From assembly GCA_964513825.1 (NCBI GenBank), contig CAZEOJ010000002.1:1-48024 (forward strand): a stretch of 48,024 bases of DNA. Direction: 5' to 3'. Both the position numbers and the translations under genes were made by a program. Origin of the DNA: an uncultured Bacteroidaceae bacterium. Its GTDB lineage: Bacteria > Bacteroidota > Bacteroidia > Bacteroidales > P3. Below, piece by piece: positions 1 to 48,024 of this stretch. The notes below the pieces were generated by a model. It saw only the letters and a list, made by a program, of their open reading frames with translations. It had not been told where the DNA came from and made no database searches. How positions within the stretch are numbered: position 1 is the first letter of the stretch; every line of letters starts with the position of its first letter.

Positions 1-1173
1 TCCATAGACCCCTATATCATCTACCGCTCGGGGCCCTTCGACGACAACCCCGGAGGCCGCCTGCAGGTCTACCAACGCTCCACGCAAGATTTTGAACATA
101 AACTGCTTATCGACAACGCCCTCACCGACAACAACTGCATGAACTGCCATGCCGTGGGCGCCGGAAACGCCGAGCGCATGGTGGTTCACATACGCGGCGC
201 CCACGCCGGCACCCTCGTCATCCACGCCGACAGCGCTATCAAAATCACCGTTCCCGCCACCTACGATTTCCGTCTTTCCTATCCCGCCCACAACCCTGCG
301 CACCCCTATATCGCTTTCGCTACCACCAAGATAGCCCCCTTCGGCTACGTCAATCCCCACCGCACCCAAGACCTCGTGGCCGACTACGGCGGGCGCATCG
401 TGCTCTACGACACCCGTCGCGACCGCATCTTCTCCACGCCCGCGCTGAGCGACCCTGCCTATCAATACACTTTCCCCACGTGGAGCCCCGACGGACGCAC
501 CCTCTATTTCTGCCGCACCGCGACGCTCGATTTCGACAGCCTCACGCCCGAGAACGAGAAAGAGGCGCTCGCCGCCTTTCGCTACGATTTGTATAAAATT
601 GATTTCGACCCCGATACAGACACTTTCGGCACGCCCGAAATCGTCTATCCCGTAAGCCGTCACTATGTGAGCGCTGCCATGCCCGCCGTGCATCCCTCGG
701 GTCGCTATATCTTGGTTTCGGCCATGCTGATGGGGTCGCACGCCTCGCAGAATCAGGGGGATATTTATTTGATAGATAACAAAAAAGACACGATGCGCGC
801 CTTGGACGAACTCAACAGTCCCGACGGGGAGGCGGCCGCGGGCTGGAGCGTGGACGGCAACTGGGTGGTGTATCGAAGCAAGATGCTGAACGGTTCCAAT
901 TCGGCGTTGTATATAGCGCATTTTGAGTGCGATAGCGCGGAGGGTCAGCCTGCGGCCGCCTCTTTTTCTCCCCCCTTTGTTCTTCCCGAAAGAAATCTGT
1001 ATTATTATAAAAGGAACACACGGATGCAGATTTTCCCCGTTTTCAGCCGCACGCCCTCTCCGCTCAACCCGCAGAAGTGGCGGCAGTGGAACCTGCAACC
1101 CGCCCACATCCCCGACCTGAGCGCCTTTACCCCCACCTCCGCAGAACCCGATTCCCGCCCCTCCGGCCACTGA
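1..1173 (+). CDS. Family P paralog P0: CxxCH-motif TolB/PD40-like beta-propeller protein, 5' end cut by the window edge
   Basis: Frame 1 is open from base 1 (SIDPYIIYRSGPFDD...), so the listed ORF 139..1173 is only the part after the first ATG. It contains NNCMNCH (CxxCH codons 136..150) and PD40-type repeats (FPTWSPDGRTLYFCR, VHPSGRYILVS, WSVDGNWVVY). It is collinear with 5890..7518(-). Confidence 0.85.
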   Translation, partial: SIDPYIIYRSGPFDDNPGGRLQVYQRSTQDFEHKLLIDNALTDNNCMNCHAVGAGNAERMVVHIRGAHAGTLVIHADSAIKITVPATYDFRLSYPAHNPAHPYIAFATTKIAPFGYVNPHRTQDLVADYGGRIVLYDTRRDRIFSTPALSDPAYQYTFPTWSPDGRTLYFCRTATLDFDSLTPENEKEALAAFRYDLYKIDFDPDTDTFGTPEIVYPVSRHYVSAAMPAVHPSGRYILVSAMLMGSHASQNQGDIYLIDNKKDTMRALDELNSPDGEAAAGWSVDGNWVVYRSKMLNGSNSALYIAHFECDSAEGQPAAASFSPPFVLPERNLYYYKRNTRMQIFPVFSRTPSPLNPQKWRQWNLQPAHIPDLSAFTPTSAEPDSRPSGH

Positions 1174-1210
1174 GGTTAGATACGAATACCGGTCTTTATG
1201 ACATCAAAAG

Positions 1211-2746
1211 TCAATAACTTGTGGGCTCGCCGGGAGATTTTTGCAGGGCGGCGGCTTGTTGTGGGGTGAGGGGGGAGGCTGTGCGCACCAGAGTGGGGAG
1301 GTTGAAGGCCTTTAAGAAAGTCTGATAGAAACGGGGATCCTTTTGCGGCAAAAGAAAAGGCTTGCTAAAGTTTTTTCCGTCGAAATACGAGAAGTAGGGG
1401 AGCGAATAGAGGCCGTCGCCCCGCTTGCTCGCAAACACCATCCAGCGGCCGTCGGAACTCCATTCGTGCCAACTCTCCGATTCGGGCGAATTGAGCACGG
1501 CGCAGTCGATAGGCTCGGAGATAACACCAAGACTATCAAACCGCAATGCCACCAAATCGCCGTAGGCATGATAGGGCACCGAATTGAACAAAGCCTTGCA
1601 ATACACCAGCACATCCCCGCGAGGATTCACACGCGGCACCGAATAGCTCTCTCCCGCTTTCCCCTGCGCCAACACCTCCACGGGCGGCACAAAACGTCCC
1701 TCGGAGGCCGAAAAACGCACCCGCACCAAATCGAAATAGATGTGCCGCACCCGTTCGGTTGGGTCGGGGTAGCGCGTCACCGTGTCGGCGCTCACCTTGG
1801 CTGTGCGGCAGAAATACAGCCATTCGCCGTCGGGACTCCAGGCCGGCCAGGTCTCCTCAAAATCTTCCGTCCACAGCAAGGTATCTAAAATCAATTGATT
1901 ATGTACCACATCATACAGCACGATATTGGAGGCCGTGTCCAAAAGGTTAAAGAAGCGCTTGTGCGCCGCATAGCCGCCCACGCCCACGATGTTGGTCGAG
2001 AATACCATCCAATCGCCCGCAGGATGCCAGGCGGGATAGACTAAATTGATCGGCGCGCGGATTTTCTTCGCCTCGCCGTTGTGCATCAACAGCGTGCCGT
2101 TCGAGGGGTTGCGGAAATGCAGGCTCATCGAGGCCGCATCGCCTTTGTGATAGGTGTGGCAGTTGAAACAGTTGTTGTCCATCAGGCTGTTGGACACTAA
2201 GTTACGGCAAGAAAAATTTTCCATGCAACGCTCCCACAACCCCAGTTCGCTATACACGCCGTCGGTGGGTTGCACTAATCGGTAGGTGAGGTAAGGATCG
2301 ATAGAGTCGGCCACATGCCAGTGCAGGGCGGGGAAGGTGTAGGTGCGGCCGCTTGCGGCGCGGGCTTCCATCGCCAGACGGATAGGTTTTTGCGATGCGT
2401 AGGCTGTTTGCAGCAGTTCCCGCCAGAGTTTTTCGGGAAAGCGGAGGCCGTTTTTCTTGGCGTGCAGACGGCTCACGCACTTGGTATCGTCCACGTCCAC
2501 ATCTACCCAAAATTTTGTGAACGAATCGGGTAGACAGAAGTTGAGGGGGGCGATATTGCAGGGAATCACAATCCCGTCGCCATAGTCCGGATAGAGTGGC
2601 GCCGCCATATCCACGGCCGCCAAAGCCGTTGTCCCGCTGTCCGCCAGACCGCCCGTCTGCCGTCCGCCATCCCCGCAGCCCGTTATCAATACAAAAACTA
2701 CCCCCACCAACATCATCCCCCTCCAAAACTTGTAACGCATAACCAT
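1211..2746 (-). CDS. Family P paralog P1: lipoprotein with CxxCH motif and PD40-like beta-propeller
   Basis: Start moved from 2827 to ATG 2746 (MVMRYKFWRGMMLVGVVFVLITGCGDGG, a signal peptide with lipobox LITGC). The 27 upstream codons would overlap yoeB. Family motifs present: IPCNIAPLNF, DSIDPYLTYRL, NNCFNCH (2156..2170), YPAWHPAGD, WPAWSPDGEWLYFCR, WSSDGRWMVFASKR. Confidence 0.85.
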   Translation of the reverse strand: MVMRYKFWRGMMLVGVVFVLITGCGDGGRQTGGLADSGTTALAAVDMAAPLYPDYGDGIVIPCNIAPLNFCLPDSFTKFWVDVDVDDTKCVSRLHAKKNGLRFPEKLWRELLQTAYASQKPIRLAMEARAASGRTYTFPALHWHVADSIDPYLTYRLVQPTDGVYSELGLWERCMENFSCRNLVSNSLMDNNCFNCHTYHKGDAASMSLHFRNPSNGTLLMHNGEAKKIRAPINLVYPAWHPAGDWMVFSTNIVGVGGYAAHKRFFNLLDTASNIVLYDVVHNQLILDTLLWTEDFEETWPAWSPDGEWLYFCRTAKVSADTVTRYPDPTERVRHIYFDLVRVRFSASEGRFVPPVEVLAQGKAGESYSVPRVNPRGDVLVYCKALFNSVPYHAYGDLVALRFDSLGVISEPIDCAVLNSPESESWHEWSSDGRWMVFASKRGDGLYSLPYFSYFDGKNFSKPFLLPQKDPRFYQTFLKAFNLPTLVRTASPLTPQQAAALQKSPGEPTSY

Positions 2747-2759
2747 ACAGTCTGCTATT

Positions 2760-3026
2760 TTAATCGTAATGTCCGTAGGAAGAAAACACCAACACTTTAA
2801 TCTGGTCTTCGTGAATTTCGTAGACAAGCCGATGTTTCTGACTTATTCTTCGCGACCATGTGGGGATTTCAAAACCTTTCAGCTGTTCCGGATGACCGGT
2901 GCCGGTTGTCGGATGCAAGGAAAGTTCCTCCAAGAGTCTCAGGGCTTTTTTATAATAGGCCGGTTCGGATCTTTCAAGCTTGTCGATGTCGGACAAGGCT
3001 TCTGTAGTATAATCAACCTTGTACAT
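2760..3026 (-). CDS. yoeB: Txe/YoeB-family type II toxin (RelE/ParE superfamily mRNA interferase)
   Basis: 88 aa. GTGHPEQLKG...WSRRISQKHRLVYEI...YGHYD matches the YoeB signature G-x-G-K/H-P-E-x-L-K ... WSRRI ... HRLVY ... Y-x-HY. It overlaps the upstream antitoxin gene by 14 nt. Confidence 0.9.
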   Translation of the reverse strand: MYKVDYTTEALSDIDKLERSEPAYYKKALRLLEELSLHPTTGTGHPEQLKGFEIPTWSRRISQKHRLVYEIHEDQIKVLVFSSYGHYD

Positions 3027-3291
3027 GGCCTTCTACTCTCATACGATCTAAAAATTCATCGAAAGACTCTCCTGGATTGGGAGAATACACCAACCCTTGT
3101 CTTGCCTGCTCCTTGGCGCGATCTATCTTGGCATAAAATTCCTCCTTGGTCATCAGGGTGTCGTCTTTCTTCACCCTCGACAACTTAAAGGCATCTTTCT
3201 TGCGCGTGATGAGCAACTCCAAGCCTTTCGTCACCTGGTCAAGATAATGGCGTTGGTTGGTTCTAAACTCGCGAGCACTGACGGTAAGCAT
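3013..3291 (-). CDS. yefM: Phd/YefM-family type II antitoxin
   Basis: Start set at internal ATG 3291 (MLTVSAREFRTNQRHYLDQVTKGLELLITRKKD...). This N-terminus fits the Phd/YefM pattern. The 22 upstream codons of the listed ORF are hydrophobic junk that run over the promoter and operator. It is translationally coupled to yoeB. Confidence 0.8.
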   Translation of the reverse strand: MLTVSAREFRTNQRHYLDQVTKGLELLITRKKDAFKLSRVKKDDTLMTKEEFYAKIDRAKEQARQGLVYSPNPGESFDEFLDRMRVEGHVQG

Positions 3292-3314
3292 AACTTTATG
3301 TGTTTTTTCAACTA

Positions 3315-3322
3315 CAAAGATA
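3315..3322 (-). promoter_or_regulatory. Putative Bacteroidota -7 promoter box (TATCTTTG) for yefM-yoeB
   Basis: The minus-strand sequence TATCTTTG matches the TAnnTTTG consensus and lies 24 nt upstream of ATG 3291. Confidence 0.4.
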
Positions 3323-3336
3323 CAAAAAAAACAAAG

Positions 3337-3355
3337 GTGTACCAAAATGGTACAC
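3337..3355. promoter_or_regulatory. Perfect 8-bp inverted repeat GTGTACCA-AAA-TGGTACAC; candidate YefM-YoeB operator
   Basis: Read directly from the sequence. It lies about 46 nt upstream of the yefM start, just upstream of the -7 box. The half-sites contain GTAC cores that resemble the TGTACA operator core described for E. coli yefM-yoeB. Confidence 0.45.
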
Positions 3356-3388
3356 AATAATTCTCTTTAAAAATGTAAACTTTTTAGT

Positions 3389-3396
3389 TAACTTTG
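3389..3396 (+). promoter_or_regulatory. Putative -7 promoter box (TAACTTTG) for the HigB-remnant/XRE antitoxin pair
   Basis: Matches TAnnTTTG and lies 66 nt upstream of ATG 3462. Confidence 0.35.
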
Positions 3397-3461
3397 CGGA
3401 CGGAAAAACGTTTTGCAAACAGGAAGACGCATTGCAAACGGAAAGCCACACGATAAAGGGA

Positions 3462-3662
3462 ATGACACACCGTACCATATACCTATACAAGAATTACTTT
3501 AAGCAGTTTTATCTAAGTCAGACAGAAAGTGTTAGACGAAAGATAAACTACTGCCTCGATGTTGTCAGGACAATGGAGAGAATACCCGTGTCCATACTGA
3601 AAAGTATAGAAGGAACGAAAGGACTCTACGAAATACGTGTGGAATTCGGGGGTGATATATGA
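3462..3662 (+). pseudogene. Truncated RelE/HigB-like (phage Gp49-like) toxin remnant
   Basis: MTHRTIYLYKNYFKQFYLSQTESVRRKINYCLDVVRTMERIPVSILKSIEGTKGLYEIRVEFGGDI* is the typical N-terminal two thirds of Gp49/HigB-like toxins (..F.K.L.G...L.EIRV.....). It stops before the catalytic C-terminal strands. A short out-of-frame piece (MTEYFNEKRNG, about 3660..3695) resembles the usual extreme C-terminus, which suggests an internal deletion. Confidence 0.6.
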
Positions 3663-3686
3663 CAGAATACTTTAACGAAAAACGCA

Positions 3687-3998
3687 ATGGATAAAGATAA
3701 AAAAGCGACTGTGATGAAAGCCCGCACATTCGATGAACTTCTTGACGCGGAGTATGGCGTGGCCGGTACGCCCGAAAGAGAACGGTTTGATGCCGATTCG
3801 GCCGCGTTCAGCCTTGCCGTGACGCTTAAGGAAGAACGCCTGAGGGCCGGCCTCACGCAAGAGCAGCTTGCGGTGAGAATCGGCACCAAGAAAACCTATA
3901 TATCGCGCTTGGAGAACGGCAAATCCGACGTTCAACTCCATACGCTTTTCCGCATTTTCGAAGGCTTGGGGAGGCGGGTGGCGTTGACTATTTTTTAG
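3687..3998 (+). CDS. XRE-family helix-turn-helix antitoxin (HigA-like)
   Basis: 103 aa. LTQEQLAVRIGTKKTYISRLENGKSDVQLHTLFRIFEGLG is a classic HTH_3/XRE motif. It lies directly downstream of the toxin remnant, in the toxin-first HigBA order. Confidence 0.8.
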   Translation: MDKDKKATVMKARTFDELLDAEYGVAGTPERERFDADSAAFSLAVTLKEERLRAGLTQEQLAVRIGTKKTYISRLENGKSDVQLHTLFRIFEGLGRRVALTIF

Positions 3999-4014
3999 GC
4001 GGCTGTTGATACAA

Positions 4015-5124
4015 CTAAAAAAACATGTAGTAGCGGTAGGTGTAGGTGTGGCCGAATTCGGCGGTGAGATCTTCGGCGGTTTTGGCGCCGCGTTGCCATT
4101 GAACGCGGGCCTGCAGAAAGTTGCGGAGACCCCGTTCGATACCCTCATCAAAATGAAAATCATTAAAATATAACTGAACCGAATCGGCAATCGGAAACAT
4201 CTCCTGCCGCATGATGCAGACCATTTCCTGCAGGGGGCGGGGCATCTGCCCGTAGGCGGGCAACAAAGACGCCGCATGTTCCAGATTCTTCCTGAGTAAA
4301 TCAAAGAGCAGGACATATTCCAAAACACCCCGCGAACCGGGATTTTGTTCCCATCTTGCCCGACAATCCCCCTCCAGACTTCCCATATCGTTCAGATAGT
4401 CAGTAAGACCCAATTTTCCGTAGGCGGTGATTTTTTCGGCCAAGGCCACCACCTCGTCCGAAGCCGCGATAGCCGGGCCCGAAGCCGACGAAGCCCGCAG
4501 AAACGCCAACACCTCGCGATACTTCAAAGCCTCTTTCTTCCAACCCTTCAACCCCGCCCACACATGTATGTACCGTTCTGCCAGATTATATTGCTCACAG
4601 GCCATCATGGCCGGCACCATCAACGCCAACGCTTCGCCCGACACCCCGTTTCTCTCTATCAAGTTGATACCCATGCAATATACGGCGGTCGGATTATCTA
4701 ACGCCCGCTGACGGAGCATCCCTGCCAACGAATATTCTCCCTGCAGGCCGTCTTCTACCATGTTGTAGATTTCGGGCGTGCGGTAGTAGGAGAAGAAGCG
4801 AGAAACAAGGTTTCCCGAACCCACGAGCGCCGTTTTGGTATAGGAGGCAAGACGCAGACGAAAAATGATTTCTTCCTGCGAAAGATTTGCATAAAGCGTG
4901 TTCTGCCCGTTCACCACGTCGCTGACGGGGCAGGGATGAGAGAACCAATAGGTATCGGCAAACTCCACGGCTTCCGCATAGCGCTCCTCCATGCACAGCT
5001 GCTCCATTTTCTGCAACTTCTTCTCAAAGCTGCTGGTTTTCCCGCAGCCCGTAAGCAAACCCGTCAAAAGTCCAGCCACCAATCCCACGGCCAACATTTC
5101 GCTAATTTTCGCTATTATTTTCAT
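4015..5124 (-). CDS. Family M paralog M2': lipoprotein carrying only the C-terminal soluble domain of family M
   Basis: MKIIAKISEMLAVGLVAGLLTGLLTGCGK has the lipobox LTGC. The rest aligns with the C-terminal halves of 7515..9053, 10766..12640 and 16053..17507. Shared motifs are MPRPLQEMVCIM vs LPVYMQEAICFI, MPRHVQEALLAI and LPIYLQEGLFLA, plus the aromatic tail GHTYTYRYYMFF*. Confidence 0.75.
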   Translation of the reverse strand: MKIIAKISEMLAVGLVAGLLTGLLTGCGKTSSFEKKLQKMEQLCMEERYAEAVEFADTYWFSHPCPVSDVVNGQNTLYANLSQEEIIFRLRLASYTKTALVGSGNLVSRFFSYYRTPEIYNMVEDGLQGEYSLAGMLRQRALDNPTAVYCMGINLIERNGVSGEALALMVPAMMACEQYNLAERYIHVWAGLKGWKKEALKYREVLAFLRASSASGPAIAASDEVVALAEKITAYGKLGLTDYLNDMGSLEGDCRARWEQNPGSRGVLEYVLLFDLLRKNLEHAASLLPAYGQMPRPLQEMVCIMRQEMFPIADSVQLYFNDFHFDEGIERGLRNFLQARVQWQRGAKTAEDLTAEFGHTYTYRYYMFF

Positions 5125-5544
5125 TTAGGCAACAAAATTTACACCAGAAAATTCCTGCAACGTCATAATTCCAACCTTTGGAAATTTGATGGCTTTAAGG
5201 ATATTAAAGTGGGTGTCGTTGGTAACGATTAACTCTGCATTGGCACAAATGGCGCAATCCACAAATTTGTTGTCGTCGGGGTCGGCCTTGATAAGATGGT
5301 AGAAGAACGTAGGGGAGACCCTTTTCAATAAAGGGGTCTCGAGAATGGCGGCTACAACCAGGCGCGCAACCTGCGGATTGATTTTGCGACTGATGATTTC
5401 TTCATATTCCATCACAATATCCGTAGATACACAGAGACTTATACGTCCCTCTAAAATATCCGTCCAAACCTTGTGATAAGGACTTGATGAAGGAAGTATC
5501 ATCAAAAGGCAATTCGTGTCCAGAACGATAGTCCGCATAAACAA
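5125..5544 (-). CDS. PIN-domain toxin (VapC-like, PIN_3-type)
   Basis: 139 aa. It shows the acidic PIN pattern: IVLDTNCLL at the N-terminus, MEYEEI, ADPDDNKFVDCAI and LIVTNDTHF. The start abuts the antitoxin stop (5545), and the stop abuts the start of 4015..5124. Confidence 0.8.
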   Translation of the reverse strand: MFMRTIVLDTNCLLMILPSSSPYHKVWTDILEGRISLCVSTDIVMEYEEIISRKINPQVARLVVAAILETPLLKRVSPTFFYHLIKADPDDNKFVDCAICANAELIVTNDTHFNILKAIKFPKVGIMTLQEFSGVNFVA

Positions 5545-5829
5545 CTATTTGTGGATGTATGGCGTGCGCAGATGCTCCTTTCCCCAAGCCTCTATATCGG
5601 CCACCTCCATATTGTGCGCGGAAAAATACTCATCGATAGCGTTTTGCGCCTGTTGCGCGGCGGCAATTTCGTCCGAAATAATTTCAAAGGGGATTTTCCG
5701 TCGTTGTACCACGGTGCGGGCAAACACGTTAAAGGCCGCATTCGAACTCAAGCCGAACTGCGAGCAGAGGCTGTCGAACTCTTTCTTAAGGTTGGAATCC
5801 AACCGAACTGTCATAGCTACTTGAGGCAT
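5545..5829 (-). CDS. RelB/DinJ-family antitoxin
   Basis: 94 aa. MTVRLDSNLKKEFDSLCSQFGLSSNAAFNVFARTVVQRRKIPFEI fits the ribbon-helix-helix DinJ pattern (R.D..LK......L...GL........F...V......PF). It sits directly upstream of the PIN gene. Confidence 0.8.
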   Translation of the reverse strand: MPQVAMTVRLDSNLKKEFDSLCSQFGLSSNAAFNVFARTVVQRRKIPFEIISDEIAAAQQAQNAIDEYFSAHNMEVADIEAWGKEHLRTPYIHK

Positions 5830-5849
5830 AATCGTGATTCTTTACAGCA

Positions 5850-5857
5850 CAAAGATA
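5850..5857 (-). promoter_or_regulatory. Putative -7 promoter box (TATCTTTG) for the relB/dinJ-PIN operon, with an adjacent TTGCAA-A-TTGCAA repeat (5866..5878)
   Basis: TAnnTTTG match 21 nt upstream of ATG 5829. The tandem copies of the palindromic hexamer TTGCAA immediately upstream are a candidate antitoxin operator. Confidence 0.35.
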
Positions 5858-5889
5858 GCAAATAATTGCAAATTGCAACCATTTTGTCG

Positions 5890-7518
5890 TCAGTGGCCGC
5901 CGAAGTCGTTGGGGAGGGAGGGGCCGGAGGTGGCGTCCACCCTCCCGGCGGCTATTCCGACTGTGTCGAAAAACGACATATCGGGATAGGAAAGCGGCTG
6001 TTCCACCATGGTTTTATACGCCTTCCTGTCGAACGGAAGCGGCTTTCTGTCAAATACGGGGAACGTGAACGAGCGCGTGTTCCACAGGTAGTGGTCGGGA
6101 TGCTTCTGCGGCAATACAAACGGCTTGGAAATAATCTGTCCGTCGGGCGCGGAACCATCAAAATGCGCCAGATATAGAAGCGATTGCGCCCCCGATTCCC
6201 GCTTGGACGTAAACACAAACCATTTGCCGTCAGAAGTCCACACCCCGCGGCGGTCCGCATCGGGCGAATTGAAGCCCGGCGTATGCACGGGACGCAGGCC
6301 CGCGCTATCCCACTTCAGCAAAATCAAATCACCTTGATTCTGAGACGGAAAAGACCCCATCATCACCGTCGATACAAACAAGAAACGCCCGTCGGGGCTT
6401 ACACTCGGAATGGACGCGGAACGGTTTACGCTGTCCCCCCACGCAAGCGGCGAATACACAAATTCGGGCTCTCCAAAGGATTCTCTATCTTCATCAAAAT
6501 CAATGCGGAACAAATCGTAGCGAAACTCGGCCAAACACTCTTTCTCCCGCTCCTGCGGCAGATTCCACACCTCCATATAAGGCGTGCGGCAAAAGTAGAG
6601 GCTCTTGCCGTCGGGCGCCCAGGTAGGGAAAGAATAACAGAAAGCCGTGTCGGTGAGGGCGGGGCAAGAAAACAGACGGTTCCGCCGTGTGTCGTAGAGC
6701 ACAATCCAGGCCGCCACATCGGGCATGAGGTCTTGGGTGCGGTGCGGATTGACAAACTGCACGGGCGAGATGCGCGTGGTGGCAAAGGCGATATAACGCC
6801 CGTCGGGGCTCCAGGCGGGGTAGGAAAGACGGAATCCGTAGCGGGCGGGCACCGAAATCTTGCACGACGAACCCTGGCCGTCGGTCACCACCGTGCCCGC
6901 AAAAGCCTGACGCACATGAAACACCATCCTGGAATCCACACCCAGACTATGGCAATTCATGCAGTTGTTTTCGGTCTGAAGGTTGTCCATCAGACAACGC
7001 TGCGAAAAATCGGTAAGGTTGCGCTCGTATACCTGCAAGCGTCCCCCCGTGTTCTGGTCGTGGGGGCCCAGACGATACACCAGATACGGATCTATGCTGT
7101 CGGGAGATACCCGCCACACCCGCAAGGCCGTATCGTCCACCACAAGACGCAGAAAACCGCCGCTCACGCAAGCCAGCGTTTCCCGCCAAGTTTTTTCATT
7201 GAAAATCCGCGTGCGACAACGGTTTTTTGTCCACGAAACCAACATGTTGCCCGTGCTGTCGCAGGCTTCCACCCGCACGCGGTGCGCCCGCCCGTCGGCC
7301 ATGCGGAAGTTGAGAGGTGCGATATTGCAGGGCAGCACGATTCCGTCGGCATAGTTCGGGTAGATGTCGGCGCAAGGCCCATATGCAGCGGCGCAAGGCC
7401 CATAGCAAGGCTCACAGCGAGGCCCGCAGGCGCAGAACAGACAGGCTCCCACCGCAAGGCCAAGGGCGGACAAGAGAGTTCTTAAACGGAATGACAAGCG
7501 CAAATCCATCATAATCAT
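5890..7518 (-). CDS. Family P paralog P2: lipoprotein with CxxCH motif and PD40-like beta-propeller
   Basis: 542 aa with a signal peptide and Cys-rich lipobox region (LAVGACLFCACG). Motifs: LPCNIAPLNF, DSIDPYLVYRL, NNCMNCH (6949..6963), YPAWSPDGRYIAF, FPTWAPDGKSLYFCR, VSPDGRFLFVS, WTSDGKWFVFTSKR. Its start overlaps the stop of the upstream M3 gene by 4 nt (ATGA at 7515..7518). Confidence 0.9.
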   Translation of the reverse strand: MIMMDLRLSFRLRTLLSALGLAVGACLFCACGPRCEPCYGPCAAAYGPCADIYPNYADGIVLPCNIAPLNFRMADGRAHRVRVEACDSTGNMLVSWTKNRCRTRIFNEKTWRETLACVSGGFLRLVVDDTALRVWRVSPDSIDPYLVYRLGPHDQNTGGRLQVYERNLTDFSQRCLMDNLQTENNCMNCHSLGVDSRMVFHVRQAFAGTVVTDGQGSSCKISVPARYGFRLSYPAWSPDGRYIAFATTRISPVQFVNPHRTQDLMPDVAAWIVLYDTRRNRLFSCPALTDTAFCYSFPTWAPDGKSLYFCRTPYMEVWNLPQEREKECLAEFRYDLFRIDFDEDRESFGEPEFVYSPLAWGDSVNRSASIPSVSPDGRFLFVSTVMMGSFPSQNQGDLILLKWDSAGLRPVHTPGFNSPDADRRGVWTSDGKWFVFTSKRESGAQSLLYLAHFDGSAPDGQIISKPFVLPQKHPDHYLWNTRSFTFPVFDRKPLPFDRKAYKTMVEQPLSYPDMSFFDTVGIAAGRVDATSGPSLPNDFGGH

Positions 7519-9053
7519 AGAAAATAAAACCGGAAAGTAAAAGTATTGCGGAAGGAACGCGAAGCCTCCATAAAATCCATTTTACCAACATGATAGAGCG
7601 TCCACGCCCGATACACCTCCTCCACCTCCTCCAACACATGCAGGCTGAGGTGATAGCCCATGTATGGCGTTTCGAGCATCTGCTTACGGTCCCACGAAGA
7701 AGGATAGTTGCGTATAAAGCAAATAGCCTCCTGCATATACACAGGCAAGGTCTTGCACCCGAGGCGGGCTCCCCATCCGGCCAGATACTCCAGACGGTCG
7801 AGCCGCTTTTCCATCAGGCAGAGCAATGTATAATATTCCCAAAGAGGCAAAGACATCTCCGCAGGCTTTCCCGCAAAGCCCTCGGCATAAATCCGCACCC
7901 AACCGTCTAAATGATTGCCGCCCCGCACCAACGAAGCCGACTGCAAAGGCACAGGCCGCGAACCATCCTCTCCCCGACAATCTCCCTCAAACTCCTCTGC
8001 CACATTCCGATACGCCAACGTGCGCGAGGCATAGCGCAGACTTTTTTGCAACAGACGGAACTGCCCCGTATGCAACTCGGCCCGCAAAAGCGGCCCCACA
8101 AAACGGTTCTGCCACCCCTTTTTCTCCAAATAAGAAAGGATAAAAGGCACCTGCGGCGCATATACCCCCAGACAATCCTGCAACAACACATAAGGATAGG
8201 CGCATTCTTCCGTGTAAGGAAAACCCGAGGCAAACATCCCGTCCATCCAAGGCATATCGTTGTAGTCCAAAAACATATTGTTGAGCCGCCCCGTCTGCAA
8301 AAGCGACAGTTTGAGCCAGGCCGTCATCTCCGCCCGTTGCACCTTTACCGCCTCCTTTTCATCCTCCAAAGGCACCGAAGCCCGCTCCCGACACACCCTA
8401 TCGCTGATTTGGAAACACCGCTCGTAGTTGCCCGCAGAGGCCGCCTGCCGCACCTGCAAGATATTTCTTTCCAAAGCGTTGTGATGATAGCCCAACACAA
8501 AACCCGGCACGCAGGCAAACGCCACACACGCCACCGCAAACCTGCCCCAACCCCAACCCCGCCGCTCAAAACGCCTCCAAAACCCAAAGGCCCGCACGCA
8601 AAGCGCCAATACTCCCATTCCTAAAAGCAGATCCATCGACCAACCCGCCACCGCAGGTTCGGAACTCGTGAAAAAATAGAAAAACACAGGCAGCACAAAC
8701 AGCGAATACTGCCGCAACACCGCCCATGCAAGCCTGCAGAAAGCCGCCGTTACCAAACCCGCCGCCAAAAGGATGCAAGGCGTGTTGATATAGAATTGAC
8801 TCACAAACCGCCACAAAAACTCGCCGAGGCGTGGATGCAGCCCCACCGCCTCCACCAAACCCTGCCCCTCGGGCCGCCCCAACCAAGCCCCCTCAAAAAA
8901 AGCCCTTACAAACGTGCGCGTATAGGCAAAGAAACCCACCTGAAACTGATTGTGGAAATAGGGCAGATACCACAGCAGGCAGAAACCCGCCGCCACAACC
9001 ACCAAAGCCGCGCCCCCCTGCCGCCCGCAAAACGAAAAAACACGCTTTTTCAT
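7515..9053 (-). CDS. Family M paralog M3: polytopic membrane protein with a large C-terminal soluble domain
   Basis: Start moved to ATG 9053 (MKKRVFSFCGRQGGAALVVVAAGFCLLWYL), 1 nt after the stop of P3. The listed start at 9131 would overlap P3 by 77 nt. There are about 7-8 hydrophobic segments in the first roughly 230 aa, then a soluble helical domain ending in FRNTFTFRFYFL*. Confidence 0.8.
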   Translation of the reverse strand: MKKRVFSFCGRQGGAALVVVAAGFCLLWYLPYFHNQFQVGFFAYTRTFVRAFFEGAWLGRPEGQGLVEAVGLHPRLGEFLWRFVSQFYINTPCILLAAGLVTAAFCRLAWAVLRQYSLFVLPVFFYFFTSSEPAVAGWSMDLLLGMGVLALCVRAFGFWRRFERRGWGWGRFAVACVAFACVPGFVLGYHHNALERNILQVRQAASAGNYERCFQISDRVCRERASVPLEDEKEAVKVQRAEMTAWLKLSLLQTGRLNNMFLDYNDMPWMDGMFASGFPYTEECAYPYVLLQDCLGVYAPQVPFILSYLEKKGWQNRFVGPLLRAELHTGQFRLLQKSLRYASRTLAYRNVAEEFEGDCRGEDGSRPVPLQSASLVRGGNHLDGWVRIYAEGFAGKPAEMSLPLWEYYTLLCLMEKRLDRLEYLAGWGARLGCKTLPVYMQEAICFIRNYPSSWDRKQMLETPYMGYHLSLHVLEEVEEVYRAWTLYHVGKMDFMEASRSFRNTFTFRFYFL

Positions 9054-9054
9054 C

Positions 9055-10710
9055 CTAATGCCCTCCCACAAATTGCACGGCCCCCGCCTCCAACTCCTCG
9101 TCCGAAATGCGGAAACCCTCCAACGAAACATCTATCTGCAAGTCCACGGCCTCCTCCCTGGCCACCCCCGCCAAAGCCCGCGCCTGCAAAGCCGCAGGTT
9201 CGGTAGCCAAAACAGGAAAGACAAACCCCCTCAGATTGGTCAGATAGAAATCGCCCCACTTCTGAGGAACCAAGAAAGGCCTCGAAAAATGCCCTGTAAC
9301 AGAATCGTAATGCGTAATATAGGTTTCGGGAATGGCCAGCGTGCGCCGGCTGCTCGAAAACACCATCCAACGCCCCGACGAAGAAAACGAATGCCCCTTT
9401 TCCGAGCCCGCCGTATTGAGCTCGCGCAGCTCCTCCACGGTGGAATCCTGTAGATTGAGCCGATAGAAATCGCCCAGGTTCTGTAACGGAAACGTGCTTG
9501 CCTTGAGCAAGGACACCACCATATACTTGCCGTCGGGCGACACTTTGGGCATACACGCGCTCTTCTGTATCTGCGAGAAAGGAAACGCGCACGCAAAGTT
9601 GGAGAAACGCTCCGTCTCGGGGTCAAAATCCATCTGCATCAAATCGGCCCACACCTGTTCCACACGGTTCTGGCGGAAACCCAAGGCCGTATCGGCATAT
9701 TGCGGATAGGGAAGACTGTCGTAGCGTTTGCGCGGCGACACACAGAAATACAACCGCTTTCCATCGCGGCTCCAGGTGGGGAAAACCGCCTCGTCCTCCT
9801 CGCGCGTAAGCTCGGGGCAAGAAAACAGACGCATCTTCTCCACATCCAAAATCACGATATGGCTCATTGTATCGAGCGTATAGATGATTTTGTGCGTGGC
9901 GTTGGCGTAGTGCACCGAGTGGGGCAGGTTGGTGGAGAAAGCCACATAGCGGCCCGAAGGATGCCAGGCAGGGTAGGTGAGGCGTATCTGATAGTTGGAC
10001 GGCACCTGTATCTTGCGCGCCTGTTTGCCGTCTATCAGCAAAGTGCCCTTATGCGCCTCGCGCAGATGCACCACCATGCGCGAAGCCCGGTGATCGTAAC
10101 AATCGTGGCAGTTCATGCAGTTGTTGTCCATATAACGGTTGTCGAGCACCTGGCGGGTTTCGAAATCGGTGAGCCTGCGTTGGCGCAGGAACAGCCAACC
10201 GTGTTCGCCCTCCTCGTATTGGCTGGCGCGGAAAAGCAGGTAGGGGTCTATAGCATCTTGGCTAACAAACCAATGCAAAGGCGAAAAACCATAACGGACG
10301 CCCTCTTGGCAGGCCGAAACCTCCACCCGAACCTCTCCCCCCGAGGCCCCCGACAACGCCTTGCGCCATTTCTTGAGCGGAATGCGGCTCCCGTTCTTGC
10401 CCATAGGCACGCGGAACGAAGCCACCAACGCCCCCTCGCGGTCAAAGAAACACATGCGCACCCGAGGCCGGGACCAACCCGAAGCGGGGCGCAGACAAAA
10501 GTTGAGGGGCGCTATGTTGGAGGGAATGCAGATGCTGTCGGTATCGTAGGGAAACACCACCTCGGTGGCGGAAATCTCCGGAACGCCGGCGGCCGAAACG
10601 CTTTCGCAGGCCCTCCGGCAGCCCGTGGCGGCCCAAAGGCCCAAGGTCAAAACACACCACATCCCCAGGGCGGACACGGCAGAACGGAAGCAAGAAATAA
10701 AGCCTTTCAT
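9055..10710 (-). CDS. Family P paralog P3: lipoprotein with CxxCH motif and PD40-like beta-propeller
   Basis: 551 aa with lipobox WAATGC. Motifs: IPSNIAPLNF, DAIDPYLLFR, NNCMNCH (10105..10119), YPAWHPSGRYVAF, FPTWSRDGKRLYFC, VSPDGKYMVVS, FSSSGRWMVFSSSR. The start is uncertain: a TATCTTTG box lies only 5 nt upstream, and an alternative Met is at codon 17. Confidence 0.85.
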   Translation of the reverse strand: MKGFISCFRSAVSALGMWCVLTLGLWAATGCRRACESVSAAGVPEISATEVVFPYDTDSICIPSNIAPLNFCLRPASGWSRPRVRMCFFDREGALVASFRVPMGKNGSRIPLKKWRKALSGASGGEVRVEVSACQEGVRYGFSPLHWFVSQDAIDPYLLFRASQYEEGEHGWLFLRQRRLTDFETRQVLDNRYMDNNCMNCHDCYDHRASRMVVHLREAHKGTLLIDGKQARKIQVPSNYQIRLTYPAWHPSGRYVAFSTNLPHSVHYANATHKIIYTLDTMSHIVILDVEKMRLFSCPELTREEDEAVFPTWSRDGKRLYFCVSPRKRYDSLPYPQYADTALGFRQNRVEQVWADLMQMDFDPETERFSNFACAFPFSQIQKSACMPKVSPDGKYMVVSLLKASTFPLQNLGDFYRLNLQDSTVEELRELNTAGSEKGHSFSSSGRWMVFSSSRRTLAIPETYITHYDSVTGHFSRPFLVPQKWGDFYLTNLRGFVFPVLATEPAALQARALAGVAREEAVDLQIDVSLEGFRISDEELEAGAVQFVGGH

Positions 10711-10765
10711 GCTACAAAGATAGTTTTTTTGTATTTTCGCGCTTGATTCTTGTATAATAGGTGAT

Positions 10766-12640
10766 ATGAACCGAAAGAATACCCTGCGGAAACTCCTTGC
10801 CTACCTGCTTGCAGGCGGGGTGTTCTTTTGCGTGCTCTATTTCGGCCTCAAAGAAGTTTTGGCGGGTTGGGAGGCGCACAGCTCGCTGTTCCGCTATTCG
10901 GCCTCGTATATAGACGAATTCCGCGGCGAGATATGGGGGCCGCTGCTTTATACCAACAGTTTCTTGGTGCAGTTTGCCTACTATCCCGCCTTGGGCGCCC
11001 TTATCTGCGCGCTCTTGCTTACGCTTACGGCCTGGAGCCTCAATACGGCGGCGGGTATGGAGCGCTTGGGGCAAATTCCCATAGGTGTTGGTCTCACGGC
11101 CTGCCTTCTGCCCGTGTTTCCGCATACGTTTATGGTGTGGCCGCTTATTTTCCTTGCCATAGGTCTGGGTGGCGTGCTTTGGCGCAAGACCCGCCATGTA
11201 GCGCTGCGCATCGTCTACTTGGCCTTTTTGGTGTTCTATATCCGCGAATATATTTTGGTGGCCTGGGTGTTCTATGGCATGATAGACTTGGTGGATTGCC
11301 TTTTCGAAGTCCGCACGGGCGGGGCCGCGTTTTTAAAACGCTTTGCCATCCACACCCTTGCACTTGTGGTGCTCTGTTGCGTGGGTGTATGGATATGGCA
11401 GCCCTATGCTTTCTTTTCGACGGGTTTCGAGAGGCTTGATTTCGGAAACGCCATAAGCACCGAATATATCCGCGTGCCTTTCGCCTATTTTTATGTAAAA
11501 TCTCTTGCCACATTTTGCGTATTGGTGGGTTGTGTGGCATGGATGTTCACGCCTTTGTTGGCGCAGGTAAAGGGTAAGATTTTTCGTGGCATCGTGCCGG
11601 GACTTTGCCTGACAGCGGGTCTTTTCTCGCTCGGCATCACGCCCGTGCAGGCCAGGCCTATGGCCCGCTTCTTTGCCGTAGACCGGCTTTGCCGCCAATA
11701 CCGCTGGCAAGAGGCCTTGCAGCAACTTAACCGCGACTATATCTACCATACCGCCGCCACGGGTCATCTGGCCGAGGATATGCTTTACGAGGCCCAGCTT
11801 AAGACCTGCCTTTTGGCCACGGGCAGGGCCAGTGGCCAAATATTCACTTATCGGCTTTCCACCTTCCCATTTATTTTTCCCACAAAGTTTATCAACCGCC
11901 CCGAATCCTATGTAACTCCCGTTTACTATGCCTATGCGGGCAATTTCAGCGAAAGCCTGCATCAGAACTACGACTGGATAACCAGCCATAACTATTCGCC
12001 TGTGGTGATGCGCGAGATTATCAAGGTGAGCCTGATGCTCAACGACACCTTGCCCGCCTCCAAATTCGTGCATATTATGCAGCAAAGCCTGTTCCGAGCT
12101 AAGGAAGCACAACGCCTTTTTGCGGGCGAGGATTCCGAGGCGCAGGCACAGATAGAAAGGGGAAAGGCTATGCTTCCCTTGGTCAATTATGCAGTGGATG
12201 CCTATAAACCCGATAAGAATGCCCGTCGCAATTTTCTCTATAGGGGCTATAACCCCTTGTTTTTCGAATACTACCTTGCGCTTTGTCTCTTGGATAAGAA
12301 TCCTGGCGACATTGCCCTTCATCTTGACCAGATAGAGGAATGCTATCCGCAGGGCATGCCCCGCCATGTGCAGGAAGCCCTGTTGGCCATAGCGGGCTAT
12401 TCGCCTTCCACAGCCATTACTTCTGATGGCATAGATGGTATAGAGGCCGATACGCGCAGCGATTTCGCGCTCTTTGTGCTCGACAACCTCAAGTTCCAGC
12501 GCGAGGAGATTTCGTTTGCCGATTTAGCCCATAAGTGGAGTCATACCTATTGGTTCTACGATCTCTATATGCACGAAATCCCCGAAACCCTACAACCCCA
12601 ACAACCTCCTTATGGAAATCAATTGGATAAAACCATTTAG
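10766..12640 (+). CDS. Family M paralog M4: polytopic membrane protein with a large C-terminal soluble domain
   Basis: 624 aa. About 8 hydrophobic segments lie in residues 1-290, followed by a soluble domain. Family motifs are MPRHVQEALLAI and an aromatic near-terminal WSHTYWFYDLYM. It is divergent from P3, and its 3' end overlaps the P4 start by 29 nt. Confidence 0.85.
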   Translation: MNRKNTLRKLLAYLLAGGVFFCVLYFGLKEVLAGWEAHSSLFRYSASYIDEFRGEIWGPLLYTNSFLVQFAYYPALGALICALLLTLTAWSLNTAAGMERLGQIPIGVGLTACLLPVFPHTFMVWPLIFLAIGLGGVLWRKTRHVALRIVYLAFLVFYIREYILVAWVFYGMIDLVDCLFEVRTGGAAFLKRFAIHTLALVVLCCVGVWIWQPYAFFSTGFERLDFGNAISTEYIRVPFAYFYVKSLATFCVLVGCVAWMFTPLLAQVKGKIFRGIVPGLCLTAGLFSLGITPVQARPMARFFAVDRLCRQYRWQEALQQLNRDYIYHTAATGHLAEDMLYEAQLKTCLLATGRASGQIFTYRLSTFPFIFPTKFINRPESYVTPVYYAYAGNFSESLHQNYDWITSHNYSPVVMREIIKVSLMLNDTLPASKFVHIMQQSLFRAKEAQRLFAGEDSEAQAQIERGKAMLPLVNYAVDAYKPDKNARRNFLYRGYNPLFFEYYLALCLLDKNPGDIALHLDQIEECYPQGMPRHVQEALLAIAGYSPSTAITSDGIDGIEADTRSDFALFVLDNLKFQREEISFADLAHKWSHTYWFYDLYMHEIPETLQPQQPPYGNQLDKTI

Positions 12641-14189
12641 AAAGGCCTGGGGGCTTGTGGCCGTGTTGGCTATAGTTTTTTTTGCGGCCTGCACGCCACG
12701 CGTGCGCGAGAGCGAGCTTGCGCAAATGCGCTATCTTTCGGCGCCCGAGGCCTATCTCTATCCCGATTATGCCGATTGCACGATACCCGTCAATATCGCG
12801 CCTCTCAATTTCTATATTCTGCCGCCCCATAGCCGCTACGAACTCAAGGTCTATGGCATAGGCCCCGATACCCTGCGCCTCAAAGGCCGTTATAGGGTGC
12901 AGTTTTCTCCCAAGGCCTGGCATAGGTTGTTGGCCCAGAACCTGCACGATACGCTGCGGGTGCAGATAAGTCTCCATAGCAGCGAGGGCATAAAAAGCTA
13001 CGCGTTCACGTGGACGGTGCAAGACAGCATAGACCCCTATTTCAGCTGCCGCCTCATAGAACCCAGCTACCAGACCTCCTCGGTGCTGCAGACGATAGAA
13101 TATAACCTGCAAGACGCCACAAGCCGCGTTCTGTTCGACAACCGCCTGCAAGGCATAGGCTGCGTGAACTGCCACACCTATGCCCAAAATAACGGCGACT
13201 ATATCGTCTATCACGTGCGCTTTGACCATACCGGCACCTTTATCGTGACGCCCGAACGCACCTTGCGGGTAGATCTTAAATCCGAGCGTTTTCCGCAGGG
13301 GGGTGTCTATCTCGCCTGGCATCCCAATAAGGAGCTTATCGCCTTCGGCACGGCCTCGGCCTATCCTTTTGTGCACGCTCAGGATATTGTGCGCCGCACC
13401 GAGGTCTACGACTCTTTCGGCGACCTGATTCTCTACGACGCGGTGCGCAACTATATTTTCTCCGACGAGCGCCTGTGCGACAGCCTCAGCGAGGAGACCT
13501 TTCCCTATTGGAGCCCCGACGGCAAATGGCTCTATATATGCCAGTCGCCCAATCCGCTCCGCGATGAAACTGAAGACGATGTGGATTTTTCCAAAAAAAT
13601 CCGCTATAACCTTATCCGCGTGGCCTTTGATGATTCCTCGCGCACTTTCGGCCGCATCGATACCGTCATCAACGCGGCCATGGCGGGCCATACCGTTTCC
13701 TTTCCGAGGCTTTCGCCCGACGGGCGTTTTTTGGCCGTCTGCCTCAGCGATCATGGCACCTTTCCTATCCGCCATCCCGAGAGCGACCTCTATCTGCTCA
13801 ATCTCGGCCCGCAGGAGGGCGAGGGCTTTGCACATAGGCCGGGCTTTCTCTATCCCGTCAAGAAAATGGAGCATGTAAACAGCCCCTACACCGAAAGCTA
13901 CCATACCTTCAGCAGCAAGGGCTCCTGGCTGATGTACAGCACCAAGCGCGAGGACAACCTCTATTCGCGGCCCTATTTCACCTATATAGATGCAGCGGGT
14001 GTTTCGCACAAACCCTTTCTGCTGCCGCAGAAAGACCCCGCTTTCTATCTATCTTTCTTCCGCTCGTTCAACGTGCCCGAGTTTGCCAACCGCCCCGTGC
14101 GTATCAACGCCGCCGCATCCAAAAGAAATGCGTATATGCCGAGGATACGCCCCGACAGCATAGTTATTCTAAAATATATACCCCGATAA
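12612..14189 (+). CDS. Family P paralog P4: lipoprotein with CxxCH motif and PD40-like beta-propeller
   Basis: 525 aa with lipobox FFAAC. Motifs: IPVNIAPLNF, DSIDPYFSCRL, IGCVNCH (13161..13175), LAWHPNKELIAF, FPYWSPDGKWLYIC, LSPDGRFLAVC, FSSKGSWLMYSTKR. Confidence 0.9.
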   Translation: MEINWIKPFRKAWGLVAVLAIVFFAACTPRVRESELAQMRYLSAPEAYLYPDYADCTIPVNIAPLNFYILPPHSRYELKVYGIGPDTLRLKGRYRVQFSPKAWHRLLAQNLHDTLRVQISLHSSEGIKSYAFTWTVQDSIDPYFSCRLIEPSYQTSSVLQTIEYNLQDATSRVLFDNRLQGIGCVNCHTYAQNNGDYIVYHVRFDHTGTFIVTPERTLRVDLKSERFPQGGVYLAWHPNKELIAFGTASAYPFVHAQDIVRRTEVYDSFGDLILYDAVRNYIFSDERLCDSLSEETFPYWSPDGKWLYICQSPNPLRDETEDDVDFSKKIRYNLIRVAFDDSSRTFGRIDTVINAAMAGHTVSFPRLSPDGRFLAVCLSDHGTFPIRHPESDLYLLNLGPQEGEGFAHRPGFLYPVKKMEHVNSPYTESYHTFSSKGSWLMYSTKREDNLYSRPYFTYIDAAGVSHKPFLLPQKDPAFYLSFFRSFNVPEFANRPVRINAAASKRNAYMPRIRPDSIVILKYIPR

Positions 14190-14191
14190 CC

Positions 14192-14656
14192 ATGAAAAAA
14201 CACCTCCTTTTGTTCGTTCTCCCCCTGTGCCTGTGCGCGTGCAGCGGCAAGCACGGGGCCGAAAAAACGGGCCACACCTTTCTCAAGGCCTACTACACCG
14301 ATCTCGACTTTGCCAAGGCCAAGCAATACGCCACACCGGTATCGCATGCGCTTATAGATGAAAGGGCCGAGAACCTTTCGTATAATCCCTATGCCAAGCA
14401 GGAAGTGCCGGAGCTTACCATCAAGGAGTTGCGAATGGACAAGGAAGATAAAAACAAGGCCACACTTAGCTATACGCTCAACCGCGCCCAAAAGACGCTG
14501 GATCTTAAAAAAGCAGAGGGCAAATGGTTAGCCGACCTCGAACGCGAGGCCAAAATGAGGGAGGAGGGTATGCAGAGCCTGGAGGACGAAACGCATGGGG
14601 GCTTTGCTGCTGCTGCCAGCGGGCCGATTAAATACCATAAACGCCGCGTGCGTTGA
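14192..14656 (+). CDS. Small lipoprotein of unknown function
   Basis: 154 aa. MKKHLLLFVLPLCLCACSGK has the lipobox LCAC. The gene starts 2 nt after the P4 stop. A charged C-terminal tail is present. No family assignment was possible by eye. Confidence 0.7.
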   Translation: MKKHLLLFVLPLCLCACSGKHGAEKTGHTFLKAYYTDLDFAKAKQYATPVSHALIDERAENLSYNPYAKQEVPELTIKELRMDKEDKNKATLSYTLNRAQKTLDLKKAEGKWLADLEREAKMREEGMQSLEDETHGGFAAAASGPIKYHKRRVR

Positions 14657-14671
14657 TTATAAAGAAATCCT

Positions 14672-14679
14672 TATTTTTG
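14672..14679 (+). promoter_or_regulatory. Putative internal -7 promoter box (TATTTTTG)
   Basis: TAnnTTTG match 30 nt upstream of ATG 14709. Confidence 0.3.
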
Positions 14680-14708
14680 CAAAATCTTAATTAAATAAAC
14701 AAGACAGT

Positions 14709-15359
14709 ATGAAAAAGTTGATGCTTATAAGCCTTTTGGCGATGGCGGGAGTTTGGACTTTGCAGGCGCAGACCACCGATAGCACGGCGGTGGCGCAGGC
14801 CGATACGGCGGTTGTTTTAGGGGATGGTGGGATGCGCAGAGGCGTTGAGCTTCCTGAAAAATTAAGGGAGTTTTTAGGGGCGGATAAATATAAGGAAGCG
14901 CTTGCCGAATATCTCAAGTTCAGGCCTACCATAGCGGGCGATGATTTTTTGGCGACATATGCCGATATGAATATTTATAGAACGCTGGCGGAAAATATGC
15001 CAGAGAAAACCGAATATAGGGAACTTTATGAGGTTGCTAAAAAGAAATTGCAAACCACCTATGGCAAGAGGGTGGATGTGATTCTGATGGAGTTGGACGA
15101 ATTGCAGGCCCCTACCGACCAAGACAGAATCCGTGTCTACACTAAGGTGATTGAGGCGGACTCCACCTATACGCATGCTTATCTCGAAAGAGGCTATGCT
15201 TGGATGAACGAAGGCCGTATGTTGGATGCTTGTCACGATTTTAGCAAGCATCCCGACTATGATAAAATGCCGTGGAAACAAGAATGCGAGAGCCTGTTGG
15301 AACAGGAGGCTATAGAAAAGGCAACAGCAGAAGAGGCGGCGAAAGCAGCAAAAAAATAA
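14709..15359 (+). CDS. Secreted TPR-like protein, paralog 1
   Basis: 216 aa with signal peptide MKKLMLISLLAMAGVWTLQAQ. It has a TPR-like segment (KVIEADSTYTHAYLERGYAWMNEGRMLDACHDFSK) and is collinear with 15366..16049. Confidence 0.7.
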   Translation: MKKLMLISLLAMAGVWTLQAQTTDSTAVAQADTAVVLGDGGMRRGVELPEKLREFLGADKYKEALAEYLKFRPTIAGDDFLATYADMNIYRTLAENMPEKTEYRELYEVAKKKLQTTYGKRVDVILMELDELQAPTDQDRIRVYTKVIEADSTYTHAYLERGYAWMNEGRMLDACHDFSKHPDYDKMPWKQECESLLEQEAIEKATAEEAAKAAKK

Positions 15360-15365
15360 TTCGCG

Positions 15366-16049
15366 ATGCGGCGCTTTGCAGTAGCTTTCCTTTTGCTATT
15401 TACGTTGAGCAGCATGGGCTTTGCCCAGTCGGCTTCTGTGGCCTCGCGCAGGGTAAACGAGAATCCCCAGGCGGATTCCTTGGCCCTGCGCGCGGCCTTT
15501 GTGGCTGATTCTTTGGCGGCAGAGCAGGCCCGGATTTCCGATAGTCTCTATCAAGTCACTTCGGGGCTTATTTCCTTGCCCGACAGTATCAATCATCTGC
15601 TCGACGAGCATAAGACCGAAGAGGCCTGGACGGCTTACCGTGCCTATAGGGAAAGCCTTGTCAACCCCACGCCTTTCGGTTTGGATTTTCTTCATAAGGA
15701 ATTTATTGGCAAACTGTCTACCTTTGGCGACACCACGGCGATGCGCGATGTCTATCATAAGCAGAACGTGCGGCTGAAAAAGGCCTTGATAAAGAAATAT
15801 CCCAATAAGGCTGAAGTCATTTGGTATGAGAGCGATAAGATAAAGGATGAGGATTCCCGCGAACCTATGGTGAAGTTGCTTACCAAAATGATCAAGCACG
15901 ACCCCGCCAACCTTTGGCCCTATAAGACGCGGGGCCTGTATCTCTATATGTTGGGGCGCTATGAAGAAGCGCTTGCCGATTTCGAACGCCTTCCTGATAA
16001 GCAAACGATTTTGGAATATCACAATTGCCGTATGTTTCTCGGCAAATAG
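15366..16049 (+). CDS. Secreted TPR-like protein, paralog 2
   Basis: 227 aa with signal peptide MRRFAVAFLLLFTLSSMGFAQ. It has a TPR-like segment (KMIKHDPANLWPYKTRGLYLYMLGRYEEALADFERL) and starts 6 nt after the preceding gene. Confidence 0.7.
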   Translation: MRRFAVAFLLLFTLSSMGFAQSASVASRRVNENPQADSLALRAAFVADSLAAEQARISDSLYQVTSGLISLPDSINHLLDEHKTEEAWTAYRAYRESLVNPTPFGLDFLHKEFIGKLSTFGDTTAMRDVYHKQNVRLKKALIKKYPNKAEVIWYESDKIKDEDSREPMVKLLTKMIKHDPANLWPYKTRGLYLYMLGRYEEALADFERLPDKQTILEYHNCRMFLGK

Positions 16050-16052
16050 GCT

Positions 16053-17507
16053 ATGAGGTGCCTCCAAACTCGTATTCTTTTTGCAGGAGCGTTAGTCGCC
16101 CTTGTGGTTCTTTGGTGGGTGCTCTGCTTTCCCTGTTTTTGGGCGGCCGAGCAAGCGAGTTTCTTTTGTTTTTTGCGCGAATTTCATATTGAGATTCTTA
16201 TCACCGAAGGCCCGGCCCGTTGGGTGGCGCGTTTCTTGATTCAATTTTGGCACTGGGGAGTAGGGGCCGTGGTTGTGCATCTACTTTTGATGGGCCTTTG
16301 GTTTTCTGAACTTTATTTTCTTTTTCTGCGCAGGGGTTTGCGGATAGGTGGGTTTGTAGCCGCGGCGCTTTTGGCGCCTCTCTATTTTATTTTGGCCTAT
16401 AGAGGCGTGGAGGGCTTGGCCTGGGTGTTACGCCTGATGGCGTTGCTCGCTGTATCCATAGGTATCAAGGCCTTGTTTCACAGGCCTATCGCGCCGAGAA
16501 AAACATGGCCTTCTTGGGTGCTTTTTCTGTTGTTGCCGACTTTGGGGGTAGGGGCCATCTCACTCACTTTCAACCAGGCTTTTAGGGTGCAGCGGACTTT
16601 CTATAAAAGCGAAAAGGCGGCCGAGGCGCAGAATTGGGAAAAGGTCTATCGCATAGCCGCGCGCTATTTCGATGCGCATCCGCAGGAAAACAAGCTTTCG
16701 CAACAAAAGGCCGAATGCCGTGATTTGCTCTCCGTTAACCTCAAACTTGCCCTGCTTAAGACCCGCCGGCTTAACCGCGAATTTTTCTCTTTTGGCCGCG
16801 TGCCGGAAATGCAGGCTATGTTTCCGCACGAGGGTTCGGCGGCGGGCCGCTATAATATCCCTAACATCCGCTTGGCCTGGCAGGCTGGGCTTATGGTGCC
16901 CATGCGCATCTATGCCAACAACCACCTCAATACCCATGGGCTCAGCAATGCCACGGTGAAGTGGATTATTCCCAACAGCATCTATTTAGGGCGCTACGAT
17001 TTGGCCCAACGCTATCTCTACTATCAGGCGCATACAGTAGCCTATCGCAAAGAAGCCCGCTATTGGCAGGCCTATAACAGCCCCGAAGCGGCTACTACCC
17101 ATCCTTATATCAAGCACCATCGTGAGAGCGGCAATGCCCGCACGATAGAAGAAGATATCTTTCTCGACTTTTGGGCGCAGCAAGTCTATAGCCCCCTTTC
17201 CGACACCCTGCTGTTGGACTACAAAACTTTCACCGACCTCTATTATCTGCATTGGGAGAATTTGCCCGCCGATGCCGCCCACTACAGCCGCTTAGGTCTA
17301 CCCTTGCCTATCTATTTGCAAGAGGGCTTGTTTTTGGCACGTACTGATAGGCCTGGAGAGGTTTCCGAGGAGGTAGTGCGCGAATGCCGGCGCGTGGAGG
17401 CGGCTTGCCGGCGTTGGAAAAGCGGAGAACTTAGTTATAGCGAGTTGTGGGCGGCTTGCGGGTCTACCTATATTTTTTATTATTATCTTTCTATAGGGAT
17501 TCTGTAG
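16053..17507 (+). CDS. Family M paralog M5: polytopic membrane protein with a C-terminal soluble domain
   Basis: 484 aa. About 6 hydrophobic segments lie in residues 1-175, followed by a soluble domain. Family motifs are LPIYLQEGLFLA and the aromatic tail CGSTYIFYYYLSIGIL*. It starts 3 nt after the preceding gene. Confidence 0.8.
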   Translation: MRCLQTRILFAGALVALVVLWWVLCFPCFWAAEQASFFCFLREFHIEILITEGPARWVARFLIQFWHWGVGAVVVHLLLMGLWFSELYFLFLRRGLRIGGFVAAALLAPLYFILAYRGVEGLAWVLRLMALLAVSIGIKALFHRPIAPRKTWPSWVLFLLLPTLGVGAISLTFNQAFRVQRTFYKSEKAAEAQNWEKVYRIAARYFDAHPQENKLSQQKAECRDLLSVNLKLALLKTRRLNREFFSFGRVPEMQAMFPHEGSAAGRYNIPNIRLAWQAGLMVPMRIYANNHLNTHGLSNATVKWIIPNSIYLGRYDLAQRYLYYQAHTVAYRKEARYWQAYNSPEAATTHPYIKHHRESGNARTIEEDIFLDFWAQQVYSPLSDTLLLDYKTFTDLYYLHWENLPADAAHYSRLGLPLPIYLQEGLFLARTDRPGEVSEEVVRECRRVEAACRRWKSGELSYSELWAACGSTYIFYYYLSIGIL

Positions 17508-17611
17508 TTGCGCTCCGCATGTCCTAACGAAAACGTCAGAGAAAAACAAGCGGAAAAATCCCTGTTCGCAAAAAAGTTTTCAAAAAATTGTTGAAAACTG
17601 TGTAAAATTGT

Positions 17612-17619
17612 TAAATTTG
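17612..17619 (+). promoter_or_regulatory. Putative -7 promoter box (TAAATTTG) for the FGE-domain/giant-protein operon
   Basis: TAnnTTTG match inside the only sizeable AT-rich intergenic gap (17508..17681), 63 nt upstream of ATG 17682. Confidence 0.4.
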
Positions 17620-17681
17620 TGGCTTGTATGAGCTTGTGCTCAAATTATATTAAAAAGAAAAACAATAAAATAAGTGAGATT

Positions 17682-19721
17682 ATGAAAAAGTTGCTACTCC
17701 TTCTCACCTTGCTGGGCGCTTGTGGGAGCGGTGTTTGGGCTAACAACATCCGCATCATCGGGCTTCCGGTGTTGAAAGATCAAGACGAAAAGGCACACAC
17801 GGTCAAAATTAAGTTCGACCTTGCCTGGGATAATTCCTGGCGCACCTCCAAGCCCAATAACTATGATGCGGCCTGGATTTTCGTAAAGTGCTGGGACGGT
17901 GAGTCTTGGAATCATGTCTATTTAGAAAAAGATGGTGCCATTCCTGGTTCTAAAACGGCGGCTGATGCCGTCAATGCCGGCACCAAATATTCGGTAACTA
18001 ACCGAGACGGTACCAAGGCTGACTTGGCGATGGTTTTGGAACCGGGTTATTCCGTGGCCTGGAAAAAGTGGCAGGTAGACCCCAAGGAAGATTCTGCCAT
18101 CTGCGTGGTGGGCTTCTTCTTGCACCGTGCCACTTCGGGCGCGGGCCATGTGGTGGTGCCGGGCATCACCTTTGTATGGAATTATGGTGATCAGGGTTTT
18201 GTGGACGAAGATGACTTGGTGGTGAAGGTATTCGCCGTAGAAATGGTCTATGTACCTGCGGGTGACTATTACTTAGGAGGTCGTGGCACGGCAGCATCCC
18301 AAAATGGTTCGTTCACCACGAGCACGGGTGCCACTCTCGAGCCTATGGTGGTGACCAGCGAAAAGGAAATTAAGGTGGATAATACGGGTGCAACCAATAC
18401 GCTTTGGGCTTTGAACAATGGTATGGTGGCCGGCACTATTCCTGAAGCCTTTCCCAAGGGGCATCAGGCTTTCTATATTATGAAATACGAGTTGACGCAG
18501 GAAGCCTGGTGCGAATTTCTGAATTCGCTTAACCAAGGCCAGCAGAACGGGCGTGTGCAGACCAATCTGACCACGGCGGCAGTCAATAGTTGGGCTTGGG
18601 GCAGCGACTTGAGGGCATGGCGCAACTATGTCAAGATTAAACAGTCGGCTCCTTCTGTGATTTTCGGTTGCGATGCCAATCTTAACAATACCTATAATCA
18701 GACCGACAAGGTAAAATATGATGATCGCGAATTGGTCCGCAATATAGATGGGCAGGATTTGGCCATGAATTTTGTAAGTTTCAACGACCTTTTGGCCTAT
18801 GCCGAATTTGCAGGTCTGCGGCCTATGACCGAATTGGAATACGAAAAGGCTTGCCGCGGCACGCGCGAACCCGTCAACGACGAATATGCCTGGGGTTCTG
18901 TCACGGCTGTATTTTTTGGGCAGACCAATCCTACGCAGGCCGATTATACAACGCGTAACGGTATTACCAATATAAACACAGGCACGGAGATAGTGGGGCC
19001 GAACTTCAATGTGGGTTTTGTAAGAGGATGGAGTACAACAAATTCTGTGTCAGCAGTTCCTTGGTGGCATGGAAATACTCGGACATGGACTCATACTCAT
19101 ACTTACTATGCAGCACCTCTTCGCGTAGGGCTTTTCGCCGATTCCACTTCCACGCGCGCCGAAGCGGGTGCCACCTTCTGGGGGGTAATGAATATGAGCG
19201 ACAATGTGGCGGAAATGTGTATCTCGGCCTATAATACGGTAGGGCGTGCCTTTGTGGGTACCCACGGTTGCGGGCAGCTTAACCCCAATGGGGAGGCCAC
19301 GCATAAAGATTGGCATATGAGTACCAATGCCAAGTATTATATCCTTAGGGGAATGGTATTTGACGGTCAAGTTACGACTGTGAGTTCTTCGGGATCAGTG
19401 GGTAGAAATACGTGGTGGGGTACCCAAAACAATTGGTGGTCTTGGTGTACAAATGGCACTTGTTATGCTCCGGGTGTGCCTGGTGCGAATGCCACTAATG
19501 CCAATGCCTTTACTACTAACAATGAAATTAAACGTAGTACCGTTGCTGGCGGTAGTAATATGAATGCTTGGCAATATTATGCGGGTATGATTTCTTCCCG
19601 CTATATGTTTAATCACGCCTGCACTCCTGTTGATAGAACTATAACTAACGACGGAAATGCGACGACTGCAAAGCCCATGCGTGGTATCCGTTGCGTGCGC
19701 ACGTATAATGCTACCAAATAA
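17682..19721 (+). CDS. FGE-sulfatase (SUMF1) domain protein, GldJ/GldK/PorK-like, paralog 1
   Basis: Start moved to ATG 17682 (MKKLLLLLTLLGACGSGVWA, a signal peptide with a possible lipobox LGAC). FGE-domain blocks: FYIMKYELTQEAWCEFLNSL, FVSFNDLLAYAEFAGLRPMTELEYEKACRG, GATFWGVMNMSDNVAEMC. The N-terminal module NIRIIG...IKFDLAWDNSWR...YDAAWIFVKCW is shared with the next gene. Confidence 0.8.
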   Translation: MKKLLLLLTLLGACGSGVWANNIRIIGLPVLKDQDEKAHTVKIKFDLAWDNSWRTSKPNNYDAAWIFVKCWDGESWNHVYLEKDGAIPGSKTAADAVNAGTKYSVTNRDGTKADLAMVLEPGYSVAWKKWQVDPKEDSAICVVGFFLHRATSGAGHVVVPGITFVWNYGDQGFVDEDDLVVKVFAVEMVYVPAGDYYLGGRGTAASQNGSFTTSTGATLEPMVVTSEKEIKVDNTGATNTLWALNNGMVAGTIPEAFPKGHQAFYIMKYELTQEAWCEFLNSLNQGQQNGRVQTNLTTAAVNSWAWGSDLRAWRNYVKIKQSAPSVIFGCDANLNNTYNQTDKVKYDDRELVRNIDGQDLAMNFVSFNDLLAYAEFAGLRPMTELEYEKACRGTREPVNDEYAWGSVTAVFFGQTNPTQADYTTRNGITNINTGTEIVGPNFNVGFVRGWSTTNSVSAVPWWHGNTRTWTHTHTYYAAPLRVGLFADSTSTRAEAGATFWGVMNMSDNVAEMCISAYNTVGRAFVGTHGCGQLNPNGEATHKDWHMSTNAKYYILRGMVFDGQVTTVSSSGSVGRNTWWGTQNNWWSWCTNGTCYAPGVPGANATNANAFTTNNEIKRSTVAGGSNMNAWQYYAGMISSRYMFNHACTPVDRTITNDGNATTAKPMRGIRCVRTYNATK

Positions 19722-19746
19722 ATAGTTTCATTTATTTCTGCATACG

Positions 19747-21420
19747 ATGAAAGGTTGCAGGCATATAGTATGGGTGTTGCTTGCCCTCGCTCCGTTTTTC
19801 GGGGCCAGGGCAAGTAATATCCAGATTGCCAATGTGAGTCTCAAGGACCGCGACACTATGGCCGGCACCGTATTCATTAAGTTCGACCTCAGTTGGGAAT
19901 TCTCGTGGAAAGACCGCACCCATGGCAATTGGGATGCGGCCTGGATTTTTGTCAAGGCCTACGAAGACGAGCTCAAGACCTGGAGCCATGTCAATCTTGT
20001 GGCACCCGAGGGGCGGCCCCGCATCAGCGGCGCGAACTGCTATATAGCGGCCCCCCACGAGATAGGTTCGGCCAACGAGCCTATCTGGACCGAGTTCGGC
20101 ACCAGCAACACCGATTTCGGCGAAAAGGTGACGGGCCTGTTTATCTATCGCAAGGATCCCGGCAACGGCCACAACACCATCGAGAATATCCGCCTCAAGT
20201 GGAACTATGCCGCCGATGGCTTCCTGTCGAGCGACAACCTGCAGGTGGCGGTGTTCGGTATAGAAATGGTGTATGTGCCCGAACATGTCTATATCCTGGG
20301 CGACGGCACTTCGACCAACTCCCTCTATGCCGACGGCAAGAACATCATCATCAAGACCGATATCGTGGGCGGCAGCAACGTCATCAAGGCCAGTATGGGG
20401 CATATAGAGACCGAAACGGGTTTTACCTATCAGGGCACGGCCATTCCCGATGTGTTCCCTATGGGGCATAAGGCTTTCTATATGATGAAATACGAGATAA
20501 GCCAACATGCCTATGCCGACTTTCTCAATACTCTTACGGCCGAACAGCAGGTAAAGCGTACCAGCGCCAGCCCTTATGCGGCCCAGGGCACCTTGGCCAT
20601 GATTCCCGCCAAATACAACAGCAATCCCACCCAATACCGCAACTTTATCCGCATCCGTGCCGCAGGTTTGCCTGCCACAGCCGAAAAGGCCTCGGTAGCG
20701 GCCCGCTACGGCAACAGTGTGAGCGGGAGCAACGGCTTGGATGCGTGGGATTTGGAAATGAACGGAGGCAATATAGCCTGCAACTTCCTGTCGTGGAACG
20801 ACGGGGCGGCCTATTTGGATTGGGCCTGCCTGCGGCCTTTCTCCGAATTAGAATACGAAAAGGCCTGCCGGGGCACCAAGTTCCTCAAAGAGGAGATGGC
20901 CTGGGGCGAGAAATACGGCACGGCCATCACGGCATCGGGGGCCACTTGGTTCACCAACGCCAACCAGCCCGACGAAAAGTCGGTGAACAAGGCGGCCAAC
21001 TACATCCCTACAGGCAAGGCGCCTTGGGTGATGCGCGTGGGCGGCTTCTCGGGCGATTCCACCTTGCGCACCGAGGCGGGCGCCACCTACTACGGCATTT
21101 TGAACATGAGCGACAACCTTTGGGAGCGTTGCATCAATGTGAGCACCGACGACGGGCGCAAGTTCATTCCCAACGAGGGCGACGGCAAGTTGGACGAGCT
21201 GGGCGAGGCGGAGGTCTTTCCCGATGCGTTCAGCGTGGATCCTTGTTGGCCCGATGCGTCGGGCAAGGGTACGGGCTTTAGGGGCGGAAAGGTTTCGGAC
21301 CGCACCTATGCCGAAAGTAAGGTCATCATAGCCAACGAGGGCGACAGAACGCCCTATACGGGTTTTAGGGGGGCGCGCTACGCACCGCCTGAGACCCGCT
21401 ACGACCTTAGTGAGTTTTAG
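19747..21420 (+). CDS. FGE-sulfatase (SUMF1) domain protein, GldJ/GldK/PorK-like, paralog 2
   Basis: 557 aa with a signal peptide. Blocks: FYMMKYEISQHAYADFLNTL, FLSWNDGAAYLDWACLRPFSELEYEKACRG, GATYYGILNMSDNLWERC. The same N-terminal module is present (NIQIANVSL...IKFDLSWEFSWK...WDAAWIFVKAY). Confidence 0.85.
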   Translation: MKGCRHIVWVLLALAPFFGARASNIQIANVSLKDRDTMAGTVFIKFDLSWEFSWKDRTHGNWDAAWIFVKAYEDELKTWSHVNLVAPEGRPRISGANCYIAAPHEIGSANEPIWTEFGTSNTDFGEKVTGLFIYRKDPGNGHNTIENIRLKWNYAADGFLSSDNLQVAVFGIEMVYVPEHVYILGDGTSTNSLYADGKNIIIKTDIVGGSNVIKASMGHIETETGFTYQGTAIPDVFPMGHKAFYMMKYEISQHAYADFLNTLTAEQQVKRTSASPYAAQGTLAMIPAKYNSNPTQYRNFIRIRAAGLPATAEKASVAARYGNSVSGSNGLDAWDLEMNGGNIACNFLSWNDGAAYLDWACLRPFSELEYEKACRGTKFLKEEMAWGEKYGTAITASGATWFTNANQPDEKSVNKAANYIPTGKAPWVMRVGGFSGDSTLRTEAGATYYGILNMSDNLWERCINVSTDDGRKFIPNEGDGKLDELGEAEVFPDAFSVDPCWPDASGKGTGFRGGKVSDRTYAESKVIIANEGDRTPYTGFRGARYAPPETRYDLSEF

Positions 21421-21439
21421 TAACTAAAAGGAATTAGGT

Positions 21440-24400
21440 TTGAAACACTTCGACCGCATTCACATAAGGGGGATTCTGTTAGCCGTGGCGCTCTTTCTGG
21501 CTGTTTTGGCCGGAAGCGCGGCCGTGGTGCGCTATCGCTCTACCCTTTCTGCGCCTGCGGTCGAACCGGCGCCTGTTTCGGTATCTGTTCCTATGTCTTC
21601 GGTTGCGGCTCCTGTTTCCGCGCCCGAAATTCCCGTTGCGGCCATGCCTGCGGCGGCTTCGGCAGAACCGGCCGTTGCCGATGACGTAGAATTCGGGCCT
21701 TATGCGGGCGGTATGGCGAGCGGTGTGGAAACGGCGGTTTCCAAATTGTCCAAACCCAGCAAGACGTATGCGGGCGGTATGGCCGACGGTCATGCCAACA
21801 TGCAGATGGTGCGTCCGATTATGGCGCTCTATCATAGCGGTATAGGCGATGGGCACGCCACCGTTACCCTTACGGCCAGACCTTATCTCGGTTATTTAGG
21901 CGGTATAGGTGACGGTCATTCCACCGCCACGATGAAGCCTTCGGCCAATCTGGCCTATTTGGGCGGTTTCGGTGACGGACACACCACCGCCACACAACCC
22001 AATCCTGTGGCGATGGCCTATATGGGCGGCTTTGGCGACGGTAACACCACTGCCACACAACCCGAAGTTCTTGCCAGAGCCTATCTGGGTGGCTTCGGCG
22101 ACGGTCATACCCACGCACAGATGTTTACCGGCCCCGCCGTGGCCTATTTGGGCGGCTTCGGCGACGGCCATACCCACGCACAGATGAAGACAGGCCCTGC
22201 CGTGGCCTATTTGGGTGGTTTCGGCGACGGTCATATCTCTGTAGCCATGAAGACCGGTCCCGCCGTGGCCTATTTGGGCGGTTTCGGCGACGGTCATATC
22301 TCTACCGCCATGAAGGCCCGTCCCGCCGTATCGTATTTGGGCGGTTTCGGCGACGGCCATATCTCCATGGGCATGAAAGCCCTGCCGTCGGTGGCCTATC
22401 TGGGTGGTTTCGGCGACGGTTTCCACAATATCAACAATCCTCTACCCAAGCCTTGGCCTTATATGGGCGGCATAGCCGACGGTTTTATCACCACCTTGGG
22501 CAAAGGCTTGTTTGTGCCTATGTATGCGGGCGGCAAGTCGGACGGTTTTGCCAAACGCGCCGTGCCTTGCGACACCAATCAATATCTGATTTACGCGGTA
22601 GATTCGCTCTGTCCTAAAGATACCTTGTTCTTAGCCACCGACTCGGTGGAATATGCCAACTACTATTGGCGTGGCCCCGATGGCTGGACCTCGCGCGAGC
22701 AGAACCCCATCCGTCCCAACTTCACCACCAAGATGGCGGGTACCTATACGGTCACCATCGACCCGGGTTGCGCCTCGAGCGACGAATTGCCCATGGCCTC
22801 CAAGATCATCAAGGCCATCTATGCCGAACCGGTATATGCCGTCATAGACAGCATGGCGCCTAATATGGGCACGGAGGAACTTTGCTATGGCGACAGTTCG
22901 TTCTTTAGGCTCACCGGCTACGGTTTCGGTGATACGGCCCGTTTTGTATGGAAGATAAACGGTCTCCCCGTTTTGGAGAAGATCAACGATACCACGGCTT
23001 ATTTCGACAGTCTGGCCAACGGCTTCAAGTTGAGCGTGGAGGTATATTCGTCGCTCGGATGCGTCACCGACCGTCCTTACGAGACCAAGCCTATCACCAT
23101 CAAGGCCACCGAAAAGAAAATCGTGAACGTGACCATCGCCGCCGATATCGACCAAAGTCTTACGGATGTGACGGTGTGCGAGGGCTTGCCGCTTACGTTC
23201 GCTTCGGCCTACGTGAATGCGGGCGACAATCCGCGTTTTGTATGGTTGCACAACGAAGACACCGTATTTGACGGTGTTTCCAAGAACGTTATCCGGATAG
23301 ATACGCTCGCCGACGGCGACAGTGTGCGTTTGATGCTCCATTCGAGCATCCATTGTGTGGATTGCCGTCCCAAGGAATCGAACACGCTTCATATCCATGT
23401 CAAGAATCTGCCCGAAATGAAGGTTAGCCCCGAACAGGCCATCAACCTCAACGAGAACGTGGATATCTGGGCTACGGGCGGCAGCGAGTTCGCTCAATAT
23501 GCTTGGACGCCCTGCGCTTCGCTTACCGGCGGCATCTGCGATAAGGATACGGTCAACGCCGCCCCGCGCACCACCACTACCTATCAGGTAACGCTTACCG
23601 AACCGTGGGGTTGCGTGGTGAAGGATACCGTGAGGGTGGAGGTCTACACCGATACGCGTATCATCGAACACGCCAAGAGCGTTACGGTGTGCGACAGCAC
23701 GGAGGCTACCTTCAAGGTGCGTGCTTCGGGTGTGGATGCCCACTACAAATGGCAGGTGGACGAGGGCGACGGCTGGGTGGACATCGATTCTCTGCCCAAG
23801 CCTAATCCGTATTGGGTGGAACAACAGGGTTCCACCAACTGCTTCCTGCATATAGGCAAGGATACGGCGCACAAGACCACGGCTCTGTCTATGGCCATGG
23901 ACGGCTTCAAATACCGTTGCGTGGTGGATGGTCGCAAGGCCACCACGGGTATCCGCGACACGCTCTACTCCAACGATCCTTTGATTATCGGCGACGCTAT
24001 ACTGAGTATCAATCCTATCCAGTATAGTTATCCTTCCATTGTCCGCGCTCCCAACGATACGCTCTGCGAGGGCGAGAACGCCACCTTCAAGCTCAGCTTC
24101 GTAAATACTCCCAGCACCAAGTGCCGCATCGACTGGAAGGTGGATACCTCCATTCTGGCGAGCGGTCAGGATCTCATCTTCACCACGCCGGTCAATAGGG
24201 GTACCCAGATTCAGGCTCTGGTGTACACGGCCTACAGGTGTCCGGCTTTCGATCCCGAGGTTTCGAATGTCTGGGTGGCCGCGGCGCACAAGGCGCCTGT
24301 GGTGAATGCGGGCAAGGATACCACCATTCAATACAATACCACCGGTCTGCTGCACGGCAAGCTTGTGGCGGTGAACCAGGATACCTTGGCCAGCGACACC

Positions 24401-27400
24401 ATGCGGTATTCGTGGGCGCCGTTGTCGGGCATCAAGGGTGTTTCCGACAGCCTCGAGGCTAAGACGGGCATCATCAAGGCCAATGTGGAATATGTGCTTA
24501 CGGGTACCAACATTCATGGTTGTATCCACAGGGATACCGTACTCGTTACCTGCAAGGGCGGTCCTCTGGGTATGGACGGCAAGATAGGGGCCGGTACGGT
24601 GGTTAAGCAGTACATCGAGATCTGCGAGAACGACAGCCTCTGCATCAGCGGCAAGCCGGTGGGCGGCAGCGAGATGTATCACCACGTTTGGACCGAGAAG
24701 CCTTTGGACAGCACGCCGGCCAACCCGTATTTCGCTACGGCCGACACCTCGGTTCTCTGCATGAAGAACAGTCCTGTGGGCACCACGGTCTACACGCTTA
24801 CCGTAGACGACGGGGTGGACACCGTATATAAGGAAATCACCGTCAAGGTTATCGGGCTTGTATTGAGCAGCGCCACCCTTACGGGCGACACCGTGCTCTG
24901 CACGCCTTCCGAATACTTTAATATAGGTGTCAAGCCCGACGAGACCGTGGAGGGTGTGGCCAACTATACGTGGTATGTGGAAGATACCGCCGCCAAGACG
25001 TTCAAGGCGGTACGGAACTTCGAGGGCAAGGCGGTCTACGCCGGCAGGGGCAATACGGTATACAACGGCGCGCGTCTGTTCTGCGCCGTGACCGTGGCCA
25101 ACAAGTGCCCGATTGTGAATCCCATCCATACCGATACCTTGGTATTGTGGCCCGACGGCACGCCCAAGTTCACCACCATCACGCGCGACACTTCGATATG
25201 TCCTGCCGATACGGTGGCTCTGTTTGCCACGGGTACGCGTGTGGATAGCCTGTTCTGGACGCCGCAGACGTTTGTGGTGGCCGGCGGCGATGCCAAGTCC
25301 GAAACCGATACGGTTTTGGTGGCGCCTACGTCCAACACCACCTATACGGTTACGTTGGTTTCGATAGAGGGTTGCACGGCTTCGAGAAACGTGAGGGTGA
25401 ACATCCATCCCACCACCAGCACCAAGGCCACGGCTTCGGATGTATATGCGTGCCTGAACGGTTCCACCCGCATCACCACGACCACAAGGGGCTACGACCT
25501 CACCTATATATGGGAGAAACGTGTAGGCGGCACGGGCGAATGGAAGCTGGCTTCCGAAAAGGCGCCCGCGGGCAAGTACGAGGGTCTCAACTCGGCCAAC
25601 CTCACCGTCAACTATGTGGAGAAGATTGAGGAGGGCGACCAGTATCGTCTGATTGCGGTGAGCAGCCGTTGTATGCCGTCCGATACCACCGCGCCCGTGA
25701 CGCTCCATGTGCTCGATTCGGTAATCTTCTCGATGACTTTGGTGGATACACCGCGTTGCGTCAACGATCCCGCCCGCATACGTCTGTATACCAATGTTTC
25801 GGCTTCGGCCCTCAAGGCGTTCAGCGTGGAACTCAACGGCGGCACGACCGGCAAGCGTACGTTCCAGACGCGCGACACGCTCTTTACGATACCCAATATC
25901 ACGCCGGGCGAAAAGGTTCAGGCCTTTATGACGCCCACGGGCTTGATTGCCTCGTGTGTGGAGGTGCTTCCCATACCTTCGGAAATCATAGATCTGGGTG
26001 TTCAACCTGCTCCTACGCTTTCCTACACCTATAACAACCCCGCCACCTGCGGTGGTGAGGAGGGCAGCATCACCCTCTCGGGCAACAAGGGTACGGCTCC
26101 CTACACCTATACGTTCAATGGTGTGGATAAGGGTACGCAGACCGTGTACAGCGGCTTGAGCGCGGGTATGTATTCGGCTCAGGTGGCCGACATCTACTCC
26201 TGCAAGAGCCAGCCCGTCTACATAAGCCTGCGCGACCCCAACGGTCCCGTGGCTCCCGCCGTCACCAATGCGGGTATGTATTGCGTTCAGGATACCTTGC
26301 CCGAATATCTCCTGCTCGACCCGAACACCAAGAAGGCCGAAATCCGCTGGTTCACCGATATACGGTGCACCAACCAGGTTCACACGGGCGATTCCATGCC
26401 GTTCCCCTCCATGCCGGGCGTGTACACCTACTATCTCTATCAGATCAAGAACAACTGCAAGAGTGCCACCACCAGGGTTTGGGTATTTGTGGGTGCGGCT
26501 CCGCAAATCACAAGCGTAGAGGCGATTGTGCCTTCGTCTTGCGGCGAGAGCGACGGTATCATAGGCATCCGCGCCAAGGGCGACACCACGCTTACCTATT
26601 CTATTGAGGATCCTGCCAACTACGGCAATTCGGCCGACTTTGTAGACCTGCCCAACGGCACCTATATATTAAGTGTGCTTTCGGCGGCGGGTTGCGTGAC
26701 GCGGGATACGCTCGAATTCTATGCGGACAATACGCCCGAGGGTCCGAAGATGATCAGCCGCGACACCATCTATTGCTATGATGCTCCGCGCAAGCCTCTC
26801 GAGGCCAAGCCTGCGGGTGGCGGCTTTATCGTCTGGTATCGCGATTACACCCTCACCACCGAGATGGGTCAGGGCGATACCTGCAATATCAGTTCGCTCG
26901 GTGTGGGCAAGAATACGATTTCGGCCACCGAAAGGGGCGGAGAGTGCGAAAGCAAGCCGGTACGTGTCAATGTGACCGTGCTGCCGAAGATCAACACGGG
27001 TGTTCCGGCCATCAACGAAGGCTGTCTCAATACCGATATCACCGTCAGGGCCCGCAAGGATGCCACTGTGGCCTACACATGGCTCAAGGGCGGTGTGGAA
27101 ATCGGCAAGGGCGACACGCTTGTGGTGGGTGTTACCGAAGAGACCGAGGTTTATACGGTTCATGCGGTCAAGAACACCAACGGTGTGGTCTGCGCCACCG
27201 ACTACGATTTCAAGGTCCGTCAGTCGACTTTCGTTCCCGTTATCGATACGTCGGTTTGTCAGGGCGACTCCATCGAGATTACCGTTCCCGGCGGTATCAA
27301 ATATCTGTGGCCCGACAGCAGCACGGCTTCCACCTATACCGTGCGTGCGGGCAACCCCAACAGCGTACAGGCGGTTCTGGTGAAAGTGGAACTCGAAGGC

Positions 27401-30400
27401 GGTTGCACGCGCAACTACAGGTTCAACATCACCACCGATGCCGATCCTTCGAGCTACGTAAGCATCGACAAGGACTTTACCTTCTACTGTGCCGGCGATG
27501 CCAAGGCCCTCAAGGCGGTATTGTCCAACACCTCGGTTCCCGTGAGCCTGCAATGGTTCAAGGATGGCGAGATGCTGGCCGGAGACACCACGGCTACGCT
27601 TAACATTCAGAACGATACGGTGGGTCTGAGCACCTATGTGGTACGTGCCGAAGCGCGCAACCGTTGCCCGCTGCCGCGTGTCACCTACGATACGTTGGTT
27701 CTGAGGACCTATGCCCTGCCCAAGGTGTATGCGGGCATGGATACGCTTGTGGACTATAACGAGAGCATCACGCTCGGCACCGACGCCACGGTTTCCGACG
27801 GTGTGTTGCCCTATGCCTATACGTGGGTCAAGAAGGGCGAGACCACGCCTATCAACACCAGCAGCACGGTTCTCACCACCGCTTCGCCGCGTCTTGTCAA
27901 TACCACCGTCTTTGAACTCAAGGTTGTGGATTCGGTGGGTTGCGGGGCCAAGGACGAAGTGAAAGTGACCGTTGTGGGTGGCCCGTTCTCGTTGGATTCG
28001 ATCCGTCCGTTCGATATCACGCTCGACGAATATGCGGAGATTATCTGCGTGGGCGACAGCGTAAGCTTCGAGGCGCTTCCCGAGGGCGGCAGCGGCAAGT
28101 ATGAATATGTTTGGGAAATGCCTGTAGGCACTGTGGTAAGCAATAAGGACCAGATCCGCTTCCTGCCCGCCAGCACCACGCAGTGCAAGGTAACGGTGAT
28201 CAACCTTACCAAAGGCACGCCTATGGCTTCCGACACTTTGGTCCGCTATCCGCGCGTGGTGGTTCATCAGCGTGCCGTGGCGGGTACCGTCACCACGCCC
28301 GACACCACGATGTGTCCCGATTCCTCTTTCCGTCTCACGCTCCGCAGCTATTCGGGCGACCGCATCCAGTGGCAGCGTTCTGTCGACGGCACAACGTGGA
28401 GCACGCTGGTGGGCAGCACGGCTTCCATCACCATTTCGGGCGCCGCCAAGACCAACTACTACCGTGCTTTGGTGGGCAACGGAGTTTGTCCCGACGTGGC
28501 TTCGCCCGATTTGAAGGTTCTGGTTTACACTTCGCCTCTCGATACGATTGCCGGCCCGGCCGATACCCTCTGTCCCGAAACGGAAGGTGTGGCCTTGACG
28601 GGCAACCTGGTTACCGAGGGCGGCAACGGGGTCTACACCTATAAGTGGGAATACAGCCTTGACGGCGAGAAGTATCTGACTTGCCCCAACGAGGCCGACG
28701 GTGTCAACTACACCTGGACCAACCGCATCGATACCACGCGCTACTTCCGCAGGATGGTGTACAGCGACGGTTGTCCGTTCATCAGCAACGTCCACAAAGT
28801 GGATGTATATGACGAAATCGGCACGTCCATCACCATAAAGAAGGATTTTGACCTCTATTGCACCGCCGACCCGCAGCAGCTCAAGGTGAGTCTGTCTAAC
28901 CCCGACGTTCCCGTCACCTTGCAGTGGTTCAGGAACGGTGTGGCCATCGACAGCGCCACCGAGGCCGTTCTGACGATTCACGATACCGTTCCCGGCACCT
29001 ATACCTATAGGGTAGAGGCTGTGGCTTTCGAAAATCATTGTCCTCCCACGCGTTACTCGTCCGACTCGGTAACCTTGACGGCCTATCCGTCGCTTGTGGT
29101 ATACGCCGGTGTGGACGACAGCGTACAATATGGCGAGCGTGTCATTCTGGGTATGGAAGCCTGGGTGAAGAGCGGCACCGAACCCTATGCCTATTCGTGG
29201 GTGAAGAGCGGCACCAACAACGCGCTCAATGCCGATAAGACGCAGCTTATCATGCAGACTTCGCGTCTCACCTATACCACGGTATTCGACCTCAAGGTGA
29301 AGGATGCCAGGGGTTGTACGGCACAGGACGACGTGAAGGTGAAGGTGTTGGGCGGTCCGTTCCGTCTGGACAGCATCCGGCCTTTCGACATCACGTTGAA
29401 CGACTACCGCGACACGATCTGTGTGGGCGACAGCGTAAGCTTTACGGCACAGCCCGAAGGTGGCAGCGGTGTCTACAGGTATATCTGGGAAATTGAGGGC
29501 GAAGTGGTGAGAGACAAGCCCGAAATCCGTTTGCTGCCTCTGCAAAGCACGTTCTGCAAGGTTACGGTGATCAACGTGACCGAGGGTGTTGCTGTGGCTT
29601 CCGACACCTTGGTACGCTACCCGCATGTGATTGTTCACCAACGTGCCGTTCCGGGCTATATCACCACGCCCGACACCACGATGTGTCCCGATACGTCGTT
29701 CAAGCTTAAGCTCCACGAATACTCTGGCAACCGCATTCAGTGGCAGCGTTCCGTAAATGGTGTGGTTTGGAGCGCGCTCAACGGCACGGCCGACAGCATT
29801 TCCGTTCCCGGCACCAAGAATACCTACCTCTATCGTGCCTTGGTGGGCAGCGGCGTTTGTCCCGACGTGGCCACGCCTCAGCTCAAGGTGAGCGTCTACA
29901 CGCCTCCCGTCAATACGGTGAGCGGTCCTACCGAAACGCTTTGTCCCGAGGTGGACAGCGTGATGCTGGAGGGTAACACCGTTACTTCGGGCGGCAACGG
30001 CACCTATACCTACAGTTGGGAATACAGCACCAACGGCGGCAGCTATAAGGTTTGTCCCGATGAGCCCGCAGGCGAGGATTACCTCTGGCGCAACTGCATC
30101 GATTCCACGCGTCGTTTCCGTCGGGTGGTCTACAGCGACGGTTGCCCGTACTACAGCAACGTATATACGGTGAAGGTCTACACCGGCACCCGCATCGGCC
30201 GCATCCTCGGCGAGAACTACGTTTGCTTCGACTCCATATTCAGCCTTTCGGTCACCCCCACCGATATGGATAGCTATCAATGGCAGAGGGCGGTTCATCC
30301 CGACTCGGCTTTTGAGAACGTGGGCGACGGCACTTTCGGCTACACTTCCGATCCCGCCAAGAGAACCTATTTCTATCGCGTCATCGGTCAGAAGTATGGT

Positions 30401-33400
30401 TGCGAGCCCGATACCACCGACCTGTTCGAGATTTCGCCCACCACGCCGCGTGAGGTTACCGTTCATATCAGCGTCGACACGATGGCCACCTGTGTGGATA
30501 ACTTCCTCACCTTTACCGTCGATTCCACGCTCAACGCGGGCAACGCTCCCACCTTCTACTGGTATGTGAACGGCAAGGTTCTCAAGACGCCGGTAATGAA
30601 GGGCAGCGAAACGTTGGCCTATACCGAAAATGGAGGCAAGGTTCTGCGTATCAGTACGCTCCGTCCCGGCGACAGTGTTTGGGCCGGCTTGGCTTCGTCT
30701 ATCGGCTGCGTCACCACGCGTCTGGCTTTGAGCGATACCATTAAGCCTACCGTCTACTTGCCCGAGGCGCACTTTGTTTCGCCTTTGGCCGACTCGGTAT
30801 TCTGCCGCAGGGATACGGTGGTGCTCCATGCCGAGGGCGGTGTGAAGTACAGCTGGTTCTATCGTGTGGATACCGACAGCGTGACCAGGGTTCTCGACAC
30901 CACCAACACCAACAAGGTAAAGGTAAGTCCCACCGAACCTACCGTTTACGCCTTCTACGGAATAGACCGTCACAACTGCTTCTTCAGCGACAGTCTGAAG
31001 CTTTCGCCTGAACCTACGGTAACGGCTTCGCCCGACACCTTGATCTGCCACGGCTCGACCATCGCGTTGCAGATAAGCGTTCAACCGAACCGCGGCAATA
31101 CCTATCAATGGACCGAAACGGCCGTTCATTCCGGCACCCCGGCTACCCTGAATGCCCGCGAGGCCACCACGGCCACGGTGCGTGTAAAACCCGAAGATTC
31201 GCTCACCTACTATATCTATTCGGTATACACCCTGCGTGGATGCACCTACACCGACACCATCCGCGTGGAGACCGAAACCACCACGATGCCGTCGTTCGTG
31301 ATCGACTACAACGGCTATAAGAGCGGCGACACCGTCAACATTGTGGAATGTAGCAAGCAAGAACATTTCTTTGTTCCCGACAGCATTATGAGCGGTGGCG
31401 ACAAACCTACGTTCAAGTGGTACTTCAACAACTATGTGGCCGGTAAGGATTCGTTGTTCAGCGACAGTTATGCGGGTATGCTCGACCGTTCGACCGTATA
31501 CGCCGAGATGACTTCGTCGAAGAAGTGTGTTTCGGAGCGTACCGTCAAGAGCAACTCTCTCTATGTTCGCTACACCAAGATGCCCGATGCGGATGTCAAC
31601 ATCAACAGCAACAAGGGCTTGCAGGTATGTCCCGACGAAGAGGTGGTAATCTTCCAGGCGCATACGCCTTCTTACGACTCCGGCACCTACGTATGGTTTG
31701 TGAAACGTGTGGACAGCGGTGCCAACGCACGCTTCGAGAACGTTCATACGGGCGACTCCCTGGTAGGCAATTTTGCCGCGGGCGATCAGGTATATTGCGT
31801 TTACTTTGCCAACGACACCTGTATCAAGGGCTCTCCCAAGCAAAGTAACACCCTGACGTTCCAGACCTATCCGCTGCATAGGCCCAAGGTTACCATCACG
31901 CAGATTATCAACGAATATCCTGCATGGGGCGACACCATCTGCGAATATGCGCCGGTTACTTTCGTGGCGGCCATCGAAGACGCGGGCAAGGATTATGCCT
32001 TTACGTGGATGCTCGACGGCACCATCATCGGCACACCCAATACCTTGCGCATCGCCTACGACGAGTTGCAGGCCAACAGCGATACGGCGGTGAATATGCG
32101 CAACTTGGTGGCTCGGTTGGAGACCAAGCACCAGTGCGCTTCGCCCGGCAATGTGGTGGAGGCGAACGACACTATCTACGTGCGTCCGCGCAAGCACTTC
32201 AGCGCCTATATCGAACAGGAAGGAACGCTTGATTGTCAAAGTATTACCGAGGAACTTGTACGCTTTACGCAGGTTATTTCGCCCCACTACGTATATCGCG
32301 ACGGCTATCTGGCCACCGTTTGCAACGGCAGCTATACGAGCGACTGGACGAACAGTGCCGCCGTTTCGCAGCAGGTTATCTCCGGCGGCAACGGTGTGGT
32401 GAAAGCCACGGCGGCCCATGCTTCCTACTATCAGATGTTCGGTCTCACCTCCAAGGAGAGCATGGTGAACTACGGCGACATCGACTATGCGATTTACCTG
32501 AATGCGGGCACCGTACAGGTTTACGAGAAGGGTACCAACAAGGGTTCGTTCGGCAGATATGTGGCCGGCGATGTGTTCGAAGTGGAAGTGCTCGACAACA
32601 ATGTCCGCTATATCAAGAACGGCACGGTATTCTACACGTCGACGGTTCCGGCCACGGCCTTTGTATATCGTGGCGGCTATGCCCTCCGTACGCATTGGTG
32701 TCCCAACACGCCCGAATCCTCGCATCATCAGGATCCCAAGCTGCTCGATATCCGCATCGTTTACCATAAGAGCGGCGTGGTGTTCAATTCGCGGATTGTG
32801 GCTCCTCCCGTCAACAAGCCCACCTATACGTGGTATGTGAACGGCAAGCCGTTTGAATTCGGCAACGGCGAGGCTTCGCTCGTTGAGCACAATTACGCTT
32901 TCGAGGATGGCGATGTGGTGAAACTCTTTGCCAAGACCAACGACTATTGTGTAGATGTTCCGTCGGCCATGTCGCAAGAGATTATGGTTCGTGTACCTGT
33001 TGCCAAGGATTTCCTGCGGACGGTGGCCGATACCGTATTTGTATGCCGTGGCGACAGCGCCACCATCGGAGCTACGGGTGCGGAGACCTATATGTGGGAG
33101 CCGGTACGCTACTTCTCGCAGGCACAGAGCCGCGACAGCAGCATCCACTACCTGCCTCTCGAAACGGCTTCGTATCGCGTTTACGGCACCGTCAACACCA
33201 ACTGCACCGACTTTAAGCGTGTGGATGTGATTGTGAACGAGTTGCCCAAGCCCGATCTCGGCAAGGACATCAACGTTTGCTATCCCGATACGGTTTACCT
33301 GAGCATCAACAAGGGTGCCGTGCCCGATACCACCACCGACCGCATCTACCACACGGCGTGGACGTTCATTCCCGACAAGGGCGAGGCCTACAACCCCGTT

Positions 33401-36400
33401 TCCACGCACGAGAACGCCATCGACTACGCGTTGCTCTCCACGGGCCGCATGGTGGCCGCCATGTCGAATGTATCCAGCGGCTGTACGGTAACCGACACCA
33501 TGGTCATCAACGTACTCGATACCCTCGGCATCGTGGTGACGCACACCGCGCGTGTATTGCCCAAATACTCCTGCCCGGGTGCCCGCGACACGCTTTCGTT
33601 CAGCTACATGCAGAACGAGAACCATCCCGTTACCTTGGCTTGGTACAAGAACGGCAGATTGTTGAGAAGTTCCAATAACGCCAACGATACGGTTCTTATA
33701 ACCAACGACTTTGTAGATCTCGACACCATCTATGCCGTGGTTTCCCTGCCGTTTGAATGCGGTCTGGAACGCGCCAAAGACACGGCCTTGTTCCCCTTGC
33801 GCCGTCACGTCAAGCCTGTGGCTTCGATAGTGGTGAGCGAAGACACCCTCTGTGCCGGCGACACGTTGGGCGTGGCCGTGAAAGTGGTGGATAATCCCGA
33901 TGATACGGTGGTTTACTCCTATCGTTGGTATATCAACAACAAGGCGGTGGCTCTGACCGATACGCCGTCCATCCGTCTGGAAGACTATGTAAGCGACGGC
34001 ACGTTCTACTATAACGTATTCTGCTATGTGAGAAGGGCGTTGGAGTGCGGCTTCGACAGCGTCAAGAGCGCCGACACCACTATTCTGATAATGCCTATCG
34101 ATACCATCGCCGTCCGCATCGATCCCGAGGTGGTTACGGGTTGCGTATATCCCGACGGCAGAGTGTTCATGCATGCCGACCTTGTGGTGGAGGGCCGTCA
34201 TCCTGTCTTCGACAAGGCGTTGCCTGCCATAACTTGGTATCTTGACGATACGGTGGTTTCCGGCCTCAACGGCACGGCGTTCGACCACCTTGTGGCCTCC
34301 ATGGATACAAGTGCTGCGCATACGCTTGCGGTGAAAGCTGTGAGCAGCTATAAGTGCGTGGCTGTCAATACGGTATTCGACACAGCCGATATCGACTTCT
34401 TTGCGGTTTACGCCGATGCGGGTCCCGACACGTCCATCGAGTCGAACAAGAACGTAACCTTGTTCCACGACAGCGTCCGCGGCGACAGGATTCAATGGAC
34501 CACGGGCGGCGACGGCTACTTCACCAACGCGACAGTGCTGCATCCTACCTATATCCTCGGCACGCAAGACCGCAAGTCGGACAGCATTATCCTCTATCTG
34601 CACGTTTCGAGCCGCTTCGGTTGCGACACCAGAGACAGCATGGTTATCCGTCTTACCCGTTGCGCGGCCTATGCGTTGGCCAAACGCAGCTCCGACCAGA
34701 CTATCTGCCACGATGATACGCTCTTTATCGAGAACAAGGTGGTTGCCATTTCCACGGCCATCGGTTCCGATATTCCGCACATCCTCTATACTTTGACGGC
34801 ACAGCCTTCGGGCCGCTACCCGCTCGATACCCTGGCCGTGGTTGAGGACAGCACCAACGCTTTCCGCTGGAAGGGTGTGGTGGATACTTCGCGCAAGTAT
34901 CTGTTGCACGCGGAAATCCTCAACACCTTCTGCCACTACTACGACAGCACCCGGGTGACGGTATTGCCGCTCAACACGATTTCGGTGAAACTGAACCAGC
35001 CCGACAGCACGAAGTGCACGGTAGGGGCTCTCAAGCAGGCCGAATGGACCTCGCTCAACAGCATGCACTGGAGCGTCGGCGACGGTGTGGCCCGTCACAT
35101 TCACTGCAACAACTATCCTTACGCGCCTACTTCGGCCTATGGCTTGGCCAACAGCACGATGCGTTATGTGGCCACGGGCAAGGAACTGGCGGTTCTCGTC
35201 GGCTTCAACTACGAGAACGACCGCAACACGGCGCTCGACTACGCTTTCTACCTCACCAACGGTTCGTTTACCATCTACCACGAGGGTAACCCCGTCACCT
35301 ACAGTGCGGTGGGCAGTTACAAGGTGGGCGATGTGTTCACGATTGTACGCGACCACAAGCAGGTGATCTTCTATGTGGACCAGAACGGCACGCACCGTGA
35401 GGTTTACCGTATGGACGAACCTGCCTACGGCCACGGCCTCAAGGTGAACTACGCGGCGGCTTCGTTCCGCTCGGGCGATGTGATCAACCCGATCATGTAC
35501 GGCAGCACCACGGCGGCCAAGGTATTTGCGGAAGTGCAGTACGGTCCCGTAAGCGGCAATGTATCCTATGTATGGAAAGTGGGTGACAAGGTGATCAGCA
35601 CCGCCTCTACCTTCGACTACGAGAAGGTGAACCTGCAGTCGGGCGATACGGTGACGGTCCGTGCTATGGGTGTGAACCGCTGTGATACCCTTTACGCCTA
35701 CGACACTTTGATTGTGGACGGACCGGCCTCTCCCAACGCGCCTTTCTTCCTCGCCCTTACCCGCGACAGTGCCGCGCAATGCGAAGGCGAAGGCTTTACG
35801 CTCACGGCCCACGCCTACAACCTCGAGAATGTGGCCGACGGCTCGCTCACGGCTTCCGACCTGCGCTACAACTGGTATCTGAACGGCACACTCGTCAAGG
35901 GCAACACGGCCGCCAATACATATCTCTACAACAACTTGAAGAACGGCGACTACGCGCATGTAGAGGCTGTTCTGCCCGCCACCGCCTGTGCACTCTACCG
36001 CGAGGGCAATCCCACCTTGAGCCATCGTCTGTACTTCAGCCTCAAGGAAAACCGCAAGCTCGACTTCGACATGTATCTGGCGCGTGCCAAGGATACCGCG
36101 GTTTGCCCGAATACGGCCGTCACCTTCAACACCAAGGTGGTGAACGGCGGCGGATACACGATAGATTGGTATGTAAACGGCCGTCTTGCCGCCGCCGGCA
36201 ACAGCTATACCGTTACGCCCGACAGCTCGTTTGACGTATACGCTGTGGTTCATCCCAACAGCACCGGCTATTGCCTCGACAGCACCGGCAACGTTTCCAA
36301 GACCATCAAGGTAAGGTTGCTCGAAGTGCCTCGGGTAAGAGCCTGGGCCGACACCGAGGTTGTGGCGGGCAGCAAGGTGATGCTGCACGGCGAGTTGCTG

Positions 36401-39400
36401 CGCGAGACTGACAAGCCCACCTCCGTACAGTGGACCTCCACGCAGGGCACGGTTCCCGGCCGCAACAGCCTCAACCCCACGATAACGGCCAACACCACCA
36501 CGTTCTACTTCCTGACGGCCTACAGCGCCTACGGTTGCGCGTCGAACACCGACACCGTGGAAGTGGATGTATATGAATGTCCTACCTTGCGCAACTACAG
36601 CGTTCCCGATATGGTCTGCGACGGCGACAGCGCCCTGCTGCGTGTGGATATGGCGGGCTACAAGCCGAGTTCGAACCGCTACCTGTGGCAGATAAGCGCC
36701 GACGGCGGCACCACTTGGGCCGAGGTGAGCGGCAGCCGCTATACGGTTACCAACGACCGCACGGGAAGCACGTTGAAGGTCAAGCCGGCCAATTTCGACC
36801 TCGACGCGAGCAATAATGTACGTTTCCGCGCCGTCATCAGCGCCGACACGTCGCGCTCCAACCTGTGCAACACGGTCTACACGCCCAAGCTTTCGCTCAA
36901 TGTAGACAAGGCGCATCTCGTTCCTCCCACCATCGACCTGTTGGGCGAGAGTGATTTCTGCACCACCGACTGTCATGTATATCCTGTATACGAGGCCAAG
37001 CTCAGCGAGGGTTACGAAGTGGCCTGGAAGCTGAACGGCAGCGGCGTGCTCGAATGGGACGGCAACGACCACAAGCGTAGTTATACCGTTCACAACGGCG
37101 ACAAGGTAATCGGTGTGCTCTATGGCAACAGCGTCTGTGTCAACAGAATGAACATCAGCGACACGATTACGGTACGCTTCCACCGTCCGGTCAAGGTGAA
37201 GGCTTGGTCCGACACCATGATCCGCAAGAACGACGCGGCCATGCTGCATGCGTCGGCTACCGAGGGCACGGGCCGCATCACCTACAAGTGGACGGATGCT
37301 TCGTTTGTAGTCGATGACACGAAGGCCGAGACCCAGACCAAGTCTATTTCGGCCACCCGCATCTTCACCGTCACGGCCACCGACAGCCTCGGTTGCATCG
37401 GCACGGGCAAGGTATTGGTGAAGGTGAACGACACCTGCATCACCAATGTGAAGCTGCAAGGTCCCGAGAGCGTCTGCGTCAACGAGACGGCCACGTTCCA
37501 GGGTCTGATAACGGGCGACAGGGCCTTCGGCACGCCTCAGAGCGAATGGACGGTTAACCCGCCGCTGTTGAGCAACGACGGCAGCATCATCGTGCCCAAC
37601 CCCAACTCGGCCCGCATGGATATCGCCGACGCACAGCCCGGCACTTATACCGTCAAGTTCACCGTCACCGACACGCTGGAGCAGACCAAGAAATACTGCA
37701 ACCCGGACGGCATCGTGATGAGCGACAGCCTCATCTTCACGATAAACGCGCCCGACACGCTGAGCCTGCGCATCGACACGTTGCAGACACGTTCCTACTG
37801 CGAGAACGACAAGGCGGTGATCCGCGCCCAGGCCCGCGTCAACGGCAACCTGCCCGCCGCCGGCGAACTGCTGGTACGCTGGTACCGCATCCGCAACAAC
37901 TACACCACCTACAGGGGCAGCGGCGACAGCATCATCGAGAACAACCTGTTCGATGGCGACCGCTTCTATGCCGTGGCTTCGTTCGCCGACAACAACTGTG
38001 TGATAAGCAACAGTGTATATAGCGACACCGCCACCTTCCGCGTGGGCGAGAAGCCCGAACCGCTGCAGGCGCAGCAGGTGGTTGCCCACAACCATATCTC
38101 GTGCGTGCCCGACGATTCCACCTATATCGTCATCAACCCGAGCGCCAGCCAGCTTGCCTACAACCTGCTCTATACCATAGACAGCGGACGCACCTGGCAT
38201 ACCGATTCCGTCTTCGGCAACCTGGCCGAAGGCCACTACTACGTGGGTGTGAAGGCCGACGACGGTTGCTCGACCGACAAGATGGTGTCTGTCTATATCC
38301 AGAACCAGCCCGACTACGAATTCGATACGCTCTCGTTCCGCATCGATACTATCTACGCCTGCAACGGCAAGATAGACCTCTTCCCGTCGCAGCGTGCCGA
38401 CAGCGCTTCGGGTCTGGGCTACATCGAATGGTTTGAGGATTCGGCCAGGACCAAGCTCCTCAAGCGCAGTCCCGAATACGCCAAGAGCCACACCTATGTG
38501 CCCGAGCGTCGCTTCCTCGACTCCGTAGGCGTCTACGAGTTCTGGGCCGCTGAATCGGCGGGTCTCTGCAAGGGTACGCCCAGCAAGTTCGTCTACATCG
38601 TTTCGAGCTGCGATGCCGAACTCACGCCCAAGCGCGACACCATCTGCTCCGACGATACGGTGCTCTACAGCCTCGTCATCGACAGCATCTCGCTGCGCAA
38701 CGCCGGCGGTTGGCTCTTCCAGTACAGTGCCGACGGCAAGTTCGCGCCCGCCACCACGGAGAACATCTCCACGGGCGACACGCTGGCCATGACGTTCCGC
38801 GACAACCGCGCGGGCAGCTACCGTGTGGCCTACATCACGCCCAACCAAGACACCCTCTATCACGAAGCCTCCACCTTGTGGGTGGGCACCTACGCCGACC
38901 CGGCCAAGTATATCTCGTTGGCTTATCCCAAGACGAAGGCCATCGATATGTGCCCCGGCGAGACCGCCACCTTTACGTTCTATGATAAGGACAGGATGTT
39001 TGAGGTGTTCTGGCCCGGCGATACGGCAGGTTCCACCTACCATTCCACCTATGAGGTAACTTTGGACAGCACCGCCGCCGTATACGTGCGTCTGCGCAGT
39101 CTCCTGGGCGGTTGCGAGAGTGATACGACTGTGGAAGTGATTGTCCGTCAGCGCACGACCATCGCCCTCAGCAGCTACGATACCACGGTATGCTACGAGC
39201 CCGACACCTACCTGTATTTCCCGCAGGTTCTGGATACGGGCAACGTATTCTACATCACCTACGAATGGGCCAAGGTAGGCGGCACCGACATGGGTTCGGG
39301 TCCGTTCCTCGTACAGAACACCCGCTTTGAGGTAGAGCCCGACACCAACTACTATGTGGCTACGGCCTCCACCGGCTATGCCGAATGTCCTTCGCGTCCC

Positions 39401-42400
39401 GATACGTTCCGCGTGGTGGCGCACCGTCCCACCTGGACCGTCACGCCCGCACAGGTAACCGTGTGCGCGGGCAACCTGTTCCCGTTCCATGCGGGCACGC
39501 CGTTCGACAGCATCCGCTTCGGCGAGGGCATGTGGCAGCCTCGTGGCAACGACAGCTTCACGCTCGGACCCATCTATAAGGACAGCACGGTATCCGTCAC
39601 CATCCTGCGCAAGACCTGCGAGAGCGTGGGCACGTTCAATGTCAAGATTGTGGCACGCGATACGCTCGGCGTCGAACTGACCGAAAACGCCGATGCCTGC
39701 GTGGCCTTGGCTCCCGTCACGGGCACCAATATCGACCTCGGTCTGCACGCGCAGCTGCAATACCGCGTACAGGGCACCGAAAACAGCGCCTTCGCGGGCT
39801 TGGTATACAAGGGTGTCGCCGCTTCGGCGCAGACCATGCCCTACAGCTTCTATATGGTGACCGACGGCGAGGGTGAAACGCATCTGTATGTCTATGTCAA
39901 TGGCGTACAGGCCAATATGACCAGTTTCGGTACGGTGGAGGCCGGCGACAGACTCGCCATCGGCCGCGAAGAGGGCAAGATGAACTTCTACCGCAACGGT
40001 GCCTTGCTCTACAGCACCGCCGAGACCTCGCGCGCCGCCGACTATATGAACGCGCAGGTGGATGTGGACGGCAACACCGCCCTCACCGACATCACCTTGC
40101 TCAACCTGCCCGGCTCGAAAGTATCGGCTTCCGTGAACACGGTCTACAACAACCGCACCTACGCCTGGTATATCAACGGAACCGAGGTGGGCACGGCCGC
40201 CGCGCTCGATGCCGCAGCACATCCCGTGATGAACGGCGACACCGTGGTATTGCGCGTGCGTTCGGCAAGTCCCTGCGACACGCTGGAGAAGGCCGACACC
40301 TTGGTAATCAGCAAGCAGAACGCCTATAAGCCTCTGACGGTGGCCATCGACACGCCCGACGCCCTCTGCCCGGGTGCCGCCCACTACACGTTCACCGCCA
40401 CCGTAACGGCCCCCGCAGGGGTGGCCGCCGCCGACCTGCGCTACAACTGGTACCGCAACGGCAACAAGGTGGTTTCGGGGGCTTCGTACAATACCTACGA
40501 CGCCAATAACCTGCAGGTCGGCGATGTGGTCTTCGCCGAAGCGTACGTGGCGAACAACCTCTGTGTACTCAACCAAAGCAGCTACCCGGCCGTGAGCAAC
40601 CGTGTGGTTCCGCAGTTCGAGCAGCCCGCCGCCAAGACGGCCCGCATCCTGCCCGAACCCGGCCTCACGCTCTGCCGCTTCGACGAAGCCACGTTTACGG
40701 TGGTGATGACCGGCAATGCCTACCTGCCCGCCCGCGTAGACTGGTACCTGAACGGCACCCTCGCGCAAAGCTCGGCGGCCCTGACCTACAGGACCAACGC
40801 GCTTGCCGACGGCGACAAGGTTCATGCCGTGGTTCAACTGAGCGCGGATGAACTCTGCGACGGTCTGCAACTCGTATACACCGACACGGTAAGCCTTACC
40901 GTCAACCCCGTTCCCGTAGTGGAGGCCGGTCCCGACCAAAGCGCGTTCTTCGGCGACACCGTACAGTTGAACGGCTCGGTTCTGAGCGGTCTGAGCGACC
41001 CGATGACCTATCATTGGACGCCGCAGACGCAGCCTGCCGATGCGCTCAGCACGCAGTGCATCGTAGAACACGCGGGCTACCGCTATCTCTACGCCACCAA
41101 CAGCTACGGTTGCACGGGCTACGACTCGCTCTTCATCGATATGGATGAATGCAACTACATCGAGGCCCAGAGCCCGGTTAACGGCAACGAGGTATGCGAG
41201 GGCGACAGCGTACGCTTCACCGTCACCATCGGCGGCATGCGCGCCGGCAACCCGCAGCGCATCTGGCAGATAAGCACCGACAACGGCAGCACGTGGAGCA
41301 ACGTTCCGGCCGCCGACTACAAGGTGGACAACGCGGGTCTGTTGGTACGCCGCGCCGAGGCTTCGATGAACAACGCCCTCTACCGCATGGTATTCGTTCC
41401 CGACGCCACGCTGGATATGGATTGCGACACCCTCTACAGCTTGCCCTACCGCCTCAAGGTGAACGCCGCCACTCGCACCCTGGCCGCCAGCCTGCAGGAG
41501 CCGGGCGTGCTCTGCGACGACGTGGCCACAGTCACCTTTACGCTCAACGGCAGCTTCCAGACCGGCGACCTCTATGCATGGTACCTCAACGGCATACCTG
41601 TAGGGCAGGGCAGTGCCTCGCTCACGCTCGACCGCAACCGCATCGCCGACGGCTATAAGCTCAAAGCCGTGGTGGAGGCCGCCGCACAGGCCTGCGCCGA
41701 TAAACAGGTTGTGGCCGACAGCCTCACCATCAAGATCAATCCCGCGCTCACGCTCGACGCTTGGGCCGACACCATCATCAACAGGAACACGCAGGCCGCG
41801 CTCCATGCCGACGCGCAAGGCGGCACCGCACCCTACGCCTATAGCTGGAAGCAGGCTTCCTACACGCAGGATGCCACCGCTGCCAACACCTATACCACCA
41901 ACCTCACCGCAACCCGCTTGTTCGAGGTGGAAGCCACCGACCAAGCCGGTTGCAAGGCCACCGCTCGCGTAAGGGTGAGTGTGGTAGACACCTGCATCGA
42001 CGGCATCGAGATTGCCGGCGACAACCAGACCAAGACCGTCTTCGACCTCTGTCAAGACTCCAGCATCACCTTCGACGCCTTGGTAAGCGGCGGTATGCCC
42101 GGCGGCTACACGCTCGCGTGGACGGTTTCGCCCGCCCTGCCCGCCGATGACCTCGTTACCTCGGCCAACGGCGCCCGCCTGTGGATGAAACCCTCCGTGG
42201 CCGGCACCTATACCCTCACGGCCACCGTCACCGACACCACGGCCCTCGGCGCGGCCCTCTGCACCGCGGCTCAGCGCACGCACACGGCCACCGTGACGCT
42301 CAACGTGAGCGCCCCGGCCACCTTCGCCGTCAGCGTGGCCGAAGCCGATGCCCTCTGCGAAGCGGAGGTGGAAGAAGGCAAACTGACACTCCAGGCCACC

Positions 42401-45400
42401 GTGACGGGCATCACCGACTACACCTTGGCATGGTTCAGAATCCGCAACAACGTCGAGATAGCCCTCGGCAACGGCTCGGCCACGCTGACCCTCACCGACG
42501 CCGTCGACGAAGACCTCTACTATGCGGTGGTTACCCCGCTGGGCAACTGCATGGATGCCGCCAGCCGTCACAGCGACACCGTAGAGGCCACCATCTATCC
42601 CACGCCCGTGGCCAACCCCAACAAGGCCCGCTACAATCCCGCCCGCGCGTGCAGCAACGACACCGCCTGGATAGAATGCTACCAGACCGTACCCCGCAAG
42701 GGACGCTTCGCGCAGACCCTCGAATACAGCATAGACGGCACCAGCTGGCGCACCGACGGCATCTTCAAGCCGCTGCCCGACCAGAGCGAGTACAGCATCC
42801 ATATCCGCAACCAATACGGCTGCAAGGCCAAGAACAGCCCCATCGTGGTGCCCAAGACCACCATGAAGTCGAACGCATGGCTCCGCGCCGGCCTCAACGA
42901 CACCTGCTACCAGGGCAACAGCGTCACCGTGAAGGGCGACACCGTCATCGACGCCACCCCGCTGTGGAGCACCTCGGGCACGGGCACGTTCAACAACACG
43001 GGCATCCTGCATCCCACCTACACGCCCAGCGCGGCCGACTTCGCCAAGGGCAAGGTGACGCTCTACCTCAAGACCAACAGCAGCAACGAATGTGATTTGG
43101 CCGACAGCATCGAAATCCTCCTGTTGGGTTGCGAGATCTATACCTTTGAGGTGAAAGGCAACACCGACGTATGCTTCGGCGGCACCGGCACCTACCGTGC
43201 CCGCTTTGCGGTCGACGCCGCCGGCGCCTCCGCCATCAGACCCGCCGACCATACCATCATATGGAGCACCCGCGACGCTTCGGGCAACCTGTCCGTGCTC
43301 AAGACCGATAACGACACCGCCTCCACCTGGAGCCTCACGGTGGCCGACAGCGGCTGGTATTATGTGACGGGCACCACGGCTACGGGCTGCATGTTCAAGG
43401 ATTCGCTGCACATCACCCTGGCCACCGAACCCGACATCGCCATCCTCCACGGTACGCCCTGTCCCACCACGCCCATCACGTTCCGTCTGGATACGGCCCT
43501 GCTCTTCGCCAAGAGCGGCTATGTCAACTACGCCTACAACTGGAGTGCCGTGGCCTATAAGGGCGGCGTTTCCACCACCCTCGGCACCGGCACGGCCGAC
43601 AGCCTCGCCCTGTCCCCGCTGCCCGCCGAAACCGACAGCCTCGTGGTGAGCGTAAGCATCACCACCGCCGAAGGCTGCACCTACAGCCGCACCAAGACCC
43701 TTTCCTACGAGCCGTGGGAAGACCTCTCGGGCTATGTGACCAACGACACCGCGGTTTGTCAGATCAACTCCTATGTTCTGCTGGCCGATATCGAAGCTCT
43801 TGATATCCTCAAGCACTACACCATGCAGTGGAGCAACGCCCGCGGCACGGCCAACCCCTTGGCGTTCCTGGCCAACGATCCCATCCTGGTGGACAGCACC
43901 AACAGCTACTACCTCACCATCACCCGCCCGAGCGACGGATGCCACTACTACGACACCATCCACGTGCGTGTAGACTCCATGCCCAGGATCTATATCGCCG
44001 ACACCATCTTCAAGTGCGCGCAGACGGGTCGTTTCTCGGTTTCGCCCGACAGTGTCGAGTATAACAAAGACGCCTACTATTGGTATCTCGATACTTACGG
44101 ACCCTGCAAGCCCAGCATAGCGAATGTCGACAAATACAGCGTCAACTTTACGCCTTGCGCCTCCATGTACAATGCCGACGGCTGGGCCACCCTGCGCCTG
44201 CGCACCGAAGGTATCAACGCCTGCGCCGGCAAGATTGTCTACGACACCGTCACCCTTGTGTTCCGCGGTCTGATGAAGACGGATGTGAAGAACGTGAGCG
44301 TATGTCTCGACGACAGCGTCGATGCCACCGTAGTGGTGACCGACCTCCATGGTGCCAATGTGGACAGCTTCGCCTATATCCTTATGCGTCCCGACAGCGT
44401 GCTGCGCAATGCCGCCGGCGACACCCTCCTCTACCGTCGTCCCGACACCCTCGGCACCTTTGTCTACAAAGACACGCTCAGGGTATGGAACGCCGACCGT
44501 TGCTACATCGAAAAACCGTATACCGTAACCTTTACGGCCACCGCCCGTATCCTGGAAGACACCATCGTCATCTGCACCGGCGACACGGCCACCCTTACCG
44601 TGGCCAACGCCACCCGTACCCCCTCGTGGCAGGAGTTGGGCAAGAGCACCACGCTGCACTCGGGCAACAACTATAAGGTGACGCCCACCCAGACCACCAC
44701 CTACGTGGCCTCGCGTTTCGCCAGCTCGGGCGGCTGCCAGAAGTATACCACCGACACGGTTACCGTAGTGGTGAAGGAAGGCTTCTACCTGCGCGCCGTA
44801 CCCGACAGCAACTTCTGCAACCCCGGCGAGATGCTCTGGGCCGTAGACAGCGTGGATGCCGAAGACGTAACCTACACCTGGGTCGACAGCGCCCTGCAGG
44901 TACTCTACGGCGTGGGTGACCCGAGAGCCATTGTCTCCACCGACAGTGCGTTTACCGACAGCGTCACCGACACCGACAAGACCTACTACCTGCACGCCGT
45001 GGCCGGCAACGGATGCGAGAAGAACATCACCGTGCGCGCCACCTACCGCCACATCCACTTTGCCCTGAACTACTACGACACCGTGGTTTACGAAGGCAGC
45101 AATCCTAAGGTGGCCGTAATCGGCTCCATGCCCGGCGGCTACTACCCGTGGTTCGACGCGCAGGACAGCATCTACCTCACCTTGTCCGACAGCCTCTACC
45201 GTCCCAAACTTACCCGCGACACCAACTACTTCTACTTTGTGGGTGAAAGCAAGGAAGAAGGCTGTGCGCTCAAGCTCAGGGTCATCACCATACCCATCCC
45301 CATGTTCGACACGGCGGTATGCGACTACGAGTGCGCCGAAATCCGACTCAGGGGCAGCGAAGGCGCCGACAGCATCACCTACAGGTATGCCGACACGCTG

Positions 45401-48024
45401 ATGTTCGTGACCGAACACAGCACGCCGGTACGCCAGGAATACTCCTACAGCGACACCATGGTAAGGACCACGCAGCACCTGCTCGACACGGTTCTCTACC
45501 ATGCGATATACGAGCCCTATCCCGGCAAGCCCAAGAACGATACGGTGAAGGTGAACCCGTTCTGCGACAGTATCTACGCCGATCCTTTCATCGAGCTGGT
45601 ATACGCCGGTCTCAACGCCCAGGGTGTGGATGTCTACAAGGAAGTGGTGTCCTACAAGCATACCGAACTCAAGTGCCTCGAGGCCGAGCCCGGCATGAAG
45701 ATTATCTGCGATACGTTGTATTCGATAGACTACAATAAGGACAAGAAGACGGGTGTAGAGACAAAAACCCGTTTGGACGAAGGTACTTTGGTCAACTGCC
45801 GTCAGGTGGACAGTGTCTGCAGAGTTACCTACATAAGCGCGTTGAGTGAAGACAAGAAGTTCGACACAGCCAAGGCCGTATTGGATTGCACGCCGCCCGC
45901 ACCTGGTGTGAAGACCATCTGCGATACGATTTACGATTTGGAAAAAGTGAAGAAAGGTTCGGTTTATGTCTACAACCGCACGGGTGCATTCAAGACCGAG
46001 AACTGCAAGACGGTTGCCGAAGACTGCGAGGTAACGTATGCGACAACCACCGACAAGACCAATTTGATAGAGACGGTAACTTACAGTACTGCCTGCACCG
46101 AAGGTGGCGATAAACCTAAAGAGAAGACCATCTGCGACACGATTTATGTATTGGAGAAGGTGAAGAAAGGTTCGGTTTATGTCTACAATCGTACAGGCGT
46201 ATTTACGACCGAAAATTGCAAGAAGGTAGCCGAAAATTGTGAGGTAACATATACAACGACCACCGACAAGACGGCATTGAAAGAAACTGTAGCCTACAGC
46301 ATTAACTGCAAGTCTGAAGGTGGTGATACACCTAAGCCGCCCACTCCGACGGTGAATACGAAACAAATCTGTGACACGGTATATACGTTGGAGAAGGTGA
46401 AGAAAGGGTTGAGTTACGTATACAACCGCACGGGAGCCTTTACGGTATCGAACTGCATCAAGGTAGCCGAGGACTGTGAGGTAACGTATACGACAACCAC
46501 GGACAAGACAGCCTTGGTGGAGACGGTGACCTACAGCACCACCTGCAAGCCTGTGGAAGAGGGTGGCGATACACCGACACCGCCTACGCCTACGGTGAAG
46601 ACCAAACAGATCTGCGATACGGTATATACGTTGGAGAAGGTGAAGAAAGGGTTGAGTTACGTATACAACCGCACGGGAGCCTTTACGGTATCGAACTGCA
46701 TCAAGGTAGCCGAGGACTGTGAGGTAACGTATACGACAACCACGGACAAGACAGCCTTGGTGGAGACGGTGACCTACAGCACCACCTGCAAGCCTGTGGA
46801 AGAGGGTGGCGATACACCGACACCGCCTACGCCTACGGTGAAGACCAAACAGATCTGCGATACGGTATATACGTTGGAGAAGGTGAAGAAAGGGTTGAGT
46901 TACGTATACAACCGCACGGGAGCCTTTACGGTATCGAACTGCATCAAGGTAGCCGAGGACTGTGAGGTAACGTATACGACGACCACGGACAAGACGGCCT
47001 TGAAAGAGACGGTGGCTGCGGTACACAGTTGCGAGCCCGTGAAAGAGGGCGGAGAAACCCCAAAACCCGACGACCCCAAACCCAATCCCACGCCTACGGT
47101 AAAGACCAAACAAATCTGTGATACGGTATATACGTTGGAGAAGGTGAAGAAAGGGTTGAGTTACGTATACAACCGCACGGGAGCCTTTACGGTATCGAAC
47201 TGCATCAAGGTAGCCGAGGACTGTGAGGTAACGTATACGACGACCACGGACAAGACGGCCTTGAAAGAGACGGTGGCTGCGGTACACAGTTGCGAGCCCG
47301 TGAAAGAGGGCGGAGAAACCCCAAAACCCGACGACCCCAAACCCAATCCCACGCCTACGGTAAAGACCAAACAAGTCTGTGATACGGTATATGCGTTGGA
47401 GAAGGTGAAGAAAGGATTGAGTTACGTATATAACCGCACGGGCGAGTTCACGGTAGAGAACTGTGTGAATGTGGCCGAAGACTGCGAGGTGACGTATACG
47501 ACGACCACGGACAAGACGGCCCTGAAAGAGACGGTGGCTGCGGTACACAGTTGCGAGGAGGTCAAGACTGGCGACACTCCAGCACCCAAGCCTGACCCGA
47601 CGCCCGACCCCAAACCGGACCCGGAGCCCGAACCTACGCCTACGGTAAAGACCAAACAGGTCTGTGATACGGTATATGCGTTGGAGAAGGTGAAGAAAGG
47701 ATTGAGTTACGTATATAACCGCACGGGCGAGTTCACGGTAGAGAACTGTGTGAATGTGGCCGAAGACTGCGAGGTGACATATACGACGACTACGGACAAG
47801 ACGGCCTTGAAAGAGATGGTGGCTGCGGTACACAGTTGCGAGGAGGTCAAGACAGGCGATACGCCTGCCCCCAAGCCCGACCCAACGCCCGACCCCAAAC
47901 CGGACCCGGAGCCTGACCCCGAACCGACACCTACAGTAAAGACCAAACAGGTCTGTGATACGGTATATACGTTGGAGAAGGTGAAGAAAGGGTTGAGTTA
48001 CGTATACAACCGCACGGGCGAGTT
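21440..48024 (+). CDS. Giant cell-surface repeat protein (SprB/Ig-like-repeat adhesin type), at least 8,861 codons, 3' end beyond the window
   Basis: The + frame with codon starts equal to 2 mod 3 has a TAA at 21425..21427 and then no stop to base 48024. The track lists many + ORFs in the other two frames but none in this one. Spot translations across the whole span give coherent Cys-framed modules, for example VCRGDSATIGATGAETYMWEP, GGNGVYTYKWEYSLDG and WQISADGGTTWAEV. SprB-type repeats are ATCGGEEGSITLSGNKGTAPYTYTFNG (26045..) and SSCGESDGIIGIRAKGDTTLTYSI (26534..). A TTG start at 21440 gives a signal-anchor (LKHFDRIHIRGILLAVALFLAVLAGSAAVV). The first in-frame ATG is at 21593. The start codon is uncertain; the reading frame is not. 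Confidence 0.9.
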   Translation, partial: MKHFDRIHIRGILLAVALFLAVLAGSAAVVRYRSTLSAPAVEPAPVSVSVPMSSVAAPVSAPEIPVAAMPAAASAEPAVADDVEFGPYAGGMASGVETAVSKLSKPSKTYAGGMADGHANMQMVRPIMALYHSGIGDGHATVTLTARPYLGYLGGIGDGHSTATMKPSANLAYLGGFGDGHTTATQPNPVAMAYMGGFGDGNTTATQPEVLARAYLGGFGDGHTHAQMFTGPAVAYLGGFGDGHTHAQMKTGPAVAYLGGFGDGHISVAMKTGPAVAYLGGFGDGHISTAMKARPAVSYLGGFGDGHISMGMKALPSVAYLGGFGDGFHNINNPLPKPWPYMGGIADGFITTLGKGLFVPMYAGGKSDGFAKRAVPCDTNQYLIYAVDSLCPKDTLFLATDSVEYANYYWRGPDGWTSREQNPIRPNFTTKMAGTYTVTIDPGCASSDELPMASKIIKAIYAEPVYAVIDSMAPNMGTEELCYGDSSFFRLTGYGFGDTARFVWKINGLPVLEKINDTTAYFDSLANGFKLSVEVYSSLGCVTDRPYETKPITIKATEKKIVNVTIAADIDQSLTDVTVCEGLPLTFASAYVNAGDNPRFVWLHNEDTVFDGVSKNVIRIDTLADGDSVRLMLHSSIHCVDCRPKESNTLHIHVKNLPEMKVSPEQAINLNENVDIWATGGSEFAQYAWTPCASLTGGICDKDTVNAAPRTTTTYQVTLTEPWGCVVKDTVRVEVYTDTRIIEHAKSVTVCDSTEATFKVRASGVDAHYKWQVDEGDGWVDIDSLPKPNPYWVEQQGSTNCFLHIGKDTAHKTTALSMAMDGFKYRCVVDGRKATTGIRDTLYSNDPLIIGDAILSINPIQYSYPSIVRAPNDTLCEGENATFKLSFVNTPSTKCRIDWKVDTSILASGQDLIFTTPVNRGTQIQALVYTAYRCPAFDPEVSNVWVAAAHKAPVVNAGKDTTIQYNTTGLLHGKLVAVNQDTLASDTMRYSWAPLSGIKGVSDSLEAKTGIIKANVEYVLTGTNIHGCIHRDTVLVTCKGGPLGMDGKIGAGTVVKQYIEICENDSLCISGKPVGGSEMYHHVWTEKPLDSTPANPYFATADTSVLCMKNSPVGTTVYTLTVDDGVDTVYKEITVKVIGLVLSSATLTGDTVLCTPSEYFNIGVKPDETVEGVANYTWYVEDTAAKTFKAVRNFEGKAVYAGRGNTVYNGARLFCAVTVANKCPIVNPIHTDTLVLWPDGTPKFTTITRDTSICPADTVALFATGTRVDSLFWTPQTFVVAGGDAKSETDTVLVAPTSNTTYTVTLVSIEGCTASRNVRVNIHPTTSTKATASDVYACLNGSTRITTTTRGYDLTYIWEKRVGGTGEWKLASEKAPAGKYEGLNSANLTVNYVEKIEEGDQYRLIAVSSRCMPSDTTAPVTLHVLDSVIFSMTLVDTPRCVNDPARIRLYTNVSASALKAFSVELNGGTTGKRTFQTRDTLFTIPNITPGEKVQAFMTPTGLIASCVEVLPIPSEIIDLGVQPAPTLSYTYNNPATCGGEEGSITLSGNKGTAPYTYTFNGVDKGTQTVYSGLSAGMYSAQVADIYSCKSQPVYISLRDPNGPVAPAVTNAGMYCVQDTLPEYLLLDPNTKKAEIRWFTDIRCTNQVHTGDSMPFPSMPGVYTYYLYQIKNNCKSATTRVWVFVGAAPQITSVEAIVPSSCGESDGIIGIRAKGDTTLTYSIEDPANYGNSADFVDLPNGTYILSVLSAAGCVTRDTLEFYADNTPEGPKMISRDTIYCYDAPRKPLEAKPAGGGFIVWYRDYTLTTEMGQGDTCNISSLGVGKNTISATERGGECESKPVRVNVTVLPKINTGVPAINEGCLNTDITVRARKDATVAYTWLKGGVEIGKGDTLVVGVTEETEVYTVHAVKNTNGVVCATDYDFKVRQSTFVPVIDTSVCQGDSIEITVPGGIKYLWPDSSTASTYTVRAGNPNSVQAVLVKVELEGGCTRNYRFNITTDADPSSYVSIDKDFTFYCAGDAKALKAVLSNTSVPVSLQWFKDGEMLAGDTTATLNIQNDTVGLSTYVVRAEARNRCPLPRVTYDTLVLRTYALPKVYAGMDTLVDYNESITLGTDATVSDGVLPYAYTWVKKGETTPINTSSTVLTTASPRLVNTTVFELKVVDSVGCGAKDEVKVTVVGGPFSLDSIRPFDITLDEYAEIICVGDSVSFEALPEGGSGKYEYVWEMPVGTVVSNKDQIRFLPASTTQCKVTVINLTKGTPMASDTLVRYPRVVVHQRAVAGTVTTPDTTMCPDSSFRLTLRSYSGDRIQWQRSVDGTTWSTLVGSTASITISGAAKTNYYRALVGNGVCPDVASPDLKVLVYTSPLDTIAGPADTLCPETEGVALTGNLVTEGGNGVYTYKWEYSLDGEKYLTCPNEADGVNYTWTNRIDTTRYFRRMVYSDGCPFISNVHKVDVYDEIGTSITIKKDFDLYCTADPQQLKVSLSNPDVPVTLQWFRNGVAIDSATEAVLTIHDTVPGTYTYRVEAVAFENHCPPTRYSSDSVTLTAYPSLVVYAGVDDSVQYGERVILGMEAWVKSGTEPYAYSWVKSGTNNALNADKTQLIMQTSRLTYTTVFDLKVKDARGCTAQDDVKVKVLGGPFRLDSIRPFDITLNDYRDTICVGDSVSFTAQPEGGSGVYRYIWEIEGEVVRDKPEIRLLPLQSTFCKVTVINVTEGVAVASDTLVRYPHVIVHQRAVPGYITTPDTTMCPDTSFKLKLHEYSGNRIQWQRSVNGVVWSALNGTADSISVPGTKNTYLYRALVGSGVCPDVATPQLKVSVYTPPVNTVSGPTETLCPEVDSVMLEGNTVTSGGNGTYTYSWEYSTNGGSYKVCPDEPAGEDYLWRNCIDSTRRFRRVVYSDGCPYYSNVYTVKVYTGTRIGRILGENYVCFDSIFSLSVTPTDMDSYQWQRAVHPDSAFENVGDGTFGYTSDPAKRTYFYRVIGQKYGCEPDTTDLFEISPTTPREVTVHISVDTMATCVDNFLTFTVDSTLNAGNAPTFYWYVNGKVLKTPVMKGSETLAYTENGGKVLRISTLRPGDSVWAGLASSIGCVTTRLALSDTIKPTVYLPEAHFVSPLADSVFCRRDTVVLHAEGGVKYSWFYRVDTDSVTRVLDTTNTNKVKVSPTEPTVYAFYGIDRHNCFFSDSLKLSPEPTVTASPDTLICHGSTIALQISVQPNRGNTYQWTETAVHSGTPATLNAREATTATVRVKPEDSLTYYIYSVYTLRGCTYTDTIRVETETTTMPSFVIDYNGYKSGDTVNIVECSKQEHFFVPDSIMSGGDKPTFKWYFNNYVAGKDSLFSDSYAGMLDRSTVYAEMTSSKKCVSERTVKSNSLYVRYTKMPDADVNINSNKGLQVCPDEEVVIFQAHTPSYDSGTYVWFVKRVDSGANARFENVHTGDSLVGNFAAGDQVYCVYFANDTCIKGSPKQSNTLTFQTYPLHRPKVTITQIINEYPAWGDTICEYAPVTFVAAIEDAGKDYAFTWMLDGTIIGTPNTLRIAYDELQANSDTAVNMRNLVARLETKHQCASPGNVVEANDTIYVRPRKHFSAYIEQEGTLDCQSITEELVRFTQVISPHYVYRDGYLATVCNGSYTSDWTNSAAVSQQVISGGNGVVKATAAHASYYQMFGLTSKESMVNYGDIDYAIYLNAGTVQVYEKGTNKGSFGRYVAGDVFEVEVLDNNVRYIKNGTVFYTSTVPATAFVYRGGYALRTHWCPNTPESSHHQDPKLLDIRIVYHKSGVVFNSRIVAPPVNKPTYTWYVNGKPFEFGNGEASLVEHNYAFEDGDVVKLFAKTNDYCVDVPSAMSQEIMVRVPVAKDFLRTVADTVFVCRGDSATIGATGAETYMWEPVRYFSQAQSRDSSIHYLPLETASYRVYGTVNTNCTDFKRVDVIVNELPKPDLGKDINVCYPDTVYLSINKGAVPDTTTDRIYHTAWTFIPDKGEAYNPVSTHENAIDYALLSTGRMVAAMSNVSSGCTVTDTMVINVLDTLGIVVTHTARVLPKYSCPGARDTLSFSYMQNENHPVTLAWYKNGRLLRSSNNANDTVLITNDFVDLDTIYAVVSLPFECGLERAKDTALFPLRRHVKPVASIVVSEDTLCAGDTLGVAVKVVDNPDDTVVYSYRWYINNKAVALTDTPSIRLEDYVSDGTFYYNVFCYVRRALECGFDSVKSADTTILIMPIDTIAVRIDPEVVTGCVYPDGRVFMHADLVVEGRHPVFDKALPAITWYLDDTVVSGLNGTAFDHLVASMDTSAAHTLAVKAVSSYKCVAVNTVFDTADIDFFAVYADAGPDTSIESNKNVTLFHDSVRGDRIQWTTGGDGYFTNATVLHPTYILGTQDRKSDSIILYLHVSSRFGCDTRDSMVIRLTRCAAYALAKRSSDQTICHDDTLFIENKVVAISTAIGSDIPHILYTLTAQPSGRYPLDTLAVVEDSTNAFRWKGVVDTSRKYLLHAEILNTFCHYYDSTRVTVLPLNTISVKLNQPDSTKCTVGALKQAEWTSLNSMHWSVGDGVARHIHCNNYPYAPTSAYGLANSTMRYVATGKELAVLVGFNYENDRNTALDYAFYLTNGSFTIYHEGNPVTYSAVGSYKVGDVFTIVRDHKQVIFYVDQNGTHREVYRMDEPAYGHGLKVNYAAASFRSGDVINPIMYGSTTAAKVFAEVQYGPVSGNVSYVWKVGDKVISTASTFDYEKVNLQSGDTVTVRAMGVNRCDTLYAYDTLIVDGPASPNAPFFLALTRDSAAQCEGEGFTLTAHAYNLENVADGSLTASDLRYNWYLNGTLVKGNTAANTYLYNNLKNGDYAHVEAVLPATACALYREGNPTLSHRLYFSLKENRKLDFDMYLARAKDTAVCPNTAVTFNTKVVNGGGYTIDWYVNGRLAAAGNSYTVTPDSSFDVYAVVHPNSTGYCLDSTGNVSKTIKVRLLEVPRVRAWADTEVVAGSKVMLHGELLRETDKPTSVQWTSTQGTVPGRNSLNPTITANTTTFYFLTAYSAYGCASNTDTVEVDVYECPTLRNYSVPDMVCDGDSALLRVDMAGYKPSSNRYLWQISADGGTTWAEVSGSRYTVTNDRTGSTLKVKPANFDLDASNNVRFRAVISADTSRSNLCNTVYTPKLSLNVDKAHLVPPTIDLLGESDFCTTDCHVYPVYEAKLSEGYEVAWKLNGSGVLEWDGNDHKRSYTVHNGDKVIGVLYGNSVCVNRMNISDTITVRFHRPVKVKAWSDTMIRKNDAAMLHASATEGTGRITYKWTDASFVVDDTKAETQTKSISATRIFTVTATDSLGCIGTGKVLVKVNDTCITNVKLQGPESVCVNETATFQGLITGDRAFGTPQSEWTVNPPLLSNDGSIIVPNPNSARMDIADAQPGTYTVKFTVTDTLEQTKKYCNPDGIVMSDSLIFTINAPDTLSLRIDTLQTRSYCENDKAVIRAQARVNGNLPAAGELLVRWYRIRNNYTTYRGSGDSIIENNLFDGDRFYAVASFADNNCVISNSVYSDTATFRVGEKPEPLQAQQVVAHNHISCVPDDSTYIVINPSASQLAYNLLYTIDSGRTWHTDSVFGNLAEGHYYVGVKADDGCSTDKMVSVYIQNQPDYEFDTLSFRIDTIYACNGKIDLFPSQRADSASGLGYIEWFEDSARTKLLKRSPEYAKSHTYVPERRFLDSVGVYEFWAAESAGLCKGTPSKFVYIVSSCDAELTPKRDTICSDDTVLYSLVIDSISLRNAGGWLFQYSADGKFAPATTENISTGDTLAMTFRDNRAGSYRVAYITPNQDTLYHEASTLWVGTYADPAKYISLAYPKTKAIDMCPGETATFTFYDKDRMFEVFWPGDTAGSTYHSTYEVTLDSTAAVYVRLRSLLGGCESDTTVEVIVRQRTTIALSSYDTTVCYEPDTYLYFPQVLDTGNVFYITYEWAKVGGTDMGSGPFLVQNTRFEVEPDTNYYVATASTGYAECPSRPDTFRVVAHRPTWTVTPAQVTVCAGNLFPFHAGTPFDSIRFGEGMWQPRGNDSFTLGPIYKDSTVSVTILRKTCESVGTFNVKIVARDTLGVELTENADACVALAPVTGTNIDLGLHAQLQYRVQGTENSAFAGLVYKGVAASAQTMPYSFYMVTDGEGETHLYVYVNGVQANMTSFGTVEAGDRLAIGREEGKMNFYRNGALLYSTAETSRAADYMNAQVDVDGNTALTDITLLNLPGSKVSASVNTVYNNRTYAWYINGTEVGTAAALDAAAHPVMNGDTVVLRVRSASPCDTLEKADTLVISKQNAYKPLTVAIDTPDALCPGAAHYTFTATVTAPAGVAAADLRYNWYRNGNKVVSGASYNTYDANNLQVGDVVFAEAYVANNLCVLNQSSYPAVSNRVVPQFEQPAAKTARILPEPGLTLCRFDEATFTVVMTGNAYLPARVDWYLNGTLAQSSAALTYRTNALADGDKVHAVVQLSADELCDGLQLVYTDTVSLTVNPVPVVEAGPDQSAFFGDTVQLNGSVLSGLSDPMTYHWTPQTQPADALSTQCIVEHAGYRYLYATNSYGCTGYDSLFIDMDECNYIEAQSPVNGNEVCEGDSVRFTVTIGGMRAGNPQRIWQISTDNGSTWSNVPAADYKVDNAGLLVRRAEASMNNALYRMVFVPDATLDMDCDTLYSLPYRLKVNAATRTLAASLQEPGVLCDDVATVTFTLNGSFQTGDLYAWYLNGIPVGQGSASLTLDRNRIADGYKLKAVVEAAAQACADKQVVADSLTIKINPALTLDAWADTIINRNTQAALHADAQGGTAPYAYSWKQASYTQDATAANTYTTNLTATRLFEVEATDQAGCKATARVRVSVVDTCIDGIEIAGDNQTKTVFDLCQDSSITFDALVSGGMPGGYTLAWTVSPALPADDLVTSANGARLWMKPSVAGTYTLTATVTDTTALGAALCTAAQRTHTATVTLNVSAPATFAVSVAEADALCEAEVEEGKLTLQATVTGITDYTLAWFRIRNNVEIALGNGSATLTLTDAVDEDLYYAVVTPLGNCMDAASRHSDTVEATIYPTPVANPNKARYNPARACSNDTAWIECYQTVPRKGRFAQTLEYSIDGTSWRTDGIFKPLPDQSEYSIHIRNQYGCKAKNSPIVVPKTTMKSNAWLRAGLNDTCYQGNSVTVKGDTVIDATPLWSTSGTGTFNNTGILHPTYTPSAADFAKGKVTLYLKTNSSNECDLADSIEILLLGCEIYTFEVKGNTDVCFGGTGTYRARFAVDAAGASAIRPADHTIIWSTRDASGNLSVLKTDNDTASTWSLTVADSGWYYVTGTTATGCMFKDSLHITLATEPDIAILHGTPCPTTPITFRLDTALLFAKSGYVNYAYNWSAVAYKGGVSTTLGTGTADSLALSPLPAETDSLVVSVSITTAEGCTYSRTKTLSYEPWEDLSGYVTNDTAVCQINSYVLLADIEALDILKHYTMQWSNARGTANPLAFLANDPILVDSTNSYYLTITRPSDGCHYYDTIHVRVDSMPRIYIADTIFKCAQTGRFSVSPDSVEYNKDAYYWYLDTYGPCKPSIANVDKYSVNFTPCASMYNADGWATLRLRTEGINACAGKIVYDTVTLVFRGLMKTDVKNVSVCLDDSVDATVVVTDLHGANVDSFAYILMRPDSVLRNAAGDTLLYRRPDTLGTFVYKDTLRVWNADRCYIEKPYTVTFTATARILEDTIVICTGDTATLTVANATRTPSWQELGKSTTLHSGNNYKVTPTQTTTYVASRFASSGGCQKYTTDTVTVVVKEGFYLRAVPDSNFCNPGEMLWAVDSVDAEDVTYTWVDSALQVLYGVGDPRAIVSTDSAFTDSVTDTDKTYYLHAVAGNGCEKNITVRATYRHIHFALNYYDTVVYEGSNPKVAVIGSMPGGYYPWFDAQDSIYLTLSDSLYRPKLTRDTNYFYFVGESKEEGCALKLRVITIPIPMFDTAVCDYECAEIRLRGSEGADSITYRYADTLMFVTEHSTPVRQEYSYSDTMVRTTQHLLDTVLYHAIYEPYPGKPKNDTVKVNPFCDSIYADPFIELVYAGLNAQGVDVYKEVVSYKHTELKCLEAEPGMKIICDTLYSIDYNKDKKTGVETKTRLDEGTLVNCRQVDSVCRVTYISALSEDKKFDTAKAVLDCTPPAPGVKTICDTIYDLEKVKKGSVYVYNRTGAFKTENCKTVAEDCEVTYATTTDKTNLIETVTYSTACTEGGDKPKEKTICDTIYVLEKVKKGSVYVYNRTGVFTTENCKKVAENCEVTYTTTTDKTALKETVAYSINCKSEGGDTPKPPTPTVNTKQICDTVYTLEKVKKGLSYVYNRTGAFTVSNCIKVAEDCEVTYTTTTDKTALVETVTYSTTCKPVEEGGDTPTPPTPTVKTKQICDTVYTLEKVKKGLSYVYNRTGAFTVSNCIKVAEDCEVTYTTTTDKTALVETVTYSTTCKPVEEGGDTPTPPTPTVKTKQICDTVYTLEKVKKGLSYVYNRTGAFTVSNCIKVAEDCEVTYTTTTDKTALKETVAAVHSCEPVKEGGETPKPDDPKPNPTPTVKTKQICDTVYTLEKVKKGLSYVYNRTGAFTVSNCIKVAEDCEVTYTTTTDKTALKETVAAVHSCEPVKEGGETPKPDDPKPNPTPTVKTKQVCDTVYALEKVKKGLSYVYNRTGEFTVENCVNVAEDCEVTYTTTTDKTALKETVAAVHSCEEVKTGDTPAPKPDPTPDPKPDPEPEPTPTVKTKQVCDTVYALEKVKKGLSYVYNRTGEFTVENCVNVAEDCEVTYTTTTDKTALKEMVAAVHSCEEVKTGDTPAPKPDPTPDPKPDPEPDPEPTPTVKTKQVCDTVYTLEKVKKGLSYVYNRTGE
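21695..22560 (+). repeat. About 14 tandem copies of a 21-aa (63-nt) Y-L-G-G-F-G-D-G-H repeat in the N-terminal region of the giant protein
   Basis: Direct reading gives core copies such as PAVAYLGGFGDGHTHAQMKTG and PAVAYLGGFGDGHISTAMKAR, with GCCTATTTGGG recurring at 63-nt spacing (e.g. 22142 and 22205). Flanking copies are degenerate (YAGGMADGH, YHSGIGDGH, YMGGIADGF, YAGGKSDGF). Confidence 0.9.
27440..30180 (+). repeat. Tandem duplication of a roughly 1.37-kb (about 457-aa) multi-domain unit inside the giant gene
   Basis: Unit A (about 27440..28810) and unit B (about 28811..30180) are collinear. Examples: KDFTFYCAGDAKALKAVLSNTSVPVSLQWFKDG vs KDFDLYCTADPQQLKVSLSNPDVPVTLQWFRNG; GGPFSLDSIRPFDITLDEY vs GGPFRLDSIRPFDITLNDY; RIQWQRSVDGTTWS vs RIQWQRSVNGVVWS; RYFRRMVYSDGCPF vs RRFRRVVYSDGCPY. 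Boundaries are approximate. Confidence 0.8.
35050..44200 (+). repeat. Two diverged copies of a roughly 4.56-kb (about 1,520-aa) super-repeat inside the giant gene
   Basis: Collinear landmarks have a constant offset. GACCTGCGCTACAACTGGTA occurs at 35868 and 40433 (offset 4565). TGGCAGATAAGC (WQIS.DGG/NGS.W) occurs at 36685 and 41263 (offset 4578). AWSDTMIRKNDAAMLHA pairs with AWADTIINRNTQAALHA, VRWYRIRNN with LAWFRIRNN, and YTIDSGRTWHTDSVF with YSIDGTSWRTDGIF. Outer boundaries are approximate. Confidence 0.75.
45695..48024 (+). repeat. Array of at least 10 tandem four-cysteine modules with Pro/Thr/Asp-rich linkers in the most distal part of the giant gene visible here; it continues beyond the window
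   Basis: The consensus unit is K-[TQ]-I-C-D-T-[VI]-Y-x-L-E-K-V-K-K-G-x-x-Y-V-Y-N-R-T-G-x-F-x-x-x-N-C-x-x-V-A-E-[DN]-C-E-V-T-Y-x-T-T-T-D-K-T-x-L-x-E-x-V-x-x-x-x-x-C plus a linker. First-Cys codons are at 45707, 45920, 46133, 46370, 46613, 46856, 47117, 47378, 47663 and 47954. Spacings are 213, 213, 237, 243, 243, 261, 261, 285 and 291 nt. Adjacent pairs 4/5, 6/7 and 8/9 are nearly identical at the DNA level. Confidence 0.9.

Follow-up and report, generated by a model that had tools for sequence, protein, structure and literature searches.

What kind of protein is encoded five times in the first 14 kb of this DNA? The window analysed is a stretch of 48,024 nucleotides from an uncultured Bacteroidaceae bacterium, and a sequence-only reading of it described five paralogous lipoproteins that combine an invariant CxxCH motif, the signature of covalent heme c attachment, with a TolB-like β-propeller, a combination that it could not name as any system. 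All five ORFs are present as claimed, and every one of the five CxxCH coordinates is exact. P0 (1..1173, forward strand; CMNCH at 136..150) is known here without its N-terminal part because the window edge truncates the gene, and its translation ends in SGH. P1 (1211..2746, reverse strand; CFNCH at 2156..2170) has the lipobox LITGC, while P2 (5890..7518, reverse strand; CMNCH at 6949..6963), P3 (9055..10710, reverse strand; CMNCH at 10105..10119) and P4 (12612..14189, forward strand; CVNCH at 13161..13175) complete the set. P2 and P3 both end in GGH, so that the G-H reported at the exact C-terminus of P0, P2 and P3 is indeed there. The proposed order of lipobox, PxNIAPLNF and D[SA]IDPY holds in P1 to P4, and the window edge cuts this region away from P0. 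Of the proposed N-C-x-N-C-H, the core C-x-N-C-H is shared by all five copies and the leading Asn is not, since P4 reads G-C-V-N-C-H. The TolB-like repeats correspond to Pfam PD40 repeats, which are significant in all five proteins (E 2.6e-9 in P0 to 4.7e-17). The other paralogs share 28-52% pairwise identity with P0, which indicates that the copies are old and not an assembly artefact.

These proteins belong to a family of widespread Bacteroidales lipoproteins that has so far gone undescribed. The family comprises 1,847 clusters at 50% identity, mostly from Bacteroidales, and orthologs occur in cultured, tractable species such as Parabacteroides distasonis (loci on JAFBIU010000012.1 and NZ_SRYM01000007.1). 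Pfam and NCBIfam return PD40 matches or TolB below threshold and nothing else, no model in either collection covers the N-terminal half, PDB sequence searches give no match, and we found no paper on the family; the failure to put a name to the system is thereby borne out. P1 to P4 each carry a signal peptide and lipobox, and the lipobox Cys is conserved in at least 90% of the family alignment (A2). We picture the P proteins as Sec-exported lipoproteins of three parts: an N-terminal β domain, a short β unit bearing the motif, and a TolB-like PD40 propeller. The N-terminal β domain, of about 130 residues, is confined to this propeller family.

The resemblance to TolB and other periplasmic PD40 proteins lies in the propeller itself, and TolB is the best structural match of the P2 AlphaFold2 model (pLDDT 88, pTM 0.86) in Foldseek (E 4.5e-15; query TM 0.41, target TM 0.54). 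However, the P proteins score 14-35 bits (maximum 34.6) against the TIGR02800 equivalog, whose cutoff is 343, and they differ from TolB in being lipoproteins with another N-terminal domain and an invariant CxxCH. Nor do their loci show the tolQ-tolR-tolA-tolB-pal context of the Tol-Pal system.

The CxxCH motif is under strict selection, its Cys, Cys and His being invariant across about 270 diverse homologs. It is kept in 5 of 5 paralogs, 120 of 120 close homologs, 147 of 148 distant representatives and all 107 copies from other genomes. In P2 the core motif runs from C186-M-N-C-H190 to H201-V-R203 (6898..6963, reverse strand; alignments A2, A4 and A6), that is, C-x-N-C-H followed 12 residues on by (H/Y/Q)-x-R. 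The C, N, C, H and R never vary and H201 hardly does; Tyr, Gln, Gly or Arg replaces it in some members, which leaves the complete set of heme ligands undefined. The first x of CxxCH varies among M, V, I, F and L, while C, C and H are constant in all full-length members. Fixed C, C and H with a free first x is the pattern expected for a heme c site, not for a disulfide. Moreover, the motif is nearly confined to this family within its surroundings. Six CxxCH occur in the six frames of the whole 48 kb window, and five of them are those of P0 to P4. At related loci, each of 107 family ORFs has exactly one.

Does this motif carry heme? In Bacteroides thetaiotaomicron, which is of the same order as the source organism, a fused CcsBA matures the c-type cytochromes, and cytochrome c maturation systems work on the CxxCH of exported chains that have not yet folded (PMC13645880). 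Taken with Sec export and the invariance of C, C and H, this makes covalent heme c the likeliest reading of the motif, one that we hold with somewhat more confidence than doubt. In this scenario, the CxxCH would receive a single heme through the host System II (CcsBA). The window itself contains neither ccs genes nor a heme lyase gene. When a 64-residue motif profile was compared with the PDB, 28 of the 30 weak matches were heme c sites (e.g., "SCMNCH" of NrfA), none of them significant.

The predicted fold speaks on the other side. The sequence-only reading had proposed a single-heme domain fused to the propeller, and this part of it did not survive: the cytochrome c HMM (PF00034) reaches at best E 0.03-0.08 on the P proteins, and no cytochrome fold appears in the best 50 of 298 Foldseek matches of the P2 model with E <= 0.001. 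Instead of a separate cytochrome c domain, the P2 model places CxNCH (pLDDT 88-96) in a β-strand right before the PD40 blades, where the N-terminal β domain passes into the TolB-like propeller. The strand itself is M187-L192 (MNCHSL), lying downstream of C186 and including C189 and H190. A family PD40-blade profile scores this segment no better than shuffled controls, which argues against a degenerate PD40 repeat at the sequence level, so that the reading of the strand as a first blade has the predicted strand count of AlphaFold2 as its one basis. Known CxxCH heme sites adopt a helical turn, and the predicted β conformation suggests that this would not be a canonical heme c site.

The same evidence can be read without heme. 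The motif might be a metal-binding, redox dithiol or structural element on a β hairpin at the propeller mouth, and the P protein a TolB-like binding or scaffold protein of the periplasm that lacks heme and acts together with DUF6057. The β conformation of the motif, the lack of a cytochrome domain in the HMM searches and of such a fold among the Foldseek matches listed, and the replaceable H201 would all fit. In six-bladed propellers, metal or active sites are often located close to the central channel, and P0 has a weak Pfam match to SGL/SMP-30 (E 0.0014). However, a disulfide needs no invariant His right after the second Cys, and a zinc site would need further ligands, whereas the lipobox Cys and C310 are the only conserved Cys besides the motif and no further conserved Cys or His completes such a site. 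CxxCH is also nearly missing from neighbouring proteins; the other ORFs of related loci hold three in 246,783 residues, where composition would predict 0.84. In addition, when the host has CcsBA, a CxxCH that is exported unfolded would be expected to gain heme (PMC13645880). Collectively, we regard the reading without heme as unlikely, albeit the strongest of the alternatives.

If heme c is attached, it would sit where the N-terminal domain meets the propeller, and its surroundings hint at its use. Since invariance extends to just the proximal His and a nearby Arg, with His, Tyr or Gln as distal candidates, an open heme that binds a ligand or takes part in catalysis would be likelier than a simple electron shuttle. 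Covalent heme c and a propeller do occur together in one periplasmic chain in cytochrome cd1 nitrite reductase, quinohemoprotein alcohol dehydrogenases and the α subunit of hydrazine synthase (see PMC12758564). In those enzymes, however, heme c lies in a separate α-helical cytochrome or middle domain, whereas the P motif is in predicted β structure where the propeller begins. Kinship with hydrazine synthase or the cd1 enzyme was rejected, as neither is among the top Foldseek matches listed for P2, and the quinohemoprotein alcohol dehydrogenases are likewise missing from these. A likeness to heme I of quinohemoprotein amine dehydrogenase (CMGCH-x12-HQR against CMNCH-x12-HxR) was dropped as not significant (E 0.07).

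How the system is organised can best be read from the gene next door, which the sequence-only reading passed over. Four genes of the DUF6057 family, D1 to D4, are interleaved with the P genes at this locus. D3 (10766..12640, forward strand; PF19529 E 1.5e-39, 136.8 bits) is full length and has some 8-9 transmembrane helices ahead of an all-α repeat domain at its C-terminus. Its AlphaFold2 model (pLDDT 80, pTM 0.80) shows a helical membrane domain plus this repeat domain, and was built on a thin alignment of 17 sequences, large protein searches for DUF6057 having given 12-13 close relatives. D1 (4015..5124, reverse strand; PF19529 E 1e-16, 61.4 bits; custom profile E 2.6e-29) has only the C-terminal helical-repeat domain, matching profile positions 307-568 of 569, behind the lipobox LLTGC; inserted toxin-antitoxin genes stand between it and P1. 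D2 (7515..9131, reverse strand) is a divergent DUF6057 membrane protein with no Pfam match, which nevertheless matches, at E 2.5e-29, an independent DUF6057 profile built without D2 and its orthologs. Its stop overlaps the start of P2 by 4 bp, and its true start is likely the ATG at 9053, 1 bp past the P3 stop. D4 (16053..17507, forward strand; PF19529 E 4.1e-15, 56.1 bits; custom profile E 4.2e-37) is likewise DUF6057-like, the fourth such protein here, and no propeller gene lies directly beside it. D1, D3 and D4 thus exceed the Pfam gathering threshold of 29.8 bits and D2 falls below it.

DUF6057 evolves fast. Members share about 16% identity, and one column is invariant across 54 of them. 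The protein is best pictured as a poorly conserved multi-helix membrane anchor followed by a better conserved, putatively TPR-like, periplasmic helical-repeat domain, for which neither Pfam nor Foldseek gives significant TPR similarity (best E 0.22). That this domain is periplasmic is indicated by D1, in which it stands alone behind a lipobox, and also follows from the natural fusions described below. Two enzymatic roles were considered and rejected. A dedicated CcsA-like heme lyase is opposed by the lack of a Trp-rich WxWD, of a conserved His and of a fold match, and for a GT-C glycosyltransferase the sole hint is AftA at rank 40 of the Foldseek matches (E 2.7, not significant), with no invariant acidic residue. 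DUF6057 (PF19529) has no described function, and the literature searched yielded no paper mentioning it; that it is coupled to a CxxCH propeller protein seems not to have been reported before.

This coupling is found well beyond the present window. The survey of distribution and gene neighbourhood that the sequence-only reading had called for places a DUF6057 gene on the same strand as the P gene and no more than 400 bp from it in 99 of 109 cases, and at the sampled loci no other neighbour is conserved. SusC/SusD genes neighbour about 21 of 81 P loci; by a rough estimate with no computed control this is near the Bacteroidales background, and a link to polysaccharide utilisation loci was set aside. 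Distance matrices of P and the adjacent D correlate (r = 0.75, matched by 0 of 999 permutations), and in genomes with two pairs the P and D paralog clades mirror one another in 16 of 16 comparisons. At least three proteins (P0262, P0208 and P0186) are natural DUF6057-P fusions. P and DUF6057 are therefore genetically coupled, co-diverge as cognate pairs and are sometimes fused. The tie of each P copy to DUF6057 suggests an unstudied periplasmic module of two proteins, in which the repeat domain may hold its cognate P against the outer surface of the inner membrane.

What DUF6057 does for its partner can be imagined in two ways: as a stable subunit, or, by analogy with CcmI and NrfG of System I, as a holdase specific to its client while heme is being attached. 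Like CcmI and NrfG, DUF6057 is encoded beside a specific CxxC(H/K) client, and it is predicted to share with them the combination of a membrane anchor and a periplasmic helical-repeat domain. The TPR-type domains of CcmI and NrfG recognise and bind C-terminal segments of their client apocytochromes. This is of interest in view of the G-H ending, which is found at the exact C-terminus of 39 of 201 full-length P proteins, all in one clade. Throughout that clade the terminal [S/A/G]-G-H is conserved, while the tails preceding it are variable and of low confidence in AlphaFold2. On such a disordered tail, the [S/A/G]-G-H is a candidate docking peptide for the DUF6057 repeat domain, or may serve as a heme ligand.

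Carried to its end, the analogy would make DUF6057 a transient chaperone that presents the propeller apocytochrome to CcsBA, after which mature P would function by itself in another part of the envelope. The pairing of each propeller gene with one DUF6057 and their strict co-divergence, the predicted combination of membrane anchor and periplasmic repeat domain, and the free G-H tail all agree with this. However, covalent DUF6057-P fusions suit a permanent complex better, and DUF6057, with its 8-9 or so transmembrane helices and its capacity for fusion to P, showed no likeness to CcmI or NrfG in sequence or fold searches. Moreover, CcmI and NrfG are System I chaperones, whereas the P-DUF6057 hosts use System II and have no adjacent heme lyase gene, and the proposal presupposes a heme attachment that is itself conjectural. 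We consider a purely transient role quite improbable. The explanation that we favour as a whole, at slightly less than an even chance, is that of a propeller lipoprotein that bears heme and docks on the periplasmic repeat domain of its own DUF6057 partner.

Why, then, five copies? With five in 14 kb, this array is the largest of 82 sampled loci; the others have one copy (63 loci), two (13) or three (5). Together with the rapid evolution of DUF6057 and the toxin-antitoxin modules scattered between the paralogs, this could indicate a fast-diversifying envelope family, of receptors or of phage or host-factor targets, with a copy number set by an arms race and an incidental CxxCH. A purely diversifying surface receptor would not be expected to keep the motif plus about 17 other positions invariant, as the propeller family alignment does. 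In Bacteroides, acidic residues after the lipobox Cys act as the surface-export signal, and the residues at this place in the P proteins are not acidic. Neither P and D nor the large genes around them gave a PADLOC match, and an anti-phage defence system was rejected on this ground. An arms-race origin is accordingly the least credible of the readings, and we think it very unlikely.

Bacteroidales dominate the mammalian gut and most of them require exogenous heme. Few c-type cytochromes are known from these bacteria, six being the number given for B. thetaiotaomicron. Against this background, we tentatively propose, at clearly less than even confidence, a new class of hemoprotein, in which a single heme c would be covalently held on β structure where a PD40 propeller opens, without a cytochrome c domain, and which with its cognate DUF6057 would make up a hitherto unrecognised module of the periplasm, an enzyme or a sensor, that most gut Bacteroidales would possess and that is expanded to five pairs here. 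Since the family has orthologs in cultured species, the heme claim can be tested at little cost. If it is true, a family of about 1,800 clusters would add an unstudied heme-dependent activity to the Bacteroidales periplasm, and a heme seated on β structure at the propeller mouth would be a new way to build a heme c site. The coupling to P would also supply the first functional context for DUF6057.

The left end of the window carries five paralogous genes for lipoproteins that combine a CxxCH motif with a PD40-type propeller. ORF listing and translation located all five where a sequence-only reading had placed them: P0 (1..1173, plus strand, cut by the left window edge), P1 (1211..2746, minus), P2 (5890..7518, minus), P3 (9055..10710, minus), and P4 (12612..14189, plus). 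Identity of the other paralogs to P0 is 28-52%, and P0-P4 are therefore old paralogs. The shared architecture described in that reading holds in P1-P4, i.e., a signal peptide with a lipobox Cys, PxNIAPLNF, D[SA]IDPY, C-x-N-C-H some 40 residues on, and PD40 repeats (Pfam E 2.6e-9 to 4.7e-17 across the paralogs). Its motif coordinates were exact and C-x-N-C-H is present in all five copies, while the Asn said to precede the first Cys is absent from P4. A six-frame count over the window gave six CxxCH, five of which are the P0-P4 motifs.

The window also encodes four DUF6057 (PF19529) proteins: D1 (4015..5124, minus; Pfam E 1e-16, C-terminal half of DUF6057 only), D2 (7515..9131, minus; missed by Pfam, E 2.5e-29 against a profile built without D2), D3 (10766..12640, plus; Pfam E 1.5e-39), and D4 (16053..17507, plus; Pfam E 4e-15). 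The minus-strand genes run in the order P3, D2, P2, RelB/PIN, D1, two toxin-antitoxin modules, and P1, and P3-D2-P2 are tightly packed (spaced by 1 bp or overlapping by 4 bp). The overlapping plus-strand genes D3 and P4 are followed by three small exported proteins and then D4; P0 and P1 are convergent. The three exported proteins (14192..16049, plus; a 154-aa lipoprotein, a 216-aa protein, and a 227-aa TPR protein) are not conserved beside the pair in other genomes. Between paralog pairs, and splitting D1 from P1, lie three type II toxin-antitoxin modules: YoeB/YefM (2760..3357, minus), an HTH_3 antitoxin-like protein with an uncharacterized protein (3300..3998, plus), and PIN/RelB (5125..5829, minus). 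Five copies make this the largest array of the sample; elsewhere, single copies are found at 63 loci, two copies at 13, and three at five.

The right end of the window is occupied by a stop-free frame of 8,865 codons (21428..48022, plus) that runs off the window edge. T, V, A, G, D, and S are abundant in its translation, which opens with about ten "AYLGGFGDGH" repeats and matches Ig_7 (CHU_C-associated, E 2.8e-22), PKD, Ig_3, and, weakly, SprB-repeat models; overall it resembles a giant SprB-like adhesin. Two minus-strand ORFs, 26669..47833 (7,054 aa) and 22631..26506 (1,291 aa), are antisense shadows of this gene; G, V, A, and R abound in their translations, Trp makes up 0%, and no Pfam domain was detected. 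Directly upstream of the adhesin gene are two genes for FGE-sulfatase (SUMF1-like) domain proteins (17619..19721 and 19747..21420, both plus), a domain also borne by the gliding/type IX secretion lipoproteins GldJ and GldK/PorK.

P2 as query retrieved thousands of relatives, with CxxCH in 120 of 120 among the matches listed. Alignment of 122 sequences shows no variation at C186, N188, C189, H190, and R203, among other columns (P2 numbering), and conservation of 90% or more at H201 and the lipobox Cys. A profile limited to the N-terminal domain and motif region extended the family to 1,847 clusters at 50% identity (E <= 1e-3; 483 with E <= 1e-30). CxxCH is present in 147 of 148 retrieved representatives, and the sole exception, 286 residues long, is probably a fragment or frameshifted. 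An extended motif pattern matched 255 sequences; their first x is variable (M, V, I, F, L), the second is Asn in 253, and a 12-residue spacer leads to the next conserved position in 250. The residue equivalent to H201 is His in 245 and Tyr in 10, with Gln, Gly, or Arg in a few others. Each of 107 family ORFs in related loci has exactly one CxxCH; the remaining ORFs there contain three in 246,783 residues, versus 0.84 expected.

Relatives are encoded at 575 or more loci in species-representative genomes, and the hosts are nearly all Bacteroidales or Marinilabiliales (e.g., Parabacteroides distasonis, P. faecis, Odoribacter, Alistipes, Prevotella, Dysgonomonas, Tannerella, and Prolixibacteraceae), with a few KSB1. 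A typical Bacteroidales-type pair of propeller and DUF6057 genes also occurs in a record titled "Christensenellaceae bacterium Phil1" (CAVFYC010000029.1; Firmicutes), which may reflect misbinning, contamination, or a transfer. Databases list these proteins as "hypothetical protein", "PD40 domain-containing protein", "WD40-like Beta Propeller Repeat", or "Tol biopolymer transport system component". Their N-terminal half lies outside every Pfam and NCBIfam model, and we found no paper on the propeller family or DUF6057 in the literature searched.

The AlphaFold2 model of P2 (122-sequence alignment; pLDDT 88, pTM 0.86) shows a signal helix, a beta-rich domain (50-178), a four-strand unit (187-192, 198-202, 208-212, and 218-221), and PD40 blades. 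C186 lies just ahead of the first strand (M187-L192), which contains C189 and H190; H201 is on the second strand and R203 directly follows it, all within a region of pLDDT 88-96. In a Foldseek search of the PDB, TolB ranked first (E 4.5e-15; TM 0.41 query, 0.54 target), followed by S9 and DPP-IV propellers and lactonases, with no cytochrome among the best 50 matches. Identity with TolB itself was rejected (equivalog score no higher than 35 bits, cutoff 343; no tol-pal context). The TolB propeller is six-bladed and only about four and a half blades were counted past residue 232, so the four-strand CxxCH unit would most simply count as a propeller blade. When scored with a profile of the PD40 blades of this family, the unit did not exceed shuffled controls; hence it is the model that carries the blade reading.

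Is the motif a heme c site? Covalent attachment is predicted with moderate confidence. The prediction is supported by the invariance of both Cys and the His while the first x varies, by export of the unfolded protein via Sec, and by the presence of CcsBA in Bacteroides together with the action of maturation systems on exported CxxCH (PMC13645880). It is weakened by the predicted structure, which lacks a cytochrome fold and confidently models the motif as beta. Motif-region profiles gave weak matches to PDB sequences, 28 of 30 being heme c sites (e.g., Wolinella NrfA "SCMNCH", E 0.023; quinohemoprotein amine dehydrogenase "CMGCH-x12-HQR", E 0.07), a bias driven by CxxCH itself and not independent evidence. 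Were heme bound, the invariant Arg, together with the variable position (His/Tyr/Gln) two residues before it, would look more like a distal pocket or a contact to a propionate than like a fixed sixth ligand, from which we infer a ligand-binding or catalytic heme rather than an electron shuttle.

A DUF6057 ORF lies within 400 bp on the same strand for 99 of 109 propeller genes (82 loci), upstream in 67 and only downstream in 32; propeller genes without one are mostly at contig ends. No other conserved neighbor was found in the sampled loci, and SusC/SusD genes, present in about 21 of 81, were judged near background. Pairwise distances of propellers and adjacent DUF6057 proteins correlate (r = 0.75; 0 of 999 permutations as high), and in two-pair genomes all 16 informative comparisons put the DUF6057 protein adjoining a given propeller in the corresponding clade (the comparisons are partly reciprocal, so fewer independent events). 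Propeller and DUF6057 partner therefore duplicate and diverge together. In addition, at least three representatives are single-chain DUF6057-propeller fusions with no lipobox between the parts: P0262 (994 aa, called on its contig at 2461..5445 of locus L082), P0208 (857 aa), and P0186 (787 aa). These would be useful constructs for structural work.

The D3 model (AlphaFold2, thin 17-sequence alignment; pLDDT 80, pTM 0.80) has some 8-9 membrane helices followed by an all-alpha repeat domain (314-601). It had no significant PDB match, the best being PPR/TPR designs (E 0.2), and the DUF6057 profile matched no PDB sequence. Members are about 16% identical to one another, the C-terminal domain being better conserved. 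D1 is this domain alone with its own lipobox (LLTGC). This arrangement, the fusions, and the export of the partner locate the domain in the periplasm and point to a membrane part that serves chiefly as an anchor.

The genetic evidence for a cognate propeller-DUF6057 unit is strong, and we infer its physical mode: the helical-repeat domain would recognize the propeller client, perhaps via a free C-terminal GH tail. The G-H ends remarked upon earlier in three copies recur as an exact C-terminal [S/A/G]-G-H in 39 of 201 full-length members, all within the clade nearest P0, P2, and P3, and are preceded by sequence-variable tails (predicted pLDDT <50). CcmI and NrfG offer a functional precedent for a client-recognizing helical-repeat domain; no homology of DUF6057 to either was found. 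In cd1 nitrite reductase, quinohemoproteins, and hydrazine synthase, heme c resides in a separate domain, whereas the propeller family is built otherwise. We file the family as a putative variation on periplasmic proteins with heme c and a propeller, paired with an uncharacterized membrane family.

Follow-up and report, generated by a model that had tools for sequence, protein, structure and literature searches.

A conserved Bacteroidota gene pair of DUF6057 membrane proteins and CxNCH propeller lipoproteins

Introduction

What might be the role of a membrane protein that is encoded, in copy after copy, beside a propeller lipoprotein? The question is raised by the beginning of a 48,024-nt stretch of DNA (the window) from an uncultured Bacteroidaceae bacterium (GCA_964513825.1 CAZEOJ010000002.1:1-48024), in which members of two protein families, here called M and P, lie intermingled. 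An earlier note, made from the sequence alone, had described M as a co-amplified family of polytopic membrane proteins, translationally coupled to P and possibly of the DUF6057 type. In the literature we found no paper on, and no function for, DUF6057, and none on the M-P pair; together they represent a widespread cell-envelope gene pair, the function of which is nowhere described.

Results

Layout of the array

The genes of the array are as follows (window coordinates, strand, description):

P0, 1..1173, +, 3' part of a P gene truncated by the contig start; CxNCH propeller lipoprotein family, 52% identity to P2, CMNCH at fragment residue 46
P1, 1211..2827, -, P-family lipoprotein with PD40 repeats; CFNCH
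M2', 4015..5124, -, DUF6057 C-terminal domain alone with a lipoprotein-type signal (LLTGC); PF19529 1e-16, profile positions 307-568
P2, 5890..7518, -, P-family lipoprotein; PD40 4.7e-17, CMNCH at 186, ATGA overlap with the M3 stop
M3, 7515..9053, -, short divergent DUF6057 member, five helices plus C-domain; 24% identity to M5, motif LPVYMQEA, tail TFTFRFYFL
P3, 9055..10710, -, P-family lipoprotein; PD40 4.8e-14, CMNCH at 198
M4, 10766..12640, +, full-length DUF6057, about nine helices plus a helical C-domain (314-601); PF19529 1.5e-39, profile positions 7-568
P4, 12612..14189, +, P-family lipoprotein, partner of M4; AlphaFold pLDDT 93.2, TolB as top fold match (1.4e-11), CVNCH at 184
Three small exported proteins, 14192..16049, +, one lipoprotein and two paralogous helical proteins (T1, T2), conserved in the related genome G401
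M5, 16053..17507, +, short DUF6057 member, five helices plus C-domain; PF19529 4.1e-15, profile matches 8-167 and 278-568 only

All four M reading frames announced in the earlier note are present, and the gene junctions it listed hold: M3 and P2 share ATGA at 7515-7518, M4 and P4 have 29 nt in common, and a single nucleotide lies between the stop of P3 (9055) and the start of M3 (9053). M3 is thus flanked by P2 and P3, and M4 by P4, each a same-strand PD40 lipoprotein with CxNCH. M2' sits between P2 and P1, with toxin-antitoxin genes inserted between them in this window, and P1, for which an ATG at 2746 is a more likely start than the annotated one, has orthologs that adjoin M2'-like genes in loci L022 and L023. 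The order of an M4-like gene followed by a P4-like gene is kept in L021-L027, and in G401 a full-length M gene lies directly upstream of the P0 ortholog. Pairing is looser elsewhere in the window: M5 has no adjoining P gene, an ortholog of P3 (55%) adjoins an M5-like gene in L025, and the lineage carries six M to five P genes. The three small exported proteins (dN/dS 0.11-0.19 against G401; T1 and T2 26% identical) are unrelated to M, and are local neighbours outside the family-wide M-P module.

M proteins are members of DUF6057

The tentative assignment to DUF6057 (PF19529, curated cut-off 29.8 bits) was borne out in Pfam searches for M4 (136.8 bits), M2' (61.4) and M5 (56.1). M3 has no Pfam match, even at E<=1; its place in the family comes from BLASTP to M5 (7e-17) and from a local profile (1.6e-9). 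No other Pfam family was matched by any M gene. Against the 569-position profile M3 stays unaligned, while the other three cover the portions given above; M3 and M5 are without positions 168-277, equivalent to about four helices. The motif [LM]Pxx[LMV]QE[AGM] occurs, as previously proposed, once per M protein (MPRPLQEM, LPVYMQEA, MPRHVQEA and LPIYLQEG) and is not a chance occurrence: it matches the family-wide block IPRHxEEA, where E537 is invariant among 81 sequences and conservation of P532 and A538 reaches at least 90%. The aromatic C-termini likewise read exactly as described (T594 and W596 at least 90%, Y598 about 85% conserved), but the M4 tail is not free: in the AlphaFold model (pLDDT 87.9, pTM 0.89) it forms the last packed helix, residues 595-601, at a pLDDT of about 95.

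The number of transmembrane segments departs from the six to eight envisaged earlier. In one array, a single kind of C-domain is carried on about nine helices (M4), on five helices (M3 and M5) or on a lipoprotein-type signal alone (M2'), an arrangement that is new, and single-anchor forms of M are also found elsewhere in the DUF6057 family. The lipoprotein signals of M2' and of its G401 ortholog (71.5% identity, lipobox LLTAC) place the soluble domain outside the cytoplasm, as had been supposed, and the conserved part of M is this exported helical C-domain, in which most of the invariant residues fall. The N-terminus of M lies inside, followed by a long first periplasmic loop with two short helices and a near-invariant glutamate (E36, conserved in at least 90% of 81 sequences, replaced in M3); the membrane part has no conserved His, Trp or Asp. 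Near-invariance of E36 hints at a role of the membrane part beyond anchoring.

Comparison of the M4 model with the PDB (Foldseek) gave zero matches at E<=0.001, and its matches to helical-repeat folds were weak (probability <0.7); by sequence, M matched no PDB chain at E<=1.

The paralogs are conserved and old

Relative to G401, dN/dS was 0.26 for M2', 0.20 for M3 and 0.13 for M5, with all four M genes, including M4, in the range 0.13-0.26; M2', M3, M4 and M5 are all under purifying selection. Mutual identity among the M paralogs is approximately 18-24% in BLASTP local alignments, some pairs aligning weakly or partially, and other genomes contain orthologs of the P paralogs. The array paralogs are therefore old, and "co-amplified", in the sense of recent amplification, does not describe them.

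M and P travel together

Of 150 genomes of the order Bacteroidales, 17 carry M, and precisely those 17 carry P; the pair is present in about 12% of the order's genomes. Within the 17, 40 M genes are near full length, and 36 of these have a same-strand P gene within 250 bp. A further set of 89 loci holds 92 M genes, 85 of which adjoin a P, while the seven with no visible P include none with room on both sides, and none contrary to the pairing. One Verrucomicrobiia contig also holds an adjacent pair. The ratio of M to P genes is close to 1:1 in most genomes, with up to five of each, but 6:5 in this lineage; the stoichiometric module argued for in the earlier note is putative. Divergence is coupled too, in that the best matches of M and of P are themselves partners in 58 of 92 cases, and similarity scores of M and P are correlated (Spearman 0.92). 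No M-P fusion was seen in any retrieved locus. The adjacency expected by the earlier note is hence near-universal, and the M-P pair is a real, conserved two-gene module.

P resembles TolB and carries an invariant CxNCH cluster

P consists of an N-terminal domain and a PD40 beta-propeller, and the best fold match of the P4 model is TolB (Foldseek, E 1.4e-11). Against the TolB equivalog model TIGR02800, the best score of any P was 34.6 bits, where the cut-off is 343; P is predicted to be TolB-like in shape, and not a TolB. The lipobox cysteine is nearly invariant, and the acidic surface-export signal of lipoproteins (defined in PMC5080379) is absent from 73 of 75 P proteins, by which P is probably a periplasm-facing lipoprotein.

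Across 95 P sequences, residues C184, N186, C187, H188, H201 and R203 are invariant, and a CxxCH is thus always present. We lean towards regarding this Cys-x-Asn-Cys-His/His/Arg cluster as a candidate covalent haem c site; otherwise it would be a site for another metal or a disulfide. In the P4 AlphaFold model CxNCH lies in a beta-hairpin (strands 183-191 and 194-204), a placement atypical for haem c sites, and no cytochrome Pfam family matched the motif region, even at E<=10. A cytochrome c assembly gene was found in 45 of 47 P-positive genomes, compared with 83% in the background, an enrichment that is modest (p ~0.01 by a naive binomial, which takes no account of relatedness); the other two are both incomplete assemblies. 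In three complete genomes of the same family, P, CcsA and CCP are all absent together. The genome of the window (G000) carries separate CcsA/ResB genes. That no CcsA was seen in G401 is uninformative, as its contig stops exactly where one of the two CcsA-family regions of G000, the one on C42, begins.

Neighbours of the pair

Adhesin genes, to which the earlier note had looked for a phenotype, never adjoin the pair in 109 other loci; the adhesin setting of this array is not a conserved one. The neighbours of the pair in those loci include SusC (26), SusD (21), Tat-signal Gfo/Idh/MocA oxidoreductases (15), GH123 (14) and xylose-isomerase-like barrels (9); an operon of P, M, Gfo/Idh/MocA(Tat) and xylose-isomerase-like barrel recurs in environmental contigs. 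No oxidoreductase neighbours occur in gut loci, including the present window, and no glycan-uptake genes lie beside the array in the window. Association with tolQRA or pal was seen in none of the 109 loci.

Discussion

We propose, as a reading with an even chance of being correct, that M and P each supply half of a periplasmic envelope module, in which the C-domain of M binds its own P, and which is accessory to glycan handling. M would be an inner-membrane protein that functions through its C-terminal domain, which is exported, all-helical and repeat-like; its membrane part would act mainly as an anchor, be that nine or so helices, five helices or a lipid. P would be a lipoprotein held on the periplasmic side, and every M C-domain would pair physically with its own P; the pairs may have diversified as old paralogs, similar to those of SusC/SusD, and may assist in handling periplasmic glycans.

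Other readings need to be weighed against the same evidence. The lead offered by the earlier note, that M is a GT-C glycosyltransferase, a ligase or a CcsBA-like haem handler with P as its substrate, draws on a real likeness: M is polytopic with a periplasmic portion, has its N-terminus inside and a glutamate-bearing first loop, and is strictly coupled to one exported protein. GT-C enzymes use for catalysis a conserved acidic side chain of the first periplasmic loop; E36 occupies such a loop in M, where no DxD or ExD pair is present, and is replaced in M3. CcsBA, the System II synthase, is defined by a Trp-rich WWD domain (PF01578) and conserved membrane histidines; M has no PF01578 match and no invariant His or Trp in its membrane part. 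The 50 Foldseek matches listed for the confidently modelled M4 contain no GT-C entry, no WaaL-type structure and nothing CcsBA-like, O-antigen ligase/Wzy_C finds no Pfam match, and the negative searches of PDB folds and chains point the same way, as does a membrane core that is shortened in M3 and M5 and missing from M2', all of which are under purifying selection. We disfavour this lead as highly improbable. CcmI and NrfG are membrane-anchored or periplasmic TPR chaperones of apocytochromes c, and M might similarly be a dedicated maturation factor, a membrane-anchored helical-repeat holdase that presents the CxNCH of unfolded apo-P to the System II haem ligase and forms no stable partnership with it. 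A membrane anchor that bears a helical-repeat domain in the periplasm, a CxNCH embedded in a beta-rich fold, such that haem would need to be loaded before folding, and the co-occurrence of P with cytochrome c assembly genes are all consistent with this. However, the same motif is found in all P, for which one chaperone should suffice, and yet genomes maintain a separate M for every P, up to five of each; nor does M match TPR or CcmI/NrfG families, and the weakness of its helical-repeat matches also counts against a holdase. We think this unlikely.

Neighbouring genes suggest a more ambitious possibility, namely that DUF6057 and P constitute a hitherto unrecognised periplasmic redox outlet of Bacteroidota, P being a haem-bearing propeller and membrane-docked c-type cytochrome that takes electrons from Tat-exported sugar oxidoreductases (Gfo/Idh/MocA glycoside dehydrogenases), and M docking P at the inner membrane and relaying them towards menaquinone. 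The recurring operon with Gfo/Idh/MocA, and the Gfo-type genes in 15 of 109 loci, would fit, as would two conserved polar residues of M, E36 and Q69, at the surface where its membrane part borders the periplasm; further, periplasmic 3-keto-glycoside dehydrogenases of other bacteria are cytochrome c-dependent (PMC8121099). Against it, M offers no conserved His or Cys that could hold a cofactor, M2' is devoid of a membrane domain, the oxidoreductases are missing from gut loci such as this one, and the haem of P is itself putative, given its hairpin setting and the lack of a cytochrome Pfam match. The idea is decidedly unlikely; if true, it would link oxidative glycan breakdown to anaerobic respiration, and place covalent haem in a non-cytochrome fold. 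Alternatively, an inner-membrane M and an outer-membrane P that faces inwards might bridge the periplasm as a nutrient-independent, Tol-Pal-like tether for envelope integrity. TolB is indeed the top fold match of P, M has a predicted inner-membrane anchor, and lipoproteins that, like P, are without a surface-export signal stay by default on the periplasmic side of the outer membrane (PMC5080379). The poor TIGR02800 score and the missing tolQRA/pal association speak against such a tether, and a multi-copy, divergent pair with so restricted a distribution is a poor fit to a core envelope function; we judge it very unlikely.

Our preferred reading, of a paired periplasmic module, is best placed beside the systems it resembles. 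With DUF6057 as catalogued, M4, M5 and M2' have in common the P-x-H-x-E-E-A block and the T-x-W-x-Y end, while M3, M5 and M2' are shortened architectures, M3 falling below Pfam detection. TolB (TIGR02800; PDB 7mx5, 4r40) shares the N-terminal domain and PD40 propeller with P, which differs in being a lipoprotein with the CxNCH/H/R cluster, scoring a tenth of the cut-off, and occurring in multiple copies partnered with DUF6057 instead of tolQRA or pal. Like CcmI/NrfG, M holds a periplasmic helical-repeat domain at the inner membrane beside a CxxCH protein, but it has no sequence or significant fold match to them, many more helices, and numbers one per P rather than a single copy for all P. With SusC/SusD the folds of M and P are unrelated, and inner membrane and periplasm replace outer membrane and surface; the analogy is only that of a two-gene unit which, in Bacteroidota, stays adjacent, multiplies and diversifies as pairs, and beside which M-P is often found.

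Array Layout and Family Membership

The window, which is the entire contig C2 of its 1.68-Mb genome (G000; 219 contigs, 93.7% complete), carries four M genes and five P genes, the latter encoding TolB-like PD40-propeller lipoproteins with an invariant CxNCH motif.

M and P genes of the array (nucleotide positions, strand, description)
4015-5124, minus: M2', M gene (DUF6057)
7515-9053, minus: M3, M gene
10766-12640, plus: M4, M gene (DUF6057)
16053-17507, plus: M5, M gene (DUF6057)
1-1173, plus: P0, P gene, truncated by the contig start
1211-2827, minus: P1, P gene
5890-7518, minus: P2, P gene
9055-10710, minus: P3, P gene
12612-14189, plus: P4, P gene

Much of what had been read from this sequence by eye is accurate. 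The motif [LM]Pxx[LMV]QE[AGM] occurs as a single copy in each of the four M ORFs, the Thr/aromatic C-terminal ends are present as quoted in all four, and the three M/P junctions (an ATGA overlap, a 1-nt gap and a 29-nt overlap) are correct. N-terminal membrane segments are likewise present in M3, M4 and M5, in numbers other than the six to eight claimed: about nine in M4 and five each in M3 and M5, with M2' attached by a lipoprotein-type signal only. The guess that M is of the DUF6057 (PF19529) type is borne out by Pfam scores above cut-off for M4 (136.8 bits), M5 (56.1) and M2' (61.4), and the window motif is a local version of the family block I-P-R-H-x-E-E-A. M5 aligns to profile positions 8-167 and 278-568, with about four helices missing. 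No Pfam match to DUF6057 was returned for M3, even at E<=1; this protein is tied to M5 by BLASTP (7e-17, 24% identity), and matches at 1.6e-9 a locally built profile comprising M proteins of other genomes only. DUF6057 is a small family: a search of 1.8 billion proteins gives 187 representatives at E<=0.001 (one profile search for homologous proteins returned just 13), and a literature search returned nothing on DUF6057, PF19529, or PD40 plus CXXCH proteins in Bacteroid lineages. The long ORFs at 6184-7485 (plus), 11333-12367 (minus) and 12489-14009 (minus) run opposite to real genes and, in this G+C-rich coding DNA, resemble shadow frames more than genes.

Pairing of M and P Across Genomes

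The M-P module is real, as the earlier note had proposed from gene coupling, and a neighborhood census finds the adjacency kept across Bacteroidales loci. When 150 genomes of this order were sampled at roughly one per genus, strong matches to DUF6057 and matches to the P family turned up in the identical 17. A same-strand P gene lies within 250 bp of the matched stretch for 36 of the 40 near-full-length M genes in this sample, and beside a 37th, where the contig ends, there is a fragment of P. Tandem M-P-M-P arrays occur in several genomes. A further 89 loci (nine taken from genome records, 80 from metagenomes of environmental samples) contain 92 M genes, of which 85 lie within 600 bp of a P gene on the same strand; the remaining seven sit in loci cut by a contig end, such that none of the 92 has room on both sides yet lacks P. 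P precedes M in the environmental clade; in gut Bacteroidales M mostly comes first. The pair also occurs on one Verrucomicrobiia contig. No protein fusing M to P was seen among the loci retrieved. The best match of M elsewhere adjoins the best match of P elsewhere in 58 of 92 pairs, and M and P similarity scores correlate (rho 0.92), a species history shared by both contributing to each of these values. M and P are thus inherited together, at copy numbers near 1:1 and with a maximum of five each. Within the order, P is matched in 48 of 401 genomes, roughly one in eight with G000 counted; in the rest of the phylum the pair is rare, DUF6057 being matched in four of approximately 290 sampled genomes. 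The pair is often multi-copy, and often located beside glycan-uptake genes.

A 476-kb scaffold titled Ruminococcus flavefaciens (L027, JAMPAI010000001.1) also carries M4-like and P4-like genes; these group with Bacteroidales copies, and the organism label or binning looks wrong. A role in anti-phage defense was considered and set aside, as PADLOC returned no match for any M, P or small neighbor.

Old Paralogs and Shifting Neighbors

The complete array is found, gene order unchanged, on one contig of a close relative, the 1.7-Mb MAG G401, with proteins 71-88% identical. Within the window, M paralogs are only ~18-24% identical in BLASTP local alignments, some pairs aligning only weakly or partially, and a maximum-likelihood tree does not unite the five P proteins in a single clade. 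P4 groups with P proteins located after M4-like genes in six other MAGs; P0-P3 belong to a second clade, which also contains P1 and P3 orthologs from other MAGs. Elsewhere, P1-like genes occur near M2'-like genes (loci L022 and L023), and an M5-like gene directly precedes a P3-like gene (L025). The array paralogs are old, and M-P pairing has loosened in the window lineage. Beyond the window's left end, G401 carries an M gene upstream of P0, plus another M, in a region matched by a second G000 contig (C30), so the lineage has a total of six M genes against five of P. Two stretches of toxin-antitoxin genes, 2769-3998 (an HTH gene at 3687-3998 with neighboring small ORFs) and 5125-5544 (a PIN-domain gene), have no counterpart in the syntenic G401 contig, and are therefore recent insertions between P2, M2' and P1. 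Three small exported proteins encoded between P4 and M5 (14192-16049), a lipoprotein and two paralogous helical proteins (26% identical), are kept in G401 with dN/dS of 0.11-0.19. None is related to M, and none reaches the cut-off of any Pfam family; the second of the helical pair (15366-16049) shows weak, sub-threshold TPR matches. The small helical proteins T1 and T2 were entertained as M-like and found to be unrelated to M.

Interchangeable Anchors of the M Domain

Comparison with G401 gives dN/dS of 0.13 for M5, 0.20 for M3 and 0.26 for M2', and every member of the array is under purifying selection. The lipobox of M2' reads ...LLTGC in the window and ...LLTAC in its ortholog, a textbook lipoprotein signal; being under purifying selection, M2' is not a decaying fragment. 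The C-domain of DUF6057 is thereby shown to work outside the cytoplasm, and to be borne alike by nine helices, by five or by a lipid. Single-anchor forms are found elsewhere in the family. In M4 numbering, E537 and Y502 are invariant in two M alignments (n = 73 and n = 81), and conservation reaches at least 90% at P532, A538, T594 and W596; the residues reported as invariant, namely N496, E501, Y502, K511, P532, E537, A538, T594 and W596, all lie within the C-domain. As these residues are confined to the C-domain while the anchors vary, we infer that the activity or binding site of M is in the periplasmic domain, and that the membrane part serves mainly as an anchor. Two residues of the membrane part stand out, E36 and Q69, both in the first periplasmic loop, and the conservation of E36 is a caveat to the anchor-only view. 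The window offers a natural experiment, one type of C-domain on three kinds of anchor, which guides the choice of which part of M to express and test.

The AlphaFold model of M4 (pLDDT 87.9, pTM 0.89) is all-helical, with membrane helices to about residue 295, a helical domain at 314-601, and disorder at 602-624. The aromatic "tail" (595-601) is modeled as the final packed helix, and its reading as an outer-membrane beta-signal or sorting tag is rejected on this ground. The likeness to GT-C glycosyltransferases, the O-antigen ligase WaaL or CcsBA that had been suggested from topology fails on fold, profile and residues alike. A Foldseek search of M4 against the PDB gave no match at E<=0.001; the weak top matches were helical-repeat proteins (PPR, NprR/Rap and LapB, probability <0.7), and none of the 50 matches listed was a GT-C enzyme, WaaL or CcsBA. 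The M sequence profile matched no PDB chain at E<=1, and no conserved His, Trp or Asp was found in the membrane part. With no such fold among the listed matches and no such residues, these structural analogies are unsupported, and all three identities for M are rejected.

Location of P and the Haem Question

The lipobox Cys of P is nearly invariant, and 73 of 75 proteins have at most one acidic residue at positions +2 to +6. Surface-exported lipoproteins carry a signal of the K-(D/E)2 or SDDDD type (PMC5080379); lacking it, P is predicted to face the periplasm, in the same compartment as the M C-domain. The P4 model (pLDDT 93.2) is closest in fold to TolB (1.4e-11), followed by generic propellers.

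Whether the CxNCH motif binds haem can be weighed from several sides. C184, N186, C187, H188, H201 and R203 (P4 numbering) are invariant in the P family (n = 95), and G000 carries ResB/CcsA-type genes, including a short ResB-like gene paired with a CcsA-like one and flanked by riboflavin synthase and D-Ala-D-Ala ligase (contig C42, 4687-6608), one of two CcsA-family regions; fragments of a second CcsA/ResB gene are present (C49). Within the order, a PF01578 gene accompanies P in 45 of 47 genomes, versus 83% of a background sample (naive binomial p ~0.01, relatedness ignored), the two exceptions being 74% and 90% complete. G401 shows no PF01578 gene, but its contig ends exactly at the junction matching the CcsA region of C42, so this absence counts neither for nor against haem. 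In three complete genomes of the same family, P, PF01578 and CCP are all missing, as are the ResB/CcsA-type genes and DHOR. On the other side, the P4 model places CxNCH in a beta-hairpin (strands 183-191 and 194-204), where a helical turn would be usual, and no cytochrome family matched the motif region even at E<=10. P would not be the sole haem-c client of this small genome, which encodes two other likely clients, a CCP/MauG peroxidase (C154) and a di-haem DHOR protein (C190); NrfA and NrfH were searched for in G000 and not found. On balance we lean towards a haem site at CxNCH, which would make P a haem-c protein of a new type, with a propeller as its scaffold.

Genomic Context and a Possible Link to Glycan Handling

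Across loci, M and P are the only conserved genes. Recurrent neighbors among 109 loci include SusC (26), a secreted 229-aa protein of unassigned family (24), SusD (21), a Tat-signal Gfo/Idh/MocA oxidoreductase (15), GH123 (14), a secreted xylose-isomerase-like barrel (9) and DUF4838 (6). In three metagenome loci (L030, L033 and L038), a recurrent co-oriented operon joins the 229-aa secreted protein, P, M, the Tat-signal Gfo/Idh/MocA protein, the xylose-isomerase-like barrel and DUF4838, which suggests a putative periplasmic oxidative sugar pathway. Periplasmic 3-keto-glycoside dehydrogenases of other bacteria need cytochrome c, and a Tat-exported Gfo-like enzyme is in use in Bacteroides (PMC8121099); these precedents motivate a redox reading of the M-P pair, to which we give a low probability. 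In three of 20 genome loci (L003, L015 and L017), the immediate neighbor of the pair is a gene combining chorismatase FkbO/Hyg5-like and L-PSP domains. Glycan or oxidoreductase neighbors of the array were sought within the window, and none was found.

Downstream of the array, the window encodes two paralogous FGE-sulfatase-domain proteins (17619-21420) and, at 21440-48022, an open frame of >8,861 codons with SprB-, PKD- and Ig-like repeat matches, a giant adhesin. A link to these genes is rejected, and neither the FGE-like genes nor the adhesin are conserved partners of the M-P pair, as this neighborhood is kept in none of the 109 other loci.

Conclusion

These observations would fit a complex formed in the periplasm by the helical domain of M, anchored in the membrane or by a lipid, and a TolB-like P lipoprotein, possibly haem-bearing; the M-P pairs would have diversified as paralogs of long standing, with a link to glycan handling in the periplasm. 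Taking this as one joint reading, we judge its chances to be even. Solving the pair might uncover a new step, located in the periplasm, in the way gut and sediment Bacteroidota use nutrients. The module, though catalogued as a Pfam DUF, is unlike any studied system.

Follow-up and report, generated by a model that had tools for sequence, protein, structure and literature searches.

The window, as we call the whole 48,024-nucleotide stretch of DNA analysed here, ends in a long run of closely packed genes for envelope proteins, and the question raised by this locus is whether they build one machine dedicated to a giant surface protein or whether separate systems lie side by side. An earlier note on this DNA had proposed a single envelope machine with two gene families, P and M, as its repeated core. 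The reading that we favour, with a probability of about 55%, is that at least two modules are juxtaposed, an array of M-P cassettes and a giant-adhesin operon, and that the two FGE-fold proteins encoded in the latter, G and H, are non-catalytic binders of a peptide tag. Module 1 would consist of window positions 1-14189 together with gene F (16053-17507), and module 2 of positions 14192-16049 and 17682 to the window end. A PIN-domain gene lying within the M-P array belongs to neither module.

Features of the window, with their positions, strands and main characteristics.
Feature	Positions	Strand	Characteristics
P-family gene, cut by window start	1..1173	+	begins at CxxCH, continues into PD40 propeller
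g1, P-family lipoprotein	1211..2746	-	NIAPLNF motif, CFNCH, PD40 propeller
g4, M-family variant	4015..5124	-	DUF6057 C-terminal helical domain only, behind lipoprotein signal
PIN-domain gene	5125..5544	-	PIN_3, E=4e-18; within M-P array
g6, P-family lipoprotein	5890..7518	-	
g7, M-family membrane protein	7515..9131	-	24% identity to F (E=7e-17); at least 4 TM segments
g8, P-family lipoprotein	9055..10710	-	
A, DUF6057 polytopic membrane protein (M)	10766..12640	+	Pfam E=1.5e-39
B, P-family lipoprotein	12612..14189	+	CVNCH at residue 184, PD40 propeller
C, small lipoprotein	14192..14656	+	kept beside FGE/giant unit in clade
D, secreted helical protein, paralog of E	14709..15359	+	no Pfam match
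E, secreted protein	15366..16049	+	one weak TPR match
F, DUF6057 membrane protein without P partner	16053..17507	+	Pfam E=4e-15
Candidate -7 box TAAATTTG	17612..17619	+	Bacteroidota -7 promoter match within F-G gap
G, long FGE-fold protein	17682..19721	+	FGE-sulfatase E=1e-10; signal peptide; possible lipobox (LGAC)
H, short FGE-fold protein	19747..21420	+	signal peptide, N-terminal beta-sandwich (residues 25-177), FGE-fold domain
Giant surface protein	21440..48024	+	>8861 aa, 3' end beyond window; Ig-like, CHU_C-associated and PKD-like domains
Tag array, 14 copies of Y-x-G-G-x-G-D-G-H	21701..22549	+	63-nt tandem repeats, exact 21-residue period
Shadow ORF, 7054 codons	26669..47833	-	antisense, codon-aligned to giant
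Tandem Cys-containing modules	46130..48024	+	243-285 nt (81-95 aa) each; Pro/Thr-rich linkers, run off window

The physical description in the earlier note was reproduced for the junction sizes, the envelope signals and the paralog pairs. Every long gene between 10766 and the window edge indeed lies on the + strand. A and B overlap by 29 nt, and the gaps that follow measure 2 nt (B/C), 52 nt (C/D), 6 nt (D/E), 3 nt (E/F), 174 nt (F/G, given that G starts at the ATG at 17682), 25 nt (G/H) and 19 nt (H/giant, the giant starting at the TTG at 21440). As had been claimed, each product of this run bears a signal for the envelope, namely a polytopic membrane topology in A and F, a lipobox in B and in C, a signal peptide in D, E, G and H, and a hydrophobic N-terminal segment in the giant. 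BLASTP comparisons support the paralogy of G and H (33% identity, E=7e-72) and of D and E (26%, E=6e-9); A and F both match DUF6057, yet they can barely be aligned to one another. The description of D and E as twin TPR proteins needs correction, since E gives a weak TPR match (E=1.5e-4, under the Pfam cut-off) and D gives none at all. Judging from the -7 box in the F-G gap, a separate G-H-giant transcript possibly starts there. Rfam and tRNA scans of the window came back empty.

The M proteins of the window were assigned through DUF6057 (PF19529), for which A scores 136.8 bits, g4 61.4 bits (E=1e-16, profile positions 307-568) and F 56.1 bits, all above the Pfam gathering score of 29.8 bits; g7 has no Pfam match and was assigned by its identity to F. 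F occupies its position only in the window and in a 91%-identical relative, L004. In the AF2 model of A (pLDDT 90), a helical membrane bundle makes up the N-terminal half, and TPR-like helical repeats follow in the C-terminal one. A GT-C fold or another known membrane-enzyme fold was considered for DUF6057 and rejected, as the best Foldseek E-value was 0.2 and the matches were partial and TPR-like only; a DUF6057 profile search against PDB sequences returned nothing at E<=1, and a literature search found no publication on the role of this domain. The P copies of the window share 26-49% mutual identity, 49% being the value for g6 and the copy cut by the window start. Each of the five carries a single C-x-N-C-H, as do all 125 P relatives (125/125), and this motif is probably a site for covalent haem c. 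The 1.2-kb gap at 2828-4014 contains no remnants of M or P. In our model, M would be a DUF6057 polytopic inner-membrane protein with its TPR-like domain in the periplasm, and P, translationally coupled to M, would be a lipoprotein with a single CxNCH followed by a TolB-like PD40 propeller.

To place these genes in a wider context, we surveyed 80 independent metagenome loci with P relatives. M adjoins P in 73 of them, mostly as M then P, abutting or overlapping, and frequently in tandem; M-P is thus an autonomous, abutting two-gene cassette. SusD was found in 32 of the 80 loci and SusC in 28, and a recurrent string reads SusC-SusD-(u8-DUF4369)-[M-P]n-RidA-like-GH31. SusC/SusD loci of the polysaccharide-utilisation type are the usual home of DUF6057-P, and in other Bacteroidales the cassettes follow SusC-SusD there on the same strand, often with GH31; tblastn detected no relatives of SusC, SusD, DUF4369, RidA-like or GH31 in the window. 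Since M-P cassettes elsewhere sit in SusC/SusD-type loci, they most likely serve, within the periplasm, some process of nutrient or redox handling and not adhesin assembly.

The earlier note had suggested a neighbourhood-conservation analysis, whose outcome was split: the twin FGE-like genes and the giant proved to be linked, and M-P did not behave as the core of the adhesin locus. The twin FGE-like genes and the giant form a conserved unit in five loci (L004, L005, L006, L163 and L165), and in L017 the FGE-like pair precedes a tag-bearing ORF within which the contig stops. C together with a D/E-like gene is present in five of these six adhesin loci, the C homologs of L006, L017, L163 and L165 being 42-53% identical, and other lineages have a single D/E-like gene with the adhesin unit. 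C and the TPR-like D/E would be clade-specific accessories in our model.

The possibility that A, the giant and all the genes between them belong to a single dedicated envelope machine, in which a repeated M-P core assembles, anchors or modifies the giant, must be weighed against these surveys. It would agree with the tight junctions on a single strand, with the occurrence, in three lineages (window/L004, L006 and L163), of A-B orthologs adjacent to the adhesin locus, and with the position of F, an M copy, directly upstream of G in the window and L004. Against it stands the 80-locus survey, in which no locus contains an ORF of at least 1500 aa, none contains C or D/E, one contains an FGE-like gene, and the recurrent neighbours are SusC/SusD and similar genes. 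Conversely, L005 and L165 have FGE-FGE-giant with no M-P within 8-10 kb upstream, the upstream flank of L165 being made of housekeeping genes, and neither M nor P was ever found in the distant loci with an FGE-like gene and a tag described below. The promoter-like box between F and G also argues against a single machine, as does the orientation of the M-P pair in L006 and L163, where it is on the opposite strand. Taken together, we consider one machine very unlikely. The P proteins of L006 and L163 share 58-60% identity with B and about 30% with the other P copies of the window; because these A-B orthologs, though inverted, lie beside the adhesin locus, the A-B pair may have a lineage-restricted functional link to it.

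We then considered the giant itself. No stop interrupts its frame between 21428 and 48022 (8865 codons), and the gene continues past the window edge; homologous giants are 8463 and 9654 aa long. Pfam detects Ig_7 ('CHU_C associated') twice (E=5.7e-21 and 6.2e-13) as well as PKD-like, Ig_3 and Ig_2 domains, and a SprB-repeat match (E=5e-4) falls under the Pfam cut-off. Close partial homologs are named 'SprB repeat-containing protein'. SprB is the gliding adhesin of Flavobacterium johnsoniae, encoded in the sprC-sprD-sprB-sprF operon, and is a type B cargo of the T9SS. The window resembles this operon in that a giant, repetitive, Ig-like surface protein follows small envelope proteins on the same strand. 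However, the SprB operon specifies a type B sorting domain and a downstream SprF/PorP, whereas the C-terminus of the giant and its downstream genes lie beyond the window, and SprB serves gliding, which is unproven in the source of this DNA, apparently a gut-type Bacteroidales MAG. The homologs retrieved in search of the C-terminus are partial fragments, on which no sorting domain was found, and the loci of the full-length homologs (8463 and 9654 aa) were read over a 10-kb flank. The giant is probably exported by the T9SS; indirect support for a sorting domain at its C-terminus comes from the tag-bearing partner proteins of other genomes, described below.

Two long open frames on the - strand lie under the giant, the shadow ORF of the table and a second one of 1291 aa, also codon-aligned. 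A real antisense giant gene was rejected, its translation being R/G/V-rich nonsense; the antisense frame stays open because rare codons are generally purged from the giant gene.

Near its N-terminus, the giant carries a tandem array of a glycine-rich motif, which we call the tag, and whose last copy reads Y-A-G-G-K-S-D-G-F. The giants of the clade have 8-15 copies of the motif spaced by exactly 21 residues, and the array starts about 60-130 residues past the hydrophobic N-terminal segment (about 60 in the giant of the window), unlike in most of the distant relatives, in which the tag comes directly after the cleavage site. Two known kinds of protein were considered here and rejected. An RTX beta-roll came to mind because the motif of the tag is similar to GGxGxD, but the period is 21 and not 9 residues, and Pfam gives no match there. 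The N-terminal domain of the TANFOR polymorphic toxins (TIGR02542), a family described in PMC7073777, has no NCBIfam match in the first 2000 residues of the giant.

To determine how far the tag accompanies FGE-like genes, we scored the motif [YF].GG...G in the first 170 residues of proteins from 79 species-level genomes. Secreted products bearing [YF]xGGxxxG are encoded by 43 of the 65 genes directly downstream of a member of the FGE-like family, compared with 10 of 600 ORFs at other positions of these loci (odds ratio 115, p=2e-41); in the M-P loci, none of 616 ORFs has the motif. In 38/43 cases, the first residue of the motif lies 2-15 residues beyond the signal-peptide core, and in 24/43 the motif directly follows Q, usually as A-Q. 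At least 19 of the 38 partner proteins scanned have a T9SS sorting domain (17 Por_Secre_tail, 2 CHU_C). FGE nearest neighbours have partners of the same motif class in 26/32 cases, an agreement that shared descent may explain. An enrichment of large ORFs near distant FGE-like genes was also looked for and appeared by eye to be about background, the signal being the tag and not protein size. Mini-cargos composed of a signal peptide, the tag and a sorting domain alone exist, for instance L082:7030-7527. Some pairs of FGE-like gene and tag were recovered in MAGs with the label Lentisphaerae, Omnitrophota or Verrucomicrobiota, groups not expected to possess a T9SS; these cases could result from mis-binning, or the pair could work without T9SS. 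A literature search found nothing linking FGE-sulfatase with T9SS cargo.

What, then, are G and H? Their PF03781 matches reach 42 and 33.8 bits (Pfam cut-off 23.3) over an alignment limited to profile positions 35-142 of 255. The model of H has a pLDDT of 92, and its top Foldseek matches in the PDB are FGEs (E=3e-7, TM about 0.5 normalised on the target). A comparison of 93 family members shows a single near-invariant cysteine, C345, which precedes an RPxTExE motif; no conserved Cys pair occurs over the final 150 columns of the consensus, and the invariant charged residues include R430, R441, R519, E173 and K248. G has a signal that could be that of a lipoprotein, LGAC being followed by GSG, while in H and in the family consensus the signal is of the signal peptidase I type and stops just before NNI. 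The family is annotated as 'SUMF1/EgtB/PvdO family nonheme iron enzyme'. G and H thus share domain and fold with FGE/SUMF1 (PF03781) but differ from it by the absence of the catalytic, copper-binding Cys pair, by the absence of a sulfatase gene nearby and by a partner motif that is not CxPxR.

According to one alternative, G and H belong to the oxidases or modifying enzymes of the FGE superfamily, have a re-built active site and carry out a post-translational modification of the Tyr/Gly/Asp/His tag repeats in the periplasm before export. The target of FGE itself is a short peptide motif close to one end of a protein, and we counted this in favour of an enzyme, together with the family annotation, the strict pairing of the G/H family with a short conserved peptide motif and the many invariant charged residues. 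The non-conservation of the two FGE copper-binding cysteines and the restricted Pfam match weigh in the other direction, and so does the tag, which, in contrast to FGE substrates, keeps neither Cys nor Ser at any set place. In addition, the cysteine-less precedents in Bacteroidota, PorK, GldK and GldJ, are structural and not catalytic (PMC12421860, PMC12635249). An enzymatic role therefore seems unlikely to us.

These precedents open another possibility. Both catalytic cysteines are missing from the FGE fold of PorK, GldK and GldJ (PMC12421860, PMC12635249), which were shown in 2025 to make up the ring or track whose movement carries components of the T9SS and of gliding (PMC12635249, PMC12421860). 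G and H, which likewise combine a cysteine-less FGE fold, the Bacteroidota envelope and a tie to T9SS cargo, could be cargo-dedicated GldJ/GldK/PorK paralogs that form polymers beneath the outer membrane and link the giant to the T9SS or gliding motor, the tag being unrelated, such as a beta-solenoid stalk. The common repurposed fold (PMC12421860), the proximity of G and H to a SprB-like giant and the fact that GldJ and GldK act as a pair (PMC12635249) are consistent with such paralogs. However, neither G nor H has any NCBIfam match at E<=0.01, GldJ and GldK models included, and no PorK chain was found among PDB matches to the family profile at E<=10 or among the top 50 Foldseek matches. G and H also differ from PorK/GldK/GldJ by an extra N-terminal beta-sandwich and by being encoded with an individual cargo gene and not with porL/M/N, and H, like the family consensus, lacks a lipobox. 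Finally, such paralogy would leave unexplained the N-terminal tag, which is the sole feature common to otherwise unrelated downstream proteins. We regard this origin as rather improbable.

We therefore return to G and H as tag binders. The conserved heart of module 2 is an FGE-fold protein followed by a cargo with [YF]xGGxGxG[DFH] near its N-terminus; in the window, the FGE-fold gene is duplicated (G and H) and the tag amplified to 14 copies of 21 residues. Without the FGE copper-binding cysteines, G and H would be non-catalytic, lectin-fold binders that dock on the tag array in the periplasm. They might then serve as chaperones for the N-terminal end of the cargo or hand it over to the T9SS, or else exit with the cargo and sit at the distal N-terminal tip of a C-terminally anchored filament. 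Both the binding of G and H to the tag and their location are what we infer from the data above. Going further, we tentatively propose, as a conjecture on which we would not bet, that a widespread and undescribed two-component system exists in which a cysteine-less FGE-fold protein specifically recognises an N-terminal [YF]xGGxGxG[DFH] tag on a neighbouring T9SS cargo. The FGE-fold partner could be a cargo-specific adaptor to PorK/GldK/GldJ-type machinery or a hitch-hiker forming a lectin-like tip, and the latter role would explain the mini-cargos.

For the reading of genomes, this locus indicates that envelope genes packed tightly on one strand are not necessarily one system. DUF6057 gains a first context, since it travels with a putative haem lipoprotein, and the DUF6057-CxNCH-propeller cassettes could represent a new membrane-anchored haem module of SusC/SusD loci. 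The cysteine-less FGE-fold proteins linked to individual cargos would form a third branch, much more numerous, and would offer an explanation for the many Bacteroidota genes that are annotated as 'formylglycine-generating enzyme family' although no sulfatase gene lies close to them. To our knowledge, only C-terminal signals are known for the T9SS; the proposed system, if true, would bring in a further principle, recognition on the cargo side by means of a short tag at the N-terminus, and the FGE-like protein and the tag peptide make a directly testable pair. In that case, the window would hold its most amplified form, with two FGE-fold paralogs, 14 tags and a cargo of >8,800 aa.

Six-frame ORF listing and mapping of stop-free frames reproduced the plus-strand gene map of the earlier note with all its junction sizes, and its observation of a run of envelope genes is confirmed because a sequence-based scan found a signal peptide, lipobox or TM segments in every product. 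Further copies of families M (DUF6057 membrane proteins) and P (lipoproteins with a C-x-N-C-H motif and a PD40 propeller) do lie upstream on the opposite strand. The idea built on this map, a single machine serving the giant adhesin, was mostly refuted, and our reading is that the locus is a juxtaposition of an array of two-gene M-P cassettes and a giant-adhesin operon.

Genes and other features of the window (minus-strand genes upstream of A in the order listed)
Feature	Position	Strand	Description
A	10766-12640	+	family M
B	12612-14189	+	family P
C	14192-14656	+	small lipoprotein
D	14709-15359	+	secreted, paralog of E
E	15366-16049	+	secreted, paralog of D
F	16053-17507	+	family M
G	17682-19721	+	FGE-like (formylglycine-generating enzyme-like)
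H	19747-21420	+	FGE-like
Giant gene	21428 to window end	+	open frame of 8865 codons, stop-free; TTG start 21440
g8	upstream of A	-	family P
g7	upstream of A	-	family M
g6	upstream of A	-	family P
PIN-domain gene	5125-5544	-	PIN_3, E=4e-18
g4	upstream of A	-	family M
g1	upstream of A	-	family P
g0	cut by window start	+	fifth P copy
Tag array	21701-22549		63-nt repeats (TRF)
Tandem modules	46130-48024		81-95 aa each
Antisense ORF	22631-26506	-	1291 codons
Antisense ORF	26669-47833	-	7054 codons
Interval without convincing gene	2828-4014		1.2 kb
Promoter consensus	3315-3346	-	TTTG-N-TAnnTTTG

Relatives of H, annotated as "formylglycine-generating enzyme family" or "SUMF1/EgtB/PvdO family", number in the thousands. 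Scanning one genome per species gave 79 loci, and gene-context look-ups added two (L163 and L165). L004 (91% identity to H) has the same arrangement as the window, its flank extending to only one upstream P copy. The order is P(-) M(-) C(-) G DE H giant in L006 (56%), C DE P(-) M(-) AAA_14(-) G H giant (8463 aa) in L163 (61%), and housekeeping genes, DE(-) C(-) G H giant (9654 aa) in L165 (59%), with no M-P in 10 kb. L005 (58%) reads G H giant, its 7.9 kb of upstream sequence lacking M, P, C and DE, and L017 (54%) reads DE(-) C(-) G H, then the start of an ORF bearing the N-terminal tag described below, and the contig end. What stays constant across these loci is a trio, a long and then a short FGE-like gene followed by the giant gene; C and a single D/E-like gene usually accompany it. 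AAA_14/DUF4143 ATPase genes, absent from the window, adjoin the adhesin locus at L163:5822-7105, L165:2461-3819 and L165:5036-6316.

A-B has orthologs in the M-P pairs of L006 and L163, where P is 58-60% identical to B versus ~30% to the other P copies of the window. An A-B pair lies near the adhesin locus in three lineages, though not always in the same orientation, and two lineages lack it. We read this as inherited synteny, with a small chance of a lineage-specific functional tie to the adhesin. Since F, g1, g4, g6, g7 and g8 are without counterpart in the flanks recovered from L005, L006, L163 and L165, they may be additions in the window's lineage. The 174-nt gap between F and G holds TAAATTTG, a match to the Bacteroidota -7 box, which would fit a separate G-H-giant transcript.

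An alignment of four window P copies was scanned against JGI/ENA metagenome contigs, and gene content was scored with HMMs built from the window paralogs. We recovered 80 loci with P relatives (33-39% identity), some of them near-identical human-gut contigs, the pattern also appearing in termite-gut, digester and sediment contigs. M adjoins P in 73 of the 80. In nearly every case M precedes P on the same strand, the two genes touching or overlapping, and such pairs often form M-P-M-P(-M-P) arrays or divergent or convergent sets. These loci contain zero ORFs of at least 1500 aa and zero C or D/E relatives by HMM, and an FGE-like gene occurs in only one, ~4 kb away, which speaks against the proposal that M-P is the repeated core of an adhesin machine. 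When the remaining ORFs were clustered and cluster representatives annotated, the recurrent neighbours were SusD (32 loci), SusC (28), DUF4369, GH31 and two further proteins, one unknown (428 aa) and one with a RidA/L-PSP domain (436 aa), typically as SusC-SusD-(u8-DUF4369)-[M-P]n-RidA-like-GH31 (e.g. L095:2613-14631); this is a recurrent locus type without described function. These counts make M-P an autonomous cassette that usually resides in a SusC/SusD-type locus. In the window, tblastn found no relative of SusC, SusD, DUF4369, the RidA-like protein or GH31. Of the linkage that the earlier note proposed to check by gene-neighbourhood conservation, the G-H-giant part held, but M-P is missing in two adhesin lineages and is at home beside SusC/SusD.

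Pfam assigned DUF6057 to A, F and g4, and BLAST among window proteins identified g7 as a divergent M member (24% identity to F, E=7e-17). g4 is a variant without the membrane domain and with its own lipoprotein signal; the PIN-domain gene lies within the M-P array directly upstream of it. The confident, all-helical model of A (pLDDT 90.3, pTM 0.90, 61 homologs) shows a membrane bundle followed by helical repeats, with no significant PDB fold match (best Foldseek E=0.2, partial TPR-like hits) and no match in a profile search against PDB sequences; its membrane domain may be a fold without solved relative. DUF6057 is a small family (187 representatives at E<=1e-3 among 1.84 billion), and its alignment has no conserved histidine, which argues against a cytochrome b-type role. 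The literature searched, of incomplete coverage, yielded nothing on it. PD40 repeats were found by Pfam in B, g0, g1, g6 and g8. The lipobox Cys, an NIAPLNF motif and C-x-N-C-H are invariant in the four aligned window copies; among 125 full-length relatives, C-x-N-C-H occurs exactly once in all 125 and NIAP[LM]NF in 111 (CVNCH at residue 184 in B). The simplest reading of these sequences makes P a fusion of a mono-haem c lipoprotein and a TolB-like PD40 propeller, haem attachment being predicted. The interval without convincing gene also lacks any M/P remnant, and upstream of g1 it holds a full Bacteroidota promoter consensus, the window's only one.

The giant protein gave Pfam hits to Ig_7 ("CHU_C associated", E=6e-21 and 6e-13), PKD-like and Ig domains and sub-threshold SprB repeats. 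Its first 2000 residues have no NCBIfam match and thus no TANFOR domain. It is a new member of the Ig-repeat, SprB-like kind of adhesin, its C-terminus and the next gene lying beyond the window and beyond the flanks recovered from relatives. The tandem modules near the window edge are near-identical (89-93%) and continue past it; every module has conserved cysteines and a linker, variable in length, that is rich in Pro, Thr and Asp. A relative, P0281, has similar modules. The antisense ORFs were rejected as genes since they translate to R/G/V-rich nonsense while the plus frame reads as Ig-like repeats. The antisense frame is codon-aligned with the giant's and stays open because the giant gene has so few TTA/CTA/TCA codons (5 in 8861, versus 45 in 6102 in neighbouring genes). 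Rare codons as a whole are depleted in the gene, 4-100 fold (GGG, CGG, CGA and CCA 4-10 fold), and this scarcity belongs to that trend; GC3 is 0.75 versus 0.64 in the neighbours. One possible cause is selection to keep rare codons out of a 27-kb mRNA.

The pairing of an FGE-like gene with a downstream partner extends further. In 73 more distant loci (~31-37% identity to H), from Bacteroidales, Flavobacteriales, Chitinophagales, Saprospiraceae, Cytophagales and Ignavibacteria, there was no M, P or C and one weak D/E hit. BLAST clustering of neighbours placed the giants in one cluster with members in 45 of the 79 loci, mostly the directly downstream same-strand gene. Its common feature is a signal peptide followed directly by at least one copy of a glycine-rich tag, [YF]-x-G-G-x-(G/S/A)-x-G-(D/F/H/Y), such as YTGGSGKGD or YSGGNGRGD (both after AQ) or FHGGSYDGY; this motif is also that of the N-terminal AYLGGFGDGH repeats in the window's giant. 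The pattern [YF].GG...G is present in the first 170 residues of 43 of 65 ORFs directly downstream of an FGE-like gene versus 10 of the 600 remaining ORFs in these loci (Fisher odds ratio 115, p=2e-41); among those 10, several are close to an FGE-like gene. ORFs of M-P loci have it in 0 of 616 cases. The tag starts 2-15 residues past the hydrophobic core of the signal peptide in 38 of the 43 and directly after Q, usually A-Q, in 24, which fits the usual Bacteroidota signal-peptidase site between A and Q.

Beyond the tag, these proteins are unrelated and range from 166 aa to >9000 aa. Among 38 partners scanned, several of them truncated, 17 carry a type A T9SS sorting domain and 2 CHU_C, and SprB, Ig, Fn3 and cadherin domains also occur; a signal peptide, a tag and a sorting domain make up nearly all of the product of L082:7030-7527. 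In the window's clade, the giants have 8-15 tags at an exact 21-residue spacing, with internal copies Y-L-G-G-[FIL]-G-D-G-H and a last copy that is always Y-x-G-G-x-S-D-G-F (window, L004, L005, L006, L163, L165). These two tag classes stand beside two FGE-like paralogs, each of which may read one class. FGE-like proteins with same-class partners (DG[FYH] or G.GD) are mutual nearest relatives in 26 of 32 cases (permutation p=0.0004), showing that the pair is inherited as a unit, which does not in itself prove co-evolution. FGE-like genes, some with a tag protein next, also occur in MAGs labelled Lentisphaerae, Omnitrophota and Verrucomicrobiota (L041, L055, L056, L057, L071, L079), where to our knowledge a T9SS is not expected; either these contigs are mis-binned or the pair works without T9SS.

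G and H match the Pfam FGE-sulfatase domain (42 and 33.8 bits, cut-off 23.3), only over profile positions 35-142 of 255. The confident model of H (pLDDT 92.3, pTM 0.92, 93 homologs) combines an N-terminal beta-sandwich (residues 25-177) with a C-terminal domain whose best PDB matches are formylglycine-generating enzymes (E=3e-7, TM ~0.5 on target), and the family's sequence profile matches FGEs over ~45 residues only, around RPxTExEYEKAxRG. With this fold, G and H could be enzymes that modify the tag. The FGE active site has a copper-binding cysteine pair; in the H family only one cysteine, C345, is near-invariant, and the C-terminal part has no conserved pair, so the copper-binding pair is gone and G and H do not have the active site of an FGE. 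PorK has lost the same pair and is described as a "repurposed FGE fold" (PMC12421860), and GldJ is reported to be structurally related to GldK (PMC12635249). This likeness would suit a GldJ/K-like track paralog, but G and H are unlike these proteins in sequence: A-H have no NCBIfam match, so that G and H are not GldJ or GldK by the NCBIfam models, and the H-family profile has no PorK match in the PDB even at E<=10. In Pfam, C and D have no match and E one sub-threshold TPR match.

Mini-cargos of only tag and sorting domain exist, which favours a docking or display role for the FGE-like protein. G and H, which lack a sorting domain of their own, would be secreted to the periplasm, and we infer that their binding partner is the tag array at the giant's N-terminus. 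The giant would most likely be exported by the T9SS and held by its C-terminus, for which SprB, held by SprF (PMC12635249, PMC10202324), is the model. If so, the tag array would form the distal end of the filament. G and H could then act as a periplasmic chaperone or adaptor bringing the N-terminal end to PorK/GldK-type machinery, or be co-exported and form a lectin-fold tip. In the literature searched, of incomplete coverage, we found no FGE-fold protein paired with an N-terminally tagged T9SS cargo. This pairing of an FGE-like protein with a tagged partner, reached by way of the composite-machine idea, is the part worth following up.

Follow-up and report, generated by a model that had tools for sequence, protein, structure and literature searches.

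Introduction

Among the described proteins close to the one reported here is SprB of Flavobacterium johnsoniae, a gliding adhesin and T9SS type B cargo. Both are giant, repeat-built, β-rich Bacteroidota proteins with an N-terminal signal peptide, and the present protein also shows weak SprB-repeat similarity together with Ig_7 domains typical of CHU_C proteins. Giants that carry CHU_C (PF13585, ‘Gliding motility-associated C-terminal domain’), for example those of Lentimicrobium and Flavobacteriales MAGs, share Ig_7 and PKD-like modules with it, and the Big_9/cadherin-like modules repeated in them resemble two of its segments, aa 7141-7278 and aa 4295-4441, at 35-50% identity. The giant Ig-repeat adhesins of the LapA, SiiE and MpIBP type are T1SS substrates that have C-terminal RTX repeats and no Sec signal peptide; their likeness to the present protein lies in a chain of Ig-like extenders with specialized end modules, and in Gly/Asp repeats that recall a Ca-binding β-roll or β-solenoid.

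The family described below nevertheless differs from each of these systems. Compared with SprB it has no type B sorting domain and no sprF/porP-like neighbour, its SprB-repeat matches are sub-threshold, and it possesses a 21-aa Gly/Asp N-terminal array, four-Cys C-terminal units and two FGE-fold partners. The CHU_C giants cover just 3-10% of the query and are unlike it in architecture, both termini and gene neighbourhood, while their enrichment in the O-glycosylation sequon is 1.27-fold against 4.7-fold here. In contrast to the LapA, SiiE and MpIBP type, the Gly/Asp array repeats every 21 aa and stands at the N-terminus behind a signal peptide; no match to RTX or HemolysinCabind was obtained in the giant protein with Pfam or NCBIfam, and no homology to adhesins of this type was detected.

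The window, by which we mean the whole stretch of 48,024 nucleotides analysed, comes from an uncultured Bacteroidaceae bacterium. Our reading, to which we assign a probability of about 0.8, is that its 3′ part is a genuine forward-strand gene for a giant, Sec-exported, repeat-built surface fibre or adhesin of gut Bacteroidales, surface display being deduced from the sequence.

A giant open frame under purifying selection

The feature on which the analysis centres is the following.

21440..48024, + strand: giant gene, 8,861 codons from TTG 21440, stop-free, 3′-truncated by the end of the window

The + frame with codon starts equal to 2 mod 3 contains zero stops from the TAA at 21425-27 to base 48024 (26,600 nt), and the other two + frames contain 339 and 493. 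TTG 21440 is the earliest start codon of the frame, and a TTG start is also called in the orthologues L006 and L010. An earlier note on this DNA had reported both the open frame and its omission from the track of open reading frames; translation bears out at least 8,861 codons, and the gene is absent from the track because no stop lies inside the window. Codon usage in the gene is marked by a GC3 of 75% and an A3 of 7%. Alignment with the orthologue L003 (78.8% identical) is colinear across 4,447 aa with 17 gaps, and gives a sense dN/dS of 0.25, with 0.144, 0.115 and 0.287 substitutions per site at codon positions 1, 2 and 3. The region from 21440 to the window end is thus confirmed as a genuine + strand gene; it is under purifying selection, and its product is a giant modular protein of which at least the first 8,861 residues are encoded here.

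Colinear orthologues were found at 33-88% identity, and those listed here have zero + stops and very few antisense stops.

L004: 87% identity
L006: 44-48% identity
L008 and L013: 36% identity
L018: 33-37% identity

Within Bacteroidales MAGs the family reaches 8,463 and 9,654 aa in gene calls labelled complete and at least 13,742 aa in a member that is still open. A search of a large protein database returned no match longer than ~2,460 aa, so that the family giants are invisible to such searches, and no relative emerged when metagenome data were scanned with the C-terminal repeats. One relative, P0003, bears the name ‘SprB repeat-containing protein’ at NCBI.

The gene, with at least 8,861 codons and open at the window edge, had been proposed to rank among the largest in bacteria. 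The rank was overstated: catalogued proteins with a length of 5,000 aa or above number over 41,000 (PMC11573180), predicted bacterial proteins reach 85,804 aa (bioRxiv 10.1101/2023.11.21.568195) and a relative is itself still open at 13,742 aa.

Antisense frames and assembly

Three open frames lie opposite the giant gene.

26669..47833, - strand: shadow ORF, 7,054 aa, not a gene; codon-aligned antisense, bounded by TTA 26669
22631..26506, - strand: shadow ORF, 1,291 aa, not a gene; bounded by TTA 22631 and TTA 26669
21896..22426, - strand: third, smaller shadow ORF; bounded by TTA 21896 and CTA 22442

Their great length, and the fact that gene callers have annotated equivalents in three public MAGs (L009, L012, L018), would favour the view that the 7,054-aa and 1,291-aa frames are real genes, or that both strands code. 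This view is refuted computationally and we give it virtually no credence. The two huge frames had been interpreted in the earlier note as shadows, correctly: they are codon-aligned with the + frame and their borders coincide with the only TTA and CTA codons of the giant gene (TTA at 21479, 21896, 22631 and 26669; CTA at 22442), TCA occurring zero times. They exist because the sense frame nearly never uses these three codons, of which 5 are observed against 43-58 expected from the usage of neighbouring genes. In the comparison with L003 the antisense frame has a dN/dS of 1.22 and an amino-acid identity of 64%, against 79% in sense; the 7,054-aa translation contains 0% Trp with 15% Gly, 10% Arg and 13% Val; antisense stops differ among orthologues in place and in number (1 to 8 per 10 kb); and protein homology lies entirely on the + strand. 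Selection for an open antisense frame need not be invoked either, since in addition to that dN/dS most A-ending codons are used at 0.3-0.6 times the neighbours' rate; for TTA, CTA and TCA, rare anyway, the ratio is 0-0.16. A different doubt is whether collapsed or concatenated repeats have made the frame artificially long. Tandem repeats that are nearly identical do close the window: in its last 1.9 kb stretches of up to 362 bp recur exactly, neighbouring terminal units are pairwise identical, and almost all related contigs break or have an N gap inside the terminal array. Outside 46.1-48.0 kb, however, and hence over 21440 to 45000, the longest exact repeat within the gene is just 32 bp, module paralogues are mostly less than 50% identical, and the colinear orthologues come from seven independent assemblies. 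An artefact on the scale of the gene is accordingly very improbable, and doubt is confined to the unit count in the last ~1.9 kb: owing to the exact repeats there and to a 3′ end outside the window, the copy number of the terminal array is unreliable and the total length uncertain.

Architecture of the predicted protein

The segments of the giant gene can be set out as follows.

21440..21526, + strand: probable Sec signal peptide (MKHFDRIHIRGILLAVALFLAVLAGSAA, with cleavage before V), read from the sequence
21527..21700, + strand: Pro/Ala/Ser/Val-rich low-complexity linker, aa 30-87, from the translation
21701..22567, + strand: N-terminal 21-aa repeat array, ~13 copies, core Y-L-G-G-x-x-D-G-[HF], from the translation and repeat counts
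22568..45544, + strand: central region, aa 377-8035, divergent Cys-framed β modules of ~75-95 aa, from Pfam matches and self-derived HMMs
27437..30139, + strand: internal segmental duplication, aa 2000-2450 and aa 2455-2900, 60-77% identical
42860..43273, + strand: module aa 7141-7278, with homologues among the repeated modules of many CHU_C (T9SS type B) proteins of Bacteroidota
34322..34762, + strand: paralogue of that module, aa 4295-4441
45689..48022, + strand: C-terminal array, at least 10 four-Cys units, the window stopping inside a unit

By inspection, the N-terminus combines a basic n-region, a 14-residue h-region and an S-A-A/V site, and equivalent n, h and c regions recur in L004, L006, L008, L010 and L013, where small residues likewise occupy positions -1 and -3. 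The hydrophobic N-terminus noticed earlier is therefore present, though it looks like a cleavable signal peptide and not like the anchor for which it had been taken. A lipoprotein reading was set aside: the Cys in the h-region of some orthologues is missing from this gene and from L004. Beyond the linker, the proposed His/Gly/Asp repeats were recovered as an array of strict 21-aa period, in which 12 copies are clear and a further 1-2 degenerate, the last copy reading ...GGKSDGFAKRAVPCD, and the period, with a copy number of 8-12, is conserved across all orthologues. The array has no match in Pfam or NCBIfam, and its AF2 model (pLDDT 47) is unusable. An interpretation as a 12-stranded, inverse-autotransporter-like outer-membrane β-barrel was likewise discarded, given that the number of copies ranges between 8 and 13 and that the repeats lack amphipathic character.

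The modules that make up the central ~7,700 aa appear to be Ig/PKD-like where they can be recognized. Pfam matches to Ig_7, Ig_3, Ig_2, K319L-like PKD, PKD_3 and PKD_6 are scattered along the region; in the whole-protein search Ig_7 scores 68.3 and 53.2 bits (cut-off 27.3), Ig_3 49.4 bits (cut-off 30) and Ig_2 34.7 bits (cut-off 27), and K319L-like PKD reaches 40.5 bits (cut-off 27) within a 900-aa piece. The region contains 215 Cys residues. Whole-protein self-BLAST and a single-seed iterative HMM started from the Ig_7 match yielded nothing because the modules are too divergent; module families were instead built from tiled BLAST and multi-seed profiles, and the iterative profiles delineate ~56 modules in seven self-derived HMM families that span half of the region. 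Of the more than 80 modules with signature motifs that had been suggested, ~56 are thus recognized and a number above 80 is plausible from length only, while the motifs themselves are real but rare (W[YF]xNG 10 times and GGxxxYxYxW five times, against ~0 in shuffles). The segmental duplication is single copy in the L006 orthologue. With several domains above curated thresholds and an export signal recognized by inspection, the protein falls in the generic class of Ig-like/PKD-like repeat surface proteins, in line with the proposal that it is a repeat-built surface protein of the Bacteroidota.

Each terminal unit consists of a ~65-aa four-Cys all-β domain with an invariant C-D-T...C...C...C pattern, followed by a Pro/Thr/Asp/Glu linker, and these linkers grow longer along the array. 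The AF2 model of the unit predicts four β strands with a pLDDT of 95; a Foldseek search with it against the PDB found no significant neighbour (best E 1.3), and a search with the unit gave just nine matches at E≤1e-10 among 1.84 billion representatives. A phmmer match to P0252 had provided a lead to HYR_4C (PF23237), which was abandoned when hhalign of the unit alignment A2 against the HYR_4C units of P0252 returned a probability of 1.2%; Pfam HYR_4C has no match in the giant protein or in the relatives' C-terminal regions. Weak Pfam matches in the terminal array (CVNH, DTC, RES, Trypan_PARP and others) were dismissed as repeat-inflated or derived from the Pro-rich linkers. In four relatives the natural C-terminus comes directly after a four-Cys unit, with ...CEAIKED (L015), ...CKAIKED (L016), ...VTCN (L017) and ...SDCE (L018) immediately before the stop, and seven of eight short fragments from other samples stop at the same point of the unit. 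Judged from these relatives, the present gene is probably only slightly longer than the window, extending one or a few units beyond it to a total of ~8,900-9,500 aa.

The protein is also rich in the Bacteroidota O-glycosylation sequon D-[ST]-[AILVMT] (PMC8550257), with 210 occurrences against 45.6±6.1 expected (4.7-fold), control tripeptides being found at ~1-fold. Across orthologues 57-60% of the sequons are retained at 41-49% overall identity, compared with 7-27% for the controls, and the enrichment is 2.9- to 5.9-fold in family members versus 1.27-fold in other Bacteroidota repeat proteins. Part of it could be structural, as 27 of the 210 sites occur in the G-D-[ST]-V context typical of Ig strand B.

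Gene neighbourhood

Upstream of the giant gene lie the following features.

19747..21420, + strand: FGE-fold protein B, 557 aa, signal peptide; Pfam FGE-sulfatase E 3.6e-8
17619..19721, + strand: FGE-fold protein A, ~680 aa from an internal Met, lipobox LLGAC/G
1..17507, strand not given: upstream envelope-gene cluster, which accompanies the cassette in several relatives

The stop of the gene for FGE-fold protein B is 19 nt ahead of the giant gene start. Two FGE-fold genes stand immediately upstream in every relative with a visible giant-gene start, B occupying the same position in L001, L002, L004, L006, L008, L010 and L012/L013, and A likewise. The cluster beyond them comprises six PD40 (TolB-like) proteins, most with lipoboxes, three DUF6057 membrane proteins, small lipoprotein genes, TPR genes and three interspersed toxin-antitoxin pairs; upstream gene order is identical in L004, and PD40 and DUF6057 genes also occur in L006, L008 and L012. 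On the other side of the giant gene, relatives carry a downstream partner of ~950 aa that is conserved between L015 and L018 at 40% identity, and the 952-aa protein of L018 matches Por_Secre_tail with 21.7 bits (E 2.6e-4), below the cut-off of 27.

The FGE-fold pair, one member a lipoprotein and the other secreted, recalls GldJ and GldK/PorK in its FGE-sulfatase-type domain and in its location beside the gene for a giant surface protein. An assignment of the pair to GldJ, GldK or PorK found no support: the NCBIfam GldJ and GldK models have no match to it at E≤0.01, and a PDB search with a family profile of the FGE-fold partner retrieved only FGE, EgtB and CalU17, over a core of just 45 residues, and no PorK/GldK chain. 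A distant FGE-fold homologue is located among Por_Secre_tail genes in a Flavobacteriales MAG.

Relation to SprB and the T9SS

The description of the protein as SprB/CHU-type stands in part, for its Ig_7 domains (‘CHU_C associated’) lie above threshold and its modules are homologous to those of CHU_C proteins. Taken literally it would make the protein a gliding or adhesion protein exported as T9SS type B cargo, with the sorting domain just past the window and a PorP/SprF-like partner holding it on the surface. The Bacteroidota host, the giant size and repetitive β-rich build, the weak SprB-repeat matches, the NCBI name of P0003 and the occurrence of the aa 7141-7278 module in many CHU_C proteins are all consistent with such an assignment, and in the genome of one relative the gene for a CHU_C protein is found 5 kb from the giant-gene locus, from which it follows that a T9SS is present in the lineage. 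The SprB repeat (PF13573), however, attains best scores of 20.0 and 22.5 bits against a gathering cut-off of 28, and does so in one or two stretches only. Searches at the C-termini of the four relatives (L015-L018), this gene's own end being outside the window, revealed neither a type B domain (PF13585 CHU_C/TIGR04131 Bac_Flav_CTERM) nor the type A domain Por_Secre_tail (PF18962/TIGR04183) at E≤1 for Pfam and E≤10 for NCBIfam, and seven of the eight fragments from other samples share the same end point. No PorP/SprF-like gene occurs among the 14 upstream genes or among the downstream genes of L015, L016 and L018, and the NCBIfam search of the giant protein was empty. An SprB-type cargo is in consequence improbable.

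The protein might still be T9SS cargo with a non-canonical signal, either because the terminal four-Cys unit represents a new class of sorting domain or because the protein travels or is anchored piggy-back on the downstream partner. In some cargo proven to use the T9SS, F. johnsoniae ChiA among them, the C-terminal signal fits neither type, which counts in favour of this explanation, as do T9SS cargo encoded close by in the lineage, the conserved downstream partner with its Por_Secre_tail similarity and the Flavobacteriales setting of the FGE-fold homologue. Against it, the Por_Secre_tail match is under the cut-off, and a unit repeated from four to ten or more times is unlike a terminal signal. 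We regard this route as conceivable, if on balance doubtful. Because T9SS cargo exist in the lineage yet no sorting domain can be recognized, the giant protein offers a test case for non-canonical export and anchoring in Bacteroidota.

Proposed working and significance

Under our preferred reading of a Sec-exported surface fibre or adhesin, the giant protein would leave the cytoplasm by Sec via its cleavable N-terminal signal peptide, and many of the 210 sequons would be O-glycosylated after export. It would then be displayed as a very long beads-on-a-string fibre or adhesin whose extender is made up of ~80 Ig/PKD-like β modules, while the 21-aa Gly/Asp array serves at the N-terminus as a specialized end module, possibly a β-solenoid, and the disulfide-stapled four-Cys domains with their Pro/Thr linkers form a flexible stalk at the C-terminus. 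Candidates for dedicated export or anchoring are the FGE-fold lipoprotein, the FGE-fold secreted protein and the downstream ~950-aa protein with its weak Por_Secre_tail match. We further propose, tentatively and as something possible rather than probable, that these proteins constitute an undescribed family of giant fibres of gut Bacteroidales (8,400 to more than 13,700 aa) that reach and hold the surface by some means other than canonical T9SS type A or type B export, with a dedicated FGE-fold/downstream cassette, mucin-like dense O-glycosylation (~210 conserved sequons) and two new terminal modules.

If this is true, few bacterial proteins would carry O-glycans as densely as the fibre, which would in effect be a mucin-like molecule of bacterial origin. 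Conserved, 9,000-14,000 residues long, probably bearing many glycans and equipped with dedicated partner genes, a fibre of this kind likely forms a major structure on the surface of gut Bacteroidales that belong to an abundant group, and would bear on adhesion, aggregation, recognition by phages and the immune system, and the cost-benefit of giant genes. For annotation, the genes of the family are systematically broken at the terminal array in short-read MAGs, and at least three public assemblies list them as strings of antisense ‘hypothetical proteins’.

Coding strand and integrity of the giant gene

The + strand frame with codon starts equal to 2 mod 3 contains no stop from the TAA at 21425-27 to base 48024 (26,600 nt); across the window the two remaining + frames hold 339 and 493. 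From its earliest start codon, TTG 21440, the open frame runs for 8,861 codons. Translation bears out the giant + strand gene of at least 8,861 codons proposed in an earlier note, as well as the reason offered for its omission from the ORF track: it has no stop inside the window, and the track shows minus-strand ORFs instead.

26669..47833, - strand, ORF of 7,054 aa
22631..26506, - strand, ORF of 1,291 aa

That these two ORFs are shadows is supported by composition, by their borders and by dN/dS, all of which put coding on the + strand. The + frame has a GC3 of 75%, third-position A of just 7% and an ordinary protein composition; the minus-strand translation lacks Trp and contains 15% Gly, 10% Arg and 13% Val. 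Since the codons of the minus ORFs are in register with those of the + frame, an antisense stop needs a sense TTA, CTA or TCA; the gene has five of these (TTA at 21479, 21896, 22631 and 26669; CTA at 22442) versus 43-58 expected from its neighbours' usage, and the five positions coincide exactly with minus-ORF borders. A-ending codons mostly occur at 0.3-0.6 times the neighbours' rate and TTA/CTA/TCA, already rare, at 0-0.16 times, a depletion that likely reflects a stronger bias against codons already rare, though this is not a full explanation. Codon by codon the ratios are 0.16 for TTA, 0.10 for CTA and 0 for TCA, GTA being conversely enriched 1.6-fold.

Among the loci and contigs of relatives from MAGs and metagenome assemblies (L001-L018), the orthologue in L003 (JAAVBQ010000035.1, an 80-kb MAG contig) is 78.8% identical and colinear across 4,447 residues with 17 gaps; substitutions at codon positions 1, 2 and 3 are 0.144, 0.115 and 0.287, and the + frame has a dN/dS of 0.25, the antisense frame one of 1.22. 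With composition, ORF borders and orthologue comparison in agreement, the coding strand is settled as +, and the gene is real, conserved, under purifying selection and encodes a giant modular protein. All orthologues whose DNA was read have no + stops and 1-8 antisense stops per 10 kb, and the shadow explanation is valid for the whole family. Strings of minus-strand ORFs have nevertheless been called over the giant gene in three public assemblies, giving antisense ‘genes’ of up to 1,841 aa that are codon-aligned shadows as in the window; the + frame is stop-free in the DNA read from L009 and L018. We count this systematic mis-annotation in public MAGs as new.

Minus-strand calls over the giant gene in public assemblies
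L009 (GCA_910586395.1), 11553-21683, - strand
L012, 12539-21602, - strand
L018 (GCA_948621625.1), 1-9273, - strand

Mis-assembly of repeats, named in the earlier note as a possible undoing of the gene, is unlikely across 21440-45000, where the longest exact DNA repeat is just 32 bp and paralogous modules are mostly <50% identical. An assembly artefact is conceivable only in the last ~1.9 kb, which carries exact repeats up to 362 bp with adjacent units pairwise identical; because of these the terminal-unit count and total length are uncertain, but the gene is real. The window's end falls inside this terminal array, within which nearly all related contigs break or carry an N gap. Two old internal segmental duplications are present, aa 2000-2450 vs aa 2455-2900 (60-77% identity; window 27437-30139; 455 aa) and aa 4700-5500 vs aa 6200-7000 (35-45% identity). 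The L006 orthologue (44-48% identical) has a single copy of the first segment, so module number changes through block duplication.

Architecture of the giant protein

aa 1-29, + strand, basic n-region, 14-residue hydrophobic core, putative S-A-A|V cleavage site
aa 30-87, + strand, linker rich in Pro/Ala/Ser/Val
aa 88-376, + strand, ~13 repeats of strict 21-aa period, core Y-L-G-G-x-x-D-G
aa 377-8035, + strand, Cys-framed β modules
aa 8084-8861, + strand, a ~65-aa domain in 10 or more copies, invariant C-D-T...C...C...C (four-Cys unit)

The hydrophobic N-terminus had been taken for an anchor; by inspection it reads instead as a cleavable signal peptide, whose n-region, core and cleavage-site equivalents are kept in six orthologues, the TTG start also being called in two of them. 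The array that follows is present as described, although His is not general to it, Phe standing in its place in distant family members. Relatives have 8-12 copies, and in all of them the final repeat reads ...GGxSDGFAKRxxPCD. No match to the array was obtained in Pfam or NCBIfam, and its AF2 model is unreliable (pLDDT 47), yet shows regular short strands per repeat.

Pfam matches to Ig_7 (‘CHU_C associated’), Ig_3, Ig_2, K319L-like PKD, PKD_3 and PKD_6 are scattered over the entire central region, while the SprB repeat scores 20-22.5 bits, under the cut-off of 28. More than 80 modules bearing the signatures W-[YF]-x-N-G and GG-x-x-x-Y-x-Y-x-W had been described earlier; the motifs occur 10 and 5 times, and self-derived profiles recognise ~56 modules in seven families, covering half of the region. 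The W-[YF]-x-N-G module type accounts for 20 copies, overlapping Pfam Ig_7/PKD_3.

The four-Cys units are separated by Pro/Thr/Asp/Glu linkers that grow longer along the array. AF2 predicts one long β hairpin and one short (pLDDT 95), for which Foldseek against the PDB found no neighbour (best E 1.3). HYR_4C was considered as a relative and rejected by hhalign. Just nine among 1.84 billion representative proteins match the unit at E<=1e-10, mostly fragments of the giant-protein family.

C-terminus and possible downstream partner

Among eight short fragments found in other samples, seven stop a few residues past the fourth Cys of a unit, and DNA from four contigs reads through a last unit into a stop, followed by non-coding DNA and then downstream genes.

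C-termini of relatives (stop after the last unit)
L015, ...CEAIKED*
L016, ...CKAIKED*
L017, ...VTCN*
L018, ...SDCE*

The L018 end sits mid-contig (186 kb), and upstream of its stop 3,299 codons run without interruption, aligning colinearly to aa 5323-8348 in the window's protein. The search for T9SS sorting domains suggested earlier, run on these four C-termini, returned neither type A nor type B (Pfam E<=1, NCBIfam E<=10). By comparison with these relatives, the window's gene probably stops one or a few units past the window, at ~8,900-9,500 aa. In-frame stops also occur within a terminal four-Cys unit in L015 (~100-110, in place of the fourth Cys) and L017 (frame 3, second unit), which may stem from sequencing error within repeats or be real truncating or phase-variable mutations.

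The gene directly 3' of the giant gene is kept in L015 (531-2099) and L018 (10838-13696), at 40% identity over 520 aa, and may encode a partner. The L018 copy has CarboxypepD_reg/SdrD_B-like matches and a sub-threshold C-terminal match to Por_Secre_tail (21.7 bits). A CHU_C protein of 3,171 aa lies 5 kb from the L018 giant locus, and the lineage therefore possesses T9SS cargo.

Family and upstream partners

In a word-indexed database of 5.8 billion proteins the longest match was ~2,460 aa, so giant relatives are invisible in such searches; the giant protein and its 79-88% identical orthologues were not among the matches, and giant proteins thus seem either missing from that database or hidden in it. 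Relatives were found instead through a conserved upstream neighbour (2,857 homologues) and the contigs encoding it.

Giant genes found through the upstream neighbour (neighbour identity; giant call)
L004, 92%; 7,874 aa, off contig end, same gene order as the window
L006, 61%; 8,463 aa, called complete
L010, 58%; 9,654 aa, called complete
L008, 49%; 8,281 aa, off contig end
L013, 48%; at least 13,742 aa, still open

Two FGE-sulfatase-domain genes lie immediately upstream of the giant gene in these five loci as well as in L001 and L002, both MAG fragments; genes for PD40 lipoproteins and DUF6057 membrane proteins generally lie close to the cassette. The window's pair, FGE-A (17619..19721 +) with a lipobox and FGE-B (19747..21420 +) with a signal peptide, share a conserved N-terminal domain. 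Identification of either as GldJ, GldK or PorK is not supported by NCBIfam, and as the family profile matches true FGE across only 45 residues, no enzymatic role can be inferred. From the names of relatives the family belongs to Bacteroidales MAGs, and several of these, going by record names alone, come from rodent-gut projects. A distant FGE-fold homologue (34% identity) lies amid six Por_Secre_tail (T9SS type A) genes in a Flavobacteriales MAG (L014, GCA_020635855.1), which hints at a wider tie of the FGE-fold family to T9SS cargo loci.

O-glycosylation sequons

The Bacteroidota O-glycosylation motif (D)(S/T)(A/I/L/V/M/T) (PMC8550257) occurs 210 times in the giant protein vs 45.6±6.1 in shuffles, a 4.7-fold enrichment, with control tripeptides (E, N, Q, K or G first) at 0.7-1.1 times expectation. 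The sequons, recorded over window 21440-48022 (+) and in L003, L004, L006, L008, L010 and L013, span the whole protein, including the invariant C-D-T-[VIL] of each terminal unit. Orthologues at 41-49% overall identity retain 57-60% of them vs 7-27% of control tripeptides.

Sequon enrichment in other proteins
Family fragments, 2.9-5.9x
Neighbouring PD40 lipoproteins, about 3-5x
Other Bacteroidota repeat proteins, mostly CHU_C-bearing, 1.27x
FGE-fold family, 0.97x

The enrichment may be partly structural, 27 of the 210 falling in G-D-[ST]-V contexts; the overall pattern still fits heavy O-glycosylation of an exported fibre.

Proposed role and comparison with known systems

The giant protein combines an export signal with Ig/PKD-like modules, and its gene lies in a conserved envelope-gene cassette. 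We propose that it would be exported by Sec, O-glycosylated in the periplasm and displayed as a long beads-on-a-string fibre or adhesin, in which the Ig-like modules would act as extender, the 21-aa array as a specialised end module and the disulfide-stapled four-Cys domains with their Pro/Thr linkers as a flexible stalk. Crossing of, or attachment to, the outer membrane may depend on the FGE-fold pair, on the putative downstream partner, whose tail resembles a sorting domain, or on a T9SS signal of non-canonical type.

The nearest known kind is the giant Bacteroidota repeat adhesins (SprB, CHU_C proteins). The SprB/CHU-type label given earlier holds at the level of modules only, the hallmarks of SprB and of type B cargo having been looked for in the family and not found. 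The ranking of the gene among the largest in bacteria is overstated: one catalogue lists more than 41,000 proteins of >=5,000 aa (PMC11573180), and bacterial proteins as long as 85,804 aa have been predicted (bioRxiv 10.1101/2023.11.21.568195), so size by itself is unremarkable. As a class, giant surface proteins were already known; new are this family, the conserved partners and both unclassified terminal modules that go with it, the absent sorting domain and the extreme sequon density.

Neighbouring envelope genes

Window 1-17507 encodes six paralogous PD40 (TolB-like β-propeller) proteins, most of which carry a lipobox, as well as three membrane proteins of the DUF6057 family, partly as adjoining PD40-DUF6057 pairs; both kinds of gene also occur near the cassette in L004, L006, L008 and L012. 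Three small toxin-antitoxin-like pairs lie amid these envelope genes:

2760-3357, - strand, YoeB and a weak Phd/YefM-like match
3300-3998, + strand, unassigned 120-aa ORF and an HTH_3 protein
5125-5829, - strand, PIN_3 toxin and RelB antitoxin

What the first reader, a model, noticed from the sequence alone, without database searches (positions are those of the whole stretch)
45695..48024. Terminal array of four-Cys modules: near-identical adjacent pairs and linkers that lengthen along the array
At least 10 tandem units each carry four conserved Cys residues (ICDT.Y ... NC..VAE[DN]CEVTY ... C). They are separated by linkers that grow from about 5 residues to PTPPTPT, then PKPDDPKPNPTPT, then PAPKPDPTPDPKPDPEPDPEPTPT. 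Unit length increases through 71, 71, 79, 81, 81, 87, 87, 95 and 97 aa.

Units 4/5, 6/7 and 8/9 are almost identical in DNA. The track's two identical 69-aa antisense peptides at 46900 and 47161 independently confirm this. That indicates very recent duplication or gene conversion.

Such perfect repeats of 243-291 nt are substrates for slipped-strand or recombinational copy-number variation. They are also prone to assembly collapse. The array runs off the window, so its true extent is unknown.
Basis: seen in the sequence. Interest (0 to 1): 0.65.

Follow-up and report, generated by a model that had tools for sequence, protein, structure and literature searches.

The report
Cysteine-module array capping giant adhesin
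The end of a giant (over 8,861-residue) surface protein of an uncultured rodent-gut Bacteroidales bacterium is a string of at least ten copies of a previously undescribed small disulfide-stapled module on progressively longer flexible spacers, and phages have repeatedly copied the variable half of this module, which suggests it is a recognition element in bacterium-phage contact.

Summary
There are nine complete units and one cut unit, of 71, 71, 79, 81, 81, 87, 87, 95 and 97 aa. Units 4/5, 6/7 and 8/9 are 99.2, 99.6 and 95.1% identical in DNA.

The array is the C-terminal end of an 8,861+ aa Ig-repeat protein that runs off the contig. In complete relatives the protein stops just after the last module, with no T9SS sorting domain.

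The roughly 60-aa module matches no Pfam, NCBIfam or PDB entry. Only 14 of 1.84 billion representative proteins match it. AlphaFold predicts two beta-hairpins (pLDDT 94). Each hairpin is probably closed by a disulfide, because the cysteines are lost in pairs.

The spacers are predicted to be disordered. They lengthen toward the C-terminus in most related arrays too. Synonymous divergence falls from over 1 for the proximal units to 0.025-0.08 for the distal pairs, so the array appears to grow at its far end.

The tip of hairpin 1 varies between species but is homogenised within an array. A family of about 140-aa phage proteins carries one module each. In all eight genes examined, the hairpin-1 segment has host-like codon usage inside an AT-rich gene. 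One is 79% identical in DNA to this window's units.

The parts
21440..48022 (+). Giant ORF of 8,861 aa, open at its 3' end at the contig end. It has an N-terminal hydrophobic signal or anchor, YLGGFGDGH repeats and a long Ig/PKD/SprB-like stalk, and ends in the four-Cys array.
   Evidence: ORF; the window is the whole of contig C2; PF19081 Ig_7 at 2.5e-21 and 8.5e-22; K319L-like PKD domain, PKD-like and SprB-repeat hits.
45308..45559 (+). Conserved pre-array region, starting at the invariant DTAVCD motif.
   Evidence: Alignment A1 of seven species; orthologues at 35-78% identity in 9 of 18 congeners.
45560..45676 (+). Half-unit (u0): FCDSIY...HTELKC, with two Cys only.
   Evidence: it sits at the same place in G008, G016, G004 and G013.
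45704..45916 (+). Unit 1 (71 aa). This is a diverged, position-specific first module (NCRQVDSVCRVTY) with a 10-residue spacer.
   Evidence: The first units of seven species form one clade (support 98/96).
45917..46129 (+). Unit 2 (71 aa), an old canonical module with a 12-residue spacer.
   Evidence: dS is over 1 against units 4-9, with dN/dS 0.14-0.23.
46130..46366 (+). Unit 3 (79 aa), an old canonical module with a 20-residue spacer.
46367..46609 (+). Unit 4 (81 aa) with a 22-residue spacer. It was the query for the structure model.
   Evidence: AlphaFold2 gives pLDDT 94.4 and four strands.
46610..46852 (+). Unit 5 (81 aa), 99.2% identical in DNA to unit 4.
   Evidence: dS 0.05; part of the 362-nt exact repeat.
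46853..47113 (+). Unit 6 (87 aa) with a 28-residue spacer.
   Evidence: mosaic: 5' part as in u4/u5, 3' part as in u8/u9.
47114..47374 (+). Unit 7 (87 aa), 99.6% identical in DNA to unit 6.
   Evidence: dS 0.025; 255-nt exact repeat.
47375..47659 (+). Unit 8 (95 aa) with a 36-residue spacer. It is the closest host match of the phage P0018 cassette.
   Evidence: In the two-unit model the spacer has pLDDT below 50. The match is 79% nt identity over 155 nt to phage gene L041.
47660..47950 (+). Unit 9 (97 aa) with a 38-residue spacer. It is 95.1% identical to unit 8, with a 6-nt (Pro-Asp) insertion.
47951..48024 (+). Unit 10, cut after 24 aa by the contig end. It is a chimera of u8/9-type and u4-7-type sites.
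46376..46980 (+). Stretch that is exactly periodic at 243 nt (a 362-nt exact repeat). A recombination and assembly-collapse substrate.

Best explanation
**What it is**
- The array is the free C-terminal cap of a giant fibre-like surface protein with an SprB/CHU-type Ig-repeat stalk. The host is an uncultured rodent-gut Bacteroidales genus.
- Each unit is a new, roughly 60-residue module made of two consecutive beta-hairpins. Each hairpin is inferred to be stapled at its open end by a disulfide (Cys1-Cys2 and Cys3-Cys4).
- From the strand order I infer that the chain enters and leaves each module at the same end, so the hairpins hang off the backbone like bristles.
- The units are joined by disordered Pro/Thr/Asp/Glu-rich spacers.

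**How it grows**
- The array grows at its distal end by tandem duplication and unequal crossing-over.
- The proximal units are old and kept by purifying selection. The distal units are young, near-identical pairs.
- The spacers lengthen along the array. Part of this lengthening could come from slippage in their CCN-GAN repeats.

**What it probably does**
- The tip of hairpin 1 is the specificity determinant. It differs between species, is kept uniform within an array, and is the segment that phages repeatedly import from host genes into a virion-region protein.
- The array therefore most likely works as a multivalent recognition or adhesion brush at the far end of the fibre, and as a point of contact with phages.

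**Shown here**
- The array anatomy.
- The position of the array at the protein's C-terminus.
- The narrow taxonomic range of the module.
- The age and spacer gradients.
- The mosaic DNA pattern.
- The host-like cassette in the phage genes.

**Predicted or inferred**
- The hairpin fold and the disordered spacers are AlphaFold predictions.
- The disulfides are inferred from paired Cys loss.
- Surface location, the binding function, and which end of the protein is anchored are inferred.
For: **Position at the C-terminus**
- In G016 and G008 the orthologous gene (about 10,600-10,800 aa) stops one residue after Cys4 of the last module. In G018 it stops six residues after.

**The module is new and narrowly distributed**
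- No Pfam or NCBIfam family matches it.
- No PDB entry matches by sequence (best E 0.1) or by fold (best E 0.59, TM 0.28). BFVD gives no match either.
- Only 14 of 1.84 billion representative proteins match the unit profile.
- It was found in 12 of 19 genomes of the genus. It was found in none of the 22 genomes from other genera sampled.

**Fold**
- The single-unit model has pLDDT 94.4, with strands at 2-15, 18-34, 40-48 and 53-61.
- In the two-unit model both modules fold the same way (pLDDT 73-87). The spacers at 73-99 and 168-201 have pLDDT below 50.

**Cysteine pairing**
- G010 units 6 and 7 lost Cys1 and Cys2 together but kept Cys3 and Cys4.
- P0001 unit 3 lost Cys3 and Cys4 together but kept Cys1 and Cys2.

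**Purifying selection and age gradient**
- dN/dS of the module cores is 0.1-0.5.
- dS is 0.025-0.08 within the distal pairs, 0.2-0.7 among units 4-9, and over 1 for units 2 and 3.

**Concerted, lineage-specific expansion**
- Canonical units cluster by species, whereas the first units cluster by position.

**Spacer gradient in relatives**
- G010, G018, G008, G004, G016 and P0001 also show it. Across all arrays there are 24 steps up, 9 down and 6 ties.

**Specificity tip**
- Residues 9-24 are 77% identical within arrays and 24% between species. The hairpin base is 67% identical between species.

**Phage link**
- A family of ten roughly 140-aa proteins is encoded next to terminase and portal genes.
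- In all 8 genes examined, GC3 is 0.51-0.77 in the linker-end plus hairpin-1 cassette and 0.03-0.33 elsewhere in the gene. The contigs are 34-37% GC.
- The P0018 cassette is 79% nt identical over 155 nt to units 8 and 9. Its tip matches at 15 of 17 residues.
- Within the phage family the tips are 41% identical and hairpin 2 is 68% identical.

**Surface context**
- The genome encodes the T9SS translocon SprA and 31 ORFs that pass the type-A sorting-domain cut-off (38 at E <= 0.001).
Against: - No experiment or read data supports surface exposure, disulfides, binding or phage contact.
- The protein lacks the C-terminal sorting domain that known T9SS cargo needs. How it crosses the outer membrane, and which end is anchored, are unknown.
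- The tools returned no model coordinates, so Cys-Cys distances were not measured.
- Only one of the ten phage proteins in that family has a clearly matching host tip. The others match at about 50%, which is no better than host-to-host background (median 0.59).
- The phage contigs are short Logan assemblies, and their host is inferred only from the cassette.
- The spacer gradient could be a by-product of duplication plus slippage, with no function.
- The copy number in this window is unreliable because of the 255-362-nt exact repeats.
Confidence: 0.6

Rival explanations
1. **Anchoring or docking array.** The modules bind a cell-surface partner, so the C-terminal end of the giant protein is tethered to the cell or recruits partner proteins. 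A candidate partner is the roughly 1,000-aa protein encoded immediately downstream in relatives. That protein has a T9SS type-A sorting domain and a weak cohesin-like region. This would work like cohesin arrays on PT-linked scaffoldins, or like LysM or SLH repeat anchors. Phages would then copy the module to bind that partner.
For: - A roughly 920-1,030-aa gene with a T9SS type-A sorting domain follows the giant gene in G016, G008, G004, G007 and G018. TIGR04183 scores 1.1e-9.
- It has a weak cohesin match (E 0.13) over profile positions 29-120 of 139.
- By eye it contains two dockerin-like GL(N/D)GNDAT...(NY/NK)V motifs.
- The giant protein has no sorting domain of its own.
- Arrays of small modules on PT linkers are a common anchoring design.
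Against: - The tip that varies most between species would have to co-evolve with a partner that is well conserved between species.
- G010 has a different downstream gene.
- The cohesin match is below threshold, and no dockerin family was detected.
- The partner holds no four-Cys module.
- The N-terminus of the giant protein has its own hydrophobic anchor-like segment.
Confidence: 0.2
2. **Passive, variable-length spacer or antigenic decoy** (a Periscope-type stalk extension). The modules have no ligand. The array only changes the length or antigenic surface of the fibre through gain and loss of repeats. The spacer gradient is a neutral by-product of duplication and slippage.
For: - Near-identical tandem units, mosaic recombination tracts and different copy numbers between species.
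- This fits the class of surface proteins with highly identical repeats that vary by homologous recombination (PMC9704523).
Against: - The old proximal units are kept under purifying selection (dN/dS 0.1-0.2 at dS over 1).
- Variation between species is concentrated in one hairpin tip.
- Phages selectively import that same segment.
- The flexible spacers do not make a rod.
Confidence: 0.12
3. **Assembly artefact.** The paired near-identical units, or the array as a whole, come from mis-assembly of short reads or from mixing of strains in a metagenome bin.
For: - The genome is a 219-contig MAG, and the contig ends inside unit 10.
- Exact repeats of 255-362 nt exceed usual read lengths.
- Ten of the 12 related genomes that hold the module break inside the array.
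Against: - The same architecture recurs in independently assembled genomes from other studies: a first diverged unit, then near-identical neighbours, on lengthening spacers. This includes uninterrupted arrays inside 226-kb and 476-kb contigs (G010 and G016).
- The reading frame is intact through all units.
- The differences between pairs are ordered.
- Only the exact copy number is in doubt.
Confidence: 0.05

Closest known systems
[quoted passage not shown]
   Same: - A giant single-chain protein with a repetitive Ig-like stalk.
- Adjacent repeats up to 99.6% identical in DNA.
- Signs of homologous recombination between repeats.
- Copy number differs between species.
   Different: - The near-identical repeats are not the rod-like stalk. 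They form a terminal string of small modules separated by disordered spacers of up to about 29 residues.
- The spacers follow a length gradient.
- Repeat-number variation between strains has not been shown.
SprB, RemA and CHU-type large T9SS adhesins of Bacteroidota
   Same: - The same phylum and great length.
- Ig_7 (CHU_C-associated), SprB-repeat and PKD-like stalk domains.
- The genome holds SprA and many T9SS cargo proteins.
- GldJ/GldK-like FGE-domain genes lie directly upstream.
   Different: - There is no type-A or type-B C-terminal sorting domain. The complete orthologues end in the four-Cys module.
- The N-terminus carries an anchor-like hydrophobic segment and GDGH repeats.
Cellulosomal scaffoldins and other arrays of binding modules on Pro/Thr linkers
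   Same: Repeated, nearly identical small modules are strung on Pro/Thr-rich flexible linkers, giving multivalency. A neighbouring gene has a weak cohesin-like region.
   Different: The module is about 60 aa, has two disulfides and is not a cohesin. No dockerin partner was identified. A monotone linker-length gradient is not, to my knowledge, a described feature of scaffoldins.
Mucin-type architecture (Cys domains interrupting Pro/Thr/Ser-rich regions)
   Same: Small disulfide-bonded globular domains alternate with Pro/Thr-rich extended segments.
   Different: This is a bacterial protein with an unrelated fold. The spacers lack the Bacteroidota O-glycosylation motif; the only motif copies lie inside the modules.
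Phage virion proteins that carry host-like adhesion domains (for example Ig-like decoration proteins), and cassette-swapping receptor-binding proteins
   Same: A phage protein encoded in the head and packaging region carries a single copy of a host surface-protein module. Its specificity segment differs between phage variants.
   Different: - The variable segment keeps the host's codon usage, so it appears to be copied from the host gene itself rather than diversified in the phage.
- No template repeat or reverse transcriptase was seen on the 15.7-kb contig.

Membership tests
Periscope Proteins | [quoted passage not shown] | tested here: met
   u4/u5 are 99.2% and u6/u7 99.6% identical in DNA. 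The definition is taken from PMC9704523. Surface location is inferred.
Periscope Proteins | Repeats fold individually and form an anisotropic rod in the array | tested here: not met
   The units fold on their own (pLDDT 94). However, they are separated by spacers with pLDDT below 50, 27 and 34 residues long in the two-unit model. That is beads on a string, not a rod.
Periscope Proteins | Repeat number varies between strains | not testable with these tools
Only differences between species were seen, from 4 to at least 10 units.
T9SS cargo (type A TIGR04183 or type B CTD) | Sorting domain at the extreme C-terminus | tested here: not met
   Complete orthologues end ...HCE*...DCE* and ...SCEAIKED* directly after the last module. 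No CTD family was hit in the array. The window's own gene is cut, so this rests on relatives.
SprB/CHU-type large adhesins | Stalk of Ig-like CHU_C-associated, SprB or PKD-type repeats | tested here: met
   PF19081 at 2.5e-21 and 8.5e-22; PF22352 (K319L-like PKD domain), PF16820 and PF13573 hits.
CVNH (cyanovirin-N homology, PF08881) | A domain match that passes threshold on its own; the CVNH fold | tested here: not met
   The summed score is 31.6 bits but no single stretch passes. No CVNH entry appears among the 50 best fold matches listed or the PDB sequence matches.
Cohesin arrays of scaffoldins | Modules are cohesin domains | tested here: not met
   No cohesin hit in the array. The module is about 60 aa with four strands.
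Zinc ribbon or other C4 metal site | Four Cys act together as one site | tested here: not met
   The cysteines are lost in pairs while the other pair is kept (G010 u6/u7; P0001 unit 3). There are no CxxC knuckles; the spacing is 28/7/23.
Diversity-generating retroelement target (for the phage cassette) | A template repeat and a reverse transcriptase near the variable region | tested here: inconclusive
   There is no second copy of the cassette on the 15.7-kb contig L040, and no RT family among its called genes. The contig is only part of the phage genome.
Bacteroidota general O-glycosylation targets | The motif D-(S/T)-(A/I/L/V/M/T) in an exported protein | tested here: inconclusive
   - D-T is invariant after Cys1, and the third residue is V, I, L or T in all 33 units.
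- The giant protein has 210 copies of the motif, against 45 +/- 6 in shuffles. The motif is taken from PMC8550257.
- The phage copies, which are made in the cytoplasm, keep CDTVY as well. The motif may therefore be structural.

The most novel reading that the evidence does not exclude
The module is a self-recognising unit. Arrays on neighbouring cells would zip together through matching hairpin-1 tips, giving species-specific aggregation. The phages would dock onto their host by displaying a copy of the receptor's own hairpin, refreshed by recombination with the many copies in the host gene. The species-specific tips, the homogenisation within arrays and the distal turnover of the array would then be products of an arms race over a homotypic receptor-mimic interaction. 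To my knowledge this mode of phage host recognition has not been described.
Probability: 0.2. Interest if true: 0.88.

Novelty: new variant of a known kind. Interest (0 to 1): 0.66.

Why it matters
- It defines a new small extracellular domain family, with a confidently predicted fold that matches no solved structure. The family is confined to one uncultured gut Bacteroidales genus and its phages.
- It gives a clear natural example of how a repeat array grows: old units at the base, young units at the tip, and spacer length tracking age. This pattern recurs across species.
- The host-coded hairpin cassette inside AT-rich phage genes is a ready-made, testable handle. It can link uncultured phages to hosts, and it can identify a receptor or recognition surface on a 10,000-residue protein that would otherwise be intractable.
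- It raises an open question about export. A giant Bacteroidota surface-type protein ends without a T9SS sorting signal, so how it leaves the cell is unknown.

Tried and rejected
- **Family searches.** Pfam, NCBIfam and PHROGs gave nothing real for the unit. A summed CVNH score had no passing stretch and was treated as spurious.
- **Structure searches.** Foldseek against the PDB and BFVD, and a profile search of PDB sequences, gave no significant match.
- **The missing 3' end in this genome.** No other contig holds the module, the tail or the downstream gene.
- **JGI metagenome contigs.** A protein scan and an exact 35-nt pattern both found nothing.
- **First scan of genome contigs.** A single-protein query found nothing. 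An alignment query then worked.
- **Module in the downstream T9SS partner.** I suspected this by eye (HCDSVW..., VHCREID). A full-sensitivity profile search rejected it.
- **My first impression that every phage tip matches a particular host species.** Quantified, only P0018 matching G000 holds (0.88). P0025 and P0023 matching P0005 is suggestive (0.65-0.71). The rest are at background.
- **A DGR as the source of the phage cassette.** There is no template repeat on L040.
- **The phage as a prophage.** It was not found in 61 genomes of the family (these included 6 of the genus's 19 genomes). It was also not found in GenBank phages or IMG/VR.
- **A zinc site.** Rejected because the cysteines are lost in pairs.

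Full report
**1. The observation**

The region lies in one reading frame, 21440-48022 on the + strand. That frame is 8,861 codons long and has no stop before the end of the window. The window is the whole of contig C2 of a 219-contig, 1.68-Mb metagenome-assembled genome that is 93.7% complete. The gene therefore runs off a contig end.

Units begin with [IV]CDT.Y at 45704, 45917, 46130, 46367, 46610, 46853, 47114, 47375, 47660 and 47951. They measure 71, 71, 79, 81, 81, 87, 87, 95 and 97 aa, and the tenth unit is cut after 24 aa.

Each complete unit has four Cys at spacing 28(30)/7/23. The stretches between Cys4 and the next Cys1 are 10, 12, 20, 22, 22, 28, 28, 36 and 38 residues.

DNA identity is 99.2% for u4/u5, 99.6% for u6/u7 and 95.1% for u8/u9, where a 6-nt insertion adds Pro-Asp. 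All other pairs are 65-90% identical. The two identical antisense 69-aa ORFs are there. Tandem Repeats Finder gives periods of 243, 261 and 285.

A profile built from the unit finds nothing else in the six-frame translation of the genome. A two-Cys half-unit at 45560-45676 precedes the array.

**2. Where the array sits**

The rest of the protein is a stalk of Ig-like repeats. Pfam hits include PF19081 (Ig_7) at 2.5e-21 and 8.5e-22, plus K319L-like PKD domain, PKD-like, Ig_3 and SprB-repeat hits. The N-terminus has a hydrophobic anchor-like segment followed by YLGGFGDGH repeats.

The same module ends open frames of 8,400-13,300 codons in congeners. It was found in 12 of 19 genomes of the genus. 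It was found in none of the 22 genomes sampled from other genera of the family and order. Record titles call these uncultured Bacteroidales MAGs. One isolate name carries an MGBC prefix and another Mgla, which I read as mouse and bank-vole gut sources.

Where the 3' end is assembled, the gene stops directly after the last module...VVHCE* in G016...ASDCE* in G008 and ...YSCEAIKED* in G018. The array is therefore the C-terminal cap of the protein. There is no T9SS sorting domain, although the genome encodes the SprA translocon and 31 ORFs that pass the type-A sorting-domain cut-off.

In five of six relatives, the next gene encodes a roughly 920-1,030-aa protein. It has its own signal peptide, a type-A sorting domain (TIGR04183, 1.1e-9) and a sub-threshold cohesin match. 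That gene and the array's tail are missing from this MAG.

**3. The module**

No Pfam, NCBIfam or PHROG family matches. A profile of 33 units from seven species finds only 14 proteins at E <= 0.001 among 1.84 billion representatives. Most of those examined are fragments of the same giant-protein family.

AlphaFold2 on this alignment gives pLDDT 94.4, with four strands at residues 2-15, 18-34, 40-48 and 53-61. That is two successive hairpins. Foldseek finds no similar structure in the PDB (best E 0.59, TM 0.28) or in BFVD. A profile search of PDB sequences also finds nothing.

The tools gave no coordinates, so I infer the disulfide pairing from natural variants:
- G010 units 6 and 7 have lost Cys1 and Cys2 together and kept Cys3 and Cys4.
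- P0001 unit 3 has lost Cys3 and Cys4 together and kept Cys1 and Cys2.
- The register of hairpin 2 places Cys39 opposite Cys62.

This argues for Cys1-Cys2 and Cys3-Cys4 staples and against a single four-Cys metal site.

From the strand order I infer that the chain enters and leaves each module at the same end, so the hairpins project sideways from the backbone. A two-unit model folds both modules alike (pLDDT 73-87). It leaves the spacers (residues 73-99 and 168-201) below pLDDT 50. The conserved VKTK(Q/T) before Cys1 is part of the first strand.

**4. How the array evolves**

The module cores are under purifying selection, with dN/dS of 0.1-0.5. Synonymous divergence forms a gradient:

| Comparison | dS |
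|---|---|
| u6/u7 | 0.025 |
| u4/u5 | 0.05 |
| u8/u9 | 0.08 |
| u4 or u5 vs u6 or u7 | about 0.2 |
| u6 or u7 vs u8 or u9 | about 0.35 |
| u4 vs u8 | 0.66 |
| u2 or u3 vs all others | over 1 |

The variable sites form a mosaic. Units 4-7 share the first 128 nt. Units 6-9 share a block at about alignment positions 129-180. Unit 10 mixes both types. This is what unequal crossing-over or gene conversion produces.

In a tree of 33 units, the first units of all species form one clade (support 98/96). The canonical units group by species or species pair: G000 with G018 at 100/100, and G016 at 100/98. The base of the array is therefore old and position-specific, while the distal part turns over within lineages.

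Spacer length rises toward the C-terminus in most related arrays too:
- G010: 10, 12, 22, 22, 24, 29
- G018: 13, 13, 20, 21, ..., 33, 33
- G008: 13, 11, 14, 25, ..., 36, 36, 20
- G004: 13, 10, 15, 21

Pooled over all arrays there are 24 steps up, 9 down and 6 ties. Most of the downward steps are the first one. The spacer sequences differ between species (PTPT, PEPE or PVDP types), so the gradient is re-created or maintained rather than simply inherited.

A mechanistic reading needs no selection. Duplication favours the distal units, and longer CCN-GAN tracts slip more. The Pro-Asp insertion between u8 and u9 could be one such slip. A functional reading is that greater reach or less crowding helps toward the free end. 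That cannot be excluded or shown here.

**5. Assembly caveat**

Exact repeats reach 362 nt at offset 243 (46376-46980 is perfectly periodic) and 255 nt at offset 261. In 10 of the 12 genomes that hold the module, the array is cut by a contig end or a run of N. Only G010 and G016 are uninterrupted. The order of unit types is credible because it recurs. The number of u4/5-type and u6/7-type copies is a lower bound.

**6. The specificity segment**

Among canonical units, residues 9-24 (the tip of hairpin 1) are 77% identical within arrays and 24% identical between species. The hairpin base around Cys1 is 67% identical between species.

**7. Phages carry the module**

Two phage-type proteins turned up in the profile search.

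P0013 is a 245-aa member of DUF6712 (phrog_24616). It lies in a cluster with a ClpP-type protease. Its 175-aa relatives lack the roughly 70-aa module, so the module is an insertion.

P0011 and nine relatives (139-146 aa) are encoded directly after the portal gene. Terminase and portal genes were identified on the 15.7-kb contig. Their N- and C-terminal flanks and hairpin 2 are conserved, with hairpin 2 at 68% median identity. The hairpin-1 tips differ, at 41% median identity.

In all eight genes whose DNA I could read, the segment from the linker end through hairpin 1 to the Cys3 motif has GC3 of 0.51-0.77. The rest of the same gene has GC3 of 0.03-0.33, and the contigs are 34-37% GC. The host units have GC3 of 0.67-0.69.

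The P0018 cassette is 79% identical in DNA over 155 nt to this window's units 8 and 9. The match ends inside the conserved GAAGACTGCGAGGTGACGT motif, and the tip agrees at 15 of 17 residues. P0025 and P0023 resemble the host fragment P0005 at 0.65-0.71. The others have no sampled counterpart, with best matches of about 0.5. That is not above the host-to-host background, whose median is 0.59.

No second copy of the cassette lies on the 15.7-kb contig. The phage was not found in 61 genomes of the family (which included 6 of the genus's 19 genomes), in GenBank phages or in IMG/VR.

The simplest reading is that an ancestral phage gene acquired the module from the G000/G018 lineage, because its hairpin 2 is of that type. 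Hairpin 1 has since been replaced repeatedly by recombination with host arrays.

**8. Interpretation**

I commit to the following. The array is a multivalent recognition brush at the C-terminal end of a giant surface fibre. It is built from disulfide-stapled double-hairpin modules, and the hairpin-1 tip sets specificity. It grows and is homogenised at its distal end by recombination, and it is a point of contact with phages (confidence about 0.6).

Rival explanations:
- An anchoring or docking array for the co-encoded T9SS partner (0.2).
- A passive variable-length or antigenic extension (0.12).
- An assembly artefact (0.05).

Which end of the protein is attached, and how it is exported without a sorting domain, remain open.

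**9. Comparison and novelty**

The design resembles Periscope-type adhesins in its near-identical repeats (PMC9704523). It fails their rod criterion. It shares the stalk domains of SprB/CHU-type adhesins but lacks their sorting domain. It resembles scaffoldins and mucins only in alternating modules and Pro/Thr linkers.

The module family, the recurring spacer gradient coupled to unit age, and the host-coded cassette in phage genes are not described in anything I could find. I class it as a new variant of a known kind.

Noticed in passing
window 21440-48022, and the - strand ORF 26669-48022: The giant gene almost completely avoids the three codons whose reverse complements are stops (TTA, CTA, TCA). 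It has 5 in 8,861 codons and none after 26669. Nine neighbouring ORFs use them at 0.67%, which would predict about 48 over that stretch. As a result, a codon-aligned antisense frame stays open for 7,117 codons. TCA is used 0 times for 590 Ser codons.
   Followed up: partly
L027 9487-12540 (G016); also L016, L020, L024 and L023: In five of six relatives the giant gene is followed by a roughly 920-1,030-aa secreted protein. It has a CnaB/SdrD-like domain, two dockerin-like GL(N/D)GNDAT motifs (seen by eye), a sub-threshold cohesin match (E 0.13) and a T9SS type-A sorting domain. It is a possible partner of the fibre. This gene is missing from the window's MAG.
   Followed up: partly
L074 174-605 (+) and 730-1155 (-): One 1.2-kb Logan contig holds two complete copies of the phage module gene, tail to tail on opposite strands, with different hairpin-1 cassettes (P0023 type and P0019 type). 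This is either a real inverted pair of alternative variants or an assembly chimera of two phage strains.
   Followed up: no
L033 10001-10738 (P0013): A second, unrelated phage protein family (DUF6712, phrog_24616) has one member with the four-Cys module inserted into a loop. Its 175-aa relatives lack the insert. This copy has CDKKW in place of CDTVY.
   Followed up: partly
window 21440-48022: The Bacteroidota O-glycosylation motif D-(S/T)-(A/I/L/V/M/T) occurs 210 times in the giant protein, against 45 +/- 6 in shuffled sequences. One invariant copy follows Cys1 of every module.
   Followed up: partly
L017/L026 (G010) units 6-7 and the C-terminal tail: In G010 the last two modules have lost the Cys1-Cys2 pair (IYDT..., ENPRT). 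The ORF then continues for 48 unrelated residues after the last Cys, and a different gene follows. The distal end of the array may be decaying or remodelled in that species.
   Followed up: no
window 17619-21420: Two FGE-sulfatase-domain (GldJ/GldK/PorK-like) genes lie directly upstream of the giant gene. The second ends 19 nt before the giant gene's start. Recent work shows that such track proteins hold outer-membrane partners by disulfide bonds (PMC12635249). This may bear on how the fibre is mounted.
   Followed up: no
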